IMG/VR virus record: IMGVR_UViG_3300009095_000011
Coordinates: 32,001 to 96,000 of that record
Direction: 5' to 3' (one strand)
Origin: a virus
Lineage: Duplodnaviria > Caudoviricetes
DNA length: 64,000 nt
Shown: one piece after another, positions 1-64,000 of the stretch
Position numbering within the stretch: position 1 is the stretch's first letter
Layout: the number at the start of each line of letters is the position of its first letter
Position numbers and translations under genes: made by a program
Notes under the pieces: model-generated
Databases searched by the model: none
The model's input: the letters and a program-made list of their open reading frames with translations, nothing else
What the model was told of the DNA's origin: nothing

Positions 1-1
1 G

Positions 2-544
2 GTATCCATCATTATTTCTTGCTTCAATATAATTCACATAGTTTTTGTAAAACTTTTGTCCTGTTTTCTCATTTACTTTACTCACTTCCTTATTGGTCTT
101 GAATGTATGTAAATGTTCTTTTTTTACAAAAACATAAATCAATTCAGTAATCCTACTTAATTTGGTTGGAGAAGTCTGAAATGGTATTGCGTTTGGTTTC
201 TTCCAACAAATAATATCAGCAATAGTTAAATCAGTTTCATTGTGAATTTTAGCAACCAATAATGTTGGTAGAATAGGATTTTCTTTTGCATAAGATATGT
301 TGTAGCAAATTACACCAGTATCATTTATTACTCTTGAAAATTCTTTAAATTCATTTGTTCTAACTTCAAGATAATCATTCTCACTCAAACCATCTAATTC
401 AGAATATCCATTATTGTAATAACAATCACTTCTTTCTGTATTAATGTTATATGGTGGTGATGTAATTATCCCATCAATAGATTTATCATAAAGTCTTTTC
501 AAGGTAATCTTACAATCTTCGTTATAAATTATATTTCGTTTCAT
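2..544 (-). CDS. DNA methyltransferase (N4-C/N6-A, beta-class-like), 3' end runs off the window; likely cassette cargo
   Basis: Not in the ORF track. Manual translation from ATG at 544 gives MKRNIIYNEDCKITLKRLYDKSIDGIITSPPYN...IICWKKPN, with an SPPY catalytic motif; the frame stays open to the window edge. Confidence 0.85.
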   Translation of the reverse strand, partial: MKRNIIYNEDCKITLKRLYDKSIDGIITSPPYNINTERSDCYYNNGYSELDGLSENDYLEVRTNEFKEFSRVINDTGVICYNISYAKENPILPTLLVAKIHNETDLTIADIICWKKPNAIPFQTSPTKLSRITELIYVFVKKEHLHTFKTNKEVSKVNEKTGQKFYKNYVNYIEARNNDGY

Positions 545-638
545 TATTCAATTTTTGTTTTTTACCACCGCACAAAAAAGAAAAGAAAAGAAAAAGGTTA
601 GTCTTTCGATTCAAGTTCTGTGCTATAATACCGCACCA

Positions 639-771
639 GCTTATAACAGCGTGTATAAAAAATGGCGGGTTCTCGGTTAATTTAAAGTTTTATAATTCTA
701 ATTAAGTTCTGCGTTTTCTGAAAGTTTTGGAGTTCTAATCCGCCACTTCTTATACACGCAAAACGTTAGTT
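639..771 (+). repeat. attC-like hairpin site A (array 1)
   Basis: Left arm gcttatAAC-a-gcgtgtataaaaaatggcgg and right arm ccgccacttcttatacacgc-aaaac-GTTagtt form an imperfect inverted repeat bounded by AAC and GTT. Confidence 0.8.
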
Positions 772-1044
772 TCCATTTGGATAAGCAGCATTACCATCTT
801 TTAAAGACCAGTGCCATCCATCATTCATCGTGTGTTTACGTGGTTTTCTATAAGCCTTTTGTCCGTTACTTAAATATGCCAATGTCTTAGACACATCTAC
901 AACTTTCACAGCTTCCATCCTGTAATTATGATTTAGTACACCATGATATTTACGAACAAAAACCACGTCACCAATTTCTAAAAAACGGCAACTAACACCC
1001 GCTATAGTGCATGGCTGTTCGTTTTTTTCTGATATTGTATCCAT
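766..1044 (-). CDS. Cassette-encoded hypothetical protein; starts inside the loop of attC-like site B
   Basis: ORF track, 92 aa. Reads through the left arm as QPCTIAGVSCRF; the TAA stop overlaps the GTT core at 765-768. Confidence 0.7.
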   Translation of the reverse strand: MDTISEKNEQPCTIAGVSCRFLEIGDVVFVRKYHGVLNHNYRMEAVKVVDVSKTLAYLSNGQKAYRKPRKHTMNDGWHWSLKDGNAAYPNGN

Positions 1045-1111
1045 AATTTAAAGTTTATTTACTGTTTGGGTGCGTTGTTGAAAGCCACGCACCATAGCTT
1101 TTACGTTGTAG
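987..1111 (+). repeat. attC-like hairpin site B (array 1)
   Basis: ggcaactAAC-accc-gctatagtgcatggct ... agccacgcaccatagc-ttttac-GTTgtag. ggcaactaac is complementary (9/10) to the cassette start gttagtttcc at 765. Confidence 0.8.
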
Positions 1112-1120
1112 GTAATAAAC

Positions 1121-1330
1121 CTACTCATATACTCGTAACACAAAAGTTACAGATTTCTTACACCTGTCCTCAGCCATCCATTCTCCATCCTCAGTTAAAT
1201 AGCTTTCATCTGTATTCTCAAAATAATTAGTATACAGTAACTTTGGGATTAAATCATCTCCGTCAGCCAGATTGTACACCTTACCTTTTGTGTAACTTTC
1301 TTTTATCTCTTTAATTAATTTCTTTGCCAT
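1121..1330 (-). CDS. Cassette-encoded hypothetical protein
   Basis: ORF track, 69 aa; lies between gttgtaggta (1105) and tacctacaac (1368-1377). Confidence 0.7.
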   Translation of the reverse strand: MAKKLIKEIKESYTKGKVYNLADGDDLIPKLLYTNYFENTDESYLTEDGEWMAEDRCKKSVTFVLRVYE

Positions 1331-1367
1331 GTTATCAAGTTTTCGTTTTCAAATCCGTAGGCTTACA

Positions 1368-1426
1368 TACCTACAACACACGCTAAAACGCCATACAAGT
1401 ACAGGCGTTTAGCTACATCGTTAGTA
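1368..1426 (+). repeat. Short attC-like hairpin site C (array 1)
   Basis: tacctacAAC-acac-gctaaaacgcc ... ggcgtttagc-tacatc-GTTagta, about 59 bp, with one extra A in the left arm. Confidence 0.75.
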
Positions 1427-1430
1427 GTCA

Positions 1431-1682
1431 TTACTCATCATCTTCAGGATAAATAGACACGCCTTTTCTTTCACAGGGAGTTTTGCCACAATATTTACAA
1501 TAGCCTTCAGGCAACGAACCGCTAACATCGGCTAAATCCAATGCTTTGTTTCGTTTCAATTCATCAATTCCCCTTCTTACATATTTCTCTACATCAATAC
1601 CTTCGCTTTCAAGATAGGCTGTAGCTCCTTCGGAAGTATCAATATCAAATCCATTTACTATAGTCATAATTTTCGTTTTCAA
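1431..1682 (-). CDS. Cassette-encoded hypothetical protein with C-terminal CxxC; starts inside the loop of attC-like site D
   Basis: ORF track, 83 aa; reads through the left arm as ALDLADVSGSLP. Confidence 0.7.
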   Translation of the reverse strand: MKTKIMTIVNGFDIDTSEGATAYLESEGIDVEKYVRRGIDELKRNKALDLADVSGSLPEGYCKYCGKTPCERKGVSIYPEDDE

Positions 1683-1714
1683 ATTCGCACTGGTTTAGTC
1701 GCGGCACGTTATAT
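1517..1714 (+). repeat. attC-like hairpin site D with a long coding loop (array 1)
   Basis: aaccgctAAC-at-cggctaaatccaatgc ... (about 140-nt loop) ... gcactggtttagtcg-cggcac-GTTatat. Confidence 0.7.
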
Positions 1715-1724
1715 TTGCGAACCG

Positions 1725-2177
1725 TTATTTCCCTCTCGCATCCCAACATAACTGATCTACCATCTCATTCCATTGATTTCCTGCATGACCACGAACCCAC
1801 TTGAAGGTAACGTTTGGCAAGGACAATTTGAGAGAATTGAGATACTGCCACAATTGTTGGTTTGCTATTGGTTTTCCTGATGTACTGTACCATTTCTGAT
1901 CAATCCATTGTTTGAGCCATAAATTAAGCCCTGTGATACAATATTTACTATCACTTAATACAATCACCTTATCAGTGATGTTATTGTCTCTGAGCCACTG
2001 TAAACCCTTTGTAATAGCTGTTAATTCCATGATGTTTGATGTGACGTTGTGTGCATCTCCATGATCGAAATGAATAAGGTCATCATCTTTAATTACAACG
2101 AAGGCCCATGCACCATATTTATGATGCTTTGATTTTGGGTTATTGGAGCAGCCACCGTCTGTGTAGATGTAGATCAT
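1725..2177 (-). CDS. rnhA: Ribonuclease HI
   Basis: Motifs IYTDGGCS, TSNIMELTA, SDSKY, WVRGHAG and NEMVDQL. The likely start is ATG at 2177 rather than 2243. Confidence 0.92.
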   Translation of the reverse strand: MIYIYTDGGCSNNPKSKHHKYGAWAFVVIKDDDLIHFDHGDAHNVTSNIMELTAITKGLQWLRDNNITDKVIVLSDSKYCITGLNLWLKQWIDQKWYSTSGKPIANQQLWQYLNSLKLSLPNVTFKWVRGHAGNQWNEMVDQLCWDARGK

Positions 2178-2691
2178 CTTCCACAAATTAACATTAATAC
2201 TCTTATTAATATAAACCCAATAACTTTCTTTAAAGAAATCCAAAAGAACAAAATTGACAAATGGATTGATTCTTTAAATATGTGAAACCAGAAGATTATT
2301 TTTTGCTTTTGAACCATTCGTATAATCCGACTAATGCAAAGATAATTATTGCTCCTGCGAATGATAAGATTACTTGTGTCATTACTGTAAATTTAAGTTA
2401 AAAATTTTATTATTAATATTGACTTTTATATACCAAGTGTAAACTATATTATCACTATAGGTCATAAAGTCAATGAATAATCTGATTCTCTTTTCTTTAT
2501 TTGATATTGATTTGATGATTTTCATCATTTTTTCAAATAAGTTTTATCAATAATTCGTTTATTTATTGCTTTAAGGTTATCAACATACAAAGGAAAGGTA
2601 TTGAGAATAGCTATCTGCTCTCGCTTAAGTTGCAATTGTCGTTGCATTGCTAATTCAATTCGGTTTATGAGTTGAATGGTTGATTGTGAGG

Positions 2692-2895
2692 TCATGATTT
2701 TACAAATACTTTTTTAATGTGCAACCTTGTACTATCTTTCCCTGGCTTATCGAAGTAATCTCTGATATATTCAACAGCCTCTTCGTAGGTGTCTTTGACT
2801 TCCCATTGTTTGAATACTTCGATCATCATCTGCTCTATTCCAGAATCAAAAATACATTCAGTGGATAATTCTCCGATTATGAATTGCTCTTTCAT
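2692..2895 (-). CDS. Hypothetical protein
   Basis: ORF track, 67 aa, directly downstream of a copy of the phage promoter motif. Confidence 0.6.
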   Translation of the reverse strand: MKEQFIIGELSTECIFDSGIEQMMIEVFKQWEVKDTYEEAVEYIRDYFDKPGKDSTRLHIKKVFVKS

Positions 2896-2904
2896 CTCTA
2901 TAAC

Positions 2905-2960
2905 TTTTAGTTAAACATTTATTACTCTGTAAATATAATCATTGTATTTATAAGTTGCAA
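2905..2960 (-). promoter_or_regulatory. Phage promoter motif (Bacteroidota sigma-like)
   Basis: Minus strand reads TTGCA-N-TATATTTAC followed by ATGTTTAACTAAAA. Similar copies lie near 5700-5745, 16990-17015, 47140-47190, 49860-49910 and 59545-59600. Confidence 0.65.
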
Positions 2961-3118
2961 CTATTATTATATATATTTTATATAATATTTAATATAATAT
3001 ACTTCTTTTCCCTTTGTATTTAATATATTATATATAAATAATATCCTTTTTTAAGTTATATATAAACTTGACCTGTATGGTTTGCAAGGCAAAGCAAAAC
3101 ATACAAATAAAGGTCTGA

Positions 3119-3931
3119 TCACACTTTGTGGGATTTGCCATTTATGTGGTTAAGTTTATTGTCGTTGAAAAAAGACAAAGGAGAGGTTAGTAGTGTATTG
3201 CATAAACGCATGTGAATATTTACCATACCTTTCTTTTTTTTATCAAATATATAGAAAGTTTTGGGATTAAGTCTGCTAACATTATCATTAAGGTAGGTAG
3301 TGATATGCATTTTATCTACCATGATGCTATTATTTTGCACAGACATTAAACCTTGCTTTCTTAGTTTTGATTGAATTTTACAAGCTGCCATTCTCGTTTT
3401 CAATCCTAATCGATTAGCCATAGCACGTTGAGAAATTTGATAACCGCCCTCTGAATAAGCCCTGCAAGGTTTGTTATCTCGTTTATCAATGTAAAAAAGC
3501 CTCTGTTCTAATCGATATTGATCAAAATGATATATGACTTCAAGTAATTTGTTTTTGCTATTAATTAAGTCATGAGGTATTTTTATTATTTCATTTGCAT
3601 TTTTATATCCCCTTCCACTTCTCTTAGGTTCGAATCCTAATTTTTGCCATAGTTTATCATAGGAAAGCAATTGATAGCCAACGTGTTTATTGTTTTTATC
3701 ATACACAATAATGGCTATTTCATTATCTACCATTGATTTAAATCGTTCTCTAATGGTAGCCTTATTGATATTAAGATGGCAGGAGATTTGTTTTAGGTAG
3801 TTTTTTTTATAGAAGTATCCAGAATCACAGAAAGATTTTAATTGCATGAAAAAAAGATAGTCATGCTTTAAGCCTGCTTTGGAAGCTTTCTCAATAGTTC
3901 CTTCGAGATATTTAATGGGATTGGATCTCAA
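3119..3931 (-). CDS. Putative DNA-binding / replication-initiator-like protein (HTH)
   Basis: Basic 270-aa protein with HTH-like segments (ISQRAMANRLGLKTRMAACKIQSKLRKQG), next to a very AT-rich tract at 2940-3070. Confidence 0.45.
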   Translation of the reverse strand: MRSNPIKYLEGTIEKASKAGLKHDYLFFMQLKSFCDSGYFYKKNYLKQISCHLNINKATIRERFKSMVDNEIAIIVYDKNNKHVGYQLLSYDKLWQKLGFEPKRSGRGYKNANEIIKIPHDLINSKNKLLEVIYHFDQYRLEQRLFYIDKRDNKPCRAYSEGGYQISQRAMANRLGLKTRMAACKIQSKLRKQGLMSVQNNSIMVDKMHITTYLNDNVSRLNPKTFYIFDKKKKGMVNIHMRLCNTLLTSPLSFFNDNKLNHINGKSHKV

Positions 3932-4107
3932 CTATATATAAAAGAAAAAGACCAGACTATTGCAGGATTATCTGGCCTTTTTGATTATTGGATTAAAAAA
4001 CTTAATTCAATTAATCATCCATAATCCTGCGAACTAAAAAATTAATTGAATTTTGTGTGAAATTAATATAATTGAAATTAAGATGCAAGTTTTTAGGTAA
4101 TTATTTT

Positions 4108-4458
4108 TTAATTTTCTATTTTTTGACATTCAGTAATATCAAAGGTTTTATAAAATCCTCTTCCAGACAATACTAGCGTCAATTGTGTGGAATAATAACC
4201 ATTATTATATCCATATCCTGGAATTTTAATAGAATGTCCATTAATTGGAATTAACTCTATTCCATAATCTTCTATTTTTTTAAAGAAAAAATCATTTGTT
4301 AAATTAAATTCTAATCCTTCAAAATCACTTAATTCTAAATCATCGAGTAATAAATAATGATTTTCGCAACAATCTGATATATGTTCTGAATATAACTTTA
4401 TTTCATTTTCAAATTCAATATATTCAGAATTTACTTTTATTACTTTTAATTTTTCCAT
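4108..4458 (-). CDS. Hypothetical phage protein (DCCE...NNGYYS type)
   Basis: ORF track, 116 aa. Confidence 0.65.
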   Translation of the reverse strand: MEKLKVIKVNSEYIEFENEIKLYSEHISDCCENHYLLLDDLELSDFEGLEFNLTNDFFFKKIEDYGIELIPINGHSIKIPGYGYNNGYYSTQLTLVLSGRGFYKTFDITECQKIEN

Positions 4459-4555
4459 TTTACTTATTTTAAACGTTTATAATCAATTTAATTACTTTCT
4501 GGATAGATGACACTACTCACAATGAGAAAGTGTCTCAGATCAAGGGAAAATAGCC

Positions 4556-4663
4556 TTAAAACAAAATCTTGACAAGAAAGATTAAGGCAGCAATGATCAT
4601 ACACCAAATAAAGGTTGAAATGCTGACTTGCACTTGATCTTTTCGTTTACCTTGGTAGTTCAT
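4556..4663 (-). CDS. Small putative membrane peptide (35 aa)
   Basis: Manual translation MNYQGKRKDQVQVSISTFIWCMIIAALIFLVKILF; abuts the stop of the upstream gene. Confidence 0.5.
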   Translation of the reverse strand: MNYQGKRKDQVQVSISTFIWCMIIAALIFLVKILF

Positions 4664-4665
4664 TA

Positions 4666-5052
4666 TTATAATGGTTTACTATTATACCATTTGATAAACT
4701 CAACAATTGATTTGTGCGCTCCTTCAATATGTATTTCAGTAACAGCACAATGTATATCTACTTCTAATGAATCACCATAGCAGCAATGGTTTTTACTTGG
4801 TCTTTCAATTCGATCCAGATAGTCTTTTATTTTTCTATAAACAGGCATGAGCCAATCCCATGAGGAATGAAATTTTAAATGATTTACATGCAACCCCTCT
4901 GTTTCTTCAAAATCTTGATATTGATGAATGCGAACTTTAGAATTTTGTTCAACAATACCATTTTTTCTTAATCCATATAAAATTCCCATAAATTCGGCAA
5001 TTAATTTATTGCCCTCAAGTATATCGTTTTGCTCTAATGTTTTCATTTTCAC
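4666..5052 (-). CDS. Hypothetical phage protein
   Basis: ORF track; NKLIAEFMG...FHSSWDWLMPV pattern typical of small phage ORFs. Confidence 0.7.
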   Translation of the reverse strand: MKMKTLEQNDILEGNKLIAEFMGILYGLRKNGIVEQNSKVRIHQYQDFEETEGLHVNHLKFHSSWDWLMPVYRKIKDYLDRIERPSKNHCCYGDSLEVDIHCAVTEIHIEGAHKSIVEFIKWYNSKPL

Positions 5053-5231
5053 TTAGTTTTAGTTACATAATATTCTGTTACTGGCACCACCTTACCTCCT
5101 ATGTATTCAAGTTTATTAATCTCATGCTTATTTGATACAGTAGCATTTAAGTTATGAGTACAAGAGGTGAGGGATAGGTAGGTAAGAATTATCACAAGGA
5201 TGACAATTGCTATTTTTCTATGAGTTGACAT
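5049..5231 (-). CDS. Putative small lipoprotein
   Basis: Basic N-terminus, hydrophobic stretch and an LTSC lipobox-like motif. Confidence 0.5.
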   Translation of the reverse strand: MSTHRKIAIVILVIILTYLSLTSCTHNLNATVSNKHEINKLEYIGGKVVPVTEYYVTKTK

Positions 5232-5440
5232 TAGACTGTTCTTTTAAGTATTCCTAGTTTAGTACATTTATTGTAGTCAGCAACTATTCTTAATTGAATA
5301 TTTGGCTCAATTTCAATTGTTTTGATTGTTAGGCTATCAAGGATAGTTGCTTTGCTACAAATAGCTTCCATTTTATCAGCGATTTGTCTTAATTCATCTG
5401 GCGTTGTGAAGTACCAGATAGTTTTAGTTGAGTCAATCAT
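5231..5440 (-). CDS. Hypothetical protein
   Basis: ORF track; stop/start overlap with the neighbouring gene. Confidence 0.55.
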   Translation of the reverse strand: MIDSTKTIWYFTTPDELRQIADKMEAICSKATILDSLTIKTIEIEPNIQLRIVADYNKCTKLGILKRTV

Positions 5441-5454
5441 TGTTGTATGGGTTG

Positions 5455-5709
5455 TTAATATTTAATAAGATTATAGTTTTTATCAAGCTCTATGGATTTT
5501 GTCCATTCCTTGAAGGCTTTTAATTCAGGTTTTCTATTTAAAAATTCTTCTGGATCTTCTCCAAATTTTCTACCTAAAATATGAGAAGCTAGTGCCATTT
5601 TAATATCTGATATTACATTCATCATATTGGTTTTATTGCCATTTGCTTGTTCTAATCTTTTTTTAAATCTTTCTATTCTTGTCATTTCTTTATTCTTTAG
5701 GTTAAACAT
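5455..5709 (-). CDS. Hypothetical protein
   Basis: ORF track; downstream of the promoter motif at about 5715-5745. Confidence 0.55.
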   Translation of the reverse strand: MFNLKNKEMTRIERFKKRLEQANGNKTNMMNVISDIKMALASHILGRKFGEDPEEFLNRKPELKAFKEWTKSIELDKNYNLIKY

Positions 5710-5761
5710 CTATGTAAATATAAGATTTATATTTAATATATGCAAATGTTTATATAAAAAA

Positions 5762-5791
5762 TAAGGTGTGATAAATTAATACCACACCTTA
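5762..5791 (-). terminator. Putative intrinsic terminator
   Basis: taaggtgtg...cacacctta hairpin followed by a T-run on the minus strand. Confidence 0.55.
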
Positions 5792-5817
5792 CGCAAATAT
5801 AGATGATTAACAGAGAA

Positions 5818-6615
5818 TTAATTAAGATGTCGAAAGTGAACGAAGTCAGCTTTAGATTTGTAATTGAAGATTTCTTCAAACAAGGACAGATATTGTTTAA
5901 CGTCAGTGCATTTAATCAGTTTACCATGCTGCATTGAAACTTTATGAAGCATTTTCTCATGGTCATAATCCTCATTCTTCATCAGTCTGCTGATTGCATT
6001 CATGAATGACTTACTTTTATAATGTGGAAAATATTGACCGTAATCATTGATTGCAGAAATAATTTCCTGAGCCTGACCGAGAGATTTAACTTTAAATTCT
6101 CCTTTCTCAAATTGTTTGATCAATTTTGATGATGGTTGAGTTGAGCCGCCATTAAGTACTCCAATGGCGGCATAGATGCTGATATCATTATGTTGTGCAA
6201 AATCTCTGACAATTTTATAATCTTCAAAATTTTTACTGACATAAAAATCAAGATAGTCATTGAGTTTCCAATCGTCGGCAGAGCTATTTATACGAGCTAT
6301 GTCGCCTTCATCGAATCTTTCGCTGATCTTATAATAGATAGCTACTCCAAGCTTCTTAGCGGCCTCAAAACGATGCTGTCCATCTAAGATCCATAATTCG
6401 CGATTCACTGTCATTGGGTAATCGTGAAGGAGGTTTTTTTGCTTAATGCTCTCTACTAATTCATCAACATGTTTCCAGTTGATTCTGCGATTTGTTCTAT
6501 AATAATTGAACAAAGCATAGTTCTTAGTAGATTTAATTTGTAATTCATCCTTTTTAGGAGTGTAATTAAGATTAGAATTTTCTTTTCTTGTTTGTTGTTT
6601 TTCTACAGTTTTCAT
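5818..6615 (-). CDS. ParB/Srx-like N-terminal domain protein
   Basis: NRRINWKHVDELVESI...PMTVN...ILDGQHRFEAAKKLG motif. Confidence 0.8.
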   Translation of the reverse strand: MKTVEKQQTRKENSNLNYTPKKDELQIKSTKNYALFNYYRTNRRINWKHVDELVESIKQKNLLHDYPMTVNRELWILDGQHRFEAAKKLGVAIYYKISERFDEGDIARINSSADDWKLNDYLDFYVSKNFEDYKIVRDFAQHNDISIYAAIGVLNGGSTQPSSKLIKQFEKGEFKVKSLGQAQEIISAINDYGQYFPHYKSKSFMNAISRLMKNEDYDHEKMLHKVSMQHGKLIKCTDVKQYLSLFEEIFNYKSKADFVHFRHLN

Positions 6616-6712
6616 AATACAATTATAATTTGGTTGTTAATTATTGAACTGTAAATATAACATTAATATTTCATATTTGTTATATCAAACAAGAAAAAAA
6701 ATAAAAATATTT

Positions 6713-6955
6713 TTATAAATGCGTAGAAATGAGAAAATTAAAGCATTCTTCAAGAATAAAATTATGCGCATAGCTATCATCAAATGGATAACTAAGTACT
6801 GCTTTGAAGCATGTTACATAGCCTAAATAAAAATTATAAACATCCTTCCATTCACTTTCCTGAATAACTATTTCGGGATTATGGTGTAAAACAAGAAAAG
6901 AGAGCTTTGATTTTAGCTCTCCTTTAGATAAGATTTTGATTTGGGGGGATTTCAT
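6713..6955 (-). CDS. Hypothetical protein
   Basis: ORF track; ATGA-type overlap with the upstream gene. Confidence 0.55.
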   Translation of the reverse strand: MKSPQIKILSKGELKSKLSFLVLHHNPEIVIQESEWKDVYNFYLGYVTCFKAVLSYPFDDSYAHNFILEECFNFLISTHL

Positions 6956-7269
6956 TTTTTAAATTGTTCTCTGATTTTTTTATCCATTTCTTTACTTTTC
7001 TCCTGAACTCCGTTTTTAATACTATCCTGCTTTGATCGTTTACTGAAAGCTTGTTGACGTTCATCTTTACTTTTTAATCCTCCTTTATCATAAGTACCTC
7101 TTCCGAAAGTTAGCAAAGAAGGGATTGAAAGTTGGCGTTTCATCTTTCTTCCACAATAGCAAGTACATTGAGCAATAGTAGCTTCACTTGGTTGATCACA
7201 TTCGCTCATAGAGTGAGTGATTTCTTTATATTCATCGCAGTTGATACAGTAATAATTGTATGTGGGCAT
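6952..7269 (-). CDS. FmdB-like zinc-ribbon protein
   Basis: MPTYNYYCINC...CYCGRKMKRQLS pattern. Confidence 0.75.
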   Translation of the reverse strand: MPTYNYYCINCDEYKEITHSMSECDQPSEATIAQCTCYCGRKMKRQLSIPSLLTFGRGTYDKGGLKSKDERQQAFSKRSKQDSIKNGVQEKSKEMDKKIREQFKK

Positions 7270-7362
7270 ATTTATTTGTTTTTAAAAAGCATAATTTTAT
7301 ATATAAGTTTAAACGCGACAAATAAAGCTAAAACGAATGAAATTAAATTAATAATCATAAGT

Positions 7363-7899
7363 TTAATATTTCATTTTACAATAAAAAGCCATTAGTGCAG
7401 CATCAACAAGGCCATCATGAGGCACTTTGCTTCGTTCAGTAGCAAGGAAAGTTTCATTAGGGAACAATCTCTTGGCTGCAATAAGAGATGTTGCCTTAGT
7501 GTCTATTTTATATTTAGGTTCGCCGGATTTGAGTTTCTTTCCAGTATTGATCTTAATAGGAGATACGCCTCTCCAAGCTTCTTTTTGCCATTCTTTAGGA
7601 GCTACTTTAATAAAGGGGATTCGATTGGCAGTAAGTAATCCCCTCAAAATGCCATTAATAAGACCAAATTTGAAATTGGCAGCGGCACCACTTTTAGGAA
7701 CTGCATGAACATCTTCCAGAACACACATACAATCATATACTTCACCATCGTCGCCATATCTTAATTCAAACAATATTTTATCTAGCAGATCATCATCTAT
7801 CTCATTCTTAATTGTAGGAATTACATGAAGTGTTAATTCATTATCTTCAATAATTACTATACCGCCCTTAGCTCCAGGGTCAATTCCAATATATTTCAT
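7363..7899 (-). CDS. RuvC-like Holliday junction resolvase
   Basis: IGIDPG, VLED and DGLVDAALMA acidic motifs. Confidence 0.85.
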   Translation of the reverse strand: MKYIGIDPGAKGGIVIIEDNELTLHVIPTIKNEIDDDLLDKILFELRYGDDGEVYDCMCVLEDVHAVPKSGAAANFKFGLINGILRGLLTANRIPFIKVAPKEWQKEAWRGVSPIKINTGKKLKSGEPKYKIDTKATSLIAAKRLFPNETFLATERSKVPHDGLVDAALMAFYCKMKY

Positions 7900-7909
7900 A
7901 TTTAGTCTA

Positions 7910-8368
7910 TTATATATATTTTTTCTTTAAAATTAAATCCCAATAACATATTTTTTCCTCTTGTCCATTACGATAACTATGCCAAACACAAGGAAAATGC
8001 TTTCTTGCTTGCTTGATTCTTTGCTTAGTAGTTTTTGATTTATCTGTATTTCTTGTATAATGCAACCAGCATTCCCAATAATGATCTAAATGAGGTGCAA
8101 CGAATGTAATTGCTATCTGCCATTTAAAAAATACAAATGACCAAATGGGGCTCCATTCAAATCTATAATCAGCATCATTCCATTTGGTTTTCCATCCTAA
8201 ATCAACGAAGTCAAATCCTATTTTCTTATCAACAAATTTACGTACTCCTGCCTTATTCTTAACAATTTTGCGAGGATAGTAATATGGAGTACCTATAGCT
8301 ATTCTGCCTATATAAAAATCCAATTTCAATGGCTTAAATGGAGAGAAGTATGTTTTTAAGAAATGCAT
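7910..8368 (-). CDS. Hypothetical Trp-rich protein
   Basis: ORF track, 152 aa. Confidence 0.65.
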   Translation of the reverse strand: MHFLKTYFSPFKPLKLDFYIGRIAIGTPYYYPRKIVKNKAGVRKFVDKKIGFDFVDLGWKTKWNDADYRFEWSPIWSFVFFKWQIAITFVAPHLDHYWECWLHYTRNTDKSKTTKQRIKQARKHFPCVWHSYRNGQEEKICYWDLILKKKYI

Positions 8369-8382
8369 AATAGGTAAATTTA

Positions 8383-10233
8383 CTAATTTAAATGCACAAT
8401 TTCGCTTATTGCGTTGATTTTCTTAACAATGATGATATTCTCATAATTGATATTTGCAATATAATTATTACTATCATCTTTCTCAACATTAACAAGTTGA
8501 CTAATTAATAAGATATTGATATTGATATCATTGAGAGATTTAACAAGAATTTCAATACCTAATGAATCAAGTGATTCCAATATCTCATCCAGGACAATGA
8601 AGTTAAGCCCTCTGCCATCAGTTGAGATATTAATGAGCTTCTGCATAGCAAGGATGACAGATATTTCAATACGTGCTTTCTCACCACCTGATAGACCATA
8701 GAATGAACCAACATCAATTCCATTCTTTAATACAATGACATTGATCTTTTCTCTGATATCTTTACCCTTATTGACTTCTTTATATCCCTCAATTTTGATT
8801 CTGATATTAGATTTTAATTGCTCAAGATAAAAATTAGCATAGCTCTCAATTGCACATAATGATTGATTGGCAAGATAACCTTTGAACCTTTTGAAATTGA
8901 TCAGCCATTCTTCACATTTAGACAATTGTTGATTTGTATCTTCTAATTGTTTTTGATATTGTTCATTCTCAGATTGTAAAGTTTCAATCTTTTGTAAAGT
9001 CTCTGCATCTTTTGAATTTTCTATTTTACTGAGGTCTTTAATAGTGCTTTCAAATGATTTGTTTTCATTATTGAGCATATTGATTTCACGAGTGTATTTA
9101 GTGATATCAAATTGTAATTCATCATATTGAGATTGACTGTATTTTTTATCCTTTTGTAGCTGTTCCAGTTGAGTATTAATAATCTGTTGCTGGAATAGAA
9201 CGTCTTTAAGAGATTCCTGGATGATAGGAAGATTCTCTCTTAATTCTACAAGGGGAATTGATTTATCTTTGAATGAGAATTTATGATTGCAATTTGGACA
9301 CTGTACTTCATCGCCCAAATGTTTTTCAATATCCCTTAATACAGTTTCATATTCTTTTTCAGTAGTTTTAAGTTCTTTTAATTGTGGATCAAATTCACTG
9401 ATTGATTTAGTGTAATCAGCAAGCAATAATTTATGATCTTCAAGGTAAGATTGATTACTTTCAATTAATTGTTTCTTGACTTCAATTTGTTCAATATTGA
9501 CAGTAATTTTATCTTGATATTGCTTAATCAGTTCACCATTATCATTGCTATCTTGATCAATACTTTCAATGTAAGCCTCAATCTTACTTTCATTAGCGTG
9601 AATCCTTCGCTCTAAGGCATTCTTTTTATCTGAATAAGTATTGATGTCGTCTTTAATAGAATCATCGATAGGATCAATTATATATGCCTTAGAGAACCTA
9701 TTAATAAGATCTTTCTTGGCAGTATCGGAACTATTAAAGAATGAGGTATATTTTTCTTTACTGATAATGAAGTAATCAGAGATATGATCACTTGAAAGTC
9801 CAAATGTTTCCAATACAAACGATTTGCATTGATTAACATCAAGTCTTTTCTTTTCCTGATCGTTTACAAGCAAGTGTTCAGGAACTTTGTCATTAATTTC
9901 AACCCAATATTCAGATGGAGTAGTATTGGCAAATACTTTCTTTCTGATATATAGAGTTTGATTGAGTACTTCGCTTCTAAACCAACCCTCAACTATAAAG
10001 AATTTTTCACCATAAAATATTGCATTGGCTTTATTGATCTTTCGTAGGTATGAATCTGTAGTAAGGAAATATAAAGCCTCAATGATCCAGCTTTTACCAC
10101 TTCCATTGCTTTTCTGCCCATCATCAGTTTCATTAATTCCACAAAGCAAGGAAGTTTGGTTGGTGGGGAATGTGTATTCGGTGTTTTTATGGGAACCGAA
10201 ATTAGTAAGTACGATTTTATGAGGTGTGTACAT
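8383..10233 (-). CDS. sbcC: SbcC/Rad50-like recombination ATPase
   Basis: Walker A NGSGKS, coiled coil with CPNC zinc hook, LSGGE signature and Walker B IVLDE. Confidence 0.92.
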   Translation of the reverse strand: MYTPHKIVLTNFGSHKNTEYTFPTNQTSLLCGINETDDGQKSNGSGKSWIIEALYFLTTDSYLRKINKANAIFYGEKFFIVEGWFRSEVLNQTLYIRKKVFANTTPSEYWVEINDKVPEHLLVNDQEKKRLDVNQCKSFVLETFGLSSDHISDYFIISKEKYTSFFNSSDTAKKDLINRFSKAYIIDPIDDSIKDDINTYSDKKNALERRIHANESKIEAYIESIDQDSNDNGELIKQYQDKITVNIEQIEVKKQLIESNQSYLEDHKLLLADYTKSISEFDPQLKELKTTEKEYETVLRDIEKHLGDEVQCPNCNHKFSFKDKSIPLVELRENLPIIQESLKDVLFQQQIINTQLEQLQKDKKYSQSQYDELQFDITKYTREINMLNNENKSFESTIKDLSKIENSKDAETLQKIETLQSENEQYQKQLEDTNQQLSKCEEWLINFKRFKGYLANQSLCAIESYANFYLEQLKSNIRIKIEGYKEVNKGKDIREKINVIVLKNGIDVGSFYGLSGGEKARIEISVILAMQKLINISTDGRGLNFIVLDEILESLDSLGIEILVKSLNDININILLISQLVNVEKDDSNNYIANINYENIIIVKKINAISEIVHLN

Positions 10234-10811
10234 TATGATTTATTGGATTTAAGACTAAATGCTGCCCTTACAAGACTAAGATATGTTTCATCTCTAATAT
10301 GATATCCTTTTCGGTGCCAATGTGGTATTCTCATTAAACAATCTCTAACAACTCTTAGATCATCAAATGAAGTAGGTATTAATTGTTGTTGATCAAAACT
10401 TACTCTATCAATGTGAATTGTATTTGCTTCCAATTCTTTTTTGTATCCAATCTTTCCATTTTGTATTATAAATTTAGATTGGCTTATTTTAAATTCAAAT
10501 TGAGTTGTGGGAACTTTAAGCAATTGAATAATAATTCCGTTAAAATTATAAGTCTTAGCTGTTTTAGTTTCATACATAAAAACAAAATCTTTATTATCGT
10601 TTATGAAATTGCTGAAACTTAAATCAGTTGTTTCAAAATCATAATCTTTAGGATCTCTATCATCTAATATATCAACAACTGCACCACCAATTAGGTGAGC
10701 TTCAATATAGCTATATTTTTTATTTTCATTTGCTTTAGCAATAATCTCCATAAACTGTTTAATGACAGGATGAGATTCTAATTTTTCAATCATTTGCAAT
10801 TCAGTCATCAT
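10233..10811 (-). CDS. Nucleotidyltransferase (PolyA-pol/CCA-head-like)
   Basis: IGGAVVDILDDRDPKDYDF, i.e. a GG...DxD motif. Confidence 0.65.
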   Translation of the reverse strand: MMTELQMIEKLESHPVIKQFMEIIAKANENKKYSYIEAHLIGGAVVDILDDRDPKDYDFETTDLSFSNFINDNKDFVFMYETKTAKTYNFNGIIIQLLKVPTTQFEFKISQSKFIIQNGKIGYKKELEANTIHIDRVSFDQQQLIPTSFDDLRVVRDCLMRIPHWHRKGYHIRDETYLSLVRAAFSLKSNKS

Positions 10812-11833
10812 ATCTCTTTCAATTTTTCAAGTCCATATTTATTATCAGTAATTTTATTATCGCTACAGAACGATTTAAAAGCGTCTACAATCGATTTTTT
10901 ATTATGGGTGATGTTCTTACTCATTTCCTTATCAGATAATGGCTTATCGACGGTATTATGGCTTAAATCAAAGGAGATACCAGCTTGAGTTAACAAGGAA
11001 GTGTCAAATGACTTGACTTTGGCTTGATCACCCTTGATTTTGATTCGGATATTATTGCCACTTTGTTTTTCTTGTTGAAGTTGTAGGATTTCTTTTGAGG
11101 TAAGTTGTTCAACATTGATTTCATATTTGATGTACAAAGGAAAGTGAGATTGAATAAATTCAATTGATCCATCATTATAAAGAATTGTAAAACCCTTTTG
11201 ATCATCCTCTCCAAAGTTGGCCTGATATGTACTTCCGATATAATGAATTGGGAATTGATCAAAACTCTGTCTATTATGGAAATGACCTACTAAAGTTTTA
11301 TCAAATTGTGCAAATGCATTTGCTGGCACTACATCTTGTTGCACTGATCCATCATTATTATTTACCCCGTTGATTGCAACATGGGTTAGGAGGATGTTTG
11401 TTTCTTTAGTATCAATATTGATATCTTGCAATCTTTGCATATAACTTCCAGATTCTTTGAAGAATGGCAGAAAATGTACATTAATGTTGCCAAAATGTAC
11501 ATTTGAATAATCTCGTATAACTACAAAGATAGTTGAATTGAATACATCAAGAAAGCTATCCTCACTATCATAATCTGTTCGATCGTGATTACCGGCTATG
11601 ATGGCCACCATGATCTTATTATCTTTGAACTTATCAATTATCCTCTGAGTAGCCTTTAATACAGATAATGGCTGTCCAGTACGTGAATTAAACCAATCCC
11701 CACCATGAAGGATTGTGTCTATTTTCAATTCCTTGCATTTAGCAATAGCCTGATCAAAGATGTTTTCTACAAGAGAAATATTGTCAGGCTTTAGGTGTGT
11801 ATCTGTTAGTATGAGTGCTATGGGTTTCTTCAT
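10808..11833 (-). CDS. sbcD: SbcD/Mre11-like metallophosphoesterase nuclease
   Basis: TDTH, GGDWF, GNHD and GHFH motifs; adjacent to the SbcC-like gene. Confidence 0.92.
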   Translation of the reverse strand: MKKPIALILTDTHLKPDNISLVENIFDQAIAKCKELKIDTILHGGDWFNSRTGQPLSVLKATQRIIDKFKDNKIMVAIIAGNHDRTDYDSEDSFLDVFNSTIFVVIRDYSNVHFGNINVHFLPFFKESGSYMQRLQDINIDTKETNILLTHVAINGVNNNDGSVQQDVVPANAFAQFDKTLVGHFHNRQSFDQFPIHYIGSTYQANFGEDDQKGFTILYNDGSIEFIQSHFPLYIKYEINVEQLTSKEILQLQQEKQSGNNIRIKIKGDQAKVKSFDTSLLTQAGISFDLSHNTVDKPLSDKEMSKNITHNKKSIVDAFKSFCSDNKITDNKYGLEKLKEI

Positions 11834-12011
11834 GTTCTCTTTTGATTGCTTGTAAATTATCTTCTATGTATTCAAACACTTCTCGGTAAGTTTTATAAGT
11901 GTAAGATTTAGGGCTTATGTTTTCTTTAAGCCACAGTAAATGATGCGCAGGAACGTAAATCATTTCAGTTCCCTTATGTTTACCAAATGGCATTATATCG
12001 GTGTCTTTCAT
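11784..12011 (-). CDS. DUF3820-like small protein
   Basis: MPFGKHKG...VPAHHLLWL motif; likely start MKDTD at about 12011. Confidence 0.7.
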   Translation of the reverse strand: MKDTDIMPFGKHKGTEMIYVPAHHLLWLKENISPKSYTYKTYREVFEYIEDNLQAIKREHEETHSTHTNRYTPKA

Positions 12012-12021
12012 AGCACAGTAA

Positions 12022-12138
12022 TTAAGAATTGACAAACTTCTTTACTCTATTGGGAATGCGAGGTAATTCACGAAATTCTGCAAGAAGATGTTGATCTGTG
12101 AGATCATGAGGCAGGATGCCTATATTGATGCGAGTCAT
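12022..12138 (-). pseudogene. denV: Truncated pyrimidine-dimer glycosylase (T4 endonuclease V-like) N-terminus
   Basis: Manual translation MTRINIGILPHDLTDQHLLAEFRELPRIPNRVKKFVNS* matches the DenV N-terminal MTRIN...L.DQHL.AE.RELPR pattern but stops after 38 aa. Confidence 0.8.
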
Positions 12139-12197
12139 GTTACAATTTTTGTTTACGATTTATGATGTAAATGTAAGGATTATATTTCGCAAAGTCA

Positions 12198-12444
12198 GTG
12201 AACTACACATCCACACTTCGTGATGAATGTGCTTCGAGTTTCATAGCTTGTGCTTACTGCTTCCGAAGAAGTTAGGAGTCTTATTTTTGCTCCACTCGTG
12301 TACTCGCAAGTCCCTTACGAGGTTTTAATGTCTTATACTGACAATGCAAATATATAACAAATATTTTAATCTACCAAATTATTTTGTATTTTTTGTCGCT
12401 TACATCCAAACCACTAAAGATGGTTTGGTTTTACGCTCCGTCAT
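12198..12444 (-). mobile_element. Non-autonomous IS200/IS605-family mini-element (LE + promoter + omegaRNA-like RE, no ORF)
   Basis: Terminal hairpins (catccaaaccactaaagatggtttgg and acatccacacttcgtgatgaatgt). On the minus strand it is preceded by TTTAT and ends ...GTAGTTCAC. It contains a TATATTTG promoter and a GTGGAG...ATAAGAC...CTATGAA...GAAGC tract resembling tnpB 3' ends. Confidence 0.65.
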
Positions 12445-12445
12445 A

Positions 12446-12476
12446 TAAAAATGGGGGAGAAATATTCTCCCCCATC
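12446..12476 (-). terminator. Intrinsic terminator after the SSB gene
   Basis: atgggggaga-aatat-tctcccccat hairpin plus TTTTT on the minus strand. Confidence 0.75.
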
Positions 12477-12504
12477 TCTAACAACCATATAACCTAAACA
12501 ACAA

Positions 12505-13665
12505 CTATTTACCTTTATTCATCTTAGCTTTTAATGCAGCTAATTTTTGCTTCATTTCGTCAGGAGAAAGATTTTTTGATGGATAATTCTGCACAGGATC
12601 AGCTTCGACAGCAACCTTTTCAACTTCTGGCTCAGATTCATCCTGCTGCATTTCTTTGATCCACCTATCATCCTTACCATTAGATTGATTTACAGGATGA
12701 TCAGCTTTAGGTTGACCACCTTTTTCAAATGGCAAGCCATTATCATCAGTATCATCGCTATCTTTTGATTCAGGAGCATCAGGATACAAGGCAGCAAGTT
12801 CTTCGCATACATTTAGGAAATCATCATCTGCAAATACTCCAAGTGCATTTTGTTGATCGTATAGTTCAAGTCCCTCAATTGCTTTCTCAAAATCTTTAGA
12901 AGTATAAGAATTAACAAATAAGGATTCTAAAGAATCCATTTCGGCAAACTTTTCAAGATCGCTATCTGAAAGAGGTGCTGAAATTGGAACAAAATCTTTA
13001 GTAACGAAACTAACCTTATATACATCTTGAGGCTTTACATCATCGCCAGTGTTATATACAATCTTTACCAAACGTCCTGTATCTGGATCAGTGAACGGAT
13101 CAACTTGCATAGGTTGATCTGAATCTTCACTCATACCCAATTCATCTTGTTTGTATTTGATAGAGGGTTTTACTTCTAAACGACCAAAAGAAGTTCCTTT
13201 GGAGTTTTTAACATTAGCATATCCTACCCAAGAGTACACAGGATTAATTCCTGTTTTCCAGTGGTACAACGAATCAATCTTTTTCTTGATTTCAGACGCA
13301 TCTGTTTCATCTCTTTGAATGATTCTTTTTGCTGCTGCTATATATTCCTCAACAATATCTTTAGGTGTGCCAGCATGAATACGAGCATTAAACACAGGTC
13401 GCTTTTTTAATTCAACCTTTTTCTTACCCTTATCGTCAGTTGTTTCTATATTAAAAGGCAACCAACTGATACATTTTTGATAAATATAGCTCAGAGTATT
13501 GGGGTGTGGTGGATACCACCTTACAACATTATCTCCCTTCTCAAGATTGATATATCCTGGACGAGTGTTGTTGTTTTTAGGTCTAAGAGCTTCTGCTTCT
13601 TGTTTTTGTTTTTGTAGGTCAGCTACTTTAGCTGCCTGAAATTTTGACCGATCAAATTTTGCCAT
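12505..13665 (-). CDS. Putative single-stranded DNA-binding protein (gp32-like)
   Basis: GDNVVRWYPP, DPFTDPDTGRLVKI and a long acidic C-terminal tail; upstream of sbcCD. Confidence 0.65.
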   Translation of the reverse strand: MAKFDRSKFQAAKVADLQKQKQEAEALRPKNNNTRPGYINLEKGDNVVRWYPPHPNTLSYIYQKCISWLPFNIETTDDKGKKKVELKKRPVFNARIHAGTPKDIVEEYIAAAKRIIQRDETDASEIKKKIDSLYHWKTGINPVYSWVGYANVKNSKGTSFGRLEVKPSIKYKQDELGMSEDSDQPMQVDPFTDPDTGRLVKIVYNTGDDVKPQDVYKVSFVTKDFVPISAPLSDSDLEKFAEMDSLESLFVNSYTSKDFEKAIEGLELYDQQNALGVFADDDFLNVCEELAALYPDAPESKDSDDTDDNGLPFEKGGQPKADHPVNQSNGKDDRWIKEMQQDESEPEVEKVAVEADPVQNYPSKNLSPDEMKQKLAALKAKMNKGK

Positions 13666-13722
13666 TGTTTAATTTAATTGTTTTTGCTTTGTTTATATAT
13701 ACCTTATTGATTGAATAAGTTC

Positions 13723-14037
13723 TTAATTATTATTGATTACAACGAATTGATTTGCATTGAATGTGATGGGCTTGTCTTTGATGAAGATCGACTGAATCTC
13801 TTCAAATTCAAAGTGAAGGATTCCATTAATGACATGCTGTCTTTTGATTGTGTAATTGTTGAATAATCGTGGGAGGTCTGGTTTTAATGCCTTGATGATT
13901 CGTTTATCTAATTGATGAGAGAAATCATCATTAATACAAAAAACCTTAATTTTAACAGTTTTGTTTACAATTTCCATAATAGCCTTATTAGTTTGAAAAA
14001 TTTTGATAAAAATAATAGATCGTGATTTAAAACACAA
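13723..14037 (-). CDS. Hypothetical protein
   Basis: ORF track; the start is uncertain. Confidence 0.5.
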   Translation of the reverse strand: MCFKSRSIIFIKIFQTNKAIMEIVNKTVKIKVFCINDDFSHQLDKRIIKALKPDLPRLFNNYTIKRQHVINGILHFEFEEIQSIFIKDKPITFNANQFVVINNN

Positions 14038-14045
14038 GCAAAATA

Positions 14046-14624
14046 TTAATTTTTAATTTCATAACCTGCTTCATTTGGCGATGGAATATACACATTGTGC
14101 TCTATTGCAGCCCAATCTCTTATTGATTCAATATATTGACTAAATTCATAAGTGTCTTTGTCAGTGGTTGTTAATGGAATATTTCGAGTTTGAGTGATTG
14201 TAATAAACTTACCATACTTAGGCCAATTGTCAATATCAATCACTGTATATTTTGGTAACAAAGGGAGCTTATTGGAACTGATTAGCATATCATTGATATC
14301 TTTTTCTTCGAGATATTGTGCAGGTTTTTCAAATTCAAATATACTATCATCATAAACCTCAAAGTATTCGGTTTTTATTTCAATCTTTCTGCTATTGAAT
14401 TGTAGTTTGAGAATCTCATGCATCTCATCTGTATTATATCCAAAATAATCACTAAGGATTTTAACTACCACTGCAAAATAGTAACTGTTCTGTTCCCTTG
14501 ATCTATTTCTTCGATACTTCTTTATAGAAAACCAGTAAGCAATATCTTCAAGTGTTTCAAGATGTTTGAGTACTTTATCTCTGTGATGAGGATTAGACCA
14601 GTCTATAAGGATATCAAGGTTCAT
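14046..14624 (-). CDS. NinB-like recombination protein with internal insertion
   Basis: [13 protein letters not shown]...EMHEILK and TT...[14 protein letters not shown]...IPSPNE motifs. Confidence 0.7.
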
Positions 14625-15433
14625 ATTGGTAATGGAATTTTATTGAGCAAATTAGTACTTACATGGGTGTATATTTCTGTAGTCTTACTTGAATTGTGTC
14701 CTAATAACTTCTGAATTATCCTTATATCAGTTCCATTCTCTAACAATGAAGTTGCACTTGAATGTCTTAATTGATGAAAATGATATTGATTGCCCAAATA
14801 TTTCTTTATAATTTGATTACAAGAAGTGGATGAATATTGAAGACAATTTTGACCATTAAATAAATATTCTTTTGGTTTATATTGTTTATAATAGTCTCTA
14901 AGTAATTTAAGAATATTTTCACTTAATGGGACAACTCTATCTTTTCTACCCTTGGCATTTTTGATATTAATTATCATTCGCTTACTGTCAATATCCTTAA
15001 TTTTAAGATTGATTACCTCAGATACCCTAAGTCCTACAGAATATGCAAGCGAAATAATTGCTTTATGTTTAATGTTTTCAATCTTGGGAATCTTATCTAA
15101 AAGATATTTTTGATCGATTATTTGAGGTAATTTTTTCTCTTTCTTTGGTCTGGTAAATGAAACCTTATCATACTTTTTGTTTAAGCCAAACTTATATAAA
15201 AACCTAATGGCATTTATGACTTGATTTTGTTGAGAAATAGAGGAGAAATTGTATTGATCAAGATAGGATTGGAAATCGCTTGCAACTAAATGTTGATAAT
15301 ACTTACCTGTACTTTGAATAAACTTATCTATATAGTGAATATAGATACTTATCGTTCTTTCTGAGTAATTAAGATATTTAAGCTTTCGTTCGCAAATCTT
15401 TAAAATATCTTCTTTTTTCTTATTCATAATCAA
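14621..15433 (-). CDS. Tyrosine recombinase, integron-integrase-like/Xer-like, without the IntI I2 insertion
   Basis: N-terminal SAM-like YSERTISIY...[14 protein letters not shown]; catalytic R (GLRVSE), K (KGRKDR), HQLRH, LGH and Y (TTEIYTHV). Probable ATG at 15427. Confidence 0.92.
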
Positions 15434-15472
15434 TAGTTTACAAGTTAAATCTTATATATAATAGTTAGGCAC
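15434..15472 (+). other. Candidate attI-like primary recombination site
   Basis: Non-palindromic site next to the integrase start, ending ataataG/TTAGGCAC, with further GTT repeats at 15436 and 15444. Confidence 0.55.
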
Positions 15473-15480
15473 AATAAAAA

Positions 15481-15786
15481 TTATTCCTCTGGTGTATCTA
15501 ACATATATCTCCAATATTTAACGTCTGTAAAATCAGTGTACCAACTACCAGCACCTAAAATAAACCAATTATATTCGTGTTTGGGACTACCAGTTCTTTT
15601 TATCAACTGTAATTTTGCTGGAGTCCATATATCATCATAAAACACCAAAACATAATCACTTTCTCTTTTTTCTTCAACACTTCCTTCTCTTTTATCGCAT
15701 TCTGCAATTTCCCAAACTTCATTTCCTAGTTTTGGTATTTCATTAATTGTCAGTTTATAGTCCATAATTTTAAAAGTGCCTAACAA
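15481..15786 (-). CDS. Cassette 1 hypothetical protein (array 2)
   Basis: ORF track; flanked by GTTAGGCAC (15464) and GTGCCTAAC (15776). The likely start is the internal MDYK. Confidence 0.7.
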   Translation of the reverse strand: MLGTFKIMDYKLTINEIPKLGNEVWEIAECDKREGSVEEKRESDYVLVFYDDIWTPAKLQLIKRTGSPKHEYNWFILGAGSWYTDFTDVKYWRYMLDTPEE

Positions 15787-15901
15787 AGTGTATAAGCAAT
15801 AGCCGTTAGACGTTTTAAACTATTGCAGTTGTTAATAATAATTTTTATTCTTCTAGTCAAGTTTTGTGTTCGGCTACTGCTCATACACTAAACCGTTGTG
15901 C
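15776..15901 (+). repeat. attC-like hairpin site 1 (array 2)
   Basis: gtgcctAAC-aa-agtgtataagcaatagccg ... cggctactgctcatacact-aaacc-GTTgtgc. Confidence 0.85.
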
Positions 15902-15907
15902 GCAATA

Positions 15908-16177
15908 CTACTCCGCTGGCTCATACGTTTTCACAAATATATCAGGCTTGCAGGGGTAAAATTCACCGTGTACGCCCTTTATAATCCAATCGCCTTTACG
16001 GGCTAAGTGGTCGCCTTCAAGAGTTTCAATGTAAAATGTTTGCGTTCCCATTTCTCCGGGCTTCCACTTGGTTAATCCCATATTCATAATGTGCTGCCAG
16101 CTTTCATCTGTGCCATCCCATTGAGCAGCTTCAATTACAACAGGTTTCTTTCTAAATTTCATATTCGTACTGCGCAC
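15908..16177 (-). CDS. Cassette 2 conserved small phage protein (PGDYG-like)
   Basis: [11 protein letters not shown]...IETLEG...[23 protein letters not shown]. Confidence 0.8.
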
Positions 16178-16301
16178 AACACAAAATAAAATGCAGTGGG
16201 TTGTACGTCTTATTTACACTGCTTGCCTGTCTGTTAGTTTCGGTCAGTCGGACAGCTCAGGCTTATCTATCCCACCGACATTTTATTCAAATTCGTTGTA
16301 G
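16167..16301 (+). repeat. attC-like hairpin site 2 (array 2)
   Basis: gtactgcgcacAAC-acaa-aataaaatgcagtggg ... cccaccgacattttatt-caaattc-GTTgtag. The left end is complementary (13/14) to gttgtgcgcaatac at 15895. Confidence 0.85.
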
Positions 16302-16305
16302 GCAA

Positions 16306-16587
16306 TTAGTCTGCCCTTTCACCACTTCCAAAACAAGTAAGACAGGGCAATATTTCATTAGTACCTTTACCACTAAAACCTTCGCCTTCACAATTCGGGC
16401 AAACTAACTGTTCGCTTTGCCCTACAACATTAGATAAAACCAATAATGCTTGGTCTATCTGCCGTTCTTCTTCTTGTAATTCAGACGCTATTTCAGCTAT
16501 ATACTGATCTACTTCTTTTGGCATTTTCTGAAACTTTTTATCTATTTCAGACTTTCGTTTTATAAGGATGTTTATTACTTTCTTCAT
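16306..16587 (-). CDS. Cassette 3 protein: coiled-coil N-part encoded in the attC loop plus a CxxCxGxG zinc-finger C-part
   Basis: 93 aa; reads through the left arm as ALLVLSNVVGQSEQL; CPNCEGEG and CLTCFGSG motifs. Confidence 0.75.
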   Translation of the reverse strand: MKKVINILIKRKSEIDKKFQKMPKEVDQYIAEIASELQEEERQIDQALLVLSNVVGQSEQLVCPNCEGEGFSGKGTNEILPCLTCFGSGERAD

Positions 16588-16619
16588 CGCATTACTGTTT
16601 TTATCATTATACGTTGTGC
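16417..16619 (+). repeat. attC-like hairpin site 3 with a long coding loop (array 2)
   Basis: ttgccctacAAC-atta-gataaaaccaataatgc ... gcattactgtttttatc-attatac-GTTgtgc. Confidence 0.75.
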
Positions 16620-16620
16620 G

Positions 16621-16836
16621 CTATAATGGCTGAACACCTTCATCTTTCATTAATTCTTGTGCTTCTTTTGTAGCCATCAATACAGCTAATGCGGCATCAG
16701 CCATTCTTTCGACTTGATTTTTCCCGTACCAACAAAAGTCTTGTAATACAGGTAATTCAAATACCTTATCAATTGCATCAATTAATTCTTTTCTTACATC
16801 TTGTTCTTGCTTTGAAATCATAATATTACAGCGCAC
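16621..16836 (-). CDS. Cassette 4 hypothetical protein (array 2)
   Basis: ORF track; flanked by gttgtgcgctataat (16613) and attacagcgcacaac (16825), which are 14/15 complementary. Confidence 0.7.
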   Translation of the reverse strand: MRCNIMISKQEQDVRKELIDAIDKVFELPVLQDFCWYGKNQVERMADAALAVLMATKEAQELMKDEGVQPL

Positions 16837-16963
16837 AACATTGTATATAAATCAGTGGCGTTGTACGTCTATTTTGAACCACCTTTGCTGTTAATTTAGT
16901 TTTGTGCGGTTAGCAATCTTACAGCTATTAATCGCCACCGCTTCATATACTTTACCGTTGTGG
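16825..16963 (+). repeat. attC-like hairpin site 4 (array 2)
   Basis: gcgcacAAC-att-gtatataaatcagtggcg ... cgccaccgcttcatatac-tttacc-GTTgtgg. The loop start resembles that of site 2 (cagtgg(g/cg)ttgtacgtct). Confidence 0.85.
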
Positions 16964-16989
16964 TGCATTAAAACGATTGCACAACAACC

Positions 16990-17015
16990 ATACAAATATA
17001 AACGTTTTATCTATT
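16990..17015 (-). promoter_or_regulatory. Phage promoter facing into cassette array 2
   Basis: Minus strand cTTGCAtctaatagataaaacgttTATATTTGta matches the Bacteroidota TTG / TAnnTTTG consensus. Confidence 0.7.
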
Positions 17016-17038
17016 AGATGCAAGAAAAGTGTGGAGAA

Positions 17039-19636
17039 TTATACTCCACAAGTTCCACCACCAGTAAGTTCACAAACATCATGAAATTCTTCTTTAAATT
17101 CCTCACCAACCTTATCAATAGCTTCATGATATGGTACAATTGTTAATGGCTGTCCACCTCTGGCAGAATCTGGATAACAAGTGAAACCTCTCAATCTGTG
17201 AGCATATTTAAGTAATGTATGAGCAAAATGATCAACAAGAGATTCATTGTTGTATTTAGATCCCCACTTGGGAAAATTAATTGTTGACGAAATACTCATA
17301 TCAACATAATCTTGCACATCAGCTTGAAATCTTATCCTTCTTTCATAATCTTTTGCAAGATCAATTGCACTTTCAATTTTGTCTGGATTAATTCCAAATT
17401 GATTAATTAATATTTCGGCAGTTCCATCAACTACATATTGATAATGCCAATCTTTATCGCTTTTTAGATATCTTCTTTTGTAAGCAACTGCAAAAATAGG
17501 TTCAATTCCAGTTGAAGTTCCTGACAAAATCCCAATGCTGCCAGTAGGTGCAATTGCCCTATACGCAGCAGGTCTTGATATGCTTAATTGATCACATAAT
17601 TCATTAGCTGCATTTTCTGATTCATCTTTATAGACTTGCAACCACTGCCTTAATTCATCATTCATTTCATAATTATAATCTCTTTTCAATAACCATTCAT
17701 GAACACCCATAAGGCCAAGTCCCAATCTTCTATTTTTCTTTCTTACCTCATAAACTTTATCATAAGGCAAATCAGCCTTTAAGGTTCCACACACAAGGAA
17801 TTTACTCATTAAACGAACAACCATTCTGAATGTCTCTATATCATCAATTCTGGACATATTAAGAGACGCAAGGTTACAAACATCGCTATCATCTTCACTC
17901 ACCACTTCTGTGCAAGCATTTCTTAGAGTTTGATTTACTTTTTCAAAGAAATTAAAGCTAAAACCAGGTTCACCAGTTTGACAAGCTTGTCTACAATTTG
18001 TAAGAAATGTTGGAGGAATATGTTTTATTTCTAATTGTTCGCCTGCTAAATACTTAGCTTTAATTTGATCAATTGGTAATTGATAAACTTGCTCAAGAAA
18101 ATCATTGTCATAATTAAGACTTATGTTTGTCATATCTAATGGAGCAGGGAAATTAAAATCTTTCTCTTTTAATGTACCGACATTAGTATTGGCTATCTTT
18201 TGAGAATGCCAATCTTTAGCTTTAAGAAATTCAGGTATATCTCCATGTTGCCAATTGAGAGAAGCATAAATAGCTGAACGCCTTGAGCCACCTTGCATTA
18301 CTTCTCTACCAATTTCATTAATAATCCTCATTGCACTGACTGCACCAGAAGCTACACCACCAGTTTTTGACAATTTACTGCCACGTGGCCTATAAACACT
18401 ATAATCAATCCCTATTCCTCCACCTGTCATAAGACAAGATTGTGCTCTCCAAGATAAATTAGCCCATTCTTCACGTGTATCGCTTTCAGCTTTTAACAAG
18501 AAACAATTAAATGTATCAATATTATTTTCAAGTATAAATCTATTATACACAGGTTCATAAGGACAATAAACATCCTCTTTTCCTAATGATCTGATAGAAT
18601 CAACCTTAAACCCCTCCCACCTTTCGCCATAATTATAATTAATAGTATAAATTCTAGAATGTTTTTTATATGCCGTCTCTCTATCCTGAAATCTTTTTTC
18701 TCCACTTATAACTAATCCAGCACATATAGCATTATCTATAAAATAATCTATATGAGATTCTGTTACAGAATTTATTTTTTTTCCTACTTTCTCGCAAGCA
18801 TCTGCTTTAATCCACCCTAATATAAATCCACTTATATAGTCAGTAGTTTCATTTTTACTTGGTAACTCTTTAAAATTTATATCATTCCAAATTCTAATAA
18901 CAGCATCTCCATTATAAGTTTTTGGAAACTTGATATTATATTCAATATTAAGTTCTTTTAAATAATCTTCTACTTTATTTAAATAAGACATATTCTTTTC
19001 TCCACATAAACGAATCTTATGTGTATATTTTTGATCTTTGTTTCTTATTCTTTCAAGATTTCCATCGCCAAATATTAAACCATGAATCCATCCCCTTTTA
19101 CTAAAATTAGAAAATTTTCCAGCAGGAACTACATCACCGATTCGCAAATCATAAGTATCTTTACCATTTATTAAAGGCCAATGATGAGTTCTTGTAGATT
19201 TTATTTTATAAGATATGTTGGAATTGCCCCTAATTGGTTTAAATATAATTTCTTGCACATCTTGTTTCCCATGATAAATTATCTCAGAAGGATAATATTT
19301 ACCATCAATAGGAGATTTTAACATTAAAGTTTTTCCTACATTAGATTTTAAATCTTTTAATCCAAAATCAGTTAAGACCTTAGTTTCTCCCGCAAAGCAA
19401 TTGTTAAAAAATTTATTTTCTCTACCAGCATAATATAAATATCTACCTCCCGCAATTGCTTGCATATCAGTATGAATTTGAATTAATTGTCGTATTTCAT
19501 CTTTAGTAAGCAAATCTCCACAAACATCATTTATTAGTGTTTTACTTAATTTATCCCACGTTTCACAATCTTTGTGTGCATATTTGTGATTAAAAATGTC
19601 TTCGGAGAATTTACTTCTGAAATATTTCTGACTCAT
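17039..19636 (-). CDS. nrdJ: Class II (B12-dependent) ribonucleotide reductase containing an intein
   Basis: GGR, GGGIG, GGSRRSA, GEPG, RNACTE (NxCxE), CNLASLN, APTGS and a C-terminal Cys pair; no nrdB nearby. Confidence 0.9.
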   Translation of the reverse strand: MSQKYFRSKFSEDIFNHKYAHKDCETWDKLSKTLINDVCGDLLTKDEIRQLIQIHTDMQAIAGGRYLYYAGRENKFFNNCFAGETKVLTDFGLKDLKSNVGKTLMLKSPIDGKYYPSEIIYHGKQDVQEIIFKPIRGNSNISYKIKSTRTHHWPLINGKDTYDLRIGDVVPAGKFSNFSKRGWIHGLIFGDGNLERIRNKDQKYTHKIRLCGEKNMSYLNKVEDYLKELNIEYNIKFPKTYNGDAVIRIWNDINFKELPSKNETTDYISGFILGWIKADACEKVGKKINSVTESHIDYFIDNAICAGLVISGEKRFQDRETAYKKHSRIYTINYNYGERWEGFKVDSIRSLGKEDVYCPYEPVYNRFILENNIDTFNCFLLKAESDTREEWANLSWRAQSCLMTGGGIGIDYSVYRPRGSKLSKTGGVASGAVSAMRIINEIGREVMQGGSRRSAIYASLNWQHGDIPEFLKAKDWHSQKIANTNVGTLKEKDFNFPAPLDMTNISLNYDNDFLEQVYQLPIDQIKAKYLAGEQLEIKHIPPTFLTNCRQACQTGEPGFSFNFFEKVNQTLRNACTEVVSEDDSDVCNLASLNMSRIDDIETFRMVVRLMSKFLVCGTLKADLPYDKVYEVRKKNRRLGLGLMGVHEWLLKRDYNYEMNDELRQWLQVYKDESENAANELCDQLSISRPAAYRAIAPTGSIGILSGTSTGIEPIFAVAYKRRYLKSDKDWHYQYVVDGTAEILINQFGINPDKIESAIDLAKDYERRIRFQADVQDYVDMSISSTINFPKWGSKYNNESLVDHFAHTLLKYAHRLRGFTCYPDSARGGQPLTIVPYHEAIDKVGEEFKEEFHDVCELTGGGTCGV
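18506..19399 (-). mobile_element. Intein with LAGLIDADG homing endonuclease (298 aa)
   Basis: Starts CFAGETKVLT after ...FFNN and ends ...ENNIDTFN before CFLL; internal GLIFGDG and GWIKADA motifs. Confidence 0.9.
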
Positions 19637-19762
19637 GAAAATTATTAGTTTATGATTGAATAATAAGTAAACGATTTATAAAACAAAAGGGCTTCAAATT
19701 TACACAAATCAAGCCCCTTCTGGAAATTATCAATGAAATAAAATTAAATTAAAATTGACGAA

Positions 19763-19888
19763 TTATTTGGTTTTTACATCTTTGCGATAACCACATACTT
19801 TACAAATAATAATTGATTTATTACTATCTAATATGTGTGGAGTTTCAGTCTTGCATTTGTTGCAGTATTGATAGTGGCGTGGGGTCAT
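19763..19888 (-). CDS. Small zinc-finger protein (41 aa)
   Basis: Manual translation MTPRHYQYCNKCKTETPH...CKVCGYRK. Confidence 0.55.
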   Translation of the reverse strand: MTPRHYQYCNKCKTETPHILDSNKSIIICKVCGYRKDVKTK

Positions 19889-20539
19889 TTAAGTTATATT
19901 ATCATCAGTTGCTTCCCATGTCATTGAAAATTCTTTATCCTTAAACATCTCTAATAAACTTGATATTTGAGATAATCTTAACACTTCATCTGCATCCATG
20001 CCTAATTCTTTAGATATTTTATTAGTAGTCCAATTTCTTCTTTTTAAATCCATTACTATTTTTGACATAAGATCAACATTATGTTTTCCACGTGCTCTAT
20101 TATGTCTAATGGTTGAGGCTATCCTATCATTAATTCCTTCACGGTTTTTATTAATAGTTACAACGGGTAAATATCCCCTTATTCTGTTTCTTATATTGGA
20201 AGATTCTTTACCTATTTTATTACGATGAAATCCATCTATAACCTCCCTGTTACCATTTTCTTCAAGCATTGAAACAATAGGCTGAGTATAACCATCACAT
20301 TCAATAGAGTGTTCTAAAAGTTTAAATTCAGGTATTGCAACATTATTGGGATTATAACTATTGGCATGAATTTTATCACCCTTAATCCACAATACACAAT
20401 CCACAGGTTCATTTTCAAATGGAGAAATGGAATGCAGAAAAGACTTAATATTATTGAGTTGATTTACTTTTTCTTCAAATTCTAATTTCTCTAAATTTTC
20501 CCAAAGTTCAAAAAGTAATGATTCAATTTTTTCTTGCAT
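19889..20539 (-). CDS. ibrB: IbrB-like ParB-domain protein
   Basis: EPVDCVLW, ANSYNPN, GYTQPIV, IDGFHR, STIRHNRARGKH and a C-terminal HTH. Confidence 0.85.
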   Translation of the reverse strand: MQEKIESLLFELWENLEKLEFEEKVNQLNNIKSFLHSISPFENEPVDCVLWIKGDKIHANSYNPNNVAIPEFKLLEHSIECDGYTQPIVSMLEENGNREVIDGFHRNKIGKESSNIRNRIRGYLPVVTINKNREGINDRIASTIRHNRARGKHNVDLMSKIVMDLKRRNWTTNKISKELGMDADEVLRLSQISSLLEMFKDKEFSMTWEATDDNIT

Positions 20540-21107
20540 TTTTATTATATATAAATTTATATCCGTAAACTTGTTTTAATTTTCCATTGCAAACCAAACT
20601 AATATTGCCCTTATCGGCATTTTTATATTTAGTATTTTCTTTAATAAAAAATTCTGCTTCTTTAAGTGTTTCCCTTTGACAAATAAAATTATTATCTATA
20701 TCGAAAATATCTACATATCCACGCCAACAACTATTTTTATTTCCAACTCTTAATTTAGCTTTGTTACTTAATTTATTCCTTGTGTTATCATTAGATAATC
20801 CAATTTCCCATGCATGCTGAACATTTTCACTATTATTAACCCATTCTAAATTATCAATATGGTTGTTTTTTTTATTTCCATCTTTATGATTTACTATAGG
20901 TTTATTTTCTGGATTTGGAATAAAAGCTAAAGCAACGAGGCGATGGATATATAAATCTTTAAATGTAGTACAATAACCATTTTTAATTTGGTATTTTAAA
21001 ATCCTAATTCCTTTATTAAAGCTCTTAATTCTACCTAAATTAGAAACCTGATATTTTTCATATCCAGGAATGTCTTTCCATATTTCATTGCTCATTTTTA
21101 AGTCCAT
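20523..21107 (-). CDS. NUMOD4-HNH homing endonuclease
   Basis: EIWKDIPGYEKYQVSNLGRIKS (NUMOD4) and HRLVALAFIPNP...VNHKDGNKKNN...NLEW...EN (HNH). Confidence 0.92.
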   Translation of the reverse strand: MDLKMSNEIWKDIPGYEKYQVSNLGRIKSFNKGIRILKYQIKNGYCTTFKDLYIHRLVALAFIPNPENKPIVNHKDGNKKNNHIDNLEWVNNSENVQHAWEIGLSNDNTRNKLSNKAKLRVGNKNSCWRGYVDIFDIDNNFICQRETLKEAEFFIKENTKYKNADKGNISLVCNGKLKQVYGYKFIYNKNARKN

Positions 21108-21663
21108 AAGAATCTTTATCTATAGTCCAACTATTCATATATTGATGTTTTCTGAATGTATGAGCAATTCCAAGCTGTTGTTTGAGACGAATATATTCTT
21201 CTGTTTCCATACCGAGATTGCCTATGATTTCTTCATCCTCAAGTCCAAGATCATGTAACTTAACAACTAATTCACTCATTAATTCAACTTGATGCATACC
21301 TTTAATTCTATTCATAAGGACAGTTAATTGTACTGCATCTTCATGAGTCAACTGTAAATCAACTATGCAAGCTTTTTTTGACCCTATTCTTTTAAGAGTT
21401 TCAAATCTATGATAACCATCAATGATTCTATACATAGGCCTACCAACCTCTTCGCTTTTAGCTTTATTGTAAGTTGCAATTATAGGAAACAAGAAACCAT
21501 ATTTTTGAATACAATCTGCTAACAAGCTCATTTCAGTATCTGGCATTCGATTTGGATTGTAATCATTGGCAAATAATTGATCAATATTAACTTCAATTGC
21601 CTCAGTGGCTTTCATTTTTATTTCTTTCATATTATAGAGTTTTGTATTTACTGATTCTTTCAT
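21085..21663 (-). CDS. Second IbrB/ParB-like protein
   Basis: ANDYNPN, YGFLFPI, IIDGYHR and MNRIKG motifs. Confidence 0.82.
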   Translation of the reverse strand: MKESVNTKLYNMKEIKMKATEAIEVNIDQLFANDYNPNRMPDTEMSLLADCIQKYGFLFPIIATYNKAKSEEVGRPMYRIIDGYHRFETLKRIGSKKACIVDLQLTHEDAVQLTVLMNRIKGMHQVELMSELVVKLHDLGLEDEEIIGNLGMETEEYIRLKQQLGIAHTFRKHQYMNSWTIDKDSYGLKNEQ

Positions 21664-22603
21664 GAATGATATCTATATTTTCCTTTTCTTTTTCAATTAA
21701 AATATATGGTCTATTGATTTCCTCACAAGCAATACCAGTTGTTCCACTCCCTGCGTAAGGATCTAAAACTATCCCACCCTGTGGCATTTTAGTTAAGGTA
21801 CAAAGATACTTAATTAAAGCCAAAGGCTTAACAGTATCATGAGTATTGTTTAATCCTTTTTCTTCTTTCGTAGGTTTAGCACAATAGAAGAAATTAGAAG
21901 CTCCAAATTTTTGATTTTCTAATTCATCTTTAATCTCTTCATTAATAATAACATTAGCAGGCCAACGACCTTCTTTTGTTCTTTTAATACCAAAATGTTT
22001 CCCGTCAGTATTAATTCTTGCTCCATCAATCCAATATCCAGAAACTCCCCAATTTAAAGCATTATCATCATAATTGCCCTCAATTGGTTTTCTACATACA
22101 AGAATAGGTTCAAATGAAGGCTTTAATGCAGTTCCCCAACCATTCCATTCCTCAGCTTCATTTGAATTAGGCTTATTTATTTTGATAACTTTTTGTTCAT
22201 TATGTTTGCCACCCATTGGATTTTTATTTACTATTAATTCTTGCTGTATATCTCCAAGTCTATTTCGATTCTTATCAATGACATAAGCAATATCAACACT
22301 TTTGGGGAAACCACTACCATAAAGCCACATAATTGTATCCATTATATGAAATCCTGCTTCCTCTATGTTTACAGCAAGTCTATGAAACGTTCTACTGCCA
22401 CCAAAACAAAGCATCGTTCCTCCTGGCTTTAATACCCTAAACATTTTTTGAAAAGCTTCTATTGATGGGATTGAATAATCCCATTTATTACCTTTAAATT
22501 TTAAACCATAAGGTGGGTCAGTAATAATAGTAGTGATAAAATTATCTTCCATTTTATCAAGTACATTTTCACAACTATCGTGTATTATATTATTTGCATC
22601 CAT
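21632..22603 (-). CDS. DNA methyltransferase (N6-A/N4-C, beta class)
   Basis: TDPPY, H.TVKP..L and LDPYAGSGTT motifs. Confidence 0.92.
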   Translation of the reverse strand: MDANNIIHDSCENVLDKMEDNFITTIITDPPYGLKFKGNKWDYSIPSIEAFQKMFRVLKPGGTMLCFGGSRTFHRLAVNIEEAGFHIMDTIMWLYGSGFPKSVDIAYVIDKNRNRLGDIQQELIVNKNPMGGKHNEQKVIKINKPNSNEAEEWNGWGTALKPSFEPILVCRKPIEGNYDDNALNWGVSGYWIDGARINTDGKHFGIKRTKEGRWPANVIINEEIKDELENQKFGASNFFYCAKPTKEEKGLNNTHDTVKPLALIKYLCTLTKMPQGGIVLDPYAGSGTTGIACEEINRPYILIEKEKENIDIIHERISKYKTL

Positions 22604-23661
22604 TTTTCTCTCAATTTCTCTAATTGTTCATCTCTTTTGGTGTTAAAAGCTTTACTATTCTCATAGTCATTTATTAATAACTGCCCTACTTGAGCTTGAT
22701 AAACCTCTTCTTTTTTTGGTTGTTTGCTAAATCTTGCCTTAAATTTCTCTCTATGTTGATTTTCTGGAATATTTTCTAATAAGAAATCTCTATACTCCTC
22801 CCAACTCTTATAATGAGTTGGGAGTATTTTATTAGAAAAAATAAGTTTCTCAGTTCCATATCTCATAGCGGTTGAAATACCGCCTATTCGCTTACAAAGC
22901 TTATCGTATGTTTCGGGTTCATATTTGGGTAAAGTAATTAATGATTTCCATGCTTTCTCATGAATAAGATTAGAAACCCTCATTTTATTATAAATAGAAA
23001 CATTATCCATAAATTGAAGATCATATATTTTATTATATGGTATATTATAATCATAAATATATTTCCATACATCATATACAGTCCAGTCGTAAATCGGATA
23101 AAATTTCTTTATTCCATTTTGTACAGTACTCCATCTGATATTTTCCCAACCAACATATTTAGTAACTGCCCTAAACCTTATTACACCTTCTTCTGCCCTT
23201 ATCCCAACAAGATAAATAGCATCTTTATCTTTCCCCTCAAGGTAAGGGAATATTTCATAAAATCTTCTTGGATATTCTTCATCTATTGAATGTATTGAAT
23301 TAGGTTCTTTATCTCTCATCCATTGCTCACCCTCCCCCCATGCATAAAGAAAATAATCCGAATAACTTGTGGCATTAGTCATATAAACAGGAACCTGATA
23401 CCATAAGGGAATTACATTAGGGTGCTTCATTTGTTCCCTTATAATTTCTATTGATGCTGCATATTCTGCCTCCTGATCAAGGAAAAAAACATGTATTTTT
23501 CGATTTCTTTTGATTGCTTCTTGAAGTGCTAAATGATAAAGTACTGTACTATCTTTACCACTTGATATTGATACATGAATAGTTTCAAAAGTATCGAAAA
23601 GAAAAGACATCCTTTCTCTTGCAGCTTCAAGAACATTTTTATCTGGATTATATATTTTCAT
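22585..23661 (-). CDS. IbrA-like PAPS-reductase/PP-loop family protein (paralog 2)
   Basis: SISSGKDS, FLDQEAEY, VGIRAEE..R and YPIYDW motifs. Confidence 0.85.
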   Translation of the reverse strand: MKIYNPDKNVLEAARERMSFLFDTFETIHVSISSGKDSTVLYHLALQEAIKRNRKIHVFFLDQEAEYAASIEIIREQMKHPNVIPLWYQVPVYMTNATSYSDYFLYAWGEGEQWMRDKEPNSIHSIDEEYPRRFYEIFPYLEGKDKDAIYLVGIRAEEGVIRFRAVTKYVGWENIRWSTVQNGIKKFYPIYDWTVYDVWKYIYDYNIPYNKIYDLQFMDNVSIYNKMRVSNLIHEKAWKSLITLPKYEPETYDKLCKRIGGISTAMRYGTEKLIFSNKILPTHYKSWEEYRDFLLENIPENQHREKFKARFSKQPKKEEVYQAQVGQLLINDYENSKAFNTKRDEQLEKLREKWMQII

Positions 23662-24421
23662 TCTTTGTAACTTGAATAATTTTATTAAATGTATTTAGCC
23701 TTCTTATATTTTCTTCATGAAGAAATTTATAAACTCCCAATTCTGGCAATAAGTAAACTTCATTTTCTTTATAAGAATCTATTGAATAATTAATACCAAA
23801 CTTATTATTACACATCTTTAATAAATTATTAATCCAAAGCTTAGGGGAAGTATATTTATTAAAAACAAATTCTTTAGCTTCATCATACCATTGCAAATCA
23901 ACATCATTAAGATCATAAAAATCTGCCTTGTATGAAAGCATATCTATATCGGAATATGTATCTGTAATACAAAATCCAATATTGTCAGAATCTAAACGAC
24001 AATTATTTTTGTCCCTAAGAAACCAATGTTTCCATTCTGTTTCAATAGTATAACTATAAGGAATAGCAAATTTACCAGTGCCACAAAGTCCATAATGAAA
24101 CCAAAAACGCCAAGGTTCCCCAATAAATGGTAAATGATCTATGCTCATTTTAGGAATATCCCTTGTTATAGTAAAAAGATGCTCAAGCACAAAATCAGTT
24201 CTATTACTTGGGGTCATAATTTTATTTAGACCAAAAAATATTAACAAATTAGCATGTATATTGTGATAAATGGTTTTGTATTCTTGGAATTCTATATTGC
24301 CCCTTATTCCTGGTATATCTGGTATATCATATCCTTCTTTGTAAATTACCCATGTATCTTCTGGTAATTCCGGTAATTTTACAGTTTTTAAATCTTTAAG
24401 AAATTGTATTTTAGGAATCAT
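23648..24421 (-). CDS. Hypothetical protein in the modification cluster
   Basis: ORF track, 257 aa; overlaps both neighbours. Confidence 0.65.
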   Translation of the reverse strand: MIPKIQFLKDLKTVKLPELPEDTWVIYKEGYDIPDIPGIRGNIEFQEYKTIYHNIHANLLIFFGLNKIMTPSNRTDFVLEHLFTITRDIPKMSIDHLPFIGEPWRFWFHYGLCGTGKFAIPYSYTIETEWKHWFLRDKNNCRLDSDNIGFCITDTYSDIDMLSYKADFYDLNDVDLQWYDEAKEFVFNKYTSPKLWINNLLKMCNNKFGINYSIDSYKENEVYLLPELGVYKFLHEENIRRLNTFNKIIQVTKNENI

Positions 24422-24974
24422 AACCCATATATTTTTTAGCTATGTAATATACACACTTTTTATTTAAATCAGAACATATAAAATTTTTAAATTTAGAAGC
24501 CACATTGCCATATCCACAATTAAAATCCAATACTGTATTAAATTTTTCAGAAAGCTTATCTATTGCTTCCCAATTATCTTTAAATTCAACCTTATCATGA
24601 TTCCATATAGCCAACAAAGAAGAGTATCCGTGTAATTGTATTTCAGTAATATAATCTGGATTTAATTTATTAATGGCATGTTTGCCTGTAATGATAAAAG
24701 TGGGTTTTTTTAATTCATTTATTATTCTCTGAATAGAGAACAAATATAAATTAAAATCATCATTTTTACAATCCGTACGATCAATAAAAGTTTTATATCC
24801 ACTTCTCCATGCTGGCTCAGAATAAATCACATCAGCTTCATAAAACAATGGCAAAACGCCATCTATTAAATTATGAGCTATGACATGAGAATTATTATAT
24901 TTATAATAATCTAATTCTTTTAAATTTTGAATTTCATCCGTAAGTGCAGAATGATAATTTTTAGATACTTTCAT
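24411..24974 (-). CDS. Divergent methyltransferase-fold protein
   Basis: DVIYSEPAW (DPPW-like) and VLDFNCGYG (SAM-binding-like) motifs. Confidence 0.55.
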   Translation of the reverse strand: MKVSKNYHSALTDEIQNLKELDYYKYNNSHVIAHNLIDGVLPLFYEADVIYSEPAWRSGYKTFIDRTDCKNDDFNLYLFSIQRIINELKKPTFIITGKHAINKLNPDYITEIQLHGYSSLLAIWNHDKVEFKDNWEAIDKLSEKFNTVLDFNCGYGNVASKFKNFICSDLNKKCVYYIAKKYMGYDS

Positions 24975-26154
24975 GGTTTTTGTTTTTTCTCATTTTTAAT
25001 ACTAATCCATACATTTCAGTTTTAGGTTGTGATTTACCCAATCCCTTCATGTAATAATCATTTTTTAAAATACATTTAGTAATTAATCTCCAACTTGGAA
25101 CCTTACCAGTTTTTTCAAGACAGCCTGGAACTTCATCCGGTATTCCTTTTGGATACCCTCTATCTTTCCATAATTTAACATAAGAATCAATTATATTATT
25201 GTAATGATTTTTGGTTTTATCAGGAATTGAATTTAATAATAAATTGGAAATTTCCCGCCATGTTGTATTTTTAGGCTTTTGTATATTATTATAATTATTT
25301 TCCTTTATATATAAAGCTCCGCTATTAACTCCACTAACTCTATTTACAACCTTTGACCAAGTTTCCGGTTCTACAATATGAAATAACCATAATCCTATTT
25401 TTTGCTCATCACCATAGGGCTGACATATTCTTTGATGCCTTAATGGAACACCTGCCTTATGCATTAATTCATACAATTCATTATATTTCTTTTCTGGATT
25501 ATTACAATGATAAATCCAAATATCTTCTGTTTCCCAATCATAAATCGGATAAACATTAAATAAATTTTCTGAAATTTGAGTAGTAAATAAGTTTGAATCT
25601 AATGTTTTTTTATTGAGATTATAAATAGCCCTAAACCTATTTAAACTCTCATTTGTTCTAATTCCAACTAAACAGGCAGTTTTTTTATTATCAGAATACC
25701 ATTTCCCAAATTCAAACATAAATTCTTCAAACTCCATTCCTTTATTGAAAAAGGAAAAATAATTTTCATCACTTATAGATTTTTCTGGCAAATCCCTAAC
25801 CCAATCATTTTTTCGATCTTTATCCCAACATATCCATGAAGGTTCATATACACTAACGGCATTTCTTAATTTTAATGGAAGAGCAATCCAATATAAATCT
25901 ATATAATCTCTGTATTCTTCAATACAATTTTTTAAATGATCTATAGTTAATTTATATTGAGCTTCTAAATCTATTACTAATACACCTATTTTTTTATTTC
26001 TTCTTTTTGCTTCATCCATAGCGAGATGAAGCATTACTGTTGAATCTTTGCCAGCACTAAAACATAAATAAATTTTATCAAATGAATCAAAAGTCCATTT
26101 TATTCTTTGCTTCGCAGCTTCATAAACATTAATATCTAATCTATATTTAGGCAT
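24961..26154 (-). CDS. ibrA: IbrA-like PAPS-reductase/DUF3440 protein (paralog 1)
   Basis: FSAGKDS, IDLEAQY, LRNAVS, VGIRTNESLNR, YPIYDW, QRICQPYG and PSWR motifs. Confidence 0.87.
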   Translation of the reverse strand: MPKYRLDINVYEAAKQRIKWTFDSFDKIYLCFSAGKDSTVMLHLAMDEAKRRNKKIGVLVIDLEAQYKLTIDHLKNCIEEYRDYIDLYWIALPLKLRNAVSVYEPSWICWDKDRKNDWVRDLPEKSISDENYFSFFNKGMEFEEFMFEFGKWYSDNKKTACLVGIRTNESLNRFRAIYNLNKKTLDSNLFTTQISENLFNVYPIYDWETEDIWIYHCNNPEKKYNELYELMHKAGVPLRHQRICQPYGDEQKIGLWLFHIVEPETWSKVVNRVSGVNSGALYIKENNYNNIQKPKNTTWREISNLLLNSIPDKTKNHYNNIIDSYVKLWKDRGYPKGIPDEVPGCLEKTGKVPSWRLITKCILKNDYYMKGLGKSQPKTEMYGLVLKMRKNKNHESI

Positions 26155-26525
26155 ATTAAATCTTTATTATGCAATTCCCATTTATAAATTAATTCTTGTG
26201 CTATTTTATCAGATCTGTCTTGGACTTCTTTAGAAAGTAAATTCCAAGCTTCCATTGTTATTACATGAGGTATTTTTTGATAAGCCGCACATGCTGCCTG
26301 ACCCAACCACGCTATTCTATTAAGACTTGTATTTGATAAATTATGCTCACAAGAATATTTCCAGTTCTCAACAACAAAAGACATCATTTCTTTTGTTAAA
26401 TGTTCGTTATTGAACATTTTAATTGAATACTGTATTTTTTGTTCTTTTTTTATTCCAGAACAATTGCCATAAAAATTATTATGAAAATCTTCCCAAAGAT
26501 GGTAGGGGTGCCAAATTCTTTTCAT
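26136..26525 (-). CDS. Hypothetical protein upstream of the ibrA-like gene
   Basis: RIWHPYHLWED...WKYSCEHNL...NRIAWLGQAAC; overlaps the ibrA-like start. Confidence 0.7.
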   Translation of the reverse strand: MKRIWHPYHLWEDFHNNFYGNCSGIKKEQKIQYSIKMFNNEHLTKEMMSFVVENWKYSCEHNLSNTSLNRIAWLGQAACAAYQKIPHVITMEAWNLLSKEVQDRSDKIAQELIYKWELHNKDLICLNID

Positions 26526-26947
26526 TATTTACCAGTTGATCCAAATCCATTTTCTCCACGTTCTGATTCATTAAGCTCTTTTACCTCAATAAATTCAATA
26601 ACATTAACATTTTCAACATGAATTTGACCTATACGATCGCCTACTTTATAATTTGGCAAAGATGGGATTATATTATAGAAATGAAATAAATATTCTCCTG
26701 TATATCCATAATCTCCCGTTGCTGTTGAATTAGATAAAATAAGTCCTGTTTTATAAATTGATGATCGAGGTCTTAAATCTAATCTTGTTCCCTCTGGTAT
26801 CTCAAAAGACAATCCTATTCCATATCTTATAATTCCATTGCCCAAATCATCCATTGAAGTAGCATATACATCAAAACATGCATCTGTTGGATATTTTTGA
26901 TAAGGTTCTTTGGCTAATGGGTGTAGCTTTTTAAATTTTACTTTCAT
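26525..26947 (-). CDS. dut: Trimeric dUTPase
   Basis: RPRSS, DYGYTGE, GDRIGQ and RGENGFGSTG motifs. Confidence 0.92.
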   Translation of the reverse strand: MKVKFKKLHPLAKEPYQKYPTDACFDVYATSMDDLGNGIIRYGIGLSFEIPEGTRLDLRPRSSIYKTGLILSNSTATGDYGYTGEYLFHFYNIIPSLPNYKVGDRIGQIHVENVNVIEFIEVKELNESERGENGFGSTGK

Positions 26948-26951
26948 GGGT

Positions 26952-29900
26952 TTAAATGATTTCTACTTTAGTATTCTCATTGGAATGAAGAACGTTACAT
27001 TTCTTCCATCCATCATGTTTGATAATTCCTTTTATAAAGATAATGCTTTTTTCTGCATTTTTCAAGACTTTTTTATACTTTTCATATTCTTCATTCCATA
27101 ATGTAAAATGAATCATTTCACTATTTACATTGATATCTATCTGGACAAATTTGCCACGTTTGGATTTTCTTTCAATGATCTTTTCAATTACTCCACTAAC
27201 TACTATTTCCTGCCCTATGCTTTCCTCCTGATTAAATCTTAAAAGATCTATGAGGGAATTTGATTCACTTGCAAAAGAAGATGACTGAATGAGTTCTTTA
27301 TAGTTAATATACCCCAATCCTGTCAATTCAAGACTTTTCAATATCCACCAATGATTTTTCCAAATATTATTGAAATCATTAAATTCTTCTGGTAAATCTT
27401 CTTTTATAATTTCCTCATAATATTCCCTCAATATCTTAATTCTGTCAGATTCTTGTTTGACATTATAAAGCTCATCAAAAGCACCTGCAAGAATGAGATT
27501 AGTAATTGCTCGTTTATTTACTGTTCGCTTATCTACGCGATCAAATAAGTCTTTTACAGAGAAGAAATTACCTTTATTGTTTCTTTCTTCTATGATCTTC
27601 TCAACTGCTTTTTCACCTACCCATTTAACAGAAACAAGTGACCAATATATTTTTTTCTTGTCAAAGTCTGGTTTAAAATATTCTCCCGAATGATTGATAT
27701 CTGGCTGAGATACCATTACCTCTCCCAATCGATTCATTTCGGCTATAATTTGAGGCTTAGTGGAATCATCAGCATATTGCAGGGCTACATTATAGAATGC
27801 CACAGGGTAATGAGCCTTTAGGTACATTGTGGTATATCCTAAAATCGTATAACAAGCAGCATGGGAGTAATTGAATGAATACTGACCAAAGCTTTCAAAC
27901 ATATTCCATATATGTTCAGCTTCTTCTTTCGGGCAACCATTTTTTATTGCACCTTCAATAAATTGTGGCTTGTATGAATTTAAAAGTTCCTGATCTTTCT
28001 TACCTATACCCTTACGAATCATATCGGAATCAGCAAGGGAAAATCCCGCAAGATCAACGCAAGCCCTCATCACTTGCTCCTGGTATGCTAAAATTCCATA
28101 AGTTTCTTTTGTGATTTCCTCAAGTCCCCAAAGATATTCAGGTAATCTTTCACCATTTTTTATTTTTATATAATCAATATGTGACCCCGTACCCATTGCG
28201 CCTGGACGATAAAGAGCATTGGCGGCAATAAGATCATTTAACTTATCAGGCCTCATATCCATAAGAAAACCAGTCATGCCACCGCCACTGAATTGAAACA
28301 CATCAGCAGTGTACCCATCATTAAACATCCAGAATACTTTCTTATCATCAAGTGGAATATTTTGAAAATTATATTCCTTACCATATTTTTCTTTAACTAT
28401 TTTAAATATATCTCCAACTTTATCAAGTTGAGAAAGTCCAAGTATATCTTCTTTCAGAAATCCAAGTTTATCTAATACAGTCCCACTATATTCACTTACT
28501 ATAATTCCATCCTCTTTTCTTACAGGTATCCAATCCCATACTTCAATTTCATTACCCTCTTCATCTACATGTGGGAAAATTATAATAGCAGAAGCATGAA
28601 TTGATTTATTACGAATTACATTGTTAACTAATGGAAGATCATTTACAACTTCAATATTTTCTTTTATGAACTTTTTAAGAACTGTAACCTCCTGTGAATA
28701 TTTAAACAATTCAGTAATATTTTGTGGTTCATCGGCAACTTTCTTTGGGAATGTTCCTGTAATATAATTGATAGTCTGAAAATCAGTACCATTTTCTTTA
28801 GCAAGTTCCTTTAATGCACTTTTTATTTTTAATAATCCCCATGTGCCAACATAAGCAGTATGATTGTATCCATATTTCTGAACTATATATTGTTTAATTT
28901 TTTCTCGTCCCTCACTGGAAAAATCTATATCCACATCAGGCAATCCCTTAGTTACCCTTGCACTATTAAGAAACCTATCAAAAGGTAAGTTATATTCAAG
29001 TGGATCAATCATTGTAACATTCATCAAGTAAAGACAAAGAGATGATGCAGCAGAACCACGACCTAAATTTCTCATTATGCCTCTCTTATCTGCCTCTCTA
29101 CAAATATCATAGGTAATAAGAAAGTATTCTCTATATCCTCCTAAATCAATTACACTTGTTTCATATTCAATGCGGTCTAAATATTTTTGATCATTCTCCT
29201 TGCCTATTCTTATCAATCCTTTCATGATAAGATTGTCGAACATATTATTTGTAGTTCCATATTGTTCTTTCTCTTCATCTGTCATAATATACTTAGGCAG
29301 ATGAAGTTTTCCGGTTTCTATTTCAAACTTGCACTTATCAGCTATTTTAACGCTGTTCTCAGCACTTTGAGCGAATATGTCATATAATCTATCATCTTCA
29401 CCTTTAAATAGCTTAGAGAGGCTAAAAAACAGTTCATCAATGCTCTTGAAATGTTGGTCGTCGCTTGCGTAGCTAAATGGTACTTTGCCGATCTTTGCAA
29501 GTTTTGGTTTTATATGAGCATGAGATTTATCAAGATAGTAACTGTCACTCATTAATACAGGAGGACAGATAGGATAAAGTTCATGAAGATATTGTTTAAG
29601 GTTTAGCAAGTGCTCTTTATCTCGCTCATTGGATTTATATTCAACTGGATCGAATTGAAAATATATGTCTTTGAATTGTTTACTAAATTTGTAGAATACT
29701 GCTTTATTAAAATAATTTATGCTATCGGGAGGAATCACAAGGATGAGACCAGATGATCTTTCGAGTAGTTCTTTTTCAACAATAAATCCATCATTATCTA
29801 CTTTAATTGCTTTATTGATCCTTAAAAGGTTTTGCCATCCTGTTTTATTCTTTACATATAGTTTTACAAGGTAAGTTGCTTTGCTCTGTACTGTGGCTGT

Positions 29901-30095
29901 CATTCCTAATGAATAACCTATTTGTGCTTTCTTGCAAGCTTCCTGGAATGATAATGTTCCTCCTAATGTATTATGATCACATATTCCAAGATGATCTATT
30001 CCTAAGAATTTAGCTTTCTTTATGTAATCTTTATGTTCTCTTGTTCCTGAACATATTTCGTATTTAGAATGAATAGCAAGGTGAGAGTAGTTCAT
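26952..30095 (-). CDS. dnaE: DNA polymerase III alpha subunit (family C)
   Basis: PHP domain (HLAIHSKY, CDHNTL), GRGSAA, PDVDIDF, KEDILGL, YQEQVM, FNYSHA and a C-terminal OB fold. Confidence 0.95.
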   Translation of the reverse strand: MNYSHLAIHSKYEICSGTREHKDYIKKAKFLGIDHLGICDHNTLGGTLSFQEACKKAQIGYSLGMTATVQSKATYLVKLYVKNKTGWQNLLRINKAIKVDNDGFIVEKELLERSSGLILVIPPDSINYFNKAVFYKFSKQFKDIYFQFDPVEYKSNERDKEHLLNLKQYLHELYPICPPVLMSDSYYLDKSHAHIKPKLAKIGKVPFSYASDDQHFKSIDELFFSLSKLFKGEDDRLYDIFAQSAENSVKIADKCKFEIETGKLHLPKYIMTDEEKEQYGTTNNMFDNLIMKGLIRIGKENDQKYLDRIEYETSVIDLGGYREYFLITYDICREADKRGIMRNLGRGSAASSLCLYLMNVTMIDPLEYNLPFDRFLNSARVTKGLPDVDIDFSSEGREKIKQYIVQKYGYNHTAYVGTWGLLKIKSALKELAKENGTDFQTINYITGTFPKKVADEPQNITELFKYSQEVTVLKKFIKENIEVVNDLPLVNNVIRNKSIHASAIIIFPHVDEEGNEIEVWDWIPVRKEDGIIVSEYSGTVLDKLGFLKEDILGLSQLDKVGDIFKIVKEKYGKEYNFQNIPLDDKKVFWMFNDGYTADVFQFSGGGMTGFLMDMRPDKLNDLIAANALYRPGAMGTGSHIDYIKIKNGERLPEYLWGLEEITKETYGILAYQEQVMRACVDLAGFSLADSDMIRKGIGKKDQELLNSYKPQFIEGAIKNGCPKEEAEHIWNMFESFGQYSFNYSHAACYTILGYTTMYLKAHYPVAFYNVALQYADDSTKPQIIAEMNRLGEVMVSQPDINHSGEYFKPDFDKKKIYWSLVSVKWVGEKAVEKIIEERNNKGNFFSVKDLFDRVDKRTVNKRAITNLILAGAFDELYNVKQESDRIKILREYYEEIIKEDLPEEFNDFNNIWKNHWWILKSLELTGLGYINYKELIQSSSFASESNSLIDLLRFNQEESIGQEIVVSGVIEKIIERKSKRGKFVQIDINVNSEMIHFTLWNEEYEKYKKVLKNAEKSIIFIKGIIKHDGWKKCNVLHSNENTKVEII

Positions 30096-30550
30096 GAATT
30101 TATCTTTTCAATAAAAATTATATCAGAAGTGTTAATTTCTTTATTATTCAAATTAACAATATTGGGAAATAAGCTACTAACTATTTTAATAGATCCACCC
30201 TCACCATCAATCCAACTTGAACTTAATTGTTTTAAAATTCCACTCTTTGCCTCAATCGTATTATGAATTGTCTTATAATGATAGATATATTCGTTAGTAA
30301 AGCAATCAAATGGAAGGTGATTCAAAGCTTTTAGTCGAGATAATTTTTTAGGATGAATTTTGCTATTTATTCTTCCTAATCCAGTATGCAATTCTTTATT
30401 AATAATATAGTCTGAATTAATAAGATTTTTAGGATAAGTAATGGTATTTTTTATAAAATATTCATTATACCATACATTTACTTCCAATTTGCCATTTAAT
30501 AAACGTATGGCAGACCAACCTATTGGTAATTTTTTAAACATTTCTCTCAT
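30092..30550 (-). CDS. Hypothetical protein between dnaE and its putative N-terminal fragment
   Basis: Likely start ATG at 30550 overlapping the upstream TGA; its stop overlaps the dnaE ATG (ATGA). Confidence 0.6.
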   Translation of the reverse strand: MREMFKKLPIGWSAIRLLNGKLEVNVWYNEYFIKNTITYPKNLINSDYIINKELHTGLGRINSKIHPKKLSRLKALNHLPFDCFTNEYIYHYKTIHNTIEAKSGILKQLSSSWIDGEGGSIKIVSSLFPNIVNLNNKEINTSDIIFIEKINS

Positions 30551-30870
30551 CACAATTGACTTTTGGCCTTTCCTAAATATTTTAATGGGTTTAATTGAGG
30601 TTCTTGATCTTTGTTGTAGAAGTACCAATTGCCTCCGAATTTAAAAGCAAAGAACTGAACTATATCAGCTAATGTTTGCTCCATGTCATCTAAGATAAGA
30701 TGAAATGATTGGTCGAATAGATGGGATTGTATTTCTTGTTCAATTTGAACTTGCTTTGGTTCAATTATAAGGAAATAACCTACATCTTTGATTTCAAATA
30801 TTTTGTCAGGAAATTCTTCTACAAAGGAATAGTTGAGAGAATTTTCCTCAAGCCAGTCTACGATTTTCAT
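30550..30870 (-). CDS. Putative detached N-terminal extension of phage DnaE
   Basis: MKIVDWLEEN...FKFGGNWYF...LKYLGKAK resembles, from memory and unverified, the pre-PHP extension of Bacteroidota phage DnaEs. Confidence 0.5.
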   Translation of the reverse strand: MKIVDWLEENSLNYSFVEEFPDKIFEIKDVGYFLIIEPKQVQIEQEIQSHLFDQSFHLILDDMEQTLADIVQFFAFKFGGNWYFYNKDQEPQLNPLKYLGKAKSQL

Positions 30871-30880
30871 GGGTTGCAAT

Positions 30881-31192
30881 TTAAAATGGCAAATCGAAAA
30901 TAAAATCTTCATCTTGCTCAATGGAGTTGGTATCGTTGATTTTGTTTTCTAATTCTTTGAAAGCTTTATCTAAATTTCTACTTTTAAACCAATTAAGGCC
31001 GTCAACATAAAGAGAATATTCTATATAATATTCAGATCCTGTTTCTTTTGAATGTACTATTTTTTCTACTCGAAATGAATAATACCTTCCATTTGCCAAT
31101 TTAGACAATCTTTTGTCTATTTCAGTGAAAGTATTAGTGATATTGGATATTCTCAATAACCAATAAGCAAATTTTTTAATTAATCTTTTCAT
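30881..31192 (-). CDS. Hypothetical protein
   Basis: ORF track, 103 aa, ending in acidic DLPF. Confidence 0.6.
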   Translation of the reverse strand: MKRLIKKFAYWLLRISNITNTFTEIDKRLSKLANGRYYSFRVEKIVHSKETGSEYYIEYSLYVDGLNWFKSRNLDKAFKELENKINDTNSIEQDEDFIFDLPF

Positions 31193-31216
31193 GGGTTTTA
31201 CAATTTTTATTTAAAG

Positions 31217-31765
31217 TTATAAAATTCTTGCAATATGATCAAGAGAAACTTTTCTACATTTCTCTTCGCCTTTGGCTTTTATTACTGCTATATTATTTTT
31301 TCTATCAACATTTACAAGAACTCCCACAATGGCACTATCATCTTCCTGCTTGATTCTTATGTCAGTATCTTTCATAAAGTAATTATAAAAATCCTGAGAT
31401 GCAAATGATTCCCTATGTTGCTCATCTTTATAATGAAAATCAGGAAAGCCCCATCCATCTCTATATATCTTAGATGCAACCCTTTGTTTTTCCTTACTAT
31501 CAATAAAGATATTAGGTAATGCAGGATTTCGACTACATATGTCTTGAATCTTATTTTTCTTATGAAACATTACCCTTTCTTTGTAATATTTCTTATCGTT
31601 GACATTAGGGTATATCTTAGATCTCAATTCAGCAGATATATATTCAATTTGCAAAATCTCTAAAAATTCTAAGATTGGTAAGTCTCTGGTTTTTTCTACT
31701 TTATTTTCGCTGGACATTAAAAATGAAACAATTCGTTTCCATACTACAGTTATATTCTTTGCCAT
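31217..31765 (-). CDS. Hypothetical protein (replication module)
   Basis: ORF track, 182 aa. Confidence 0.7.
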   Translation of the reverse strand: MAKNITVVWKRIVSFLMSSENKVEKTRDLPILEFLEILQIEYISAELRSKIYPNVNDKKYYKERVMFHKKNKIQDICSRNPALPNIFIDSKEKQRVASKIYRDGWGFPDFHYKDEQHRESFASQDFYNYFMKDTDIRIKQEDDSAIVGVLVNVDRKNNIAVIKAKGEEKCRKVSLDHIARIL

Positions 31766-31783
31766 AAGAATTGTACAATTTTT

Positions 31784-32719
31784 TTAAAGATTATCAATGA
31801 AAAAATCAAAAGGAGATTTAATATTATTTAGTGCTTTCTCTAATTGATCATAACTGCAATCGCCTGGATCATTATTTCCTGCAATAGTGGTTATGTTGGT
31901 ATTGAAGTATAAATCTAATTCAAAGGAAATTGGCTTTATCTTACTGACTACATCGTTATCAAAAAGTAAGATGGTATTCTTAATGTTGGGCTTGGATCTT
32001 AATAATTCAAGCTGATTGTGGGAAAGTTTTGCACCAAAAGTGCATAATGGTTTAATTTGGTCACAATCATAAAGGTCTAAAAGCCTATTTACATTTATAA
32101 TATCCAATTTTCCTTCACACAATATTACAGTATGTGTCTGATCGGTTACTTTGTCAAAACCTCCAAGTAAACAAGAGAAATCAGAGATTGAATTATTATA
32201 TTTTGGATCTCCTTCAACTTCTCTCCTGCTGACATAAGCCTTAACTTGACCTTCCAGATAAATAGGAAATATACAGTATTTTTTCAAAGAACTAAGTAAG
32301 CTCGTTTTGCCTACTTCCCAATATTGATAATCTTTTTCTACAAAACCCCTGCTATCGAGATAGTCGTTTTGATAAACTCTTCTATACCCCAATGGCAATT
32401 GTTTGTTTGGTAAAGATAGTAATTTTTGTTGTTCTACTAAAGAAGTTAGAAAAATATTTTCAAGTTTATCATCTAATACATTAACATCTTTAGTAAATTG
32501 AGCTTTTATTCCTAAAATTTTTAGTAAATCATATATATTGCCAACATAACCACATTTGGCCTTTCTAAAACAGCCTACTGGATGATTTTCTTTATTATAT
32601 GAAATGGATGCTTCACGATGATCACACTTGGGGCAATTGATAACAAAGTTGCCTCTCTTGTTGTCCCAAGGTTTTAATGAAGAAAGAAGATTGAATAGTT
32701 TATCTTTATCAAGCTTCAT
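31784..32719 (-). CDS. DNA primase (Zn finger + TOPRIM)
   Basis: CPKC...C....C, LCEGKLD and LFDND motifs; adjacent to the helicase. Confidence 0.88.
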   Translation of the reverse strand: MKLDKDKLFNLLSSLKPWDNKRGNFVINCPKCDHREASISYNKENHPVGCFRKAKCGYVGNIYDLLKILGIKAQFTKDVNVLDDKLENIFLTSLVEQQKLLSLPNKQLPLGYRRVYQNDYLDSRGFVEKDYQYWEVGKTSLLSSLKKYCIFPIYLEGQVKAYVSRREVEGDPKYNNSISDFSCLLGGFDKVTDQTHTVILCEGKLDIINVNRLLDLYDCDQIKPLCTFGAKLSHNQLELLRSKPNIKNTILLFDNDVVSKIKPISFELDLYFNTNITTIAGNNDPGDCSYDQLEKALNNIKSPFDFFIDNL

Positions 32720-32882
32720 TTTTGCACTTTTGACAATATTGAGGTTCTAAATTTAATTTATTACCATAAGCAAGCAATTCTTTTGATGAAAATTGATTTC
32801 CTATTTTAATGATTTCTCTGCAATTAGAACAAAGTAATGCTAAATTGCCGCCATTGAATTTAAATATTGCTTTATTTTTCAT
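32709..32882 (-). CDS. Small zinc-finger protein (57 aa)
   Basis: Manual translation MKNKAIFKFNGGNLALLCSNCREII...QYCQKCKNEA. Confidence 0.55.
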   Translation of the reverse strand: MKNKAIFKFNGGNLALLCSNCREIIKIGNQFSSKELLAYGNKLNLEPQYCQKCKNEA

Positions 32883-34218
32883 CTCCAAAAGTATTTAGTG
32901 TACGTTTTCTATCATAAAATCTGCTATGTTTATAGGCGGTGCAAATGTAATGAGTTTTGCCACTCGGATGATCTCTGAATTTGTCTTCATATAATCTCAT
33001 TACTCCACTTTTATATTCATCCATAGTTTGATTCATAGTTATATGAATACTAAAGGGATCAATTAAGTTTTTATCACCTTTTATGTTCGATCTTGTCATT
33101 ACTTTGTTTGGATTATTCCATATTTCAACAGGAACATCTGATGCCTGAGTAGGAATAAATCCACTCATATTAAACTCAACACAAAGATTTGTAAATAATT
33201 TGGCAATCTTTCTTTTTCTTGCCTTTTCACCCTCAGCAGATGCACTATATCTTATTCCATCTCCTGGCTGCACCTCATCGAGATAATCTACTAATATAAC
33301 ATCTGCATCGCCATAAGATTTAAAATGATCAATTACAGAATTACGAACATCAACCATAGTTGCTGCATCAAATTGTTCATAAGCAATTACCTTAATGTCT
33401 CCTGTAATCTTCTTTGAATTTTCAATTACCTTATTTACTACATCTTGAGATAAACAGGTGAGATTCATGTCGTGATAATTTGAGCCAGCCATTAATGCAT
33501 CATAAGCATTTGTACACTCTTTTTTACTTCCCTCAAATTGAAAGTGCAAAACTTTTTTACCCATTCTGGCATTATAATACCCAATCCATCTAAGCAAGAA
33601 AGACTTGCCTATTCCAGATCGCGCAGTAATTAGGCAAGTTTTGCCCCTATCTAATCCACCATAAGTTCTGCTATCAAGGGAATCTATTCCAAATGAAGCT
33701 TTGTTTAAGAATTGACCTTGGCTCAATGAATTGTTAATCATTCTGGTATTATATCTATTCTCAAATCCTGAAAAAATAGATTCAAATGCCTTTGCTTTTA
33801 AAGAAAAATTGGCAATGTTTTCAGATTTCTTTGTAAGTATCTCAATTGCCTTTTCATATTGTCCCCTCTCGTATGTTTCTTTCATATCGCTATGAAGCTC
33901 AAGAAACATTGCTTTCTTTACAAAAATCTCAAGTTGAGTAAGTATTAATTCTTTAGCTGGTACATCTGCTTCTTTAATATGCCTTAGTTGTTCAATTACT
34001 TTAGGTTTTAATTTGAATTGTTCAGCAAGTGAACCAATTGAGGGTATTTGTTCAAGTGTACGAAAATGATTTGATATTGCTTTCCATAATTCTTTATATT
34101 CTTCTGTAGGTAAAAAATGATATTGTACATGATTTATTGCTATTTCAAGTACAGTTTTGCTTCTTAAACAAGTCTTGAATAACTCATTTAAGAAGTCAGG
34201 TGAGAGTTTCTCTGTCAT
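32872..34218 (-). CDS. Replicative DnaB-like helicase
   Basis: Walker A ARSGIGKS, Walker B LVDYLD, PTQ and DKFRD motifs. Confidence 0.9.
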   Translation of the reverse strand: MTEKLSPDFLNELFKTCLRSKTVLEIAINHVQYHFLPTEEYKELWKAISNHFRTLEQIPSIGSLAEQFKLKPKVIEQLRHIKEADVPAKELILTQLEIFVKKAMFLELHSDMKETYERGQYEKAIEILTKKSENIANFSLKAKAFESIFSGFENRYNTRMINNSLSQGQFLNKASFGIDSLDSRTYGGLDRGKTCLITARSGIGKSFLLRWIGYYNARMGKKVLHFQFEGSKKECTNAYDALMAGSNYHDMNLTCLSQDVVNKVIENSKKITGDIKVIAYEQFDAATMVDVRNSVIDHFKSYGDADVILVDYLDEVQPGDGIRYSASAEGEKARKRKIAKLFTNLCVEFNMSGFIPTQASDVPVEIWNNPNKVMTRSNIKGDKNLIDPFSIHITMNQTMDEYKSGVMRLYEDKFRDHPSGKTHYICTAYKHSRFYDRKRTLNTFGDEK

Positions 34219-34221
34219 ACA

Positions 34222-34437
34222 CTATAATTCACAAACTTGTGTAAAATTATCTACAACAAATTGATTGCATTTATTATGATCTCTGTTCAAAAATTTAATT
34301 ACATCTCCATTAAAATTAAAAGGATATGCATATATTCCAGTATTTTCATTTCGATTAGTAAATTTTATATCCAAAATTAAATGTTCAATGGTATATAATT
34401 TACTATTTTGATTATTTCTATAAAGCTTCATTATCAC
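34222..34437 (-). CDS. Hypothetical protein
   Basis: ORF track. Confidence 0.5.
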   Translation of the reverse strand: MIMKLYRNNQNSKLYTIEHLILDIKFTNRNENTGIYAYPFNFNGDVIKFLNRDHNKCNQFVVDNFTQVCEL

Positions 34438-34631
34438 ACCCTATATCTATTTTTTAACTCTTTTATCTTATTGTCATCATCTTTAAAAATGATTATTTCA
34501 GCCCTATTAATTTCTTCTCTTGCTATCACGCTACTTTTAAAATCATAAAATGTAACTTTATCTATTGGTAGAAGCTTGTTAAATTTTGTTAAATCATCAC
34601 GATTTAATTCAATAAATTTTTTCACTTTCAT
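34434..34631 (-). CDS. Hypothetical protein
   Basis: ORF track. Confidence 0.5.
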   Translation of the reverse strand: MKVKKFIELNRDDLTKFNKLLPIDKVTFYDFKSSVIAREEINRAEIIIFKDDDNKIKELKNRYRV

Positions 34632-34822
34632 TATCTATTTATTTTAATTAAACAAATACTTAGTATTTTATTTCCAATACTTTATAATAATATAATTGCC
34701 AGGATTTTTAAGTCTTTTCTTGTGCCATTTGGCTTGTTTCTTTGTTATAAAACCTCCTTTATAAAATTCAAAACACCCTGATGTTATACTTGCTCCAGTG
34801 TCATGATGGGTTCTTATTTTTA

Positions 34823-35380
34823 TTATTGCAAACATCGTTTTTTGTAAAGTAAAGGATAATTTATTTTAAGAAGCTCTTTACATTCGTTTCTGAATTTACA
34901 TCGAAAACATATAGGACTCTTCTTATAAAGAGAAGTATGATGAATACACCACAATAGACCAATATCTTTATTTAAATACTTAGCTCTATGTTGATCTTCA
35001 TAATCATTATTTTCAGTAGATTTTTCGTCATCAAAGATAATAAAAGAAGTGTTCTTTTCAATGTAATAATTGATTTTGTCTACATTGTCGCCAGTCATGT
35101 ATTTCTGATAACGATCAAATGCTTTCTTTCCTAATATCCATTGAAGTGATATTTTACGCTTAACATTTTCTTTATCGAGCCAGTAAGCAAATTGAAATCT
35201 GAAATAATGCCTCAACCATTGTTCACCTATACTATTGATATTATAAGCCTTTTTTAGACGTTTTAAGAAGTTATCTACTGTCTTTCGATTAGTTACACTA
35301 TTAACATCACAAAATGTCTTACAATCGTTGTAAAATGCGTTATAACATGTGTTGAAAAGTTTTCCAATGAGGTCATGCAT
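34823..35380 (-). CDS. Hypothetical protein with C-terminal Cys cluster
   Basis: ORF track; C...CFRC....EC motif. Confidence 0.65.
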   Translation of the reverse strand: MHDLIGKLFNTCYNAFYNDCKTFCDVNSVTNRKTVDNFLKRLKKAYNINSIGEQWLRHYFRFQFAYWLDKENVKRKISLQWILGKKAFDRYQKYMTGDNVDKINYYIEKNTSFIIFDDEKSTENNDYEDQHRAKYLNKDIGLLWCIHHTSLYKKSPICFRCKFRNECKELLKINYPLLYKKRCLQ

Positions 35381-35696
35381 ATTGCAAATTTCTCTGTAAT
35401 AAATTTGGATAACCTAAATCACTTTTGGCTTTCTCTTGTTTTATCCCATGTCTTTTATCATACAGAGAACCTCTGAGGAATGCATTTTGTCTTTGGATCA
35501 TTCTTCTGATTCGAGTTATACTATCAAGAGAGGGAAGTTTCTTATCTGATACCTGCTTTATGAGGTTTGTTGCAGGTTGTTTGAAGATATTGAAATTTAA
35601 TTGTGCAAGGATGTGAGCATATAGTATTTGATCATCATCGCGAGATTGAGGAACCTTATTTAAGATATCCTCAGTGAGTTTGTAGTAACCTTTCAT
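35373..35696 (-). CDS. Hypothetical protein
   Basis: ORF track; RDDD..LY and SITRIRR.IQ motifs. Confidence 0.65.
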   Translation of the reverse strand: MKGYYKLTEDILNKVPQSRDDDQILYAHILAQLNFNIFKQPATNLIKQVSDKKLPSLDSITRIRRMIQRQNAFLRGSLYDKRHGIKQEKAKSDLGYPNLLQRNLQYA

Positions 35697-35734
35697 TTAT
35701 GTTTACGATTTTTATTTATGTAAATATAGGTGTT

Positions 35735-36334
35735 TTATACTGTAATTGAAAGCGAAATGCTATTTTCTTCATTATAATGAATAAATAAATTTATAACTTG
35801 CTGAGTATCAAGTGAAATGTTATTGGTAAAATTATCATATAGATCATCACAAGATAGGGGTGCTGCGTTGGTTTGATTGATAGTCTTACGAAACCATATA
35901 CCAACACTTCTGCCAGATAATATTTCACCTACATCGATAGCGTTATCATTTCCATTAGCTTCTATGAATGTAGCATACAAGGGGGATGCTGAGATTGAAT
36001 TGATTCGTTCAAATTTAAAATCTCCACAGTCATCAACTGTTGGATCAACTATTGCAAGTTCTAATTTTATGTGAGAGATATTATTGTCCTCATCATCAGT
36101 TGGATATTCAAACCATATCTTAACATTATCAACATCATTAACTAATGTATTCTTTAAGGCAAGAATAATTGTTTCTCTGGACTTATTATCAATAGCAAGC
36201 CTACTTATATCACTTATAACATTGCCTAAATAATCGTTTGGTACAGAAGAGCTTGAGATATATCCTCCCAATGATAATAAAGGATTAGTTTGCTCTCCTC
36301 CTGCTTTTTGACTGTTAGTATAGTATAGTTGCAT
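35735..36334 (-). CDS. Virion structural protein (tail-associated)
   Basis: PLLSLGGYISSS...GIWFRKTI; last gene of the structural operon. Confidence 0.6.
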   Translation of the reverse strand: MQLYYTNSQKAGGEQTNPLLSLGGYISSSSVPNDYLGNVISDISRLAIDNKSRETIILALKNTLVNDVDNVKIWFEYPTDDEDNNISHIKLELAIVDPTVDDCGDFKFERINSISASPLYATFIEANGNDNAIDVGEILSGRSVGIWFRKTINQTNAAPLSCDDLYDNFTNNISLDTQQVINLFIHYNEENSISLSITV

Positions 36335-36336
36335 AA

Positions 36337-38640
36337 TTATTCATATAATCTTGTTACTGAAAATCTACAAAATTGCCACGGATTTGAGCCACTATATCCA
36401 CTTAGTGCTGTTAATTTGAAATTATAATTGGCTCCAGAATTCATAAAACTTATTAATGACAAGCTTCCTATAGAACTCCTATCTGATGCTCCAACATTAT
36501 CTGATGTAAATGCATGTGTAAAGGGATTTTCAACAGTAACTTCAACATCATTTCTAAACAAGTTAATGCGCACTAATCCATAAGCTTCTGTTTCAAGTTC
36601 TGCATTAATATCTATTCTATAATAACCAGATGTTGGAACTGTAAAATAAGAACTGGTAATTGTGAGTCCAGACAAAGATGTTAATTGATAAAATTTAGGC
36701 TTTAATGCTTCTATAGCAGTAGTATTGGCTTCTATAAGTGATTTAATGGTTTGTAAATATGATACATGAGGAAATACTTCCCAATTTGTACCATCAAATG
36801 TACATTTAAGCAATAAATTCTCATCTGCTGCTTGATCTATAAGAAATTGATCAATATCAAGTAATTCAGTTCCTGGATTGCCTGCATTAACATAGTCTTG
36901 TACAACTTTATAAGTTTGACCACTTAATGTAATATCAGCTTGAATCTCAATCCAAAACTTATTACCTGCACCTGCACTAATTGTTTTAAGGTTAATATAA
37001 TGTTCTGTGGTAAAAGTAATTATTGTGGGATTAATTCTCTGATTAAGTGGGTTAGTACCTACCTCAAGAGAAATAACAGGATTGGCATTATCTAAATCGT
37101 GATCTTCAAATCCAAATAAATCGCCTGTTTCAATGCTTGCTATTCTATTGCTATAAGCATTACTTGCAAGTACAATAGTAATAAATCCCACAGTTGCCGA
37201 TGATGTATATGTATTTCTTACTTGATCTTCAATTGGCTTCAGGCTGCCATCTGAATTGAAAGATGTTTCTGTCAAATAGCCACTTTCGTTATCGCTTGGA
37301 ATAGTAAGGATTGCACTATAATCCTTTATGTGTTTATATTGATATTGAACAACATAATTACAAGAAGGAGATTTATAAACAAGTGCATGAATCTTAGCTA
37401 CATCAGTATTAACCGGATAGGAGAATTTATTATTTGGTAAAGTTGTACTATCTCCACTGTCAGCTTTAATTATAATGCTTACCTCACTAACGTTAGGTAC
37501 AATGAGAAGTTGTTGTGTTGTATCACTGTATTTATCAGGATCAAGAACATCAAGTGTAAGATTTATTTGCGTTGCGCTTAATGTGGATTGTTTAATTATT
37601 GAATAGCTACCATCTTTAGTATAAATTCTCCATCCATCAAAATCACCAGTAGTAAAATCACCAGTTGATTTAAATTTACCACCCTGACCACCTATGATAG
37701 TTACTCTATTTAACGAACTGTCAATAGTCCAGTTTGATGATCTCATTCCCCATGCTACCTCAATGATGTTTTTATCACGAGTAGATAAGGTACTATCCCA
37801 CTTAACGCTCTCTACACCAATTAAAGGGTTAGCTGCTTTATCAAGATTTTTTACAAAGTAATTTGAAGTAGTCTTGAATATTGAATTTCTTTTATCTTGT
37901 ATCTCAACATCAGTTCCTACACTTCGCACTCTTGCAAGTAAAAATTCTTGACCATCTATTAGGGTGGGAGGGGTATTAAGTGTTGTTTCTTGAACTAACG
38001 TAACAAGCGCACTATCATATACAAAAATATTCTCATCTGCGCCATCTGGAACACTACCAGGAGCGAAAGTTCCTACAATTTGATATGTAAGGTTAGATTC
38101 GGCAGTAAATGTCCTTACAGGCTCCGTAATGCCCTGCAATACAGCAGATGTGTCGCTGATTATCTCTAATACATCATATTGACCTGTATTATTTACAGAA
38201 TTAGGGAAACTAATACGAGCAGGAAAGTCGGTTCTTACACCCCTTAATGTTTTGAGAAATTCAGTACCAACTCCTGTAATGGTTCCATCTGTTGAGATAG
38301 TAATGGTTCCTTGTTCAAGATTAGATTCAGCAAACTTAACTTTTACCCAATACCAATTACCATTTGTGGGGACAGAAATATTTGTAGTTGCAGATTTAAC
38401 TATAAAATTTCCTAAACTATCGATAGCTTCAATTGCTTCGTACTTAATAGTATTATCATTGATATCTTTACTTACTTTACCATTAGTAAAATTGCCATCT
38501 GTTGAATTATTTATAAGGCCAAATTCAATGGCATTGTTGAGAATGAATTTTCTAAATCCATCATCATCAAAAAATTCTTTAGTGCGTTGAAGTTCAAATC
38601 GACCAAGGAAAAGATTATTGCTGTATTTTATTCTGCTCAT
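36337..38640 (-). CDS. Tail fibre / baseplate-associated protein
   Basis: 767 aa, Thr/Ser/Gly-rich and beta-rich; TITGVGTEF fibre-like motif. Confidence 0.65.
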   Translation of the reverse strand: MSRIKYSNNLFLGRFELQRTKEFFDDDGFRKFILNNAIEFGLINNSTDGNFTNGKVSKDINDNTIKYEAIEAIDSLGNFIVKSATTNISVPTNGNWYWVKVKFAESNLEQGTITISTDGTITGVGTEFLKTLRGVRTDFPARISFPNSVNNTGQYDVLEIISDTSAVLQGITEPVRTFTAESNLTYQIVGTFAPGSVPDGADENIFVYDSALVTLVQETTLNTPPTLIDGQEFLLARVRSVGTDVEIQDKRNSIFKTTSNYFVKNLDKAANPLIGVESVKWDSTLSTRDKNIIEVAWGMRSSNWTIDSSLNRVTIIGGQGGKFKSTGDFTTGDFDGWRIYTKDGSYSIIKQSTLSATQINLTLDVLDPDKYSDTTQQLLIVPNVSEVSIIIKADSGDSTTLPNNKFSYPVNTDVAKIHALVYKSPSCNYVVQYQYKHIKDYSAILTIPSDNESGYLTETSFNSDGSLKPIEDQVRNTYTSSATVGFITIVLASNAYSNRIASIETGDLFGFEDHDLDNANPVISLEVGTNPLNQRINPTIITFTTEHYINLKTISAGAGNKFWIEIQADITLSGQTYKVVQDYVNAGNPGTELLDIDQFLIDQAADENLLLKCTFDGTNWEVFPHVSYLQTIKSLIEANTTAIEALKPKFYQLTSLSGLTITSSYFTVPTSGYYRIDINAELETEAYGLVRINLFRNDVEVTVENPFTHAFTSDNVGASDRSSIGSLSLISFMNSGANYNFKLTALSGYSGSNPWQFCRFSVTRLYE

Positions 38641-38675
38641 ATTGTTTGTAAAGATAATTAAAATTTTTCACATTA

Positions 38676-39746
38676 TTAAGCCCAAAGGTACCAATCTTCT
38701 CCATCGCTTTGTAAATTAGCTACTTCACCTTGAATGTTTAATACTATCTCCCCGTCAAATTCTACCATTACAAATTCTGGATCTTCCGTTATACTATAGC
38801 TTGCATTTGATTCAAATGGTACAATTGTTACTGTATTGGCTGTTGAATCTATTTTTTTAATGATAAAATCATATCCATCTGCATTAATGACATTAGGGAG
38901 AGTTATTTCCCTATTGCCAGTTGAACAATCTACAAGGATAGTTCTGTCGTTAAGTGTAATCTGATAATCAATGCTAACTGTTTTAATTTGGAATAAACGA
39001 GTTACCCATCCTTGCAATTCTGGAATATCATTATCAATTGCATCTCTTAATTCAATAACAGTAGTTTCATTTGCTCCACCTTCATCAAGAATAGTATCAG
39101 TGTTTTGAGTATGCCTTTTATCGAGGGTATCTTGAATTAAAGTATGTTGTGCAGCAGTTAAATGATAATATTCATTTGTTGTTCCACCTTGAGCATTAAA
39201 AAGATTATTATGATCAAATGTTGTTGAAGCTATTTTTAACCACCTTCCCACACCAGTAGTTGGCTGCACTACTCTATTATCGTCTCCTGCCGATACGCTT
39301 GATCTGTCCAAACGATAAGTTCCAAGCGATTTAACTACTATAATTCCATTATCAGGCCATGTTGATGAACTTGTTGTATCAAGTGCTTTAAGTGCTGTAA
39401 GATCGGCTACAGGAGAAAAAATTCTTCCAGTGATTCCAGTTACAGAAGTATCTATAAGAGATTGAATATCACCTTGATTAAGTATTTTATGCCACGTAGA
39501 TAAATCAGATTCTACAAAATAAGGTCTTTCGTCATCGTTCACCCATACGATCATTCCAGCATATTTGTCAGCAGAAACAAGTGCATCTCTTTCGGCAGTA
39601 TCAGTAAGTGGGACGTAAAATAAAAATGAATCCTTAATATTAGTAAGTACACTGTTATGCACTGTCCCCGTTATGGCACGGGTTCCATTGGCCTTAATTT
39701 TGGTATCAATATCTGATTTAAATGCTGACTTCTTTAAATTTGACAT
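38676..39746 (-). CDS. Tail fibre-like protein
   Basis: VADLTALKAL, GVGRWLK, QGGTTNEYYHLT and ITLP...IKKID...TVTI modules common in phage fibres. Confidence 0.65.
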   Translation of the reverse strand: MSNLKKSAFKSDIDTKIKANGTRAITGTVHNSVLTNIKDSFLFYVPLTDTAERDALVSADKYAGMIVWVNDDERPYFVESDLSTWHKILNQGDIQSLIDTSVTGITGRIFSPVADLTALKALDTTSSSTWPDNGIIVVKSLGTYRLDRSSVSAGDDNRVVQPTTGVGRWLKIASTTFDHNNLFNAQGGTTNEYYHLTAAQHTLIQDTLDKRHTQNTDTILDEGGANETTVIELRDAIDNDIPELQGWVTRLFQIKTVSIDYQITLNDRTILVDCSTGNREITLPNVINADGYDFIIKKIDSTANTVTIVPFESNASYSITEDPEFVMVEFDGEIVLNIQGEVANLQSDGEDWYLWA

Positions 39747-39787
39747 TTGGTATATGTAAATAGTATTATTTTCACAATTTATTTAAT

Positions 39788-42667
39788 TTAAATATGATAA
39801 TCATCACTGTAGTCATTTGCCGAGTAGTCACCGAGTGCATCTCCGCTTTCAACCTCAAGATAATTAACTTTGAATGTACTATTGTAAGGCAGTAAGTATT
39901 TCCTCAATCTTTGTTCAATCTGTCTTTCACTTAATTGTCCATTTCTTTTCTTTGCCCAAATTGAAATGAAATTCTTTGGAAGTATAAATCCAGTTGAATA
40001 AGGTGCATTAAGTGGTCTTATTTTAAGGTCCCATATTCTAACTTCATTACCTGTACTTATTGTTTGACTTTCATCACCTAAAAATTCAAGCTCTGCACAT
40101 TGCAATTGATCTATATAAATTTCACCATCTTCTGCAATATTTGTACTTGCATTCATAAAAGCATATATTGTACCCAAAAGATTGCCTGTAGTATTTGCAA
40201 CAAAATCATATCTTATTTGCTGCCATTGACCATTAATCTCAAAATTGCTTTTAAAAATCCTCGATTCATCTGGATAAGCAGTTAAGCCATTAACTCCTAT
40301 GCCAATATCTATTTGCCCACCTGCCCTATTGGGCCAACTATCTCCATCTGTTCTTATTTGTGCTGTAATTATATATCTTCTACCAGACACTACAGATAAA
40401 TTAAAAAATTTAAATAAAATGTCAACGCCATTATATAGGCCTCCTAAAATACTACCACTACTGTGTCCATCATTAAAATTATAAGCCCTGCAACTATAAC
40501 TTCCCTGATATTGAAAATTACTTGATCTTTCTAAAGAAGCATAAGTTGGAACACCATACTCCTTAATATCTCCCCAATTATTTGACGGTTCATATTCTTC
40601 TATTACAACATTATCAACGTAAATTTCACCATCTTTAAGTAAATTTTCTCCTGTTACAGAGTTCCAAAATGCCTTTATGGGAAAGGATCTTGTACTATCT
40701 GTTGCAGTTGCAGTAAATTGCAAACTTATTTCTTGCCAAGAATCTTCAATTTGATCATGCGTTCGGTACTGTCTAACTACATTGGTAATTGGATAGCTGC
40801 CTGCTCCTGTATAAAAATTAAAATACAAAGTTTCACCATTCCTATTGGGCCATGCATTTTGTTCAGTCCTTATTCTGGCCTTTAATATATATCTTCTGCC
40901 CGAAACTAAAGAAGGTTTAAAAGATAAATTTAAGGCAGTAAATTCTTTATTAAAACTATCTACAACAGAAACAGTAGCACTTTCATAAAAAAAACCAGAA
41001 GCTCTACAAGAGAAACTGCCAGCATAGGCATAAGTAGAAGATCTTTCAACCCAATGAACACCGTCATCTTTAGGAGATATCCAATTGGCCTCTATGTCTT
41101 CAAATGTACCATTGGTAGCATCTGTAAATATATTAGCGTTAAGCAATTGATAAGTTTCTTTTTCAGCTTCAAATGTACCGTTATCTCCATCTGTAATAAT
41201 ATTAGCATTTAATTGATTCCATCCTACAGCCTGAGATATCGATATACTTTGATCATCATCTTTATCAACTGCAATATAAGGAATTAATCCATAGGTACCA
41301 CTTGCAAATTTAAGATGTTTTCCTTGACCTATTGCTAAATTGTTTTCAACATCACTTGCATTAATATCTTTTGAATAAATTATACCTCGTATAAAATAAT
41401 ATTTGTCAGTTTTATTAAGTTGAATTTTCTCAAAGAAAAAAGATTGATTTACATCTGTATCAATTCTTACAGGAGAAATGGAGTTGCTTGCAATATCATA
41501 AGTTCTTACTCCAAATGTTAAATTTTCACCTGCATCTACCTGACGTACAAAAAAGGTTATTTCATAGCTCATATCATCGTCAACTACTATTTTATAGTTG
41601 AGATTATTTTCACCTATGCCACTGATTTCACCGATTGGTACATCTTTGATTGATAGAACTTGATCTCCATTATCTTCAATAATCTCAATTACACCATTGC
41701 CAAATATTGGATATTTAGCAAGATCAACGAAGTCTTTAGTAAACTCATATCCTTTAATTGCTCCCGTTTGTCTTGATAATCCAGTATATAAAGGTGAGCT
41801 ATTTTCAACTGACCATCCTATTGTATGAGGTAAATGAACATTAAATATAAATTCATCAACTTCTTTATTGTAACAAAGAAGTCTCAATAATTCTCCATCT
41901 ACTTCACTATTTCGCTGATCTTTTGTTTTATAAATTTGAGAAGTTCCTCTTTGTCTTATTTCATCAAAATAATATTCAACAAGATAGTTCTTATCTGCAC
42001 TACTTGCATCATCACAAAAGAAAACTCCGCGTTGTTCAAGGAATTGAGAAAGCAATTGATCATTCTCTCTGAATTTCTCAAATTGACGTGCAAATACTAC
42101 TATATAGGCAAAGAAACATGCAACTGCTCTCCAAAAGTCAATGTAATCTCTATCTATTCCATTTATATTACTTTCATCACCTCTTGTTACAAATTTTGGG
42201 ACTATCCCTTGTTTATATAGTTTCTCAGTTACATTAACACACCATGCAAGTACTTCTGTAGCATGACAAGAAAAGAAATCTGCAAATATAGATTGTTCAT
42301 AAGTTTTGCCACATGGAACTTCTAAAAACTGACCATCTAATTGAGTGCTATTCCATGCAAGATCAAGTGATCCTGATATTGAGAAAGATGCTGATTCATC
42401 ATTAATATGAGTATAGCGATATTCTATAATAAAAGTATCACGAGAATCTATTACAACGGCATTAAGATTATCGGCTGTAAGTTCTTGCCAGTTACTGTAA
42501 TTAATTCCATCTATGGTATATCGAAATTCCTTATAGAATCTATTATTGCCCTGCTCAGTCGTGTCGTCAATATAATCAGTAAGGGCTATAAGGCCGATTA
42601 TGGGAACATTGGCTCTAATTATTAGAACATCTCCAAATTCATCCGATATGTTTTTTGTGATTGCCAT
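39788..42667 (-). CDS. Baseplate/tail protein with two tandem carbohydrate-binding-like (CBM4/9-type) repeats
   Basis: 959 aa; duplicated units ERSS..Y.GS.SCRA...SGRRYI....IRT...WPNR.G...WQ.I...F.A...DGEIY.D. Confidence 0.65.
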   Translation of the reverse strand: MAITKNISDEFGDVLIIRANVPIIGLIALTDYIDDTTEQGNNRFYKEFRYTIDGINYSNWQELTADNLNAVVIDSRDTFIIEYRYTHINDESASFSISGSLDLAWNSTQLDGQFLEVPCGKTYEQSIFADFFSCHATEVLAWCVNVTEKLYKQGIVPKFVTRGDESNINGIDRDYIDFWRAVACFFAYIVVFARQFEKFRENDQLLSQFLEQRGVFFCDDASSADKNYLVEYYFDEIRQRGTSQIYKTKDQRNSEVDGELLRLLCYNKEVDEFIFNVHLPHTIGWSVENSSPLYTGLSRQTGAIKGYEFTKDFVDLAKYPIFGNGVIEIIEDNGDQVLSIKDVPIGEISGIGENNLNYKIVVDDDMSYEITFFVRQVDAGENLTFGVRTYDIASNSISPVRIDTDVNQSFFFEKIQLNKTDKYYFIRGIIYSKDINASDVENNLAIGQGKHLKFASGTYGLIPYIAVDKDDDQSISISQAVGWNQLNANIITDGDNGTFEAEKETYQLLNANIFTDATNGTFEDIEANWISPKDDGVHWVERSSTYAYAGSFSCRASGFFYESATVSVVDSFNKEFTALNLSFKPSLVSGRRYILKARIRTEQNAWPNRNGETLYFNFYTGAGSYPITNVVRQYRTHDQIEDSWQEISLQFTATATDSTRSFPIKAFWNSVTGENLLKDGEIYVDNVVIEEYEPSNNWGDIKEYGVPTYASLERSSNFQYQGSYSCRAYNFNDGHSSGSILGGLYNGVDILFKFFNLSVVSGRRYIITAQIRTDGDSWPNRAGGQIDIGIGVNGLTAYPDESRIFKSNFEINGQWQQIRYDFVANTTGNLLGTIYAFMNASTNIAEDGEIYIDQLQCAELEFLGDESQTISTGNEVRIWDLKIRPLNAPYSTGFILPKNFISIWAKKRNGQLSERQIEQRLRKYLLPYNSTFKVNYLEVESGDALGDYSANDYSDDYHI

Positions 42668-42780
42668 TTATAATAAATGTGAAGAAATAAGTTAATATTT
42701 ATTTGATATCCAAATTAAAAGCAAATGATTATTTAAAGTTTCCACTTTGTACAATTTAATAATTGTCTATTGCTGCCATG

Positions 42781-43458
42781 TTAACCTAAATTTGTCTTCC
42801 ATCTTAATATTTCTGCCTCACTTAACTGTCTGTTGTAGTGAATAAAATCTTTCATTTCCCCGTGAAAATCACCGAGAGGTCCTTTGCCGATTCTGTTGAA
42901 GTTGAAGTCGGTTGTTGTGTCAACCAATACATTAATAAAGGTGTTATTTACATATATTTTCGCGGGTCTATCTACATTATTACCAACATCACCTATCGAC
43001 ATCGCTATGAAGAAATTTGGGTTTAAATCCATTAATGTGTATAGAAGAGATGTATTTTCAAAAAAACGGACACGAGTTAATGTGTATTGATCAAGAATAG
43101 ATTTTGAATCACTGCCAATTATTCCTTTATTGTTTTGATCAGGAGCAGTTAAACTACCTCGAAAAATTATAGTTTTTGCAGTTCCCGAATAGAATCTAAA
43201 AGATGATTCCGGTTCGTTTGCAATCAGATTGCGATTAAGCGCATAATTGAAAATTAACCCATCAGATGAAAATTGCGGCCCTAAAGATCCAGCTTTGATA
43301 TACGATTTACCACTGCCTAAGTAATCATAAATTCTGTTAACTCTCGATTCTGAATCCAATTCAATCGTAGATGGCTCGTTTGCTTTCAACCAGAAAACTA
43401 TATCATCAAGAAACTTTTTCCTTTTCCCTATCATCGCCCTATGTCTCAAACTCATCAT
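42781..43458 (-). CDS. LamG/concanavalin-like domain protein
   Basis: C-terminal FHGEMKDFIHYNRQLSEAEI; likely start ATG at 43458, overlapping the upstream stop. Confidence 0.6.
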   Translation of the reverse strand: MMSLRHRAMIGKRKKFLDDIVFWLKANEPSTIELDSESRVNRIYDYLGSGKSYIKAGSLGPQFSSDGLIFNYALNRNLIANEPESSFRFYSGTAKTIIFRGSLTAPDQNNKGIIGSDSKSILDQYTLTRVRFFENTSLLYTLMDLNPNFFIAMSIGDVGNNVDRPAKIYVNNTFINVLVDTTTDFNFNRIGKGPLGDFHGEMKDFIHYNRQLSEAEILRWKTNLG

Positions 43459-43967
43459 ACCGGTACTATTGCTGAAAACCTCAAAATCCAACCAGTTTTT
43501 GCTTTCTTAATACTCGCCTCGAAAGGCGTTGCCGTAGCCGCATCGAAGGTAATTTCCTTATTCGTGTTATCCCACGTCCACAAATTCCCAGACGCTTCCG
43601 CGCATACTACCCCGGAAAATGCAGAGAAATCCAGTACCACGGTTCCGATGCACTCCCCGTCGATAAAGCAATGCTTCAGGTTTGTATCGTTGCTTTTCGT
43701 GATGTTGTGGTTCGCGGTCATTACCGTATCAATGGTAGCTATGACAGTTTCCAGGCTCTCGCAGTCGATAGCGGCTATTCCCGCAGCGGGTGTAATGTTT
43801 TTGTATTTGTGGGTTGCTGAAACTAATGGTTCCCATGTGCCACTTGAATCTATATATTCTTTATATGTTTTAGGAGTTATACTTGTATCTCTCCAAAGCA
43901 TATTGGTATTAGTTGGTGCAGTTGTGCCAACATGAATTGCTTTAACTTGACCTAAATTCTTAGCCAT
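43455..43967 (-). CDS. Tail fibre-associated protein
   Basis: VGTTAPTNTNMLWRDTS motif; GC content rises within the gene. Confidence 0.6.
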   Translation of the reverse strand: MAKNLGQVKAIHVGTTAPTNTNMLWRDTSITPKTYKEYIDSSGTWEPLVSATHKYKNITPAAGIAAIDCESLETVIATIDTVMTANHNITKSNDTNLKHCFIDGECIGTVVLDFSAFSGVVCAEASGNLWTWDNTNKEITFDAATATPFEASIKKAKTGWILRFSAIVPV

Positions 43968-44287
43968 TAATCATTATATCTTAATTGTCCTGTATTATTA
44001 TCAATTGAATATTTATTTTCATCTCCTTGATTAGAAAATACAATGAGATTGCCATTTGCATCTATTGAATAATCTATTTGTGTAGGATTGTTTTTCATTT
44101 GTATTATTAATTCTCCTTCTTTATAATTTGTACCATCGAATGTAGCTACTTTATCGCCTATAAAAGCACTTATTGTATCTGGAAGTATATTTGTATCAGT
44201 TGCTTCACGATAGCTTGTTATAATGCTTATATCACTTCCTACAATGGAAGTTACAGTTGAGGATGTTATAACTTTGGTCTCTGGCAA
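43967..44287 (-). CDS. Hypothetical structural protein
   Basis: ORF track; TTG start. Confidence 0.6.
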   Translation of the reverse strand: MPETKVITSSTVTSIVGSDISIITSYREATDTNILPDTISAFIGDKVATFDGTNYKEGELIIQMKNNPTQIDYSIDANGNLIVFSNQGDENKYSIDNNTGQLRYND

Positions 44288-44289
44288 AG

Positions 44290-45486
44290 TTATGAGATTT
44301 TATTTTTAAAATACAATCCATTTCCTTCTTCATTGACGACCATCTGATTTTCATCATGAACCTTATCGTCTCCAAAGGCGTTACTTCCCGAAACTTTTTC
44401 GGTAGGGCTGTAATTAGCCAAATTTATTGCTGCATTAAGATCGCGGTCTATTTCAAAACCACATTCAAAACACACATATTTTCTTTCTTTTAACGAAAGC
44501 TCTTTTTTTATATTACCACAACATGAACAAACTTTACTTGATGGAAACCATTTGTTAGCAATAACAACTTGCTTATTTTGCCATTTAGCTTTATACTCAA
44601 TCTGTCTCCTAAATTCACTCAATGAAACATCCGATAAAGCTTGAGCAAGTTTGTGGTTTTTAACCATTCCACTTACATTCAAATCTTCCAAAACAATCAC
44701 ATCTGCACTATTTACTATTTGACTTGTGGCTTGATGTAAGGCATTTTTTCTCAAGCAAGAAACTTTGTAATGTAGTTTAGCAACCTTCATTCTTTGTTTA
44801 TACTTATTGTTGCTGCCCTTAACTTTTCGAGAAAGCTTTCTTTGCTGGTGTTTTAGTGATTTTAATTTAGATTTGAGTGCTTTTGGATTCTTAAAAACGC
44901 GTCCATCCGAACATATTGCTAAATCCTTAGTACCCAAATCAATCCCAACTACAACTTGGTTTTCGCTTAAAGCAGGGGTTTCATTGGGTACTGTTTCTAT
45001 ATTCACGACCGCAAACCACATGTCTGCAACTCGTTTAATTACTACATTATTTACTTTTCCTTCAAATCTAATATTCTCTGCGCATTTAACATACCCCAAT
45101 CTTGGTATTTTTATCTTTTTATGTTTATGGTGACCAAAAGATTGTTGATTTTCTATAGCAATAAATGAATCCTTAACTCCTTTCTTTTTAAACTTTGGGT
45201 AATTAGCTTGTTTTTTAAAAAAATTATCAAAGGCTTTTTGAAGATTATATATGCTATATTGTGGAGCACACTTGCCTACTTCAAGCATCCAAGGAAATTG
45301 ATCTCTTTTTATTGAATTTAGCTCCTTATTTAAAGAAAATTTATTTGAATTTATTCCATTTTTATGATTCTCAATCCATTTATTTAATGCCCAATTATAA
45401 GCAAAACGAGCCACCCCACAAGATTTAATAAAAAATCTTTCTTGCTTTTTTGTTGGATATAATTTTATAGAATGAGATTTAATCAT
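44290..45486 (-). mobile_element. tnpB: TnpB RNA-guided endonuclease (IS200/IS605/IS607 group), no tnpA
   Basis: HTH (KLYPTKKQ...GVARFAYNWAL), RuvC D (GIDLG), E (VLEDL), zinc finger CSCC/CFEC and D (DRDLNAAINL). Confidence 0.93.
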
Positions 45487-46706
45487 TAGCTAATTGTTCT
45501 TAATGCCGTTAATTGTTGATTTAATAATACTTGATTTGGAAAGAATACAGGAGAAAGATTGCCTTGTAAATCTACTATAATATTTCCTTGTAAATCAAAT
45601 AATACAAAAGATCGCACTCGTGGTAATTTATTTGGATCAATTGCTACATCATTTCTTCCTCCATTAATGAAGAAAAATTGATCAGGTACATATTTAGCAC
45701 CTCTTGTGTTTTTAGCTATTGACAATAGATCATCCCATTCTACAAAATCAACTCCTGATTCAAAAGTTCTGAAATCAAGTGCTTTGCTCATTCGTACTTG
45801 TACTGCTTTTCTATAATCATCTGGATTGACAGAATCAAGTAATTGTACTCTATAGTTAATATCTATGGGTTCAAATTCAATATTGATAAGTTCTATTCCG
45901 TAACTTTGAACTCCATGAGGTCTGAGATCAGCAAGAGAGAACATTGATTCGCCTTTTTCTAAAAGTTCTCCAAGTTCCTCAGTTGTTAGGGCTATTCCAT
46001 TTTGAGTTGCAATTGCTAACTGAACATTGCCATCACTATTGAGTCCCTGATAGAATATTTTCAATACATTGTTGTTGATTTTTATAAATGCCTGTTCAAG
46101 CATTGAGATTGTGCCTTTGGCAAGGATATTTACACCTTCTTTTATTCTTTTTCGGAATGAATCGTCATCTTCATTGTCTCTTCCTCCTGTGGCTGCGTAT
46201 TCGTTGATTACATTAGTATGCCCTGATGGAATAGGATTGATTGTATTGAGCGACAAGGGAGGAACGTTTGTTTCACTGCCAGCTTCTTGACTTCTTACTT
46301 TTATGTAGCCAAATCCTTGATCATCTAAAGTTAAATCTTCTTCAAGATCAAATACTATTCCCTGACTTCCTTGTACTGTTTGTACTCCGGCTGTGTAAAT
46401 AGTTCCAGATGTTCCGGTTACTCTAATGTATGTACTTGATTCACTTTCAGTATATCGTGGAGCTATTCCAAAATTTGAAGCAATGAAGTCTAATTTGTTT
46501 CCTGTGGCTGTGTCAGGGAAAAGTCCGGCCTCAACGGCACTTATTTCAGTCAATGCCTTTTGGCCCACTTTAGCAATTCCGAAAGAAATACCTGACAAAA
46601 CAGAGTTGTTGGAGACTTTTGTGATCTTGGAACTTTTGTTCATAAAAGTCTCAACCACGATATCTCTTAACTCTTCTATATCAGTTAGACGTGTTATCTT
46701 TGCCAA
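45486..46706 (-). CDS. Baseplate J-like wedge protein
   Basis: PDTATGNKLD...GIAPR, GSETNV and ATGGRDNEDDDSFRKRI motifs. Confidence 0.88.
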   Translation of the reverse strand: MAKITRLTDIEELRDIVVETFMNKSSKITKVSNNSVLSGISFGIAKVGQKALTEISAVEAGLFPDTATGNKLDFIASNFGIAPRYTESESSTYIRVTGTSGTIYTAGVQTVQGSQGIVFDLEEDLTLDDQGFGYIKVRSQEAGSETNVPPLSLNTINPIPSGHTNVINEYAATGGRDNEDDDSFRKRIKEGVNILAKGTISMLEQAFIKINNNVLKIFYQGLNSDGNVQLAIATQNGIALTTEELGELLEKGESMFSLADLRPHGVQSYGIELINIEFEPIDINYRVQLLDSVNPDDYRKAVQVRMSKALDFRTFESGVDFVEWDDLLSIAKNTRGAKYVPDQFFFINGGRNDVAIDPNKLPRVRSFVLFDLQGNIIVDLQGNLSPVFFPNQVLLNQQLTALRTIS

Positions 46707-46780
46707 ATTTTAATATATACATATAGAAAGGAATTACAATTTTTAGTTTTGTAAAGATAGGGAAAAGTTGGGAGAAAATA

Positions 46781-46808
46781 AAAAAAGCCTCAATTATTTT
46801 GAGGCTTT
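46781..46808 (-). terminator. Repeated intrinsic terminator (copy 1)
   Basis: aaagcctcaa-ttatt-ttgaggcttt plus a T-run on the minus strand. Confidence 0.8.
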
Positions 46809-46834
46809 GGTGAGAGAGTGTTTTATATGTTTAA

Positions 46835-47122
46835 TTAAGATTGATAATTTACCGAAACCATTTTATCAAAAAACCAATGGGTAGGTAATTTTTTCTCTGG
46901 ATATTTAAAAATATATGATCTTTTGTAAATGGAGCCAGTAAAAGCTGATCCATTCAACATTTTTATAATATATTCAATTTTATTATTTGTTTTATTAATT
47001 TCCAAAACTTCCCAAAAATTAACACCTCTTGGTGGATTATTTTGTTCAATAATATCGCCAACATTAATATGTTCTGGATTTCCAAAACTTACAGGTCTAT
47101 TATTTATGTATTTAGCTTTCAT
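46835..47122 (-). CDS. Moron hypothetical protein
   Basis: ORF track, 95 aa, inside module A. Confidence 0.6.
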   Translation of the reverse strand: MKAKYINNRPVSFGNPEHINVGDIIEQNNPPRGVNFWEVLEINKTNNKIEYIIKMLNGSAFTGSIYKRSYIFKYPEKKLPTHWFFDKMVSVNYQS

Positions 47123-47206
47123 TTTCTTATCTTTTAATTAAACATCTAATTGTTATATAAATATACAACTTATATTTTAGATATGCAACTTTTGAGGAGA
47201 AATATT

Positions 47207-48133
47207 TTAAATAATTAAGCTTCCCTGCTGGATTTCTCCTACCCTGGTTGTGATTTCATAATCTAATCGAACTGAATCACCCTGGATTGATACATCTCTA
47301 AGGATGAAATTTTTAAGGCTATCATCTGTTGCAAATGTATTGTATAACTGCCTGAATAGAGAGGGAAACGATACTGCACCCAATGTATTACCAACTATAA
47401 GAGATGGGTCAATTCCATCGTCTGGATATTCTGGATTATCACCTCTTCGCAATTGAGATAGGATTGTGAGTGATTGTAGTAGCGTTTCTTGATATGTTAG
47501 GACTTTGAGGTCATTGTTTTCAAATGTAAGCCTTCGTAATATATCTAATCCATAAGTCTTTTCGGCTGTATTGATATTGTCTACTACAGAGGTCAAATAA
47601 AGGCTGTCAGCACCTTGAAATGTTACTTTTAATAGTACTCCTCCATTTGGTGTATAATCTTCTTCTATAAGCTGATTATTGAGGAATATTTTAGTCCATT
47701 CGTTTTGTGGATCACTACTGTTTAGTTCCTTGGCAAGTTGTTCTAATGTGTGATTTTGTTTTAGAGTAATTTCTACAAGAGGATTGGGATTGAAATTGTT
47801 TTTCTCAATTGCTGATCGTAGAAATTTACTGCTATTACTTATTGTTTGAAGTTTGGTTTTTATATCCTCTAACTCCATCAATAGTTCCCAATCTTCATGA
47901 TATGGAAATGATCGTTTATTGAGCATTAAAATTTCTATTAAAGAATTTAGTCTATATTGAAGATCGCTGAGATTAGTAAAGGCTTGTGCATCTGGTGTTG
48001 ATGTTGTACCACTGTAGTAATCAATAATAGTTTGTTTATCGTTCTCATTGAAATCTACAAAATCAGATAGTAGAGTATCAACTTGCACTCCTGAAATATG
48101 AGAAAAACGATCTATTGTATTAGAATTGTACAT
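47207..48133 (-). CDS. Baseplate wedge protein (LysM-like + gp25-like C-terminus)
   Basis: TLEQLAKEL...W..I..NNQL (LysM-like) and RGDNPEYPDDG...FATDDSL; upstream of baseplate J. Confidence 0.65.
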   Translation of the reverse strand: MYNSNTIDRFSHISGVQVDTLLSDFVDFNENDKQTIIDYYSGTTSTPDAQAFTNLSDLQYRLNSLIEILMLNKRSFPYHEDWELLMELEDIKTKLQTISNSSKFLRSAIEKNNFNPNPLVEITLKQNHTLEQLAKELNSSDPQNEWTKIFLNNQLIEEDYTPNGGVLLKVTFQGADSLYLTSVVDNINTAEKTYGLDILRRLTFENNDLKVLTYQETLLQSLTILSQLRRGDNPEYPDDGIDPSLIVGNTLGAVSFPSLFRQLYNTFATDDSLKNFILRDVSIQGDSVRLDYEITTRVGEIQQGSLII

Positions 48134-48897
48134 TATACTATTACTGATTTAACATTCTTTGCAACATTATCCATTGCTTTATTAAGTACTCCAAATGTCA
48201 TAGTTTTTGTAAGTGCTTTCTGCGGATTATCTCTGACATATTCCAATGGTGCAATGGAGGTCATTTGTAAATTATAGCGCGGGATCATGTTTTGATCCTG
48301 AGTTTGGCTATGAGTGAAATTATTTACTTTTACAAGGTAATTGTTACCTAATATTGAGTTATAAAAAAACAAGCGATGTGGATTGTTGTCGCTATCTAAT
48401 GAATCGCTCTTCATTATCATAGCTTCAAGTATTTTTATTACTCCATAACCTGTTTTTACTTGTACGCTGAAATTAGGAAAAGCAACCGATAATCCATTTT
48501 GAAATAATCCTTCCTTGTTGAATTTACCTCCCTGAGTTGAAAAAGCAAGTGCGGCTGCATCTATTTGAGTTTGTCCTATCATAAATCTCAAACGTCTGCC
48601 AAATGTTCCTTGAATTTGAATCTGAGTAGGAACAAATGTCTCACTGCTTATTGCTGTTACTCCACCTGCTGTTTTTTTTATGTTAGTGATTTTAGGTTGT
48701 GATTCGCTTACTTGCTCTGGCGCTACAGGAAAGGTTAAGAAGTCAATTACCCTACCTCTTGAATCAGTTAATTCAAATGAAATAAAATAAGCTTCAAAAT
48801 CTTTTGGAAATAAAGCATGAAGTCCTGCTTTACCTACTGTTGAAAGTAGTTGTTGATATTGAAGTGATGATTGATTAGTATTTGGTACTGTTGGCAT
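48133..48897 (-). CDS. Baseplate/tail tube initiator-like structural protein
   Basis: FPVAPEQVSES...IKKTAGG...IQIQGTFG pattern; gene position. Confidence 0.6.
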   Translation of the reverse strand: MPTVPNTNQSSLQYQQLLSTVGKAGLHALFPKDFEAYFISFELTDSRGRVIDFLTFPVAPEQVSESQPKITNIKKTAGGVTAISSETFVPTQIQIQGTFGRRLRFMIGQTQIDAAALAFSTQGGKFNKEGLFQNGLSVAFPNFSVQVKTGYGVIKILEAMIMKSDSLDSDNNPHRLFFYNSILGNNYLVKVNNFTHSQTQDQNMIPRYNLQMTSIAPLEYVRDNPQKALTKTMTFGVLNKAMDNVAKNVKSVIV

Positions 48898-49475
48898 TAA
48901 GCTTCAAATAACGCATAAGAAAAAACATTTCCATACAATTGAGCACTTTTCTTAATGATTTCCATTACTTCAAGATGTTGTTTGCTATATTGTCTTACTT
49001 GACATCCTGCACTATATGCACCAACTTTTGCATTATAATTTACAAAAGAAGTTGTATGCATATTTAATCCCCCAACATCTGTATAAATTCTACCTCCAAT
49101 GTCAAATTTTCCATCACTATCATTATCTCTCCAAACGTTAAATACATTGCCATTTTGTACTAATGCTTCATATTTACCACTATGCTTTCCAATAGTCCAG
49201 CATTTAGGATAATATCCGGGAATCAATATTGCAGTACCATTTTTATTGCCTAATTTATTTTTAAGATAATAAAGCCCTGGCTTAGTAGTGCCTTTATGTT
49301 CTATAACAACTGGCTTATTATTATCGTCACGATAGGCTATTCCAAGAACATCATTAAATTCATCTACTGTATCATATCCATTTCTGATACCAAAAAGATT
49401 GACATTATGCTTGCCACTATCGTAGAATTTATAGCCATTTTGCTTGTATAATTCTTTTACTTGATCGTAAGTCAT
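48897..49475 (-). CDS. Putative cell-wall peptidase/endolysin (YkuD-like H...SAGC motif)
   Basis: GLNMH...VGAYSAGCQV, a catalytic-like His/Cys pattern. Confidence 0.6.
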   Translation of the reverse strand: MTYDQVKELYKQNGYKFYDSGKHNVNLFGIRNGYDTVDEFNDVLGIAYRDDNNKPVVIEHKGTTKPGLYYLKNKLGNKNGTAILIPGYYPKCWTIGKHSGKYEALVQNGNVFNVWRDNDSDGKFDIGGRIYTDVGGLNMHTTSFVNYNAKVGAYSAGCQVRQYSKQHLEVMEIIKKSAQLYGNVFSYALFEA

Positions 49476-49488
49476 AGGATTAATATTT

Positions 49489-49929
49489 GTGTAAATATAG
49501 CTAAATATTGGGAGAAAATAAAAAAAGCCTCAATTATTTTGAGGCTTCCTATCTTAATTAGATTGCTGTTTAGTGTTATAAGTTATCATCTCTTTATCTT
49601 TTAGTTAGGCGTAATTTTATTCAAGCCCAGTATCACGCCACCAAAAGTTATCAATATCCTCGTCTAAGTCTTTACCAAGTTTTTGACTTGTCATTCCCTT
49701 CATATTTTCACTACCTGCCATAACATCCCATGCTGTTTTGAAAGCCTTAATGTATAATGCTTTAGTTTCCTCAACAGAAAAACTACACCTAACATCAGAT
49801 TCTTGATGTTCGTTGAAACTTTGTATGTATTTGCTATTTTTCATCGTCTTAAATTTTAGTTAAACATCTAATTGTTATATAAATATAAGACTTATATTTT
49901 AGATATGCAACTTTTGAGGAGAAATATTT
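49489..49929 (-). other. Moron-like module B, containing a cassette-like insertion
   Basis: Same promoter and terminator flanks as modules A and C; terminator at 49521-49547. Confidence 0.75.
49617..49844 (-). CDS. Hypothetical protein in the solitary cassette
   Basis: 75 aa; reads through ctacacctAAC (49783-49793) as SDVRCSF; GTTaggcgtaa at 49604. Confidence 0.65.
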   Translation of the reverse strand: MKNSKYIQSFNEHQESDVRCSFSVEETKALYIKAFKTAWDVMAGSENMKGMTSQKLGKDLDEDIDNFWWRDTGLE

Positions 49930-50169
49930 TTACAACAAAGAACCTAATCCAGTTGTTGCACCTGTTTGTGAGGTTGCCGATCCTGCTGTCGATACGGGAA
50001 TACCAGCCTGAACATCTGCACTCAATATTGCATCTCTGATTACATCAGCAAGCTTATCGCAAAATTGATCCAATAATACTTCTGGATCTTTTTTAGTAAC
50101 ATCACCGCTATTCATTTCCTCAATGATAGCTCTTATTTGTGTCTTTATTGTTTGCTTGATTACTGCCAT
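49930..50169 (-). CDS. Small spike/baseplate-associated protein
   Basis: GIPVSTAGSATSQTGATT C-terminus; follows the spike gene. Confidence 0.55.
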   Translation of the reverse strand: MAVIKQTIKTQIRAIIEEMNSGDVTKKDPEVLLDQFCDKLADVIRDAILSADVQAGIPVSTAGSATSQTGATTGLGSLL

Positions 50170-50924
50170 TAATCTAAGTTTGATTTTTCACTTAAAATAC
50201 TATCTACCTGCTCCAAATATGCTGCAATCTTAGATGAATTAAATAGTGGCCCTCCATTGTTTGTAGATATAGAAATTTCCTGAATTAAGTCTTTTAGAAG
50301 TTGGGCAAGTGTATCGCCTAACACCATTGCTTCACTTCCTTCATTGTGATTTATTACAGGAGCAATTACGTTTATCTCCTCCTCACTCTTTATTGTAGTT
50401 TTGCCACTGACATTGATATTGAACGTTCCTCTTGTGTTTAAATTAAATTCGCTTGTATTGTCTTTATTGGTAAGATTTATATTAATCTTGCCTTTCTTGG
50501 GTTGATTTGAAGATACTGAAATACTAAGATTACCATTACCATCTCCTGTGATATCTACAAAACCAAAATCTGTTTTGCGATTAAATTTAAATTGATTTTC
50601 CTTAATGTCATTAAATTCTGTCAGCTTATTGATATTAGCTACAACAATAGGAACTTTGTATTTTGGAATTACAACATAAGCAACCTGGCTACCTAAAACT
50701 CCTGTTTGTGCTGGAAAGTCTATTGTTTGAAGAATTGATTTATCACACTTCACACGTGGTATGATATTATTTTCCTCGCCTATTATGGACAGGAAACCAG
50801 TCTTTAGACATTCTCTTACATAGATATTTCGATCTACATCACTTGGAATTATGACATAGGCAAGTCCAGTGATATATCTATCACCTCCTACGCTATTTGG
50901 CCCTATTTGTCTACTAAATGACAT
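50169..50924 (-). CDS. Baseplate central spike (gpV/gp5-like)
   Basis: Beta-repeat C-terminus and EAMVLGDTL motif; gene position. Confidence 0.65.
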   Translation of the reverse strand: MSFSRQIGPNSVGGDRYITGLAYVIIPSDVDRNIYVRECLKTGFLSIIGEENNIIPRVKCDKSILQTIDFPAQTGVLGSQVAYVVIPKYKVPIVVANINKLTEFNDIKENQFKFNRKTDFGFVDITGDGNGNLSISVSSNQPKKGKININLTNKDNTSEFNLNTRGTFNINVSGKTTIKSEEEINVIAPVINHNEGSEAMVLGDTLAQLLKDLIQEISISTNNGGPLFNSSKIAAYLEQVDSILSEKSNLD

Positions 50925-53524
50925 TAATCAAATTGTCGTTTATGAAGGAAGAAATTAAACACATCTGGTTTATTGTTGCTATCTTTTCTTACCTCCCAAT
51001 TTTTTATAATATCTGCTGTCAACTTATTGTTATCTTGATTATCTTTTCTTATAAACAGCTTCTCGTCAAAATCAGTATTAACTATATTGAAATATGATAC
51101 TTTATTTTCTACTCCCTCAATTGTTCGTGGAATTATGTATTTCTCTACCATGCATCTCTCAACGACAAGAGTGGTTGTTCTATCAATACTATCTGATTTA
51201 ATGTAATTATTCTCTACATTGGTTACATAACAAATCTCTCCTGTTTGCTTTAATCTTATGCAAGTGTTTTTCTTGATTCTACGATCTCCATTGATAGTAA
51301 TCAAACCTTTGCGAGTAAATGGCAGATAGGCATTAATATCAATCATAAATTTTAAATCTCTAATGATTTGTCTTTGGTCAAAGTTAATCATTTTATCATT
51401 ATTCTTGGGAATGTATGGCTGATAATTAGTTACCTTCTCATAAGGTCTACTACCCCAAATGTCAACATATTGAGGAAACACTACAGCAGGAAGAAAGTCA
51501 AGTGAAAATGTAGTATCTGCACCATACAAAAAAGCTTGCGGTCTGAGCATGTAATAAGTGAATACATCATTATCATCAAAGCCAAGATTATAACTTATTA
51601 GGTTTTCGTTCTCAATATCAATTGCAAGGTCAACTAATTCTCTCCATGCTTCATAATTAAATGGGGGTCTGCGAGCAATGAATTTAAAACGATCCTGATA
51701 TGTATCTGTGAAGAATTCAATAAATGGTTCATCACAAAATTGCCTAATTGTTTCAGATATACTACCATTTGCTTCTGCTATGCTTGTATTTGCAATTCTG
51801 ACATTGGTTACAGATGGATCTACTTCTACATCAATTATTTGCCAAACACCTTCTTTTAGTTGATCTGTAATGTCTGGACTAACCTTTCTTTGTTTATTTA
51901 ACACATATGAATAACAAGAAGCTATTGCTTGAGATGCAGGTGCATTAATAAATCTCAATATGGAAGATTGACTTTGAGATGCTATTATTCCAATAGATGG
52001 ATTAATAAGTGTTCCCTCTAATTCATTTGGGATTTCACTATCAATATAACCGACTCCATTATAAGTGTAAGCAAACCATCCATCCTCAATGAATCCAGGT
52101 GTTTTAATTAAATTTTGATTGACAAGAAACTCAATCCATGAAACAATAGCATTGAAGGTAATATTAATCTGACCTTGGTCTTTGGCATTTTGTATATTGT
52201 ATTCAATCCTGGATTGTTTAATAAATTGTTTAGCTCTTTCTTGCGATCCACTTATGACATCTTTAGTAATCTTTTGAGCTTCACTTTCTTCACTTTTGAT
52301 TATCCTATTTCTTCGATTCCCATATCCTCTAAATACATCATTAGGCACATATCCAGTTGATGAGAGCTGATTGATAACAAGATTAATTGATTCTCTTATT
52401 GATCTATAAGCTTGAGTTGTGAATGTTTGCAATCTTCCATAAATGCGATTGCGGAATTTTAATGTATCTGCTCTTTCTGGAAATATTGCACTCATAAATT
52501 CCTGAATATAGAAATAACTTCCATCATCAAGAATTGTTTTTGATAAATCTCTTCCGGTTATATTAATTCCTATTTCAGCACTTTGAGGATTTATTTGAAT
52601 AACATTACTATCCACAAAGCCAATGAGGTCATATACTTTATTGGGAATGTCATTCTCAGATACACTAAATCTGGCTTCATTATCATTCCTATCTTGTCTC
52701 TCTAAATCAAGCGTCTCAAAACGAATAAATACAAGATCATTGCTATTTATAATGTTGTGAAAATAATATTGCTCCTGTGTAAGTTCTCCATTATCATTAT
52801 TGACCTTATAAAGTTTAGATTGTGCTGAATAATGATTTTTAAGACTATTGCTATTGTATCCAGTTATTGATCCTCTCTTTGGAAACCATTTACCTGTACT
52901 ATCTTTTTGTCCAGCAATAGGAGCTAATGTAAGACTAAATGTTGCTCCATCTCTGTAACTATTGGTAGTAACTTGCTGTACAAAGGGGGAGACATCAATG
53001 AATCCATCTATTATTCTACTCCATACCCAAACTGTTATTTGAGGATAAAAATCAACTGCTCTGCTTAATTTATTTTTATCATAAGTTGTTTTATAATCGG
53101 GATCATTAAGTAGTGCTTTAAGGTTTTCACTTACAAAGGTAGTAAATTTGTTAGTATCACTGGGTTCAAGTGAAACTGCAAAAGCATTGTCGAGCTTTAT
53201 TTGATCTTTGGGAATGAGAATTTCAGTACCTACTTTAATTAATAAATCTCTATCATCACCTTTTATGAAATCTTCATTAACTCTTAATTGATCTATTGTT
53301 GCACCCTCAACTGCATATTGATCCCATTCTTCTTCTGTATATAAAAGAAATATTCTTTGTCTGTTTGAAAATCCATTTTCATCTTGATAATTGAGTAAAT
53401 CGGTTTCTCTATTGATATAATTGAATGCAATAGAGGTTCCATTATTATCTACAAAATCAGCTACAGTAACTAATTCTGGATCATCGTGAGTTAGTGAAAT
53501 ATAAGGTTTTTGCAATTGGGCCAT
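50924..53524 (-). CDS. Baseplate hub protein
   Basis: ITGRDLSKTILDD, PFIEFFTD, RRPPF and GLITINGDRRIK motifs; follows the tape measure gene. Confidence 0.65.
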   Translation of the reverse strand: MAQLQKPYISLTHDDPELVTVADFVDNNGTSIAFNYINRETDLLNYQDENGFSNRQRIFLLYTEEEWDQYAVEGATIDQLRVNEDFIKGDDRDLLIKVGTEILIPKDQIKLDNAFAVSLEPSDTNKFTTFVSENLKALLNDPDYKTTYDKNKLSRAVDFYPQITVWVWSRIIDGFIDVSPFVQQVTTNSYRDGATFSLTLAPIAGQKDSTGKWFPKRGSITGYNSNSLKNHYSAQSKLYKVNNDNGELTQEQYYFHNIINSNDLVFIRFETLDLERQDRNDNEARFSVSENDIPNKVYDLIGFVDSNVIQINPQSAEIGINITGRDLSKTILDDGSYFYIQEFMSAIFPERADTLKFRNRIYGRLQTFTTQAYRSIRESINLVINQLSSTGYVPNDVFRGYGNRRNRIIKSEESEAQKITKDVISGSQERAKQFIKQSRIEYNIQNAKDQGQINITFNAIVSWIEFLVNQNLIKTPGFIEDGWFAYTYNGVGYIDSEIPNELEGTLINPSIGIIASQSQSSILRFINAPASQAIASCYSYVLNKQRKVSPDITDQLKEGVWQIIDVEVDPSVTNVRIANTSIAEANGSISETIRQFCDEPFIEFFTDTYQDRFKFIARRPPFNYEAWRELVDLAIDIENENLISYNLGFDDNDVFTYYMLRPQAFLYGADTTFSLDFLPAVVFPQYVDIWGSRPYEKVTNYQPYIPKNNDKMINFDQRQIIRDLKFMIDINAYLPFTRKGLITINGDRRIKKNTCIRLKQTGEICYVTNVENNYIKSDSIDRTTTLVVERCMVEKYIIPRTIEGVENKVSYFNIVNTDFDEKLFIRKDNQDNNKLTADIIKNWEVRKDSNNKPDVFNFFLHKRQFD

Positions 53525-55231
53525 TTATGGTGATACTTTAGGAGTTGCAAAAATATTACCTTGATTCTTAATCCAATCAAATATTTTTATACCCTTTGTA
53601 ACTTTATCTATTTCTTCTGCTATCTTGACCCCAACTTTTTGTCCAACATCAAGCATACCAGGAAGCAGACCATCTACAAAAGCATTTGCAATTTCAGCCT
53701 GACTTCTTACAAGGGCAGCAGTGTTTTCTCGTGCCATTTTATCTACATCGCTATCTTTCATTATTCCTTCAATGATATCCTGACCACCTCCTGACATTAT
53801 AGCTTGTCGATTTTGATAAAGTTGCCTGGTGGCTGCAAAACTCAATCCTAAGCGTTGTTGAAGTGCCATCATAGCCATTTGATCATCTCCACCAAAACGA
53901 TTACTTATATTACCCAAAACACCCTGCAAAAAACCAGGAGTTTGTAATCCTTGCTCCTGCATCTGCATAATGTCAAATATTCCAGCATTAGGATTCATTC
54001 GCCTCAATACACTAAAATTCTCTGCCCTCATTATATCATTTCCAGGTCGTGAAAGTCCTTGATTGATTTGACTAATTCTCTGCATTGATCTTGGGTCTCT
54101 CATTGAAAATCCACCACCAACATTATTAAACATTGTAATAACTCCTGTGGCTATTCCCTGATTAACTGTTTCAGCAGTCATTCCAAATTCCTGTACAAGC
54201 TGTGTTTGATTTCTTAATAACTCAGCAAATAAAACCCTATCTTCTTGCAATCCACTTGCAGCAAGTAATTTAGTTATTTCACTAAGAAGTTGATCTTGTC
54301 CTCCTGAAAATCTTCCAACTTTTAATCTTTCTTGCAATAATCCTGGATCAAGTGAGAAAGCTCTTTGTAAAGCTACAAAATTGCCAACATTGACATTTGA
54401 AGTTCCTGCGGCAGTCATTGCAGATTCAGCCTGTTGAGCAGATTCGCCCATATCAAAGCCAAACTGACTAAATCCAAACCTTCTTCTTACTCCCAATCCT
54501 CTCAATCTTGTTCGTCCAATTTCAGCAGATAATTGTTCCTCCGATGATCTACCATAAGCACCACCTAAAACAGGAACACCACCTAATATTTGAGACAAGG
54601 CAGCTTCTTCATTTCTTGCTCCAGGTAAGGCATTCAACATACCCAAACCTCTTTGTAACATATTTGCAAGAAAAGTACCTGCAAATACATCTCCCATCAC
54701 TCCACCTCTGCCACCTGCCTTACCTTTGTCTCCTAATATTTCTTCTTGTAATGATGTTTTTAGTTGATCTTCTGGACTTAATGCAGTTTTACCAAATAGC
54801 ATAGATGATAAGAAACCTCTCTTTTGCTCTTGTATTCGATCAATAACTGATTTCTTATCTTCTGCAATTTCCTCTTTGGATGTTAAACGAATAGTTTCAA
54901 TGAGTTCTCTAAGTAACTTAATTTGCATTTCATCTTGTTCAGATTCAATACGAAGAGTACCCATTGTTTTTGCAAAATCTGCTTTACTTCCTCCTGCCTG
55001 AAATGTTTCTCTTGCAGACATTTCACGACCTTCTCTTTCAAGACGGTTTCTTCGTTCTATAGCTTTGATTTGCTGTTCAATGAATTCTATTTGTTGCTTA
55101 CCTGATTGAGAATATTTACGAGCTTCCTCAATCATACCTCTTGATATTTCCTGAGAGGAACGTCTTAGTTTATCAAGAGTGGTAGAAACTCCGTTATCTA
55201 CAGCAGAAAAAGAAATTCGTCTTTCGGCCAC
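53525..55231 (-). CDS. Tape measure protein
   Basis: Helical Gly/Ala/Gln/Met-rich 568 aa, after the tube and chaperones; GTG start. Confidence 0.75.
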   Translation of the reverse strand: MAERRISFSAVDNGVSTTLDKLRRSSQEISRGMIEEARKYSQSGKQQIEFIEQQIKAIERRNRLEREGREMSARETFQAGGSKADFAKTMGTLRIESEQDEMQIKLLRELIETIRLTSKEEIAEDKKSVIDRIQEQKRGFLSSMLFGKTALSPEDQLKTSLQEEILGDKGKAGGRGGVMGDVFAGTFLANMLQRGLGMLNALPGARNEEAALSQILGGVPVLGGAYGRSSEEQLSAEIGRTRLRGLGVRRRFGFSQFGFDMGESAQQAESAMTAAGTSNVNVGNFVALQRAFSLDPGLLQERLKVGRFSGGQDQLLSEITKLLAASGLQEDRVLFAELLRNQTQLVQEFGMTAETVNQGIATGVITMFNNVGGGFSMRDPRSMQRISQINQGLSRPGNDIMRAENFSVLRRMNPNAGIFDIMQMQEQGLQTPGFLQGVLGNISNRFGGDDQMAMMALQQRLGLSFAATRQLYQNRQAIMSGGGQDIIEGIMKDSDVDKMARENTAALVRSQAEIANAFVDGLLPGMLDVGQKVGVKIAEEIDKVTKGIKIFDWIKNQGNIFATPKVSP

Positions 55232-55258
55232 TAATTTATTATGATATCTATGTACATA

Positions 55259-55588
55259 TTACTGTTTATCATCGAATAATTCAAAATTATCATCTTCAAA
55301 AAATCTATCCCAATCCTCATCTTTAGTTTCTTCATCTCTACCTCTTAACCAAATACCTGTTTTTTTGTATTCTTCAAATTGCTTTTCATCAAATATTTCA
55401 TTATGCAATTCAATTGTTAAATTTTGCTCTTCCCATTCACAAAGAATGTCAAACAAGGAAAGTTCTCTGTGAGATTCACTATTGAATCTTATATTGAATT
55501 TCTGTCTATACCAATAGTCTATGGGGAAATTTGCATTCCACCATATCATAAATTCGCGAATCGCATTTTGCGAATCTTTGGGATACAT
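55259..55588 (-). CDS. Tail assembly chaperone (second ORF)
   Basis: Lies between tube and tape measure; WWN..FPIDYWYRQKFNI.F.S..HRE. Confidence 0.6.
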   Translation of the reverse strand: MYPKDSQNAIREFMIWWNANFPIDYWYRQKFNIRFNSESHRELSLFDILCEWEEQNLTIELHNEIFDEKQFEEYKKTGIWLRGRDEETKDEDWDRFFEDDNFELFDDKQ

Positions 55589-55965
55589 TATTCACCCTCT
55601 GTTTTCGTTTCTTTCTTTTCTACTTTCTTGGCACTCTGAAATTGCTTTTTCCATTCACTATACCAGGGGAAAAACTTACTATCCATTTCTTCAATAACAG
55701 CACTAAATTCATTGGGCTTTAGATCAAGTAGATTACTTACCCTTGTGTCTTTCTTTATCTCAGGAAAGAATGCATAAAGAGCACTCATTATATCTATGAC
55801 ATCAAGAGTGGTTGAGTCGGTTATTGAACTGTACATTCCAGATGAATAGAAGGCTTGATTCTTTGAAAAATCAATAAACTTACCTATAGAGGCATTTGTT
55901 TCATAAATGTTACCTAAGATGGTTATTGCAAGTTTATCTGATGGAAGGTTTGTTTTCTGAGACAT
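55588..55965 (-). CDS. Tail assembly chaperone
   Basis: Gene position; 125 aa. Confidence 0.6.
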   Translation of the reverse strand: MSQKTNLPSDKLAITILGNIYETNASIGKFIDFSKNQAFYSSGMYSSITDSTTLDVIDIMSALYAFFPEIKKDTRVSNLLDLKPNEFSAVIEEMDSKFFPWYSEWKKQFQSAKKVEKKETKTEGE

Positions 55966-56018
55966 AAATTTGTTTTACGTTTTATTTGTGTAAATATAGA
56001 TAATATTATTCATATTAA

Positions 56019-56050
56019 CAAAAAAGAGGCAAGCTATTAACTTGCCTCCC
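56019..56050 (-). terminator. Intrinsic terminator after the tail tube gene
   Basis: gaggcaag-ctattaa-cttgcctc plus a T-run on the minus strand. Confidence 0.75.
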
Positions 56051-56106
56051 AAAACCCATGAAAAACCTGAATGAAAGAAAAGAAAAGTATTAAACTATGT
56101 CTTTTG

Positions 56107-56586
56107 TTACGAAACGTCTTTAAATAAAACAGGAGTAAGGTATTGAAAACTCTGATCTCTGGTGCTTACGTTACCTTCTGTAAGGTCAAAAGAATCATTA
56201 TCTATATGTAAATCTCTTATTGTAGCAAATGGTTCTAATTTCGCAGTTTTAATACCATTTTCAGTTACTGTATCCTCTACCTTTTTATAAATGTCAATTT
56301 GTATTCCATCTTTTAAAAGAATATTATCTGCAAAATCTTTCAAAGTATCAAATACTCTATCTATACCTTGTGGAACTGCACTATCTCTAAAAGAGACATT
56401 ATAAAAGCTGAACGACAAACTACATCGTATACGAGTTGCAGGAACTTCATCTAAGGTAAGATTACCTAATCCCTGAACTTCTCCACGTTGAATAGATTCA
56501 TTTAATCTCAGAGATCTTATTTTTGCTACAGCTACACCATTCTTTTTGACTACCGCCAAAGGTGCGGTCATTACTTTTTTTGCCAT
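56107..56586 (-). CDS. Tail tube protein
   Basis: 159 aa directly after the sheath; VQGLG...E and C-terminal SFQYLTP. Confidence 0.8.
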   Translation of the reverse strand: MAKKVMTAPLAVVKKNGVAVAKIRSLRLNESIQRGEVQGLGNLTLDEVPATRIRCSLSFSFYNVSFRDSAVPQGIDRVFDTLKDFADNILLKDGIQIDIYKKVEDTVTENGIKTAKLEPFATIRDLHIDNDSFDLTEGNVSTRDQSFQYLTPVLFKDVS

Positions 56587-56600
56587 TATGCTACTTTATT

Positions 56601-58283
56601 TTATAATTCTAATGATGTATCGATTATAACTCCATTGAATACTATCTTCGACAACGGATAATTCGGCTCGAATTGAAATGAAATGCGTATGGAATCTCCC
56701 ACATATTGAGCAGTTATATTTCTATAACTTAAAATTAAATTATCAGTTGTTTCACTAGCTGTCAATGTTGACAGATAAGTATCTGTAAAATTAATTGCAT
56801 CTTCAATTGACAAAGTATTCCTGTTAACTCCATTACTTTGTCCAAGCAAGGTTCTCTTAGCATTAATTTCTAAACCTTTAGATAAAGCACTTTTTATAGA
56901 TTCTATAGAAATTTCATAACTTCTTCCTGTATCAGTAATGAAGAACTCATTATCTTGTAATGTATTGATTCCTTGCAATACAGTCCATGCTCCAAAATCA
57001 GTATCATAGATAGTACAAAGAACACCACTGTTCTGTGCTTTTGTTTGATCTATTGTGTTAAGTAAATGTCTGTCTCCATCCATTCTCAATGACTTGAATG
57101 TCACAGGAACTTGTGGTGCATTGCCTGCTATTCTTCCAAGCACAAGAGCAGCTTTGTAAATTGAATCTCTGTCTTTAAAACCAGTAGCTCCTCTTCGTCT
57201 CAATTTACATCCGGCGTGAACTACTATTACTCTTTCGCTACCATAGAATTGTGCTGTCTCTATTGAACTACCAGCACCACCACTTGATAAATCTCCATCT
57301 TCAAATGCAGTTTCGTCATTGCCACCTCCTACGAACATGAATTTTCTGTATTTGGCCTCATTGACTATATGAGAAAGTATTTTGCTGTTATCACTTGAGA
57401 TCGCATCACCTGCATAATCAGTAGCAAGTACAAAGGTGTAGTCTAATTCACTAATGTTATCAAGTACTGTATCGAGATGGGTTGTTGAGTAAGTTTCTGT
57501 GCCACCTGTTGCGAGTGTATTGCCTGCATTAGATGTAAGATCAGCACTATTAACTAATCCTGTTCCAGATACACTACTATCTACTGCATCGTATTTGAAA
57601 TATTGATTGTAAGTGAAATCACTTTTAGCCCATGCTATGAGGGTTGATATGTTTGTGAATTGAGGAGAGCTTACAAGCAGTCTTGGTTCAGTTGCAGTAT
57701 CGGCAACGAAATCCCAAGGATCACCTTCTGAATCTGCTCCTTTATATGTTCCTACATAAAAATCAATAACAAATTGAGTGGGATCAAGAGTTGATGCTCT
57801 CATTACTCCTGCATATCCCCTTGTAAGGTTATTGTTTGCATCTTCAACACCATTTCCACAGGTTCCTTCATCTCTTACTTGAGATACAAAAGTACCACCA
57901 TTTGCGCCACCTCCTGTAAATGTAAATGAAATTTCAGCAGGAGTAGTTGCGGCAGCTTTAACAAAATGAATCATGGGAACTCCTGGCGCATTGCCTGCGC
58001 CTTGAGGTTGAAATAATGGTTCTCCAAGTAACCATAAAAGACTTCCTTTTACATGATTTCTATAATCTTGAAGTCTTTGGAAGCTATATATTGCATCTTT
58101 GCCTGATTTTAAAGTTCCCGCTATACCTGAACCACCTGCATAGCCAGCACCTTTGCCAGTGTCTATGATTAGAACATTACCAAATGTAGCTGAAATAGGT
58201 GGGTTAGTGATTCCAGATGTAAAAGAAGTGTATACCCCTGGTAGAACTGTAGACTTATTATCGAAAATTAATTTTTGAGCCAA
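56601..58283 (-). CDS. Tail sheath protein
   Basis: N-terminal LPGVY, PQVPVTFK and LQGINTLQ; 560 aa upstream of the tube. Confidence 0.85.
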   Translation of the reverse strand: MAQKLIFDNKSTVLPGVYTSFTSGITNPPISATFGNVLIIDTGKGAGYAGGSGIAGTLKSGKDAIYSFQRLQDYRNHVKGSLLWLLGEPLFQPQGAGNAPGVPMIHFVKAAATTPAEISFTFTGGGANGGTFVSQVRDEGTCGNGVEDANNNLTRGYAGVMRASTLDPTQFVIDFYVGTYKGADSEGDPWDFVADTATEPRLLVSSPQFTNISTLIAWAKSDFTYNQYFKYDAVDSSVSGTGLVNSADLTSNAGNTLATGGTETYSTTHLDTVLDNISELDYTFVLATDYAGDAISSDNSKILSHIVNEAKYRKFMFVGGGNDETAFEDGDLSSGGAGSSIETAQFYGSERVIVVHAGCKLRRRGATGFKDRDSIYKAALVLGRIAGNAPQVPVTFKSLRMDGDRHLLNTIDQTKAQNSGVLCTIYDTDFGAWTVLQGINTLQDNEFFITDTGRSYEISIESIKSALSKGLEINAKRTLLGQSNGVNRNTLSIEDAINFTDTYLSTLTASETTDNLILSYRNITAQYVGDSIRISFQFEPNYPLSKIVFNGVIIDTSLEL

Positions 58284-58378
58284 TGTGGTATATGCATGTG
58301 GATTTCTATGTTAACGATTTTAAGCATATACAATTTTCAATTGTGTAAATATACAAATTTATTTATGAATAAAAAAAA

Positions 58379-58540
58379 TTAATAGATTTTTTCATCATTG
58401 AATATCTTTTCCCACTGTTTAAGGGATTTTTTTTGATCTGAAAACTTTTTCTCAACATAGGTTATGAGTCTTTTTGATCTTGCTAATGTTTTTAATGCCT
58501 GTTGTGCACTAAGGGATTGAGATACTTTCACTTTGGTCAT
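58379..58540 (-). CDS. Small basic protein upstream of the sheath (53 aa)
   Basis: Manual translation MTKVKVSQSLSAQQALKTLARSKRLITYVEKKF...WEKIFNDEKIY. Confidence 0.5.
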   Translation of the reverse strand: MTKVKVSQSLSAQQALKTLARSKRLITYVEKKFSDQKKSLKQWEKIFNDEKIY

Positions 58541-59222
58541 AATTTAAATTAATTTCATCACTCAATGTTGGTGTACCTTGAAATGTGATACTTTGGAACA
58601 TTTGGTTTGCTGTAAAATCATCTACATTTACTCTATAAGATGATGTAAATGTTATTGCTCTCATGAATATATGTTTTGGTACTATATCGCTGTGTATTTG
58701 TAAGTCTCTGCCTGATATTTTAGGATTTTCAAGTCCCTCAAACATCACATGATTAAACAAGGGAATTAGAAGTGCTCTTAGTGTGTGATATATGAGAATT
58801 ACTTCATTTCTGTTATCACTTGAGATTACTATATTGTAATTGCTTGAAAATCCACGACCATAATTTTTAGTATATTCGAGATTATCATCATCATAAGTAT
58901 AATCTGCTTCACCCTCATCTATTCCTAATCCATCTGCATAACCTGATTCTTCACTTGGAAGATTAATAAAGATTGAAGGTATCCCTGCAAGTTCATTATC
59001 AAACGAAGGTCTTATCCTTAGTTTGCGTGGATCATCATCTGTTTTGAGAAATACTGTCTGAGCTTGTGTATACATATCATAACGACCGTATGTAACACCA
59101 TTCCAGAGCTTATATAGCATTGTTTTGGTCTTGTCGGTATTGTTACTCCAATTCGTCCTAATAAAGCTTAGAATCGCTTCTATTGAGTTCTGTAAGGTTA
59201 CTTCTGGAATTATTAGAGGCAT
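58509..59222 (-). CDS. Tail completion/terminator-like structural protein
   Basis: Lies between neck and sheath; PSIFINLPSE and YNIVISSDN motifs. Confidence 0.55.
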   Translation of the reverse strand: MPLIIPEVTLQNSIEAILSFIRTNWSNNTDKTKTMLYKLWNGVTYGRYDMYTQAQTVFLKTDDDPRKLRIRPSFDNELAGIPSIFINLPSEESGYADGLGIDEGEADYTYDDDNLEYTKNYGRGFSSNYNIVISSDNRNEVILIYHTLRALLIPLFNHVMFEGLENPKISGRDLQIHSDIVPKHIFMRAITFTSSYRVNVDDFTANQMFQSITFQGTPTLSDEINLNYDQSESISIP

Positions 59223-59242
59223 TGATATTATTTATAAAATCA

Positions 59243-59614
59243 ATGTAAATATAGCTAAATATTGGGAGAAAATAAAAAAAGCCTCAAAATTAATTGAGGC
59301 TTTGGTGAAAATATGATGGAAGTTTATATTAAGATATATTTACCTTCATTAACTCCTTTGTGAAATCCCTTTATTGACATCCACCAAGTTGATTGTCTTC
59401 TATTTAGTAAACCTCTTGAAGTAGTTTTCCCATCTGTATAAATTACTCTTGTCTCAGTCACTTGAACAACTGTATTGATTGTTCCATAATCCGTTTTAAA
59501 CTTCAAACCTGATTTTATTTCTGTTTTCATCTCTTTATCTTTTAGTTAAACATCTAATTGATAGTATAAATATAAGAATTATATTTTAGATGTGCAACAT
59601 TTTGAGGAAAAAGT
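59243..59614 (-). other. Moron-like module C
   Basis: Same flanks as modules A and B; terminator at 59274-59303. Confidence 0.75.
59324..59530 (-). CDS. Moron hypothetical protein
   Basis: ORF track, 68 aa, inside module C. Confidence 0.6.
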   Translation of the reverse strand: MKTEIKSGLKFKTDYGTINTVVQVTETRVIYTDGKTTSRGLLNRRQSTWWMSIKGFHKGVNEGKYILI

Positions 59615-60421
59615 TTATAATGAATTTAAAAAATTTTCTATCTGAGCATCTATAACATCAGGAAGAAATTGTTCTGTCTTAGTTAATCCCTTGCCAAAGA
59701 AATTGCCCTCCTCCATTCCAGGATGAATCCAGCTATCAGGATCACTCTTATCACTCACACGTCTGAAACTCATATAACCTCGTGTTTGATTGGTTGATAA
59801 ATCTTTGATCTTTACTACACCTTCGTATTTACTTGTTTTTGATACATATTCCCTGAACAAGCGAGATGTGGGAGTTTCTGGTATTTCTTTGCGAATTGTT
59901 TTCTCCTGAAATTGTTGTGGTATTTCATCTAACTTTAATCCTCTTGATCGCATTCCTCCACCTATTGGGATATTTGCTTCAAAGGATTTAATTTTAGCAT
60001 GAACTTCTTGAGGCAATATTCCACTGAATACTTCTGATTCTCCTAATGAAGTTGGTGCGCCAAATCTAAAAGGAACTGTAAGATACCAACCTCCATTTTT
60101 TTTCTTTTTGGCCTTATCGCTTTTCTCAAAAGCCTCTTTCATATCGCGTGGTGGCGCACCCTCCTCAATCATTCTTACAAGAGGATCGTCATATCGTAAT
60201 ACTACTGCTCCCTTAGCTAATCCTTCATCAACTACAATGAGATTTTGAAGGTATCTATTGCGAGTTTGTTTTAATGTTTTGGCAGCTTCATTATGCCAGT
60301 TTCGATATGCTTCGTAAGTTATAGCCTTAATGGTGTTATCGAGCAATCGTTCAATCTGTGATTTATTAAGATTGAACTCTTGACTTAATTCACTTGTGTC
60401 TATAACTATGGGATAAAACAT
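59615..60421 (-). CDS. Neck/head-tail joining protein
   Basis: MIEEGAPPRDMK, GGWYLTVPFR and FRRVSDKSDPDSWIHPG patterns typical of myovirus neck proteins. Confidence 0.7.
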   Translation of the reverse strand: MFYPIVIDTSELSQEFNLNKSQIERLLDNTIKAITYEAYRNWHNEAAKTLKQTRNRYLQNLIVVDEGLAKGAVVLRYDDPLVRMIEEGAPPRDMKEAFEKSDKAKKKKNGGWYLTVPFRFGAPTSLGESEVFSGILPQEVHAKIKSFEANIPIGGGMRSRGLKLDEIPQQFQEKTIRKEIPETPTSRLFREYVSKTSKYEGVVKIKDLSTNQTRGYMSFRRVSDKSDPDSWIHPGMEEGNFFGKGLTKTEQFLPDVIDAQIENFLNSL

Positions 60422-60513
60422 TTTATTTTAATTTGAATTTTTATCTACTTCCTTCGACTACTACCCGGCCCCCTTTCTCATGTACTGGTCTTTAATGTTT
60501 TTTATCTACTTAA

Positions 60514-62385
60514 TTAATCTGCACTTTTCAACAATAATAATCCATAATAAGCAGGGACTGTCAATTGTTGCCCACTTACATCATTCCCATTAATATCCTC
60601 ATATCCAGAAGGTGCTATTATAGTTGTTTCATTTCCTGTTTCGTTTGTATATAATTTGACATGCTCTTCGGCTACTGATTGATTCACGTATGTTAGCCAG
60701 TTTGATTTAGACACACTGTTTGTATCATCTGAATATTCTGCTTGAAGTTGGGCAAAAGTTAAAGGTGTTCCTGATCTTCTGGCGACATTTGCAGAGTATG
60801 GAGATATGTAATAATTAAAATCATTTTGTGTGAAAATGCCCGTTCCTAAATCATTATCGTGACAAAAAATGTTTGATTTTTTCACAGAATATACGTTTCT
60901 TCTGTTAGTATTATCGCCCTGAGAATATATTGCAGAAGGTCCAAATTCATTATAAAGTATAGCCTGTCCATCATTCGAGCAAACTATATTATCCTCAATA
61001 ATATGTTCTCTGGTATCATTATTAATAAATATTTCTGCAAACCCAAAAGAATTAAAAAACACATTGTGATGAACGTGACACTGATAGCTGCGATTGTCTA
61101 AGTAGCACGACATGACTAGTCCTGTCTTACTGTTTGTGTTATATACTATGTTGTTACGAATTTCAGCTATTATACCATCGTTTTGATTTCTTGCCCTGAA
61201 AACGTATATCCCACCTCCATCACTGAGTAATTCACAAAAATCAGAAACAATATTTTTCTCAATTAAAACGCTGTCCCCAACATTTACGGAAATTCCATTA
61301 TACGCCGTGTTGCTAATTCTATTATTGCTAATAGTTATATTTTGCCCATACAAACTATCATCATCAAAATCCAACTGAAATCTAATACCACAACCTTCTC
61401 CTGTGGATGTGTTGGATCCGTTAAACAATACAGGATACGTCTGCCACCCTATATTTTCGCCCTTACCAATTCTGTTTATTTCGATGTTTTGTATCAAGCA
61501 ATTAATTGGGGAGCTAAGCTGAATACCATTATTTCCAACATCTTCAATAATCCCGTTTCTAATAGTCACCCCTGTTTTTTGATTAGGGATGAAAATTGCA
61601 GAATCTCTAATGTTGTTTGTTTTGAAATTTTGCAATAAAAAATTATTCCCTGTGTTTTTTATCCCATGCTGATAGTAATTTTGGAAGTGAATTCCATCAA
61701 TTTGAAATCCATTACCAGAATTATTCAATCCAATGTCGTAATCAATTTTCCTGATGTTTAGCCCCGAAGGATTTGACGGTGTTTTTACGTATAGCCTACC
61801 GTCTTCGTATGCCCATTCATTGTTTGAGGCTATAAATTCAAGTAGCCCAAACAATTTAAATCTACCTGATTCACTGTATGTTATGTCAGAATCTAATGTT
61901 AATGTTCCAGAACTGTAATTAATTACAATGTGTTCTAATGAATATGAAAATGGACGATCTTCAGCAACAAGGGACGCGCCTATTATCGATGAATATTGAG
62001 AAATTGCACTAGAGTTAAACGATAATTGATTACCAGACGGTTTGTCCGTGACTCCTATCCACGATGTCTCGGCCTGTTTTGCAAGTACGTCGTTAATTAA
62101 TATCCATTTTGGTTTAGATGCGAATGGCGTTGAATAAATTCCATCTCCTTCATCTGTCCAAGTCGCTGTTGAGATGTCTGTTGATCCATCGAAAATAGCA
62201 TAATCAGTTCCCCCATATATACCTAATTCTAAATTAGAAATATTAAGTGTTTCATTAAATGAAAATTGTTGTCCTGATTTAAATAAATATGTCTTATTTG
62301 GCTGGAAAACAATATTATCTAAATCATTTTGACTTGCTATACGAATAGCTTTTTTACTTATCAATATCACTGCTGGGATGCTCAT
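60514..62385 (-). CDS. Right-handed parallel beta-helix protein (possible depolymerase / receptor-binding protein)
   Basis: Repeated I.N..I....NGI and DGGGIY beta-helix rungs. Confidence 0.75.
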   Translation of the reverse strand: MSIPAVILISKKAIRIASQNDLDNIVFQPNKTYLFKSGQQFSFNETLNISNLELGIYGGTDYAIFDGSTDISTATWTDEGDGIYSTPFASKPKWILINDVLAKQAETSWIGVTDKPSGNQLSFNSSAISQYSSIIGASLVAEDRPFSYSLEHIVINYSSGTLTLDSDITYSESGRFKLFGLLEFIASNNEWAYEDGRLYVKTPSNPSGLNIRKIDYDIGLNNSGNGFQIDGIHFQNYYQHGIKNTGNNFLLQNFKTNNIRDSAIFIPNQKTGVTIRNGIIEDVGNNGIQLSSPINCLIQNIEINRIGKGENIGWQTYPVLFNGSNTSTGEGCGIRFQLDFDDDSLYGQNITISNNRISNTAYNGISVNVGDSVLIEKNIVSDFCELLSDGGGIYVFRARNQNDGIIAEIRNNIVYNTNSKTGLVMSCYLDNRSYQCHVHHNVFFNSFGFAEIFINNDTREHIIEDNIVCSNDGQAILYNEFGPSAIYSQGDNTNRRNVYSVKKSNIFCHDNDLGTGIFTQNDFNYYISPYSANVARRSGTPLTFAQLQAEYSDDTNSVSKSNWLTYVNQSVAEEHVKLYTNETGNETTIIAPSGYEDINGNDVSGQQLTVPAYYGLLLLKSAD

Positions 62386-63998
62386 TATACCGGATATTGG
62401 GTTGAATAATCATTATTACTTACAAAGAAATCGTCAAACAGAGCTTTTGTTGCAGACGTGTCGGTAGTAGTCCCTCCTATGTACAAAAATGCAACTATAG
62501 ATGATCCTAAATCAACATTTCCGGCTGTAGAAGTAAACTCTGTCCATGCTGATCCATTCCAGTATTCAAAAGTTACCACACCTGTCGAAGGAATATATTT
62601 TATTCTTGTGTCTTTGCCACTGGACACCCCGGTATTTACATCAATTTCGTTAACTCCAGCATCTCTTATTAAGCATCTATAAGCACCTTTTGTAACCGTA
62701 TCCCTCCCAATCATACACCTTTCATTCGTATCATATGGCATAGAGCTGATCCCAAACAACATACTGATAAAATCAGTTTCGGGCTGCGTTGTTTTAGCCT
62801 GGACAACGATTAAATCATTTGCGGAAGATTGAGCATTTTTTAAAAGTAGACCTTTTTCAGTCGAAGAAGCTCCTGTCGAATAAACTTCTAACCGTTGTCC
62901 TGTTTCGGCTATTACTACATTTGCATCTGTTGATTGATCCCATATTAATGCATCTATAGAATTATCATTAAAATTGTCACTCACCAAAATTATACTGCCA
63001 GAAGTTGGTGTCGCGCTATCACTTCCAGGAAGCGAGTTGTTATACCCCAAAGCCGTGTTTATCAATCTGACATAGTAAGTTACTCCATTCGTCAATCCGG
63101 TTATTGTTCCGGTTTTTGTTGCGAAATCATATCCAGTAACTGGAATTTCAGTTGAGAAATCAGAATTAGTATCATAAGTTAATATTCCGCCTGTTGCGGC
63201 GACATCTTCATTTGATATTTCGTAATCAAGCTCTGTATCCCCCGGCGTAAGGGTAACCGTAGGTGTAGACAAGGTTGGTAAATCGATGGCTCCCACGCGA
63301 TCCGAAAATGTCTCTACACCTGTTAAAGTTCCATCTGAAGGCGTTACGCTCGCTCGTATGTACTTGCCATTGTCAGAACTTTGAAGAACATAAGTACTTG
63401 AAGTTGCTCCGCTTATTTCAGCTTCGTTTGTTCCCCCTGAATCATCTGATCGGTACCACTTGAAAGTAGATCCTGATTCAGTCCCTCCATCGTTTGCGTT
63501 GTAGGTGTAGTTTAATGTCAAGGTTTCGCCTACTTCTTGTGTTCCGGTTATCGATAGAGAAGTCGCTGAAGGAACAACAGTTATTTTTCTAGTGAAAGAT
63601 GATAAAATGAATTGATATTCCTCCGCTTCATATCCTATCCATAGTTTATATGTTCCCGCGCCAGGGGCAACTCCATCAGTAAAAGAATCTTCATATATTA
63701 TTCCATTTTCAGGGATGGTTATTGTCTCCCCTGCTTCAAGTGTGATTTCAACTACCTGCCAAACTCCGTTTTTAGGAGTTCCTGAAAAAGTTAAAGTCAC
63801 ATCCCCAGATGGGTTATAAGCAGTATAATACCCGTTTTGATCAACTACTATAGCGGCAGGGTTGAATGTTCCTAACGCAATTGAATTATCCGACTTCCCG
63901 CTCACGTCAACCCTCAAATCAATCTCTACACTTACCTCGTCGTCATCCGCGATAGTTCCTTTTTTCTCTAAGCAAGTTAAGTCAATATCGAAATACCC
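62385..63998 (-). CDS. Ig-like/FN3-repeat virion protein, 5' end beyond the window
   Basis: ITGTQEVGETLT...FKWYR...ISGATSSTYVL...GKYIRASVTP (Ig-like) and GLTNGVTYYVR (FN3). The frame is open from 63917 to the window edge. Confidence 0.75.
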   Translation of the reverse strand, partial: GYFDIDLTCLEKKGTIADDDEVSVEIDLRVDVSGKSDNSIALGTFNPAAIVVDQNGYYTAYNPSGDVTLTFSGTPKNGVWQVVEITLEAGETITIPENGIIYEDSFTDGVAPGAGTYKLWIGYEAEEYQFILSSFTRKITVVPSATSLSITGTQEVGETLTLNYTYNANDGGTESGSTFKWYRSDDSGGTNEAEISGATSSTYVLQSSDNGKYIRASVTPSDGTLTGVETFSDRVGAIDLPTLSTPTVTLTPGDTELDYEISNEDVAATGGILTYDTNSDFSTEIPVTGYDFATKTGTITGLTNGVTYYVRLINTALGYNNSLPGSDSATPTSGSIILVSDNFNDNSIDALIWDQSTDANVVIAETGQRLEVYSTGASSTEKGLLLKNAQSSANDLIVVQAKTTQPETDFISMLFGISSMPYDTNERCMIGRDTVTKGAYRCLIRDAGVNEIDVNTGVSSGKDTRIKYIPSTGVVTFEYWNGSAWTEFTSTAGNVDLGSSIVAFLYIGGTTTDTSATKALFDDFFVSNNDYSTQYPV

Positions 63999-64000
63999 GG

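Follow-up and report, generated by a model that had tools for sequence, protein, structure and literature searches.

The window, a 64,000-nt stretch of viral DNA, belongs to a 114-kb phage with hosts of Flavobacteria type. The phage carries two integron-like cassette arrays, one of which adjoins the gene of a 270-aa Xer-like tyrosine recombinase (Table 1). The catalytic R, K, H-x-x-R, H and Y residues of this enzyme are all recognisable, and the IntI-specific extra domain, which reads extrahelical bases, is absent from the 270-aa sequence. The IntI model TIGR02249 scores 154 bits (cut-off 265), its match split in two stretches; the top NCBIfam model is XerA-like, at 183 bits and below its cut-off of 220. 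Between the first core of an attI-like junction and the recombinase start codon there are ~30 nt and no hairpin, and the same arrangement recurs in related loci, where the last arm stops 35-50 nt ahead of the recombinase ATG.

The recombinase has 210 relatives in IMG/VR; 80 viral loci were fetched, and these carry such arrays. In these loci the arrays sit upstream of the recombinase, and the cassette ORF is co-oriented with it in 234 of the 268 cassettes having a clear ORF. With redundancy removed and a minimum length of 120 nt, the 370 complementary end pairs in these loci correspond to 301 cassettes, in which cassette-specific arms pair across entire gene bodies of 150-1000 nt. The phage genome contains nine perfect GTTRK-led pairs with a length of 9 nt or more, where shuffles predict 3.4, and five of the nine are grouped within the two arrays. 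Perfect cassette-end arm pairs, 8-10 nt each, number five in the window. A 265-aa DNA methyltransferase gene, flanked by arms GTTATAAGC and GCTTATAAC, crosses the left edge of the window.

Table 1. Cassettes, hairpins, translated cores and recombinase in the window. Internal cores are given as the AAC of the plus strand; peptides are read from the minus strand.
Feature	Position	Strand	Detail
Hairpin A1, untranslated	640-765		Belongs to DNA methyltransferase cassette
Cassette with ORF 766-1044 (92 aa)	766-1105	−	Body reaches arm and core at 987-996
Internal core, ORF 766-1044	994-996	−	AG-V-SCRF; arms GTTAGTTGCC and GTTAGTTTCC, 9/10 complementary
attC-like hairpin, ORF 766-1044	990-1105		Arms 1001-1020 and 1080-1098; ATG 1042-1044 in loop
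Cassette with ORF 1121-1330	1106-1420	−	Short hairpin A3 at 1368-1420; perfect 10-nt arm pair 1105-1114/1368-1377; ORF starts inside body
Cassette with ORF 1431-1667 (78 aa)	1421-1724	−	First annotated as ORF 1431-1682
Internal core, ORF 1431-1667	1524-1526	−	AD-V-SGSL; arms GTTAGCGGT and GTTAGTAGT, 7/9 complementary
Enlarged hairpin, ORF 1431-1667	1522-1724		Arms 1529-1544 and 1687-1701; ATG 1665-1667 in loop
Tyrosine recombinase, Xer-like	14621-15433	−	270 aa; Pfam Phage_integrase and Phage_int_SAM_4
attI-like junction	15434-15472		First core GTTAGGCAC at 15464-15472
Two ordinary cassettes	15466-16295	−	Own hairpin after each, on plus strand; ORF starts inside body
First ordinary cassette	ORF 15481-15765	−	Hairpin B0 at 15776-15904; perfect arm pair 15464-72/15776-84
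Second ordinary cassette	ORF 15908-16162	−	Hairpin B1 at 16171-16305; perfect arm pair 15895-904/16171-80
Cassette with ORF 16306-16587 (93 aa)	16296-16613	−	ATG 16585-16587; tail 16306-16398
Internal core, ORF 16306-16587	16426-16428	−	SN-V-VGQS; arms GTTGTAGGGCAA and GTTGTAGGCAA, complementary with one bulge
Hairpin arms, ORF 16306-16587	16433-16449, 16589-16605		139-nt loop, almost wholly coding
31-nt element, two cores	16399-16429	−	Read as VVGQSEQLV(C)
Cassette with ORF 16621-16821	16614-16990	−	Hairpin B3 at 16830-16966, then mini-hairpin 16956-16990
Decayed cassette with ORF 49617-49844 (75 aa)	49604-49860	−	Outside the arrays
Internal core, ORF 49617-49844	49791-49793	−	SD-V-RCSF; arms GTTAGGTGT and GTTAGGCGT, 8/9 complementary

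Genes that begin inside the hairpin

The initial annotation described four minus-strand ORFs that initiate within an attC-like hairpin and read the GTT of its core as Val. All four exist as described, one of them (ORF 49617-49844) in a hairpin that has decayed. In each, complementary arms are found at the internal core and immediately beyond the stop codon; paired arms lie in the stretch from internal core to next CGTT, and the ATG is within the hairpin. A fifth case, ORF L003:4494-4706 (peptide FA-V-SGAE), is found left of the window, at window positions -506 to -294. Because this ORF shares one hairpin subfamily with ORFs 16306-16587 and 1431-1667, the cases are not independent. Counted from the internal core up to the following CGTT, element lengths are about 117, 204 and 193 nt, and 127 nt in the fifth case. 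Relative to the common class of ~116 nt, only two window elements are enlarged, and the fifth case slightly. The loop size of about 140 nt first given for these sites is approximate.

The individual ORFs differ in detail. The stop codon TAA of ORF 766-1044 (766-768) falls within CGTTAG (764-769) and is formed by the core, as had been noted; the sole in-frame ATG downstream of its internal core is codon 43. For ORF 1431-1682 a shorter extent is more probable: the TTG at 1682 is an unlikely start, and the ATG at 1667, which gives 78 aa, is the more likely one. In ORF 16306-16587 the ATG lies 1 nt past the hairpin arm, no in-frame ATG occurs downstream of the core, and the tail is a CxxCxGxG zinc-ribbon module. 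In its 31-nt element the Val core GTTGTAGGGCAA comes first, and a core-like GTTAGTTTGC second. The decayed cassette of ORF 49617-49844 has lost 12 nt of the translated arm; its flanking arms GTTAGGTGT and ACGCCTAAC match at 8/9 positions, and its leader, MKNSKYIQSFNEHQE-SDV, shows homology to a family of hairpin-encoded leaders that is widespread.

Such starts are frequent among the relatives, 56 of 263 related cassettes beginning inside the hairpin like the window ORFs. No early in-frame ATG was found in the body of 64 cassettes, of which 56 have an in-frame ATG upstream of the core, and where a hairpin was detected in read-through cases the ATG lies within it in 48 of 50. The translated heads comprise 17-54 residues and typically end in L/I-x-I-S/P/H-D/N-V.

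Coding and folding of the hairpins

Three observations bear on the dual use of the hairpin and on its reading frame. First: the loop-encoded head (codons 1-43) is under purifying selection, with pS of 0.45-0.52 and pN of 0.02-0.03, whereas the arm, core and linker (codons 44-60) have a pS of 0 in all six sequence pairs; the 31-nt element likewise has no synonymous change in six pairwise comparisons. Purifying selection on the head next to frozen synonymous sites supports the view, also put forward in the initial annotation, that this DNA is coding sequence and site at once, although the frozen sites could instead mean recent gene conversion rather than site constraint. Second: translated hairpins pair as strongly as untranslated ones, with a median of 19 bp in both. 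Third: counted by cluster, the Val frame is favoured at the core 27:11:3, and among GTTAG cores, where two frames are possible, 20:7 (p = 0.0096). To judge from these counts the frame bias is real, stop-codon avoidance accounting for part of it, as had been anticipated, and shared ancestry of hairpin subfamilies for another part.

The same ORFs might be artefacts of gene calling, the genes starting downstream of the arm and the frame staying open by chance and stop-codon avoidance. GTTAG and GTTGTAG each exclude one frame by a stop codon, AT-rich sequence supplies many spurious ATGs, and among 199 ordinary cassettes 32-37 have an ORF that by chance starts at an upstream ATG and crosses the core in the other two frames. 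However, the frame bias is larger than stop avoidance gives, the head is under strong purifying selection, and a leader has been kept in the cassette whose hairpin has decayed. ORF 16306-16587 has no in-frame ATG past the core and ORF 766-1044 one only at codon 43, and 56 related cassettes likewise lack an early in-frame ATG in the body. This reading is already disfavoured, and we consider it highly improbable.

The hairpins also behave as folded elements. Fold z-scores range from -2.1 to -3.3 for B0, B1, A1, A3 and the L003 hairpin, and 150 related hairpins have a median of 18 bp paired, compared with 7 bp in shuffles. They are imperfect, with outer AAC/GTT boxes and inner paired arms, as is expected of attC sites. 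An Rfam search of the hairpins gave no match. Minimum-free-energy folding predicted no long-range fold for the hairpin of ORF 1431-1667, and two of the enlarged hairpins were not recovered as minimum-free-energy folds. Arm sequences vary between elements yet are complementary within each, which speaks for folding rather than for a fixed duplex site. On the gene-sense strand 257 G.T mismatches compare with 30 A.C, so one strand folds, and wobble polarity is strongly one-sided, with 235 cases to 22 in favour of G in the 5′ arm.

The mRNA has the same sense as the strand that folds, and the start codon lies in, or directly after, the 5′ arm of the hairpin. The hairpins might thus act mainly in mRNA, as 5′ structures for stability, processing or translation, with the likeness to attC and the cassette boundaries being secondary. 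The polarity of the wobble pairs, however, is not required by RNA pairing alone; the specific arms pair across bodies of 150-1000 nt, whose ends come together only once the cassette is excised as a circle; the distance from array to recombinase gene is a fixed 35-50 nt in related loci; and a duplication and an insertion, described below, terminate exactly at AAC. We therefore regard a primary role in mRNA as improbable.

Unit of movement and re-joining at the core

Two rearrangements reveal what moves. In locus L017 a duplicated unit consists of a hairpin and its downstream body, with AAC at both ends. Comparison of the window with L085 revealed an insertion polymorphism of exactly one hairpin-plus-body unit: the unit of ORF 16621-16821 is missing from L085, where the homologue of ORF 16306-16587 has its leader directly next to the mini-hairpin. 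Both the duplicated and the inserted unit have their ends 0-4 nt from AAC, and contigs from other studies stop at module boundaries. These comparisons support the proposal that hairpin and gene body move together and that each gene stays whole, travelling intact with its own cassette.

A second kind of rearrangement concerns the Val. In-frame fusion of N- and C-modules at this residue had been proposed, and comparison with homologues bears this out for two of the ORFs. For ORF 16306-16587, 19 distinct tails were found after its head and 14 distinct heads before its tail, so that one N-module is indeed found with different C-modules at the Val; homologues of ORF 1431-1667 are likewise mosaic at this residue, and colinearity across it is therefore not the rule. 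ORF 766-1044 gives no sign of shuffling, its four homologues all being colinear and differing in their leaders up to a GVSCRF that does not vary. For several leader families, members are found on bodies unrelated to one another. The comparisons establish the pattern of head and body re-joining; that an enzyme catalysed the exchange at that core, we infer.

The chimeras may instead have arisen by homologous or microhomology recombination of co-infecting phages through the conserved arm, core and linker, in the manner suggested for the PeSL modules of T4-type phages (below), with the recombinase moving whole cassettes only or serving otherwise. Around the core, ~57 nt are nearly identical between the window and L085 with flanks ~65% identical, a stretch long enough for homologous exchange. 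Heads and tails vary on either side of the 31-nt element, which itself stays conserved (matches in L071, L084 and L087) and appears in many contexts with breakpoints on both sides; in other studies its contig depth, as judged from assembled contigs only, is far above that of its flanks, with loose ends either side. Some junctions form a class of their own at a second core-like GTTAG, 21-24 nt downstream of the Val. The tail-variable chimeras of L085, L168 and L169, whose junction comes after this second core, have end arms that are no longer complementary, which one clean crossover at the Val core would not account for. On the other side, 14 unrelated heads, with differing arms upstream, join exactly at the GTT, most other translated hairpins have no more in common than the 5-nt core plus a few bases of the arm, and whole-unit crossovers occur at the equivalent AAC position. 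Homologous recombination as the source of the chimeras is, in our estimate, a serious but rather unlikely account.

We lean towards the reading in which the ORFs are real genes in integron-like cassettes and the Xer-like recombinase exchanges them. A minus-strand cassette consists, in order, of AAC, spacer, arm, loop, arm, spacer, GTT with a short specific arm, body, complementary arm and AAC, placing the attC-type hairpin on the 5′ side of its own gene and reversing the bacterial integron layout. In about a fifth of cassettes, five of them in this phage, the start codon lies in the loop and the 3′ arm and core are translated, GTT giving Val. Exchange at the AAC beyond the hairpin, as comparison with relatives shows, makes hairpin and gene one unit in which the gene is never cut. 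Heads and bodies have also been re-joined at the translated core over evolution, always in phase, to yield chimeric small-protein families. Most probably the neighbouring recombinase acts on the folded gene-sense strand, usually at the 5′ AAC and now and then at the 3′ GTT arm, the main alternative to it being homologous recombination through conserved arm sequence. More tentatively, and with well under even confidence, the translated core may be a true second exchange point in a phase-locked protein-assembly device of loop-encoded heads and body-encoded tails.

Relation to integrons and other modular systems

Clusters of attC sites occur in phage genomes, and a predicted attC of a Polaribacter phage, P12002L_attC2, was recombined by IntI1 (Qi et al. 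2023, PMC9892861). The arrays described here resemble integrons in their imperfect, AAC/GTT-bounded hairpins with inner paired arms, in strand-specific folding, in complementary cassette ends, in DNA methyltransferase cassettes, in an array that begins at a hairpin-less site by a tyrosine recombinase gene, and in a probable crossover between G and TT, or AA and C. They differ in the enzyme, which is Xer-like, 270 aa long and without the IntI-specific domain, and in layout: cassette genes lie on the strand opposite to attC with the hairpin 5′ of the gene, so that the moving unit is a hairpin and its downstream ORF rather than an ORF upstream of its own attC that is read from a platform promoter. 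They further differ in that ~20% of cassettes have a translated hairpin giving start codon and head, and in the re-assortment of heads and bodies at a second core. In the literature searched we found none of these four features, neither the Xer-like enzyme nor the reversed layout, the translated hairpin or the head/body re-assortment, described.

Two other systems invite comparison. PeSL (promoter-early stem-loop) modules were reportedly described in T4-type phages by Arbiol et al. in 2010. They are repeated intergenic stem-loops, each with an early sigma-70-type promoter, that lie between ORFan genes and flank small accessory ORFs in hyperplastic regions, and they are thought to mediate modular shuffling. 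The phage cassettes share with them the repeated stem-loops beside small accessory ORFs and the modular shuffling. PeSL, however, are regulatory cassettes exchanged by homologous recombination, and are not known to have AAC/GTT cores, complementary ends specific to each cassette or a recombinase next to them; we know of no report that they are translated or join protein halves. The hosts here are Bacteroidota-type, with a promoter consensus that differs from the sigma-70 type. The pdif (XerC/XerD) modules of Acinetobacter plasmids have conserved 28-bp duplex sites of the dif type (11-6-11 bp). Like the cassettes, they involve a Xer-type recombinase and carry gene modules between inversely oriented, alternating sites, and on such a view loop segments and bodies would both behave as modules. 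Unlike pdif, the phage arms co-vary rather than being conserved, their G.T polarity indicates single-strand folding, and the sites lie within coding sequence.

Integron sites are usually taken as non-coding punctuation. Here the site belongs to the gene itself: it supplies the start codon and a 17-54-residue head and remains foldable while translated, which would make it a natural example of a recombination site under coding and structural constraint at once. Gene callers and integron finders that assume the bacterial layout will mis-annotate such cassettes. The site is also the junction at which in-frame re-joining of protein halves has taken place dozens of times. Since the same heads are joined to many bodies at the site, it marks, by these comparisons, where new proteins are assembled, besides moving genes. 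This would give phages a concrete, testable route to invent small proteins, and may be a clue to the birth of new cassettes, an open question for integrons. An analogy may be drawn with exon shuffling between phase-compatible introns in eukaryotes, where a fixed codon phase at the junction leaves most recombinants in frame; the phage joining differs in taking place at the DNA level, at a recombination core, without splicing and in viral cassettes. If the core is a second exchange point, it would be a DNA-level analogue of exon shuffling, yielding new small proteins at the pace of the phage-host arms race.

Integron-like cassette arrays and the adjacent recombinase

The source record is 114,226 bp long, complete by CheckV, with its ends classed as linear in IMG/VR; in the window, G+C is ~30% and the minus strand carries nearly all genes. 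Small minus-strand ORFs form two arrays, A and B (Table), the first of which crosses the left edge of the window into a part of the phage covered by locus L003. A plus-strand arm pair, CGTT(G/A)(T/G)nnnnn ... nnnnn(A/C)(C/T)AACA, brackets every small ORF, and the variable parts within each pair are exact reverse complements. Arm pairs of at least 9 nt number nine in the genome versus 3.4 in shuffled sequence. Successive bodies are separated by imperfect hairpins of ~60–135 nt built in the order AAC, short spacer, arm, loop, arm, short spacer, GTT. Folding z-scores of five hairpins range from −2.1 to −3.3, and four hairpins can be aligned as one family. MFE folding missed the long-range stems of the enlarged hairpins, which rest on direct arm alignment, and an Rfam scan of window positions 1–17100 (E-value up to 1) returned no RNA family matching the hairpins. 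Pfam gave only sub-threshold matches for the small cassette proteins, including DnaJ_CXXCXGXG against ORF 16306-16587 (15.5 bits). The sole match in a cultured-phage DNA search joins 127 nt of hairpin B0 of array B to Cellulophaga phage phi18:3.

Coordinates of the arrays, arm pairs, recombinase and ORFs that start inside hairpins (window numbering)
Feature	Position	Annotation
Array A, small minus-strand ORFs	~-520 to 1725	crosses the window's left edge
Array B, small minus-strand ORFs	15464 to 16990	
Tyrosine recombinase, 270 aa	14621-15433	Pfam Phage_integrase and SAM_4 domains
Perfect arm pair	1105-1114/1368-1377	
Perfect arm pair	15464-72/15776-84	
Perfect arm pair	15895-904/16171-80	
Perfect arm pair	16295-302/16421-28	
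Perfect arm pair	16613-22/16830-39	
Sixth arm pair, GTTATAAGC/GCTTATAAC		around a 265-aa DNA methyltransferase gene
ORF, minus strand	766-1044	
ORF, minus strand	1431-1682	more likely 1431-1667
ORF, minus strand	16306-16587	
ORF, minus strand	49617-49844	outside the arrays

About 30 nt separate the end core of array B from the recombinase start codon. The recombinase scores under the NCBIfam cut-offs for XerA and IntI, and its match to the IntI model breaks in two at the expected place of the IntI-specific domain. IMG/VR holds 210 relatives, of which 80, with 58–72% identity, were fetched. Most fetched loci that include the upstream flank carry a cassette array there (up to 16 cassettes, same arm logic), the last arm ending 35–50 nt before the recombinase ATG. 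Among 301 non-redundant cassettes, the ORF is co-oriented with the recombinase in 234 and opposite in 34, and 33 have no clear ORF. No cultured phage carries a recombinase more than 40% identical, and homologues in species-representative bacterial genomes are mostly 40–55% identical, with one partial match at 74%.

Several observations accompany these arrays. A few arm types (GTTATGTGTA, GTTATACACA and GTTAGCACCA, among others) recur in many related viral loci around bodies of very different lengths, and hairpin sizes there fall into discrete classes of ~40, 80 and 116 nt. Flavobacteriia chromosomes and MAGs (Maribacter, Arenibacter, Aequorivita, Mariniflexile and others; L091, L093, L138, L139, L155, L157 and L158, positions ~6840–12300) hold arrays with the same arm logic and ~120-nt spacers. 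These lie downstream of the recombinase, from ~45 nt past its stop codon; the recombinases are 42–50% identical to the phage enzyme, and the cassette bodies are larger (400–1100 nt). An 89-aa cassette gene at 15908-16177, which Pfam does not recognize, shares 77–87% DNA identity over ~60–80 nt with genes from widely differing phages, among them Bacillus SPP1, Acinetobacter 133/Acj9, and Streptococcus, Shewanella and Vibrio phages. The 18-nt direct repeat TTTTCGTTTTCAAATYCG at 1340-1357 and 1670-1687 closely precedes, in gene sense, the ATG of ORF 1121-1330 and that of ORF 1431-1667 and may be a common expression signal. An 865-aa ribonucleotide reductase-like ORF (17039-19636) has a large apparent insertion that, by eye, opens with a Cys-led, intein-typical block.

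The unit of movement

Three lines of evidence define the mobile unit. First, in the related viral locus L017 one cassette is present twice: identity begins right after the preceding ...ATAAC, spans a ~130-nt hairpin plus body, and ends at the cassette's own ...CCTAAC, with unrelated downstream flanks. A strict flank comparison gave only syntenic duplicates, and this informative pair came from a relaxed search. Second, in another viral locus, L085, a 35-nt mini-hairpin (window 16956-16990) directly adjoins the leader of a homologue of ORF 16306-16587, and the window differs by exactly one added unit, hairpin B3 plus ORF 16621-16821, ending in AAC. Third, three other studies supplied contigs matching just one module each, bounded at 15776/15897, 15895/16173 and 16432/16615 (contigs only). 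The mobile unit is thus a hairpin together with the gene directed away from it, and crossover probably falls at AA|C. Such movement always leaves a loop-initiated gene whole, and the proposal of the initial annotation that each gene stays intact within its own cassette is borne out by the L017 duplicate and the L085 insertion difference.

The classical integron cassette structure is shared, but the phage ORF lies on the other strand. The arms might instead be read as terminal inverted repeats of small transposons; we rejected this because the moving unit includes one hairpin and is AAC-ended on both sides. Contig joints at 15483/15763 and 16201/16827 were likewise considered as excision products and rejected as mapping ambiguity, since one side covers only 20–28 nt in repeated arms. 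The mini-hairpin itself (GTTGTGGTGCA ... TGCACAAC; L085:2944-2977) has an empty loop, sits at the outer end of the array and is conserved between phages, possibly as an empty or minimal site.

Genes that begin inside hairpins

All four ORFs proposed to start within attC-like loops exist, and each reads its internal core as valine. In every case the arm at the internal core is complementary to the arm just past the stop codon (9/10, 7/9, 11/12 with a bulge, and 8/9); the stretch from the internal core to the following CGTT contains further paired arms, with the start codon in the loop. In ORF 16306-16587 the ATG lies 1 nt past the arm, and the 139-nt loop is almost wholly coding. The right-hand core forms the stop of ORF 766-1044, as first noted, its TAA falling within CGTTAG. 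An additional, fifth ORF of this kind (L003:4494-4706; 70 aa; peptide FA-V-SGAE) lies immediately beyond the window's left edge and has a hairpin that folds well. Because three of these five hairpins come from one subfamily, they do not count as independent cases. ORF 49617-49844 might have been a chance match, a reading rejected by leader homology: residues 1–15 match a family of hairpin-encoded leaders that is widespread. Compared with that family, 12 nt of the translated arm are missing; the flanking arms still match at 8/9, and the ORF is a decayed cassette with its head retained.

Such genes are a minority class among 263 related cassettes with a co-oriented ORF. An early body ATG is present in 199; in 56 there is none, and the frame is open through the core to an upstream ATG, mostly 40–85 nt off; 8 are unclear. 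The ATG lies within the hairpin in 48 of the 50 read-through cases with a detected hairpin. Of the 56 read-through cassettes, 39 use GTT as a Val codon, 14 read xxG-TTA and 3 use the third frame; clustering at 70% identity over the upstream 36 nt gives 27:11:3 across 41 clusters. GTTAG cores, in which a stop excludes one frame, split 20:7 (p = 0.0096). The Val-frame bias is real; stop avoidance, suspected from the outset, accounts for part of it and inheritance with hairpin subfamilies for another part. Heads in the xxG-TTA frame resemble lipoprotein or signal peptides (L037:1397, L071:2996, L023:2085), as in MKNLRTKLSY... followed by a hydrophobic stretch and a Cys, and some hairpins may supply export signals.

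The site is also coding sequence, as had been proposed. In the head of ORF 16306-16587 (codons 1–43), pS is 0.45–0.52 and pN 0.02–0.03 among the homologous loci L085, L168 and L169, and 0.66–0.73 and 0.28–0.29 between these and the window, values that indicate purifying selection on the head as protein. Codons 44–60 (arm, core and linker) show zero synonymous change in six pairs, yet 1–4 amino-acid changes, which argues for constraint on nucleotides. Translated and untranslated hairpins are equally paired (median 19 positions in both). On the gene-sense strand (the mRNA strand and, in classical terms, the "bottom" strand of the site), stem mismatches are G.T in 257 positions versus A.C in 30, which indicates selection on the fold of that strand, as DNA or RNA. 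The wobbles are also strongly polar across 150 hairpins from L004–L083 and the window: in gene sense, 235 put G in the 5′ arm opposite a 3′-arm T, and 22 the reverse.

Re-assortment of heads and tails

Homologues of ORF 16306-16587 form two classes (alignment A2). In the first, 23 proteins share its head and the linker VVGQSEQ and carry 19 distinct tails; in the second, its tail is shared by 15 proteins, joined to 14 distinct heads. The window's protein is alone in combining that head with that tail. Head-variable junctions lie exactly before the Val; those of the tail-variable class follow SEQ(L), 21–24 nt downstream, where another core-like GTTAG occurs. The tail itself shows strong protein conservation between the window and the related locus L087 (pS 0.60, pN 0.074). 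For ORF 1431-1667, two homologues join its head to other tails, one with a VVGRSEQ linker, and one joins its tail to another head, all at the Val. Several leader families in related loci, such as MK..KHIK.FNE..ENLNISDVS, ...LHIADVI.RFL and MKNLRTKLSY, each occur on unrelated bodies. The predicted in-frame fusions at the Val are supported by comparison for these two mosaic ORFs and are not seen for ORF 766-1044, whose four homologues are all colinear, with leaders varying before an invariant GVSCRF.

No recombination product formed at the translated core was seen directly. The tail-variable chimeras lack complementary end arms, and L169 retains the 3′ arm of the window enclosing another tail; a single clean exchange at the Val therefore does not account for every replacement. 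A 31-nt element (16399-16429) is far more abundant than its flanks in contigs of other samples and breaks on both sides, which fits either a hot recombination site or homogenization by homologous exchange.

Clusters of attC sites are known in phages, including a Polaribacter phage; methyltransferases are among the phage-borne cassettes, and IntI1 recombines phage attC sites (Qi et al. 2023, PMC9892861). With IntegronFinder 2.0, integrons were almost absent from Bacteroidetes (PMC9024848). The literature searched describes neither translated attC loops, nor inverted cassette genes beside an Xer-like recombinase, nor in-frame head/tail re-assortment. In this phage, ORFs that start in hairpins and read the core as Val are confirmed, the arrays are integron-like, and the comparison of homologues supports the interpretation that protein heads and tails are shuffled at these sites.

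Follow-up and report, generated by a model that had tools for sequence, protein, structure and literature searches.

A putative phage-borne, integron-like gene-capture array beside a tyrosine recombinase without the I2 insertion

In integrons, the integrase IntI carries an extra domain, with the I2 helix near patch III, which reads the extrahelical bases of the folded attC site. The CTX phage, a Xer-dependent element, likewise integrates as a folded single strand. To our knowledge, surveys have found the Bacteroidota nearly empty of integrons. The additional domain of IntI is treated in PMC9668308 as defining and necessary for integrons (citing Messier and Roy 2001). Clusters of attC sites without an integrase (CALINs) were described in virulent phages including Polaribacter phage P12002L; no cognate integrase was found, and the sites were treated as ordinary attC (Qi et al. 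2023, PMC9892861). In published assays P12002L_attC1 was not recombined by IntI1, while attC2 was. In our literature search we came across no account of integron-like systems lacking I2, either in Bacteroidota or in their phages, an absence that is not proof.

The DNA analysed here (the window) is a stretch of 64,000 nt of IMGVR_UViG_3300009095_000011, part of the 114-kb genome of a contractile-tailed phage. A megablast search of the backbone adjacent to the array against cultured phages gave no close relative of this phage. The window contains a small recombinase gene and a row of four mini-gene cassettes with a hairpin at each border, which a first-pass annotation had proposed as an integron-like platform for gene capture. 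Direct reading of the sequence recovered all of the claimed features in place, the reading itself was supported, and those refutation tests that could be computed all favoured it. As in integrons, a tyrosine recombinase stands by an attI-like point and arrayed cassettes that each hold a single ORF and are poor in promoters. The element is not peculiar to this phage but belongs to a large family that occurs in Bacteroidota chromosomes and phages.

The recombinase gene (14621–15427, minus strand, ATG at 15427) encodes a tyrosine recombinase of 268 aa of the Xer/IntI superfamily (Pfam PF00589, 1.5e-39, and PF13495). The motifs GLRVSE, KGRKDR, HQLRHS, LGH and IYTH line up with the catalytic regions of XerA and IntI4, and the recombinase retains its catalytic motifs. 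The proposed lack of an IntI-type I2 insertion is a real deficit: 36 residues of the query (181–216) are found opposite 84 residues (182–265) of the IntI4 chain (2A3V), and in the I2 region the protein has about 48 residues fewer than VchIntIA. The alignment with XerA, in contrast, runs end to end, and Xer proteins rank first among the HMM and PDB matches (XerA 4A8E, 2e-37). Nevertheless, unlike Xer recombinases, the protein reached none of the Xer equivalog cut-offs (XerA_Arch of NCBIfam, 183 bits against 220; XerC, 148 against 335; XerD, 147 against 330), and, unlike integron integrases, it remained below the cut-off of the integron integrase model TIGR02249 (154 bits, split over two stretches, against 265). 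With NF011946 it reached 102 bits (cut-off 435). It has 209 viral relatives with an identity of 58–72%. The family recombinases form their own clade separate from the XerC and XerD references. The context also differs from that of Xer recombinases, as the gene lies in a phage replication module and not in a setting of chromosome resolution, and the cassette sites are arrayed beside the enzyme's own gene. A NinB/Orf-like gene overlapping the integrase stop was considered as a possible partner acting on single strands; since no other locus has it next to the integrase, it is not counted as part of the system.

The four cassettes are located on the minus strand. Cassette 1 (15465–15895) comprises an ORF of 95 aa without a family (15481–15768) and a hairpin (15782–15897) scoring 133.5 bits with the covariance model R1; its ends of 21 nt are 86% complementary. 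Cellulophaga phage phi18:3 carries a hairpin that is 84.5% identical to this one, with identical ends and a different ORF. Cassette 2 (15896–16295), with an ORF of 84 aa (15908–16162), a hairpin (16178–16297) and ends that are 93% complementary, has a GC content of 0.42–0.45 compared to 0.25–0.36 in the flanks. Its ORF belongs to PHROG 419 of unknown function (3.7e-34), and a 55% identical relative is a cassette at another locus (L063). In cassette 3 (16296–16613) the ORF (16306–16587, 93 aa, C-terminal CxxC...CxxC) starts inside an expanded hairpin (16426–16615) with a loop of 139 nt and an L stem at 16433–16449/16589–16605 (88%). The covariance model made no call on this hairpin, while folding indicated the same architecture (z −2.4). 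Cassette 4 (16614–16957) consists of an ORF of 66 aa without a family (16621–16821) and a hairpin (16837–16959) with a score of 145.8 bits with R1, the ends being 93% complementary.

The four complementary end pairs reported for the cassettes are all present in the window, at 15464–15472/15776–15784, 15895–15908/16167–16180 (93%), 16295–16305/16417–16428 (one indel) and 16613–16627/16825–16839 (93%), as are the hairpins bounded by AAC and GTT, three of 116–123 nt and one of 190 nt. Folding of the minus strand was compared with shuffled sequences and gave z values of −2.2 and −2.9 for the first two hairpins and −2.4 for the expanded one, all better than shuffles; hairpin 4 taken alone did not fold better than shuffles on this strand (z −0.8). 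Three window hairpins were folded on both strands, and the plus strand was worse.

An attI-like site (15434–15466, minus strand; AAC|TATTATATATAAG on the sense strand) separates the end of the last cassette from the ATG of the integrase. The GTT proposed upstream of the recombinase corresponds to 15464–15466, 37 nt from the ATG. A motif AAC|TAT-N-ATATAT, 35–50 nt 5′ of the ATG, is kept in the window and in the majority of 12 different viral loci. At the other end of the array (16958–17023, minus strand) a 32-nt unit with pairing ends, GTTGTTGTGCA...TGCACCACAAC, was read from the sequence. For the postulated phage promoter at this end, a promoter-like site of the Bacteroidota type, TTG-N20-TATATTTG (17023–16993, minus strand), indeed exists and is aimed into the array, but as a single match it is weak, since the window holds 15 such matches versus 8.4 in shuffles. 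A second array of the same hairpin family occupies positions 1–1450 of the window (minus strand), runs off its start (genome 31490–33450) and contains at least four cassettes, one with a 265-aa DNA methyltransferase. It closes in an attI-like ATAAC|TACTATATATAAAC without an integrase ORF, and R1 matches are found at 620–783 and 971–1123 and at genome positions 31610–31736. The 114-kb genome has six family hairpins, which are confined to these two arrays.

The covariance model proposed by the first-pass annotation was built from five hairpins and found about 300 additional ones. Linkage was analysed in those related viral loci that have 6 kb to either side of the integrase (34 loci): of the hairpin matches, 165 are upstream and on the integrase strand, 0 upstream on the opposite strand and 3 downstream, with matches in 32 of the 34 loci. 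The right flank of one hairpin agrees with the reverse-complemented left flank of the next at a mean of 8.13 of 12 positions, with at least 9/12 in 58% of cases. For the two flanks of the same hairpin the mean is 4.82 (2.2%), and for random pairs 4.58 (1.4%).

Like attC, each site of this family is an imperfect palindrome in which R and L stems are set apart by an unpaired spacer, with AAC/GTT cores and a variable loop; the sites resemble one another within and between arrays. In 16 hairpins 93% of the paired cells can pair, compared to 74% in shuffles. Compensatory changes are seen in 17 of the 25 pairs. Among 194 viral hairpins, G·T pairs in the L stems number 540 and A·C pairs 62; among the bacterial relatives the numbers are 116 and 15. 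This excess means that only one strand is selected to fold, a further likeness to integrons, along with the complementary cassette ends (the signature of a circle) and crossover at the AAC/GTT core. Since the strand that folds in the bacterial arrays is not the one that carries their ORFs, folding cannot be put down simply to the mRNA. The suggestion that the hairpins mostly lack extrahelical bases holds for the L stem, which is unbroken (17–23 bp in a search without bulges) and has no conserved bulged or extrahelical bases, a difference from integrons. It does not hold for the junction of the R and L stems, where an asymmetric bubble of 4–5 nt versus 1–2 nt is conserved.

Among hairpin pairs with at least 85% identity, 18 keep only the box 3′ of GTT and 4 only the box 5′ of AAC. 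Accordingly, the hairpin travels with its downstream box. A further 92 near-identical pairs differ in both flanks, for which a single crossover at AAC is no explanation.

The strongest evidence for mobility comes not from the window phage but from relatives whose integrases are 38–72% identical. At locus L014 a cassette of 394 nt is duplicated exactly from AAC to AAC, with the second copy adjoining attI. From gene 66 to the integrase, the content of the cultured Polaribacter phages Freya_1 to Freya_10 varies from 0 to 12 genes (4.94 kb), and the combinations are not nested. Three Freya junctions read directly (ACAAC|acccc, ACAAC|ggatatgg and CTAAC|acccc) have AAC alone in common; the block boundaries in the remaining isolates are BLAST coordinates. 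Both the duplicated cassette and the Freya inserts terminate exactly at the attI-like site. In the loci L025 and L026 the integrases are 96% identical, and the adjoining 1 kb or so is different.

For the lineage of the window phage, the evidence consists of short, low-depth contigs from four other metagenomes with relatives of the backbone, the integrase and the hairpins. The ORFs of cassettes 1 and 2 are uncovered and cassette 3 is barely covered; similarity to a relative stops at 15467, by the attI-like site, and similarity to a relative's contig begins at 16976. Array content thus varies among relatives, which had been put forward in advance as a test, and the breakpoints coincide with the AAC/GTT core. 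Judging from these comparisons, cassettes are evidently gained, lost and duplicated as units with breakpoints at AAC, and breakpoints sharing AAC alone are not those of homologous exchange. The comparative evidence resolves the crossover to the 3-nt core, not to a single bond. Block rearrangements among L030, L031 and L040 have their breakpoints in a 114-nt repeat which is 100% identical; as such a repeat in metagenome assemblies may produce artefacts, they were not relied upon.

As had been noted, the cassette ORFs of the window run toward the integrase, on the strand opposite to the canonical integron polarity. In the viral arrays 84 cassette ORFs are on the folded strand and 5 opposite, and a hairpin ends 15–20 nt 5′ of each ATG. 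More ORFs span GTT (75) than AAC| (9), a count that is biased by the choice of the first ATG and descriptive only. Among the cargo of the family are orphan DNA methylases and a Thoeris inhibitor. Unrelated ORFs are found in identical cassette frames, and certain ORFs start within the recombination site. Chromosomal loci of Bacteroidota (L085–L164) gave 50 matches to the hairpin model. They share with the viral arrays the complementary cassette ends, the G·T bias and recombinases of one clade (42–55% identical), but differ in the position of the array, which is found downstream of the integrase and on the other strand. Their ORFs run antisense to the strand that folds (13/13) and have a median length of 205 aa versus 75 aa in viral cassettes. 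A search for cassettes common to viral arrays and bacterial loci returned matches mostly to the integrase gene.

The closest integrons are the sedentary chromosomal ones and, for the bacterial relatives, the 'inverted-integrase' group. In contrast to integrons, the phage ORFs are on the folded strand and read toward the integrase rather than outward from a Pc beside it, and ORFs can begin in the hairpin loop. Family hairpins without a family recombinase occur in phi18:3 and P12002L. The HattCI-predicted P12002L_attC1 is itself a member of the hairpin family (R1 match at 29981–30071), whereas attC2 gave no match. Since the site that failed with IntI1 is the family member and the working one is not, the IntI1 assays provide no experimental support. 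P12002L_attC1 flanks DNA methyltransferase genes, as family cassettes do; unlike this CALIN, arrays of the window family are tied to an I2-less recombinase and an attI-like site and show cassette turnover among isolates.

We consider it quite likely that the window element serves the phage as an integron-like platform for gene capture. A cassette, followed along the coding (minus) strand, would be ordered as hairpin, GTT with a cassette-specific box, short leader, ORF, reverse complement of the box and AAC. The neighbouring Xer/IntI-like recombinase would exchange strands at the AAC core: recombination of the attI-like site with a cassette hairpin would lead to insertion next to the integrase, and recombination between two hairpins would excise a circle, to be re-inserted or lost. 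In this exchange the hairpin would most probably take part as single-stranded DNA in folded form, in which the 7-bp R stem (AACG/TGTT core), the asymmetric bubble and the conserved L stem (GTRTATG/CWTATAC) would mimic a two-arm core site, like the bottom strands of attC. The Xer/CTX system offers a precedent, in that a Xer enzyme devoid of I2 acts there on a single-stranded hairpin folded so as to imitate a duplex core site. Transcription would proceed from the distal end toward the integrase, the cargo being small phage accessory genes and, family-wide, anti-defence genes. As the folded strand of the viral arrays is also the mRNA strand, an extra role at the RNA level may exist.

Recombination could also occur in a Xer/dif-like manner on duplex AAC/GTT, the palindromes having only a binding or architectural function and the cassettes moving without folded single strands. 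The Xer proteins as closest matches, the missing I2, which in IntI is the part that reads extrahelical bases, and the L stems without conserved bulges fit this mode. It is nevertheless unlikely, because G·T exceeds A·C by about 9:1 in viral and bacterial stems, which indicates selection for pairing within a strand, to which duplex sites would be indifferent, and because compensatory changes maintain this pairing. Moreover, only 4 invariant bp of the R box pair within an array, whereas a cassette's own ends pair over 9–21 nt, as a folded circle predicts.

Two further explanations assign the hairpins a function apart from cassette exchange by the recombinase. They may be RNA or transcriptional elements (terminators, processing sites or insulators), with the recombinase acting as lysogeny integrase or dimer resolvase and general recombination varying the arrays. 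The viral folded strand is indeed transcribed, with hairpins ending shortly before each ATG, and Bartlau et al. took the Freya, Leef and Ingeline recombinases as lysogeny integrases or resolvases, the integrases of such phages being regarded as signs of a temperate lifestyle (PMC8776804). However, we regard this as quite improbable, given that the bacterial hairpins show the same G·T bias while antisense to all 13 ORFs, that junctions sharing AAC alone are not products of homologous exchange, that the cassette-end complementarity has no evident RNA rationale, and that in 32 of the 34 loci hairpins keep to a single side of the integrase and a single strand. Alternatively, the hairpins may be miniature mobile elements of an autonomous kind (MITE-like or with IS200/IS605-type ends) that insert between genes at AAC/GTT targets, with only an incidental link to the recombinase, which would account for the 92 pairs of near-identical cores with unrelated flanks on both sides and for the hairpins of P12002L and phi18:3. 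This is highly improbable, as the unit gained, lost or duplicated is hairpin plus ORF from AAC to AAC and not the hairpin alone, polarity and clustering beside one recombinase family are strict, and the six hairpins of the 114-kb genome are not scattered but restricted to two arrays.

Regarding the gene-capture platform in its wider family, we are inclined to see a second, I2-independent lineage of the integron type across the Bacteroidota. In its phage branch the cassette genes would lie on the recombining strand, with N-termini sometimes in the hairpin loop, and counter-defence and accessory genes would be swapped in nature at the timescale of single isolates. If this is true, the I2 domain and extrahelical bases are dispensable for hairpin-based cassette recombination, and many integrase-based 'temperate' calls in flavobacterial phages are wrong; these integrases should not be read as evidence of lysogeny. 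A widespread I2-less system would show that a simpler enzyme of the Xer kind is enough for the cassette logic to have evolved or to persist, and detectors requiring the IntI-specific domain would miss such systems. Identical frames with unrelated ORFs, and ORF starts within the recombination site, bear on the origin of cassettes. The Freya, Danklef, Leef and Ingeline phages are cultured, tractable systems in which cassette capture could be watched. For the phages, the platform would provide a concrete mechanism by which small accessory genes, among them the orphan DNA methylases and the Thoeris inhibitor, are rapidly turned over.

Every gene between 12 and 20 kb of the window lies on the minus strand, which is also the folded strand of the array. 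The genome is that of a phage (IMG/VR record of 114,226 bp, rated complete) encoding a DNA polymerase, a DnaB-like helicase, a ribonucleotide reductase, a tail sheath protein and an SbcC-like nuclease. A tyrosine recombinase of 268 aa (14621-15427, minus strand) with a SAM_4 N-terminal domain and a Pfam Phage_integrase match (1.5e-39) is accompanied by four minus-strand cassette ORFs, numbered from the integrase outward (15481-15768, 15908-16162, 16306-16587 and 16621-16821), which are separated by four imperfect palindromes with AAC and GTT borders, hairpins 1, 2, 3 (expanded) and 4 (15782-15897, 16178-16297, 16426-16615 and 16837-16959). The first-pass annotation had read this region as a non-canonical integron with an attI-like GTT about 35 nt upstream of the recombinase and four pairs of complementary cassette ends. 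Indeed, a GTT is present at 15464-15466, 37 nt from the recombinase ATG, and all four pairs were located, with 86-93% complementarity over 11-21 nt. The GC content of cassettes 2 and 3 is 0.42-0.45 compared to 0.25-0.36 in the surroundings.

Some neighbouring genes deserve mention. A NinB/Orf-like recombination mediator (14046-14624, minus strand; PHROG 72, 4e-14) overlaps the integrase stop codon by 4 nt, and no such gene beside the integrase was present in any other locus examined. The SbcC-like subunit of a palindrome-specific nuclease (8383-10233, minus strand; PHROG 77, 1.4e-48) shares the genome with long hairpin-forming palindromes. The 865-aa ribonucleotide reductase (17039-19636, minus strand) matches its PHROG family in two stretches, and its insert of roughly 300 aa following a Cys resembles an intein that includes a homing-endonuclease part.

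The recombinase retains the catalytic motifs and scored 183 bits with XerA_Arch (cut-off 220), 154 bits in two pieces with the integron integrase model TIGR02249 (cut-off 265) and about 147 bits with the XerC/XerD models (cut-offs about 330). In the PDB, its alignment with XerA (4A8E, 2e-37) covers the full length, while only residues 19-180 and 217-257 align with IntI4 (2A3V), where 36 residues face 84. Judged by this alignment the IntI-specific I2 insertion is absent, as had been claimed. In a FastTree phylogeny that combines 149 family members with single IntI, XerC and XerD references and takes XerD as root, the family forms one clade (support 0.85), within which the viral sequences are monophyletic (0.97) and nested among bacterial ones. 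The single IntI is sister to the family (0.98), a placement that is only indicative given the few references.

The hairpins show strand-specific structure. Minus-strand folding of hairpins 1 and 2 and of the expanded hairpin 3 is better than that of shuffled sequences (z -2.2, -2.9 and -2.4), while hairpin 4 alone folds no better than shuffles (z -0.8); the plus-strand fold was worse in all three hairpins tested on both strands. The consensus of five hairpins, three from the window and two from Cellulophaga phage phi18:3, consists of an R stem of 7 bp, whose invariant core AACG/TGTT includes one G·T pair, an L stem of 18 bp, an asymmetric bubble between the two stems and a large variable loop. 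Two size classes of about 85 and 123 nt occur. In 16 hairpins 93% of the cells are paired (74% in shuffles) and compensatory changes were found at 17 of 25 pairs; slid controls gave 26-51%. In the array context, pairing at the outer three R-stem positions is only about half complete, as expected if these pair with the opposite end of their own cassette. The L stems of 194 hairpins contain 3393 Watson-Crick and 540 G·T but only 62 A·C pairs, which indicates that pairing is selected on one strand only.

Hairpins and recombinase are linked. IMG/VR contains 209 relatives of the recombinase with 58-72% identity, and scanning with R1, a covariance model built on these five hairpins, yielded about 300 matches in 84 sources. 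An independent nhmmer count covered 34 viral loci that include 6 kb of both flanks, the downstream flanks serving as internal control. It placed 165 matches upstream on the strand of the integrase and three downstream, with no upstream match on the opposite strand; 32 of the loci contain matches. The whole 114-kb genome has six family hairpins in two places only, the window array and a second array, the seventh R1 match being hairpin 1 on the opposite strand. Many of the IMG/VR contigs L005-L084 extend no more than a few hundred bases beyond the integrase on its upstream side (e.g. L009, L015, L021, L027, L054, L079), which is consistent with assembly breaks in a repeat-rich, population-variable array.

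The second array (genome 31.5-33.4 kb, minus strand; window 1-1450 plus genome 31490-32000, before the window start) carries a cassette for a 265-aa DNA methyltransferase and two ORFs starting within hairpin loops. An attI-like motif, ATAAC^TACTATATATAAAC (^ marks junctions), closes the array, and no integrase ORF follows. Between the last AAC and the integrase ATG, AAC^TAT-N-ATATAT(A)AA is kept in most of 12 distinct viral loci and the window, with a separate version, AAC^ACCC(C/A)(T/C)ATAAC, in the Freya/Ingeline branch. Integrase-specific attI sites are what integron logic would predict.

For 156 neighbouring hairpins the 12 nt after GTT were compared with the 12 nt that precede the next AAC, taken as reverse complement. 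On average 8.13 positions matched, with at least 9 in 58% of cases, versus 4.82 (2.2%) for the two flanks of the same hairpin and 4.58 (1.4%) for random pairs. Such complementary ends are the classic sign that each unit was formerly a circle closed at the core. Among hairpins with at least 85% identity the box 3′ of GTT was kept and that 5′ of AAC differed in 18 pairs, the reverse in 4; according to this, a hairpin forms a unit with the ORF that comes next on the coding strand, with the crossover at the AAC bordering the hairpin on the 5′ side. Viewed on the plus strand, the layout is that of a canonical attC (R'' whole, R' split at G^TT), whereas the ORF orientation in the viral array is inverted relative to a canonical cassette. 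Many near-identical hairpin cores differ in both flanks, and the window genome and phi18:3 share an identical cassette frame (21-nt ends plus hairpin) around unrelated ORFs.

Gain, loss and duplication of cassettes are visible among relatives. Locus L014 carries a 394-nt cassette twice with 100% identity. Both left junctions read ...ATAAC^GGCTGCG after differing sequence; on the right, ...CTAAC^ is followed by the next hairpin in one copy and in the other by TATAATATATAAAG, with the integrase ATG 55 nt on. The cultured Polaribacter phages Freya_1 to Freya_10 (integrase 38.5% identical to that of the window) are 99-100% identical outside the region between gene 66 and the integrase. There Freya_1 has nothing extra (...GTTTACAAC^ACCCCTATAAC), Freya_2 to Freya_4 have two genes, and Freya_10 has twelve in 4.94 kb (...ACAAC^GGATATGG (hairpin) ... 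GTTGCTAAC^ACCCC). Freya_5 combines the two genes of Freya_2-4 with a block corresponding to Freya_10 positions 1 to about 900 and lacks 903-4097, while Freya_8 has 903-4097 and lacks 1-902 by a deletion from AAC^ to AAC^. As the gene combinations are non-nested and AAC alone is common to the junctions, these differences reflect site-specific exchange rather than homologous recombination. Likewise, L025 and L026 have 96% identical integrases and differ in the adjoining 1 kb or so, so that array content is not invariant across relatives. Backbone, integrase and hairpins 1 and 4 all have relatives on short compost, sludge, gut and soil metagenome contigs, and so does cassette 4 in two runs; no such contig covers the ORF of cassette 1 or that of cassette 2, and cassette 3 is hardly covered. 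Similarity stops at 15467 (GTTA^) and resumes at 16976, which at this low depth is supportive of turnover in the phage's own lineage. We infer catalysis by the 268-aa recombinase, single-stranded substrates and circular intermediates.

The nearest GTDB relatives, mostly with 42-55% identity, are mostly Bacteroidota, including Flaviramulus, Aquimarina, Maribacter, Arenibacter, Cellulophaga, Flavobacterium and Pseudopedobacter. R1 found 50 hairpins in the bacterial loci, all but one downstream of the integrase on the opposite strand. These arrays also have complementary cassette ends and a G·T to A·C ratio of 116:15. In each of 13 bacterial cassettes the ORF (median 205 aa) runs antisense to the folded strand, whereas 84 viral ORFs are on the folded strand and 5 opposite (median 75 aa). 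Since the folded strand is not mRNA in bacteria, structure is selected in DNA, which argues against a purely RNA role for the hairpin family. The reversed Pc layout noted earlier is thus a property of the viral branch. Two contigs binned in MAGs, L085 and L086, encode integrases 54-55% identical to that of the window that branch beside the viral clade; they may be phage contigs binned with bacteria, and in L085 a hairpin lies upstream of the integrase and on its strand, as in viral loci.

The four cassette ORFs of the window are without known function. That of cassette 2 is assigned to PHROG 419, and L063 contains a cassette homologue with 55% identity to it; cassette 3 encodes a zinc-ribbon protein whose N-terminal half lies in the loop of its own expanded hairpin. 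Among 64 cassette ORFs scanned we found seven DNA methyltransferases, one Thoeris inhibitor Tad6 (4.6e-41), an RNA ligase and a PARP-like domain; 55 gave no match. About 75 nt of the cassette 2 ORF (15921-16000) share 76-87% DNA identity with small hypothetical genes in phages of unrelated hosts, namely Bacillus (SPP1 gene 5), Acinetobacter, Streptococcus, Shewanella, Vibrio and Microbacterium; nucleotide conservation across such distances is unusually high.

The phi18:3 array (2250-6100), of the same hairpin family and with an identical first-cassette frame, includes a DNA methylase cassette (GTTAGCAAC.../...GTTGCTAAC) and adjoins a different 428-aa tyrosine recombinase, outside the window's family, and a 78-aa ORF. 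Polaribacter phage P12002L (29981-39260), without annotated integrase, has seven R1 matches, most of which flank genes for DNA methyltransferases and Mom-like proteins. Clusters of attC sites have been reported for virulent phages, P12002L among them (Qi et al. 2023, PMC9892861); P12002L_attC1, the one site not recombined by IntI1, is a member of the window's hairpin family, and the active attC2 has no R1 match. The integrases of Freya, Leef and Ingeline were read as signs of a temperate lifestyle, with arrays unmentioned (Bartlau et al. 2021, PMC8776804). IntegronFinder 2 lists only In0 elements and one complete integron for Bacteroidetes, and in the archaeal integron paper the additional domain is again given as the defining feature of IntI. 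Our literature search found no description of this I2-less integron-like system. The original observation is thus confirmed and its integron-like interpretation supported: the window array is a member of a large I2-less integron-like family, undescribed as far as we found, whose phage branch has inverted coding polarity.

Follow-up and report, generated by a model that had tools for sequence, protein, structure and literature searches.

The locus at 49480-49932 raises the question of how the body of an integron-like cassette came to lie behind the leader of a phage promoter module, and of which part of that module is foreign DNA. The window, i.e. the whole 64,000-nt stretch that was analysed, is part of a 114,226-bp phage genome in which three near-identical shells are found on the minus strand: module A (47210 down to 46740), module B (49932 down to 49480), which is the subject here, and module C (59619 down to 59233). 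Each shell is composed of a TTGCA-class promoter, a leader with CAATTAGATGTTTAAC, a spacing of ~14 nt, an ATG, a small ORF and an intrinsic terminator, and all of the genes around module B are encoded on the minus strand as well. The TTGCA-class element is taken to be a promoter from its repetition upstream of ORFs; a sigma-70 scan did not call the copy in module B. Altogether, 9 promoter and 8 leader copies are present in the 114-kb genome, and the repeat families D1-D4 and D6 flank small ORFs in the manner of PeSL-like composite units. The features of module B are collected in Table 1.

Table 1. Features of module B and their positions in the window
Feature	Coordinates	Strand	Basis or remarks
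Predicted promoter, TTGCA-class	49878-49932	-	Repeat family D1; 95% identical to that of module A, 80% to that of module C
Conserved left leader part CAATTAGATGTTTAAC, contains GTTAAAC/GTTTAAC	49859-49874	-	In register among the 8 copies in the genome
First leader remainder TAAAATTTAAGACG, 14 nt up to ATG	49845-49858	-	19/24 to that of module A (with TAAC, ATG and AAA), gapless
Start codon and 17-codon head MKNSKYIQSFNEHQESD	49794-49844	-	Unique to this genome; resembles N-terminus of ORF A family
Cassette body, 190 bp, residues 18-75	49604-49793	-	~91% nt identity to L001-L003
Chimeric 75-aa ORF, head joined at Val18 (GTT) to body	49617-49844	-	ORF list, homologue comparison
Second leader remainder TAAAAGATAAAGAG and ATG, directly after cassette AAC	49587-49603	-	Exact 20-mer; repeat family D6, 25/26
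11-codon ORF MITYNTKQQSN and stop	49554-49589	-	Direct reading
Intrinsic terminator, common to modules A and C	49522-49550	-	12-bp stem and T run; 0.1 expected; repeat family D3
9-bp direct repeat TTTTAGTTA, copy 1	49599-49607	+	Copy 2 at 49854-49862, 255 bp apart

In module B, 255 bp separate the two halves of the module C leader, both of which are matched exactly: CATCTCTTTATCTTTTAGTT at 49587-49606 and 59528-59547 (0.02 expected) and TTTTAGTTAAACATCTAATTG at 49854-49874 and 59540-59560 (0 expected). The first-pass annotation had described this split leader correctly. The interruption is flanked by the 9-bp direct repeat. Transposon insertion was considered on account of this repeat and rejected, as direct reading revealed that the ends of the insert are not inverted repeats of each other. 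The GTT-type cores that had been reported at the two junctions are also present, as GTTAGGC at 49604 and GTTAAAC at 49859, both of which conform to GTTRRRY/RYYYAAC, and GTTAAAC does recur in promoter leaders, at 2910, 5701, 49859 and 59545. This heptamer is not enriched (9 in the window vs 9.5 expected); it is found in leaders because it is part of the conserved leader that occurs 8 times in the genome. The insert possesses complementary ends, as had been claimed, although about 1 nt from where they were first placed: the arms GTTAGGCGTAA (49604-49614) and CTACACCTAAC (49783-49793) are complementary at 9/11 positions. Inverted repeats of the form GTT+8...8+AAC are at chance level genome-wide (36 pairs vs ~42 in shuffles), so the 9/11 repeat cannot stand alone as evidence. 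Finally, the AAC at 49791-49793 is read in frame as Val18 of the 75-aa ORF, which bears out the in-frame read-through seen at the first inspection.

The shells themselves vary in a patchwork fashion. The promoter and terminator stem of module B match those of module A, while its second leader remainder and the restart region that follows the terminator match module C, and this mosaicism points to gene conversion or exchange among shells. Two inverted repeats elsewhere in the window involve leader sequences. On the minus strand at 5701-5811, the left leader part, a TTGCA-class promoter and the hairpin of a terminator are enclosed in 111 bp bounded by GTTAATCATCT and AGATGTTTAAC, a 10/11 inverted repeat; this could be a regulatory unit bounded like a cassette, but as such repeats occur at chance frequency in the genome, it may be without significance. 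In module A (46829-47143), GTTTAATTAAA of the leader recurs in inverted form as CTTAATTAAAC at the ORF A stop codon, a pairing that is probably due to chance, the shared TTAATTAA being itself a palindrome. At the downstream end of module B, the 11-codon ORF that had been called an ORF remnant is present and is followed by the terminator; its tail and the end of ORF A are not significantly similar (p 0.17). The mini-ORF and terminator (49518-49577, minus strand) matched the Rfam Phe leader peptide at 24.5 bits (gathering threshold 55, E 0.089), which is almost certainly a chance match, even though a short ORF ahead of a terminator is attenuator-like in form; the Rfam search as a whole yielded only sub-threshold chance matches.

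The body of the 75-aa ORF belongs to a family with sharply defined ends. In a collection of 5.8 billion proteins, seven homologues of the 75-aa protein, which more than 60 contigs encode, were found at 84-89% identity, with residues 17-75 common to all, while the first 15-19 residues of the eight family proteins represent at least four unrelated head types, the switch occurring exactly at D-V-R. At the DNA level, the body is carried by three metagenome loci (L001, L002 and L003), and the block conserved in these loci and the window extends from GATGTT followed by AGG(C/T)GTAG to TAAAATTACGCCTAAC, i.e. it ends at GCCTAAC. In module B the body correspondingly has GTTAGGTGTAG (49793-49783) at one end and TTACGCCTAAC (49614-49604) at the other. 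The sequences that flank it in L001, L002 and L003 are unrelated to module B on both sides and are also unrelated among the three loci. The presence of the body in unrelated contexts with fixed ends indicates that the 190-bp body is a real mobile unit, with terminal inverted repeats whose GTT and AAC cores set its limits. Residue 42 is the first Met in frame, so that translation of the body depends on a donated upstream head. In the relatives, the segment upstream of the body is a long hairpin (z -2.8 to -3.4), the loop of which carries the ribosome-loading region, the ATG and the head. In L002 and L003, hairpin, head and body recur together as a single block within different surroundings, and in L001 the AAC is immediately followed by a perfect hairpin of 19 bp (z -7.6).

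Ahead of the body in L002 (4940-4975) and L003 (935-975), the hairpin loops contain CAATTAACAAC and then AAAAAGAT(A/G)AATAGAGATGAAAAG, a motif close to the module leader of the window, CAATTAGATGTTTAAC followed by TAAAAGATAAAGAGATGAAAAC, with a BLAST match that was not significant in the small database used. Based on the leader-like nature of this motif, leader-type start regions appear to occur inside cassette hairpins also. The function of the protein is not indicated by its sequence: it had no match in Pfam or PHROGs and gave no Atlas lead, and longer fused forms of it were not found. An AlphaFold2 model depicts three helices at moderate confidence (pLDDT 71).

At the 3' junction of the insert, on the low-coordinate side, cassette homology ends at the AAC (plus-strand GTT, 49604-49606), and homology to the leader of module C starts at the TAAC (49607 down to 49604) and is identical for 22 nt through the ATG, such that the second leader remainder together with the overlapping TAAC reproduces the leader of module C. 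The cassette and leader tracts overlap by these 4 nt, zero bases have been lost or gained, and the register is that of an uninterrupted module. On the cassette side, the break falls at the very base from which the sequences of L001, L002 and L003 no longer agree. Only TAAC is shared at 49604-49607, and the cassette side is without homology to the module; for this reason, the junction is not predicted by random deletion or by a PeSL-type exchange, whereas a core-to-core exchange does predict it. These observations support the view that the leader GTTAAAC was the partner of a cassette core at least once. Thus far, the first-pass proposal that a cassette was inserted at the GTTAAAC of the leader has held, as the insert contains a genuine family body and its 3' AAC/GTT join is in perfect register; the other end of the proposed insertion, at 49859, has not.

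The junctions might nevertheless have arisen without a recombinase, by microhomology-driven illegitimate recombination or by unequal, PeSL-like exchange of modules during phage replication, in which case the GTT and AAC at the breakpoints would be coincidental. The modules are mosaic, module B sharing its promoter and terminator stem with A and its leader remainder and restart with C, which implies that the repeated regulatory units exchange frequently, as is documented for PeSLs; short overlaps (TAAC; TAACTAAAA) are present at the junctions, and the lack of GTTAAAC enrichment fits with coincidence. However, a PeSL exchange depends on homology in both partners and would leave the entire terminator-promoter unit in duplicate, while at module B the junction does not lie inside homology of both partners, TAAC being all that they share. 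The cassette side has no leader homology and breaks exactly at the family AAC where L001-L003 diverge, and the other break falls exactly at the GTT where heads are swapped. Two random breakpoints that coincide with both cores are unlikely, and we consider a recombinase-free origin to be improbable.

On the 5' side, it had been thought that the cassette boundary lay at 49859 and that the insert contained a degenerate hairpin, and neither idea is supported by the results. The stretch 49794-49858 does not fold, either as it stands (z -1.4 to -1.5) or after circular permutation (z -1.2 to -1.7), where only two short arms pair and folding is no better than that of shuffled sequence. Neither 49783-49869 nor its circular form has a stem beside the cores, as a folded attC would, while the segments of relatives and of the array give z values of -1.9 to -7.6. 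The stretch instead has the appearance of module DNA, with a TAAC-to-ATG spacing of 14 nt, as in 5/8 leaders, and an ORF-A-like head. At the protein level, the head MKNSKYIQSFNEHQESDV is similar to the N-terminal part of ORF A family proteins (z 3.05, p 0.010), vs p 0.39-0.97 for the heads of other cassette copies. Because the similarity of the A and B heads at the DNA level is not significant (p 0.12), the resemblance to ORF A is moderate evidence only. The ORF A family has 11 members and is conserved end to end, and the final Val of the head aligns with Val21 of ORF A, where AATGTTGGCG is present in ORF A vs GATGTTAGGCG in the cassette. No other instance of the MKNSKYIQSFNEHQES head paired with the body was found among the 5.8 billion proteins, and no second copy of the 49794-49858 stretch was found in the collections searched. 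In our judgment, the GTT read in frame as Val18 (49791-49793) is a likelier start of the cassette DNA than 49859.

This choice of boundary bears directly on whether module B could have been formed in one step. A circular cassette consisting of body, start region, head and attC-like site might have integrated between the G and the TT of the leader GTTAAAC in an 'empty' module, duplicating only the core and putting the gene under the promoter. One event would suffice, and joining of the two leader parts does restore a complete module-C-type leader. Furthermore, in the circular form R'/R'' pairing at 9/11 positions would be possible between the cassette start that follows the GTT and the 49783-49793 arm, the hairpin-head-body block of L002 and L003 is a precedent for the movement of these parts as one unit, and IntI-type enzymes use secondary sites (PMC3518468). 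Yet the supposed attC interior (49794-49858) is without an L''/L' stem, its ends are unpaired and its z values are only -1.2 to -1.7; within it, 49845-49858 looks like a native leader remainder, by its 14-nt spacing and its 19/24 match to that of module A, and the head resembles ORF A (p 0.010). An integron-type exchange would have no need of the extra TTTTA that is shared before the GTT, and the head-body pairing is absent from other genomes among the 5.8 billion proteins. One-step integration therefore seems to us an unlikely source of module B.

We favor instead, with a probability of roughly one half, a history in which module B was assembled by core-site joins that the cassette recombination system made on secondary sites, in at least two events. 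Both ends of the foreign DNA are at GTT/AAC cores that the family uses elsewhere, and on this basis the recombination system most likely made the junctions. Module B would have started as a paralogue of module A, of which the promoter, the full leader, the ATG and ~17 codons remain intact. The head would have been joined at an in-frame GTT (Val18) to a start-less, integron-like body of 190 bp, and the AAC of this body to the remainder of a second, module-C-type leader, with the 11-codon ORF and the terminator of the shells coming next. As secondary sites, a GTT within a gene resembling ORF A (ORF A itself has AATGTTGGCG at Val21, vs GATGTTAGGCG in the cassette) and the AAC of the leader would have been used. 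Two routes may be envisioned. A hairpin-bearing cassette may have inserted at the leader and a GTT-to-GTT deletion from a neighboring ORF-A-like module then taken place, or capture at the GTT of the ORF may have been followed by an AAC-to-AAC deletion to the leader of the next module. Either route would remove the hairpins and fix the body in place, and the product would be a hairpin-less unit that uses the module promoter for transcription and the module start codon for translation. Counting against this two-event history are that it is less parsimonious than one insertion and that the 4-nt TAAC overlap is also expected from microhomology-mediated illegitimate joining. In view of the mosaic modules, PeSL-like exchange among the shells is certain to act here in addition.

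The candidate actor in these events is a tyrosine recombinase of 270 aa (14621-15433), which matches PF00589 (Phage_integrase family), PF13495 and phrog_1 and is shorter than IntI. Beside it lies a cassette array with the layout AAC, segment, GTT-body-AAC and with cassette-specific inverted repeats, the segments of which fold end to end (z -1.9 to -3.7); one of its cassette hairpin sites is at 15783-15905. Two elements of the array region deserve mention in their own right. One, a tiny unit at 16965-17010 on the minus strand, consists of GTT and GTGCAATCGTTTTAATGCACCACAAC and comes right behind the TTGCA-class promoter of the array itself; it resembles an empty inverted-repeat unit without a body and precedes the first hairpin. 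The other is the cassette ORF at 16306-16587 (region 16300-16612, minus strand), which has a 52-aa head between an AAC and an in-frame GTT, GTTGTAGGGCAA, paired with TTGCCTACAAC at its end. The body is a Cys-rich, zinc-ribbon-like tail, and the long segment, too, still pairs end to end.

Because the genome was assembled from a metagenome, the duplicated leader might in principle be a chimeric join made by the assembler at a repeated sequence of 22-26 nt, and the second leader copy is indeed identical to that of module C over 22 nt. We regard an artefact of this kind as very improbable, as the region lies in one contig of 114,226 bp, in which the flanking genes and the 75-aa ORF are intact, and the cassette boundary agrees with independent assemblies. 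Moreover, common assemblers finish with k-mers that are longer than this repeat of 22-26 nt.

Searches for relatives of the locus itself returned little. The nearest cultured relatives are Bacteroides and crAss-like phages, at no more than 40% aa identity (192-aa neighbor, tblastn), and blastn of the locus against phages gave no match. Related loci were found neither in viral contigs, searched by the 192-aa neighbor and by the cassette family, nor in genome contigs, and exact patterns of the leader, head, second leader and terminator gave no match in viral contigs or a single chance match (L004). The leader 20-mer had six matches in genome contigs, all in unrelated contexts; one of these, in a Bacteroidales MAG (L006, 4348-4367), places the 20-nt leader core upstream of the ATG of a lipoprotein gene, after a TTTG motif. 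All six, including the latter, look like chance. No empty-site or intermediate relative was present among phages, viral contigs or genome contigs, and the order and number of events proposed above are accordingly hypothetical, module B being a single case.

The closest parallel among known systems is the integron. Integron integrases are known to recombine attC with secondary sites of the GNT/GTTRRRY type, one of which was located inside a coding sequence (PMC3518468), and fused integron cassettes that have lost attC have been described (PMC4670013). Module B resembles such cases in being a solitary cassette outside of an array, with GTT-core junctions and downstream of a resident promoter, and in having been fixed after loss of the folded site and fused in frame to the start of a neighboring ORF. 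It differs in several respects. The host of module B is a lytic-type phage of Bacteroidota-like hosts, the sole recombinase here is the Xer-like 270-aa protein, and the ORFs of the phage cassettes face the other way relative to the recombinase. In addition, the phage bodies lack a start codon, which is normally supplied, together with the head, by an adjacent hairpin loop, and both ends of the body, GTT and AAC, act as exchange points in the phage family. Module B is therefore best described as integron-like: the defining folded site is absent here, and the recombinase is at most a putative IntI.

The PeSLs of T4-type phages, which are promoter-early/stem-loop mobile regulatory cassettes with crossovers between Shine-Dalgarno and -10 boxes (PMC2839356; see also PMC4122927), offer a second comparison. 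Here, too, near-identical promoter/terminator units surround small, unrelated, non-essential ORFs inside conserved blocks, and the units are mosaic, suggestive of exchange among copies. In contrast, PeSL shuffling occurs by homologous recombination, while module B joins a leader to non-homologous DNA at a core triplet. Morons, as conceived by Juhala and Hendrix, are self-contained units of promoter, gene and terminator that have inserted between conserved genes. Modules A, B and C conform to this description, each having a predicted promoter, a small ORF and an intrinsic terminator between baseplate/tail genes, and module B, with its own predicted promoter, ORF and terminator, lies among structural and lysis-type genes. 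While morons as a rule have no relationship to one another, a single standard shell is common to modules A, B and C, and the cargo of module B derives from a cassette.

That promoter leaders act as secondary integration sites, as the first-pass annotation had proposed, is consistent with one junction, that in module B; the proposal does not extend to the cargo genes of modules A and C, which are ordinary small phage genes, conserved end to end and without head swap, and the other seven leaders of the genome are without a cassette. The link that had been drawn between the cassette system and the morons likewise has its basis in module B only. A broader scheme, which we put forward tentatively and consider possible rather than probable, is that start-less bodies may leave the array, dock via GTT/AAC cores onto the 5' ends and leaders of the promoter modules within the structural operon and seed new chimeric morons that are expressed at once, the leader serving as a second attI-like dock and the module head replacing the hairpin head.

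If the junctions were accidental, the locus is only a rearranged moron. If, on the other hand, the phage recombinase made them, module B would illustrate how a gene can pass from a cassette array to another place in a viral genome and become fixed and expressed there. Short GTT sites in leaders (GTTTAAC) or in coding sequence (ORF-A-type AATGTTGG) could then be landing pads, and the finding would bear both on the origin of morons and on how new small proteins are put together when a start region is donated to a mobile body.
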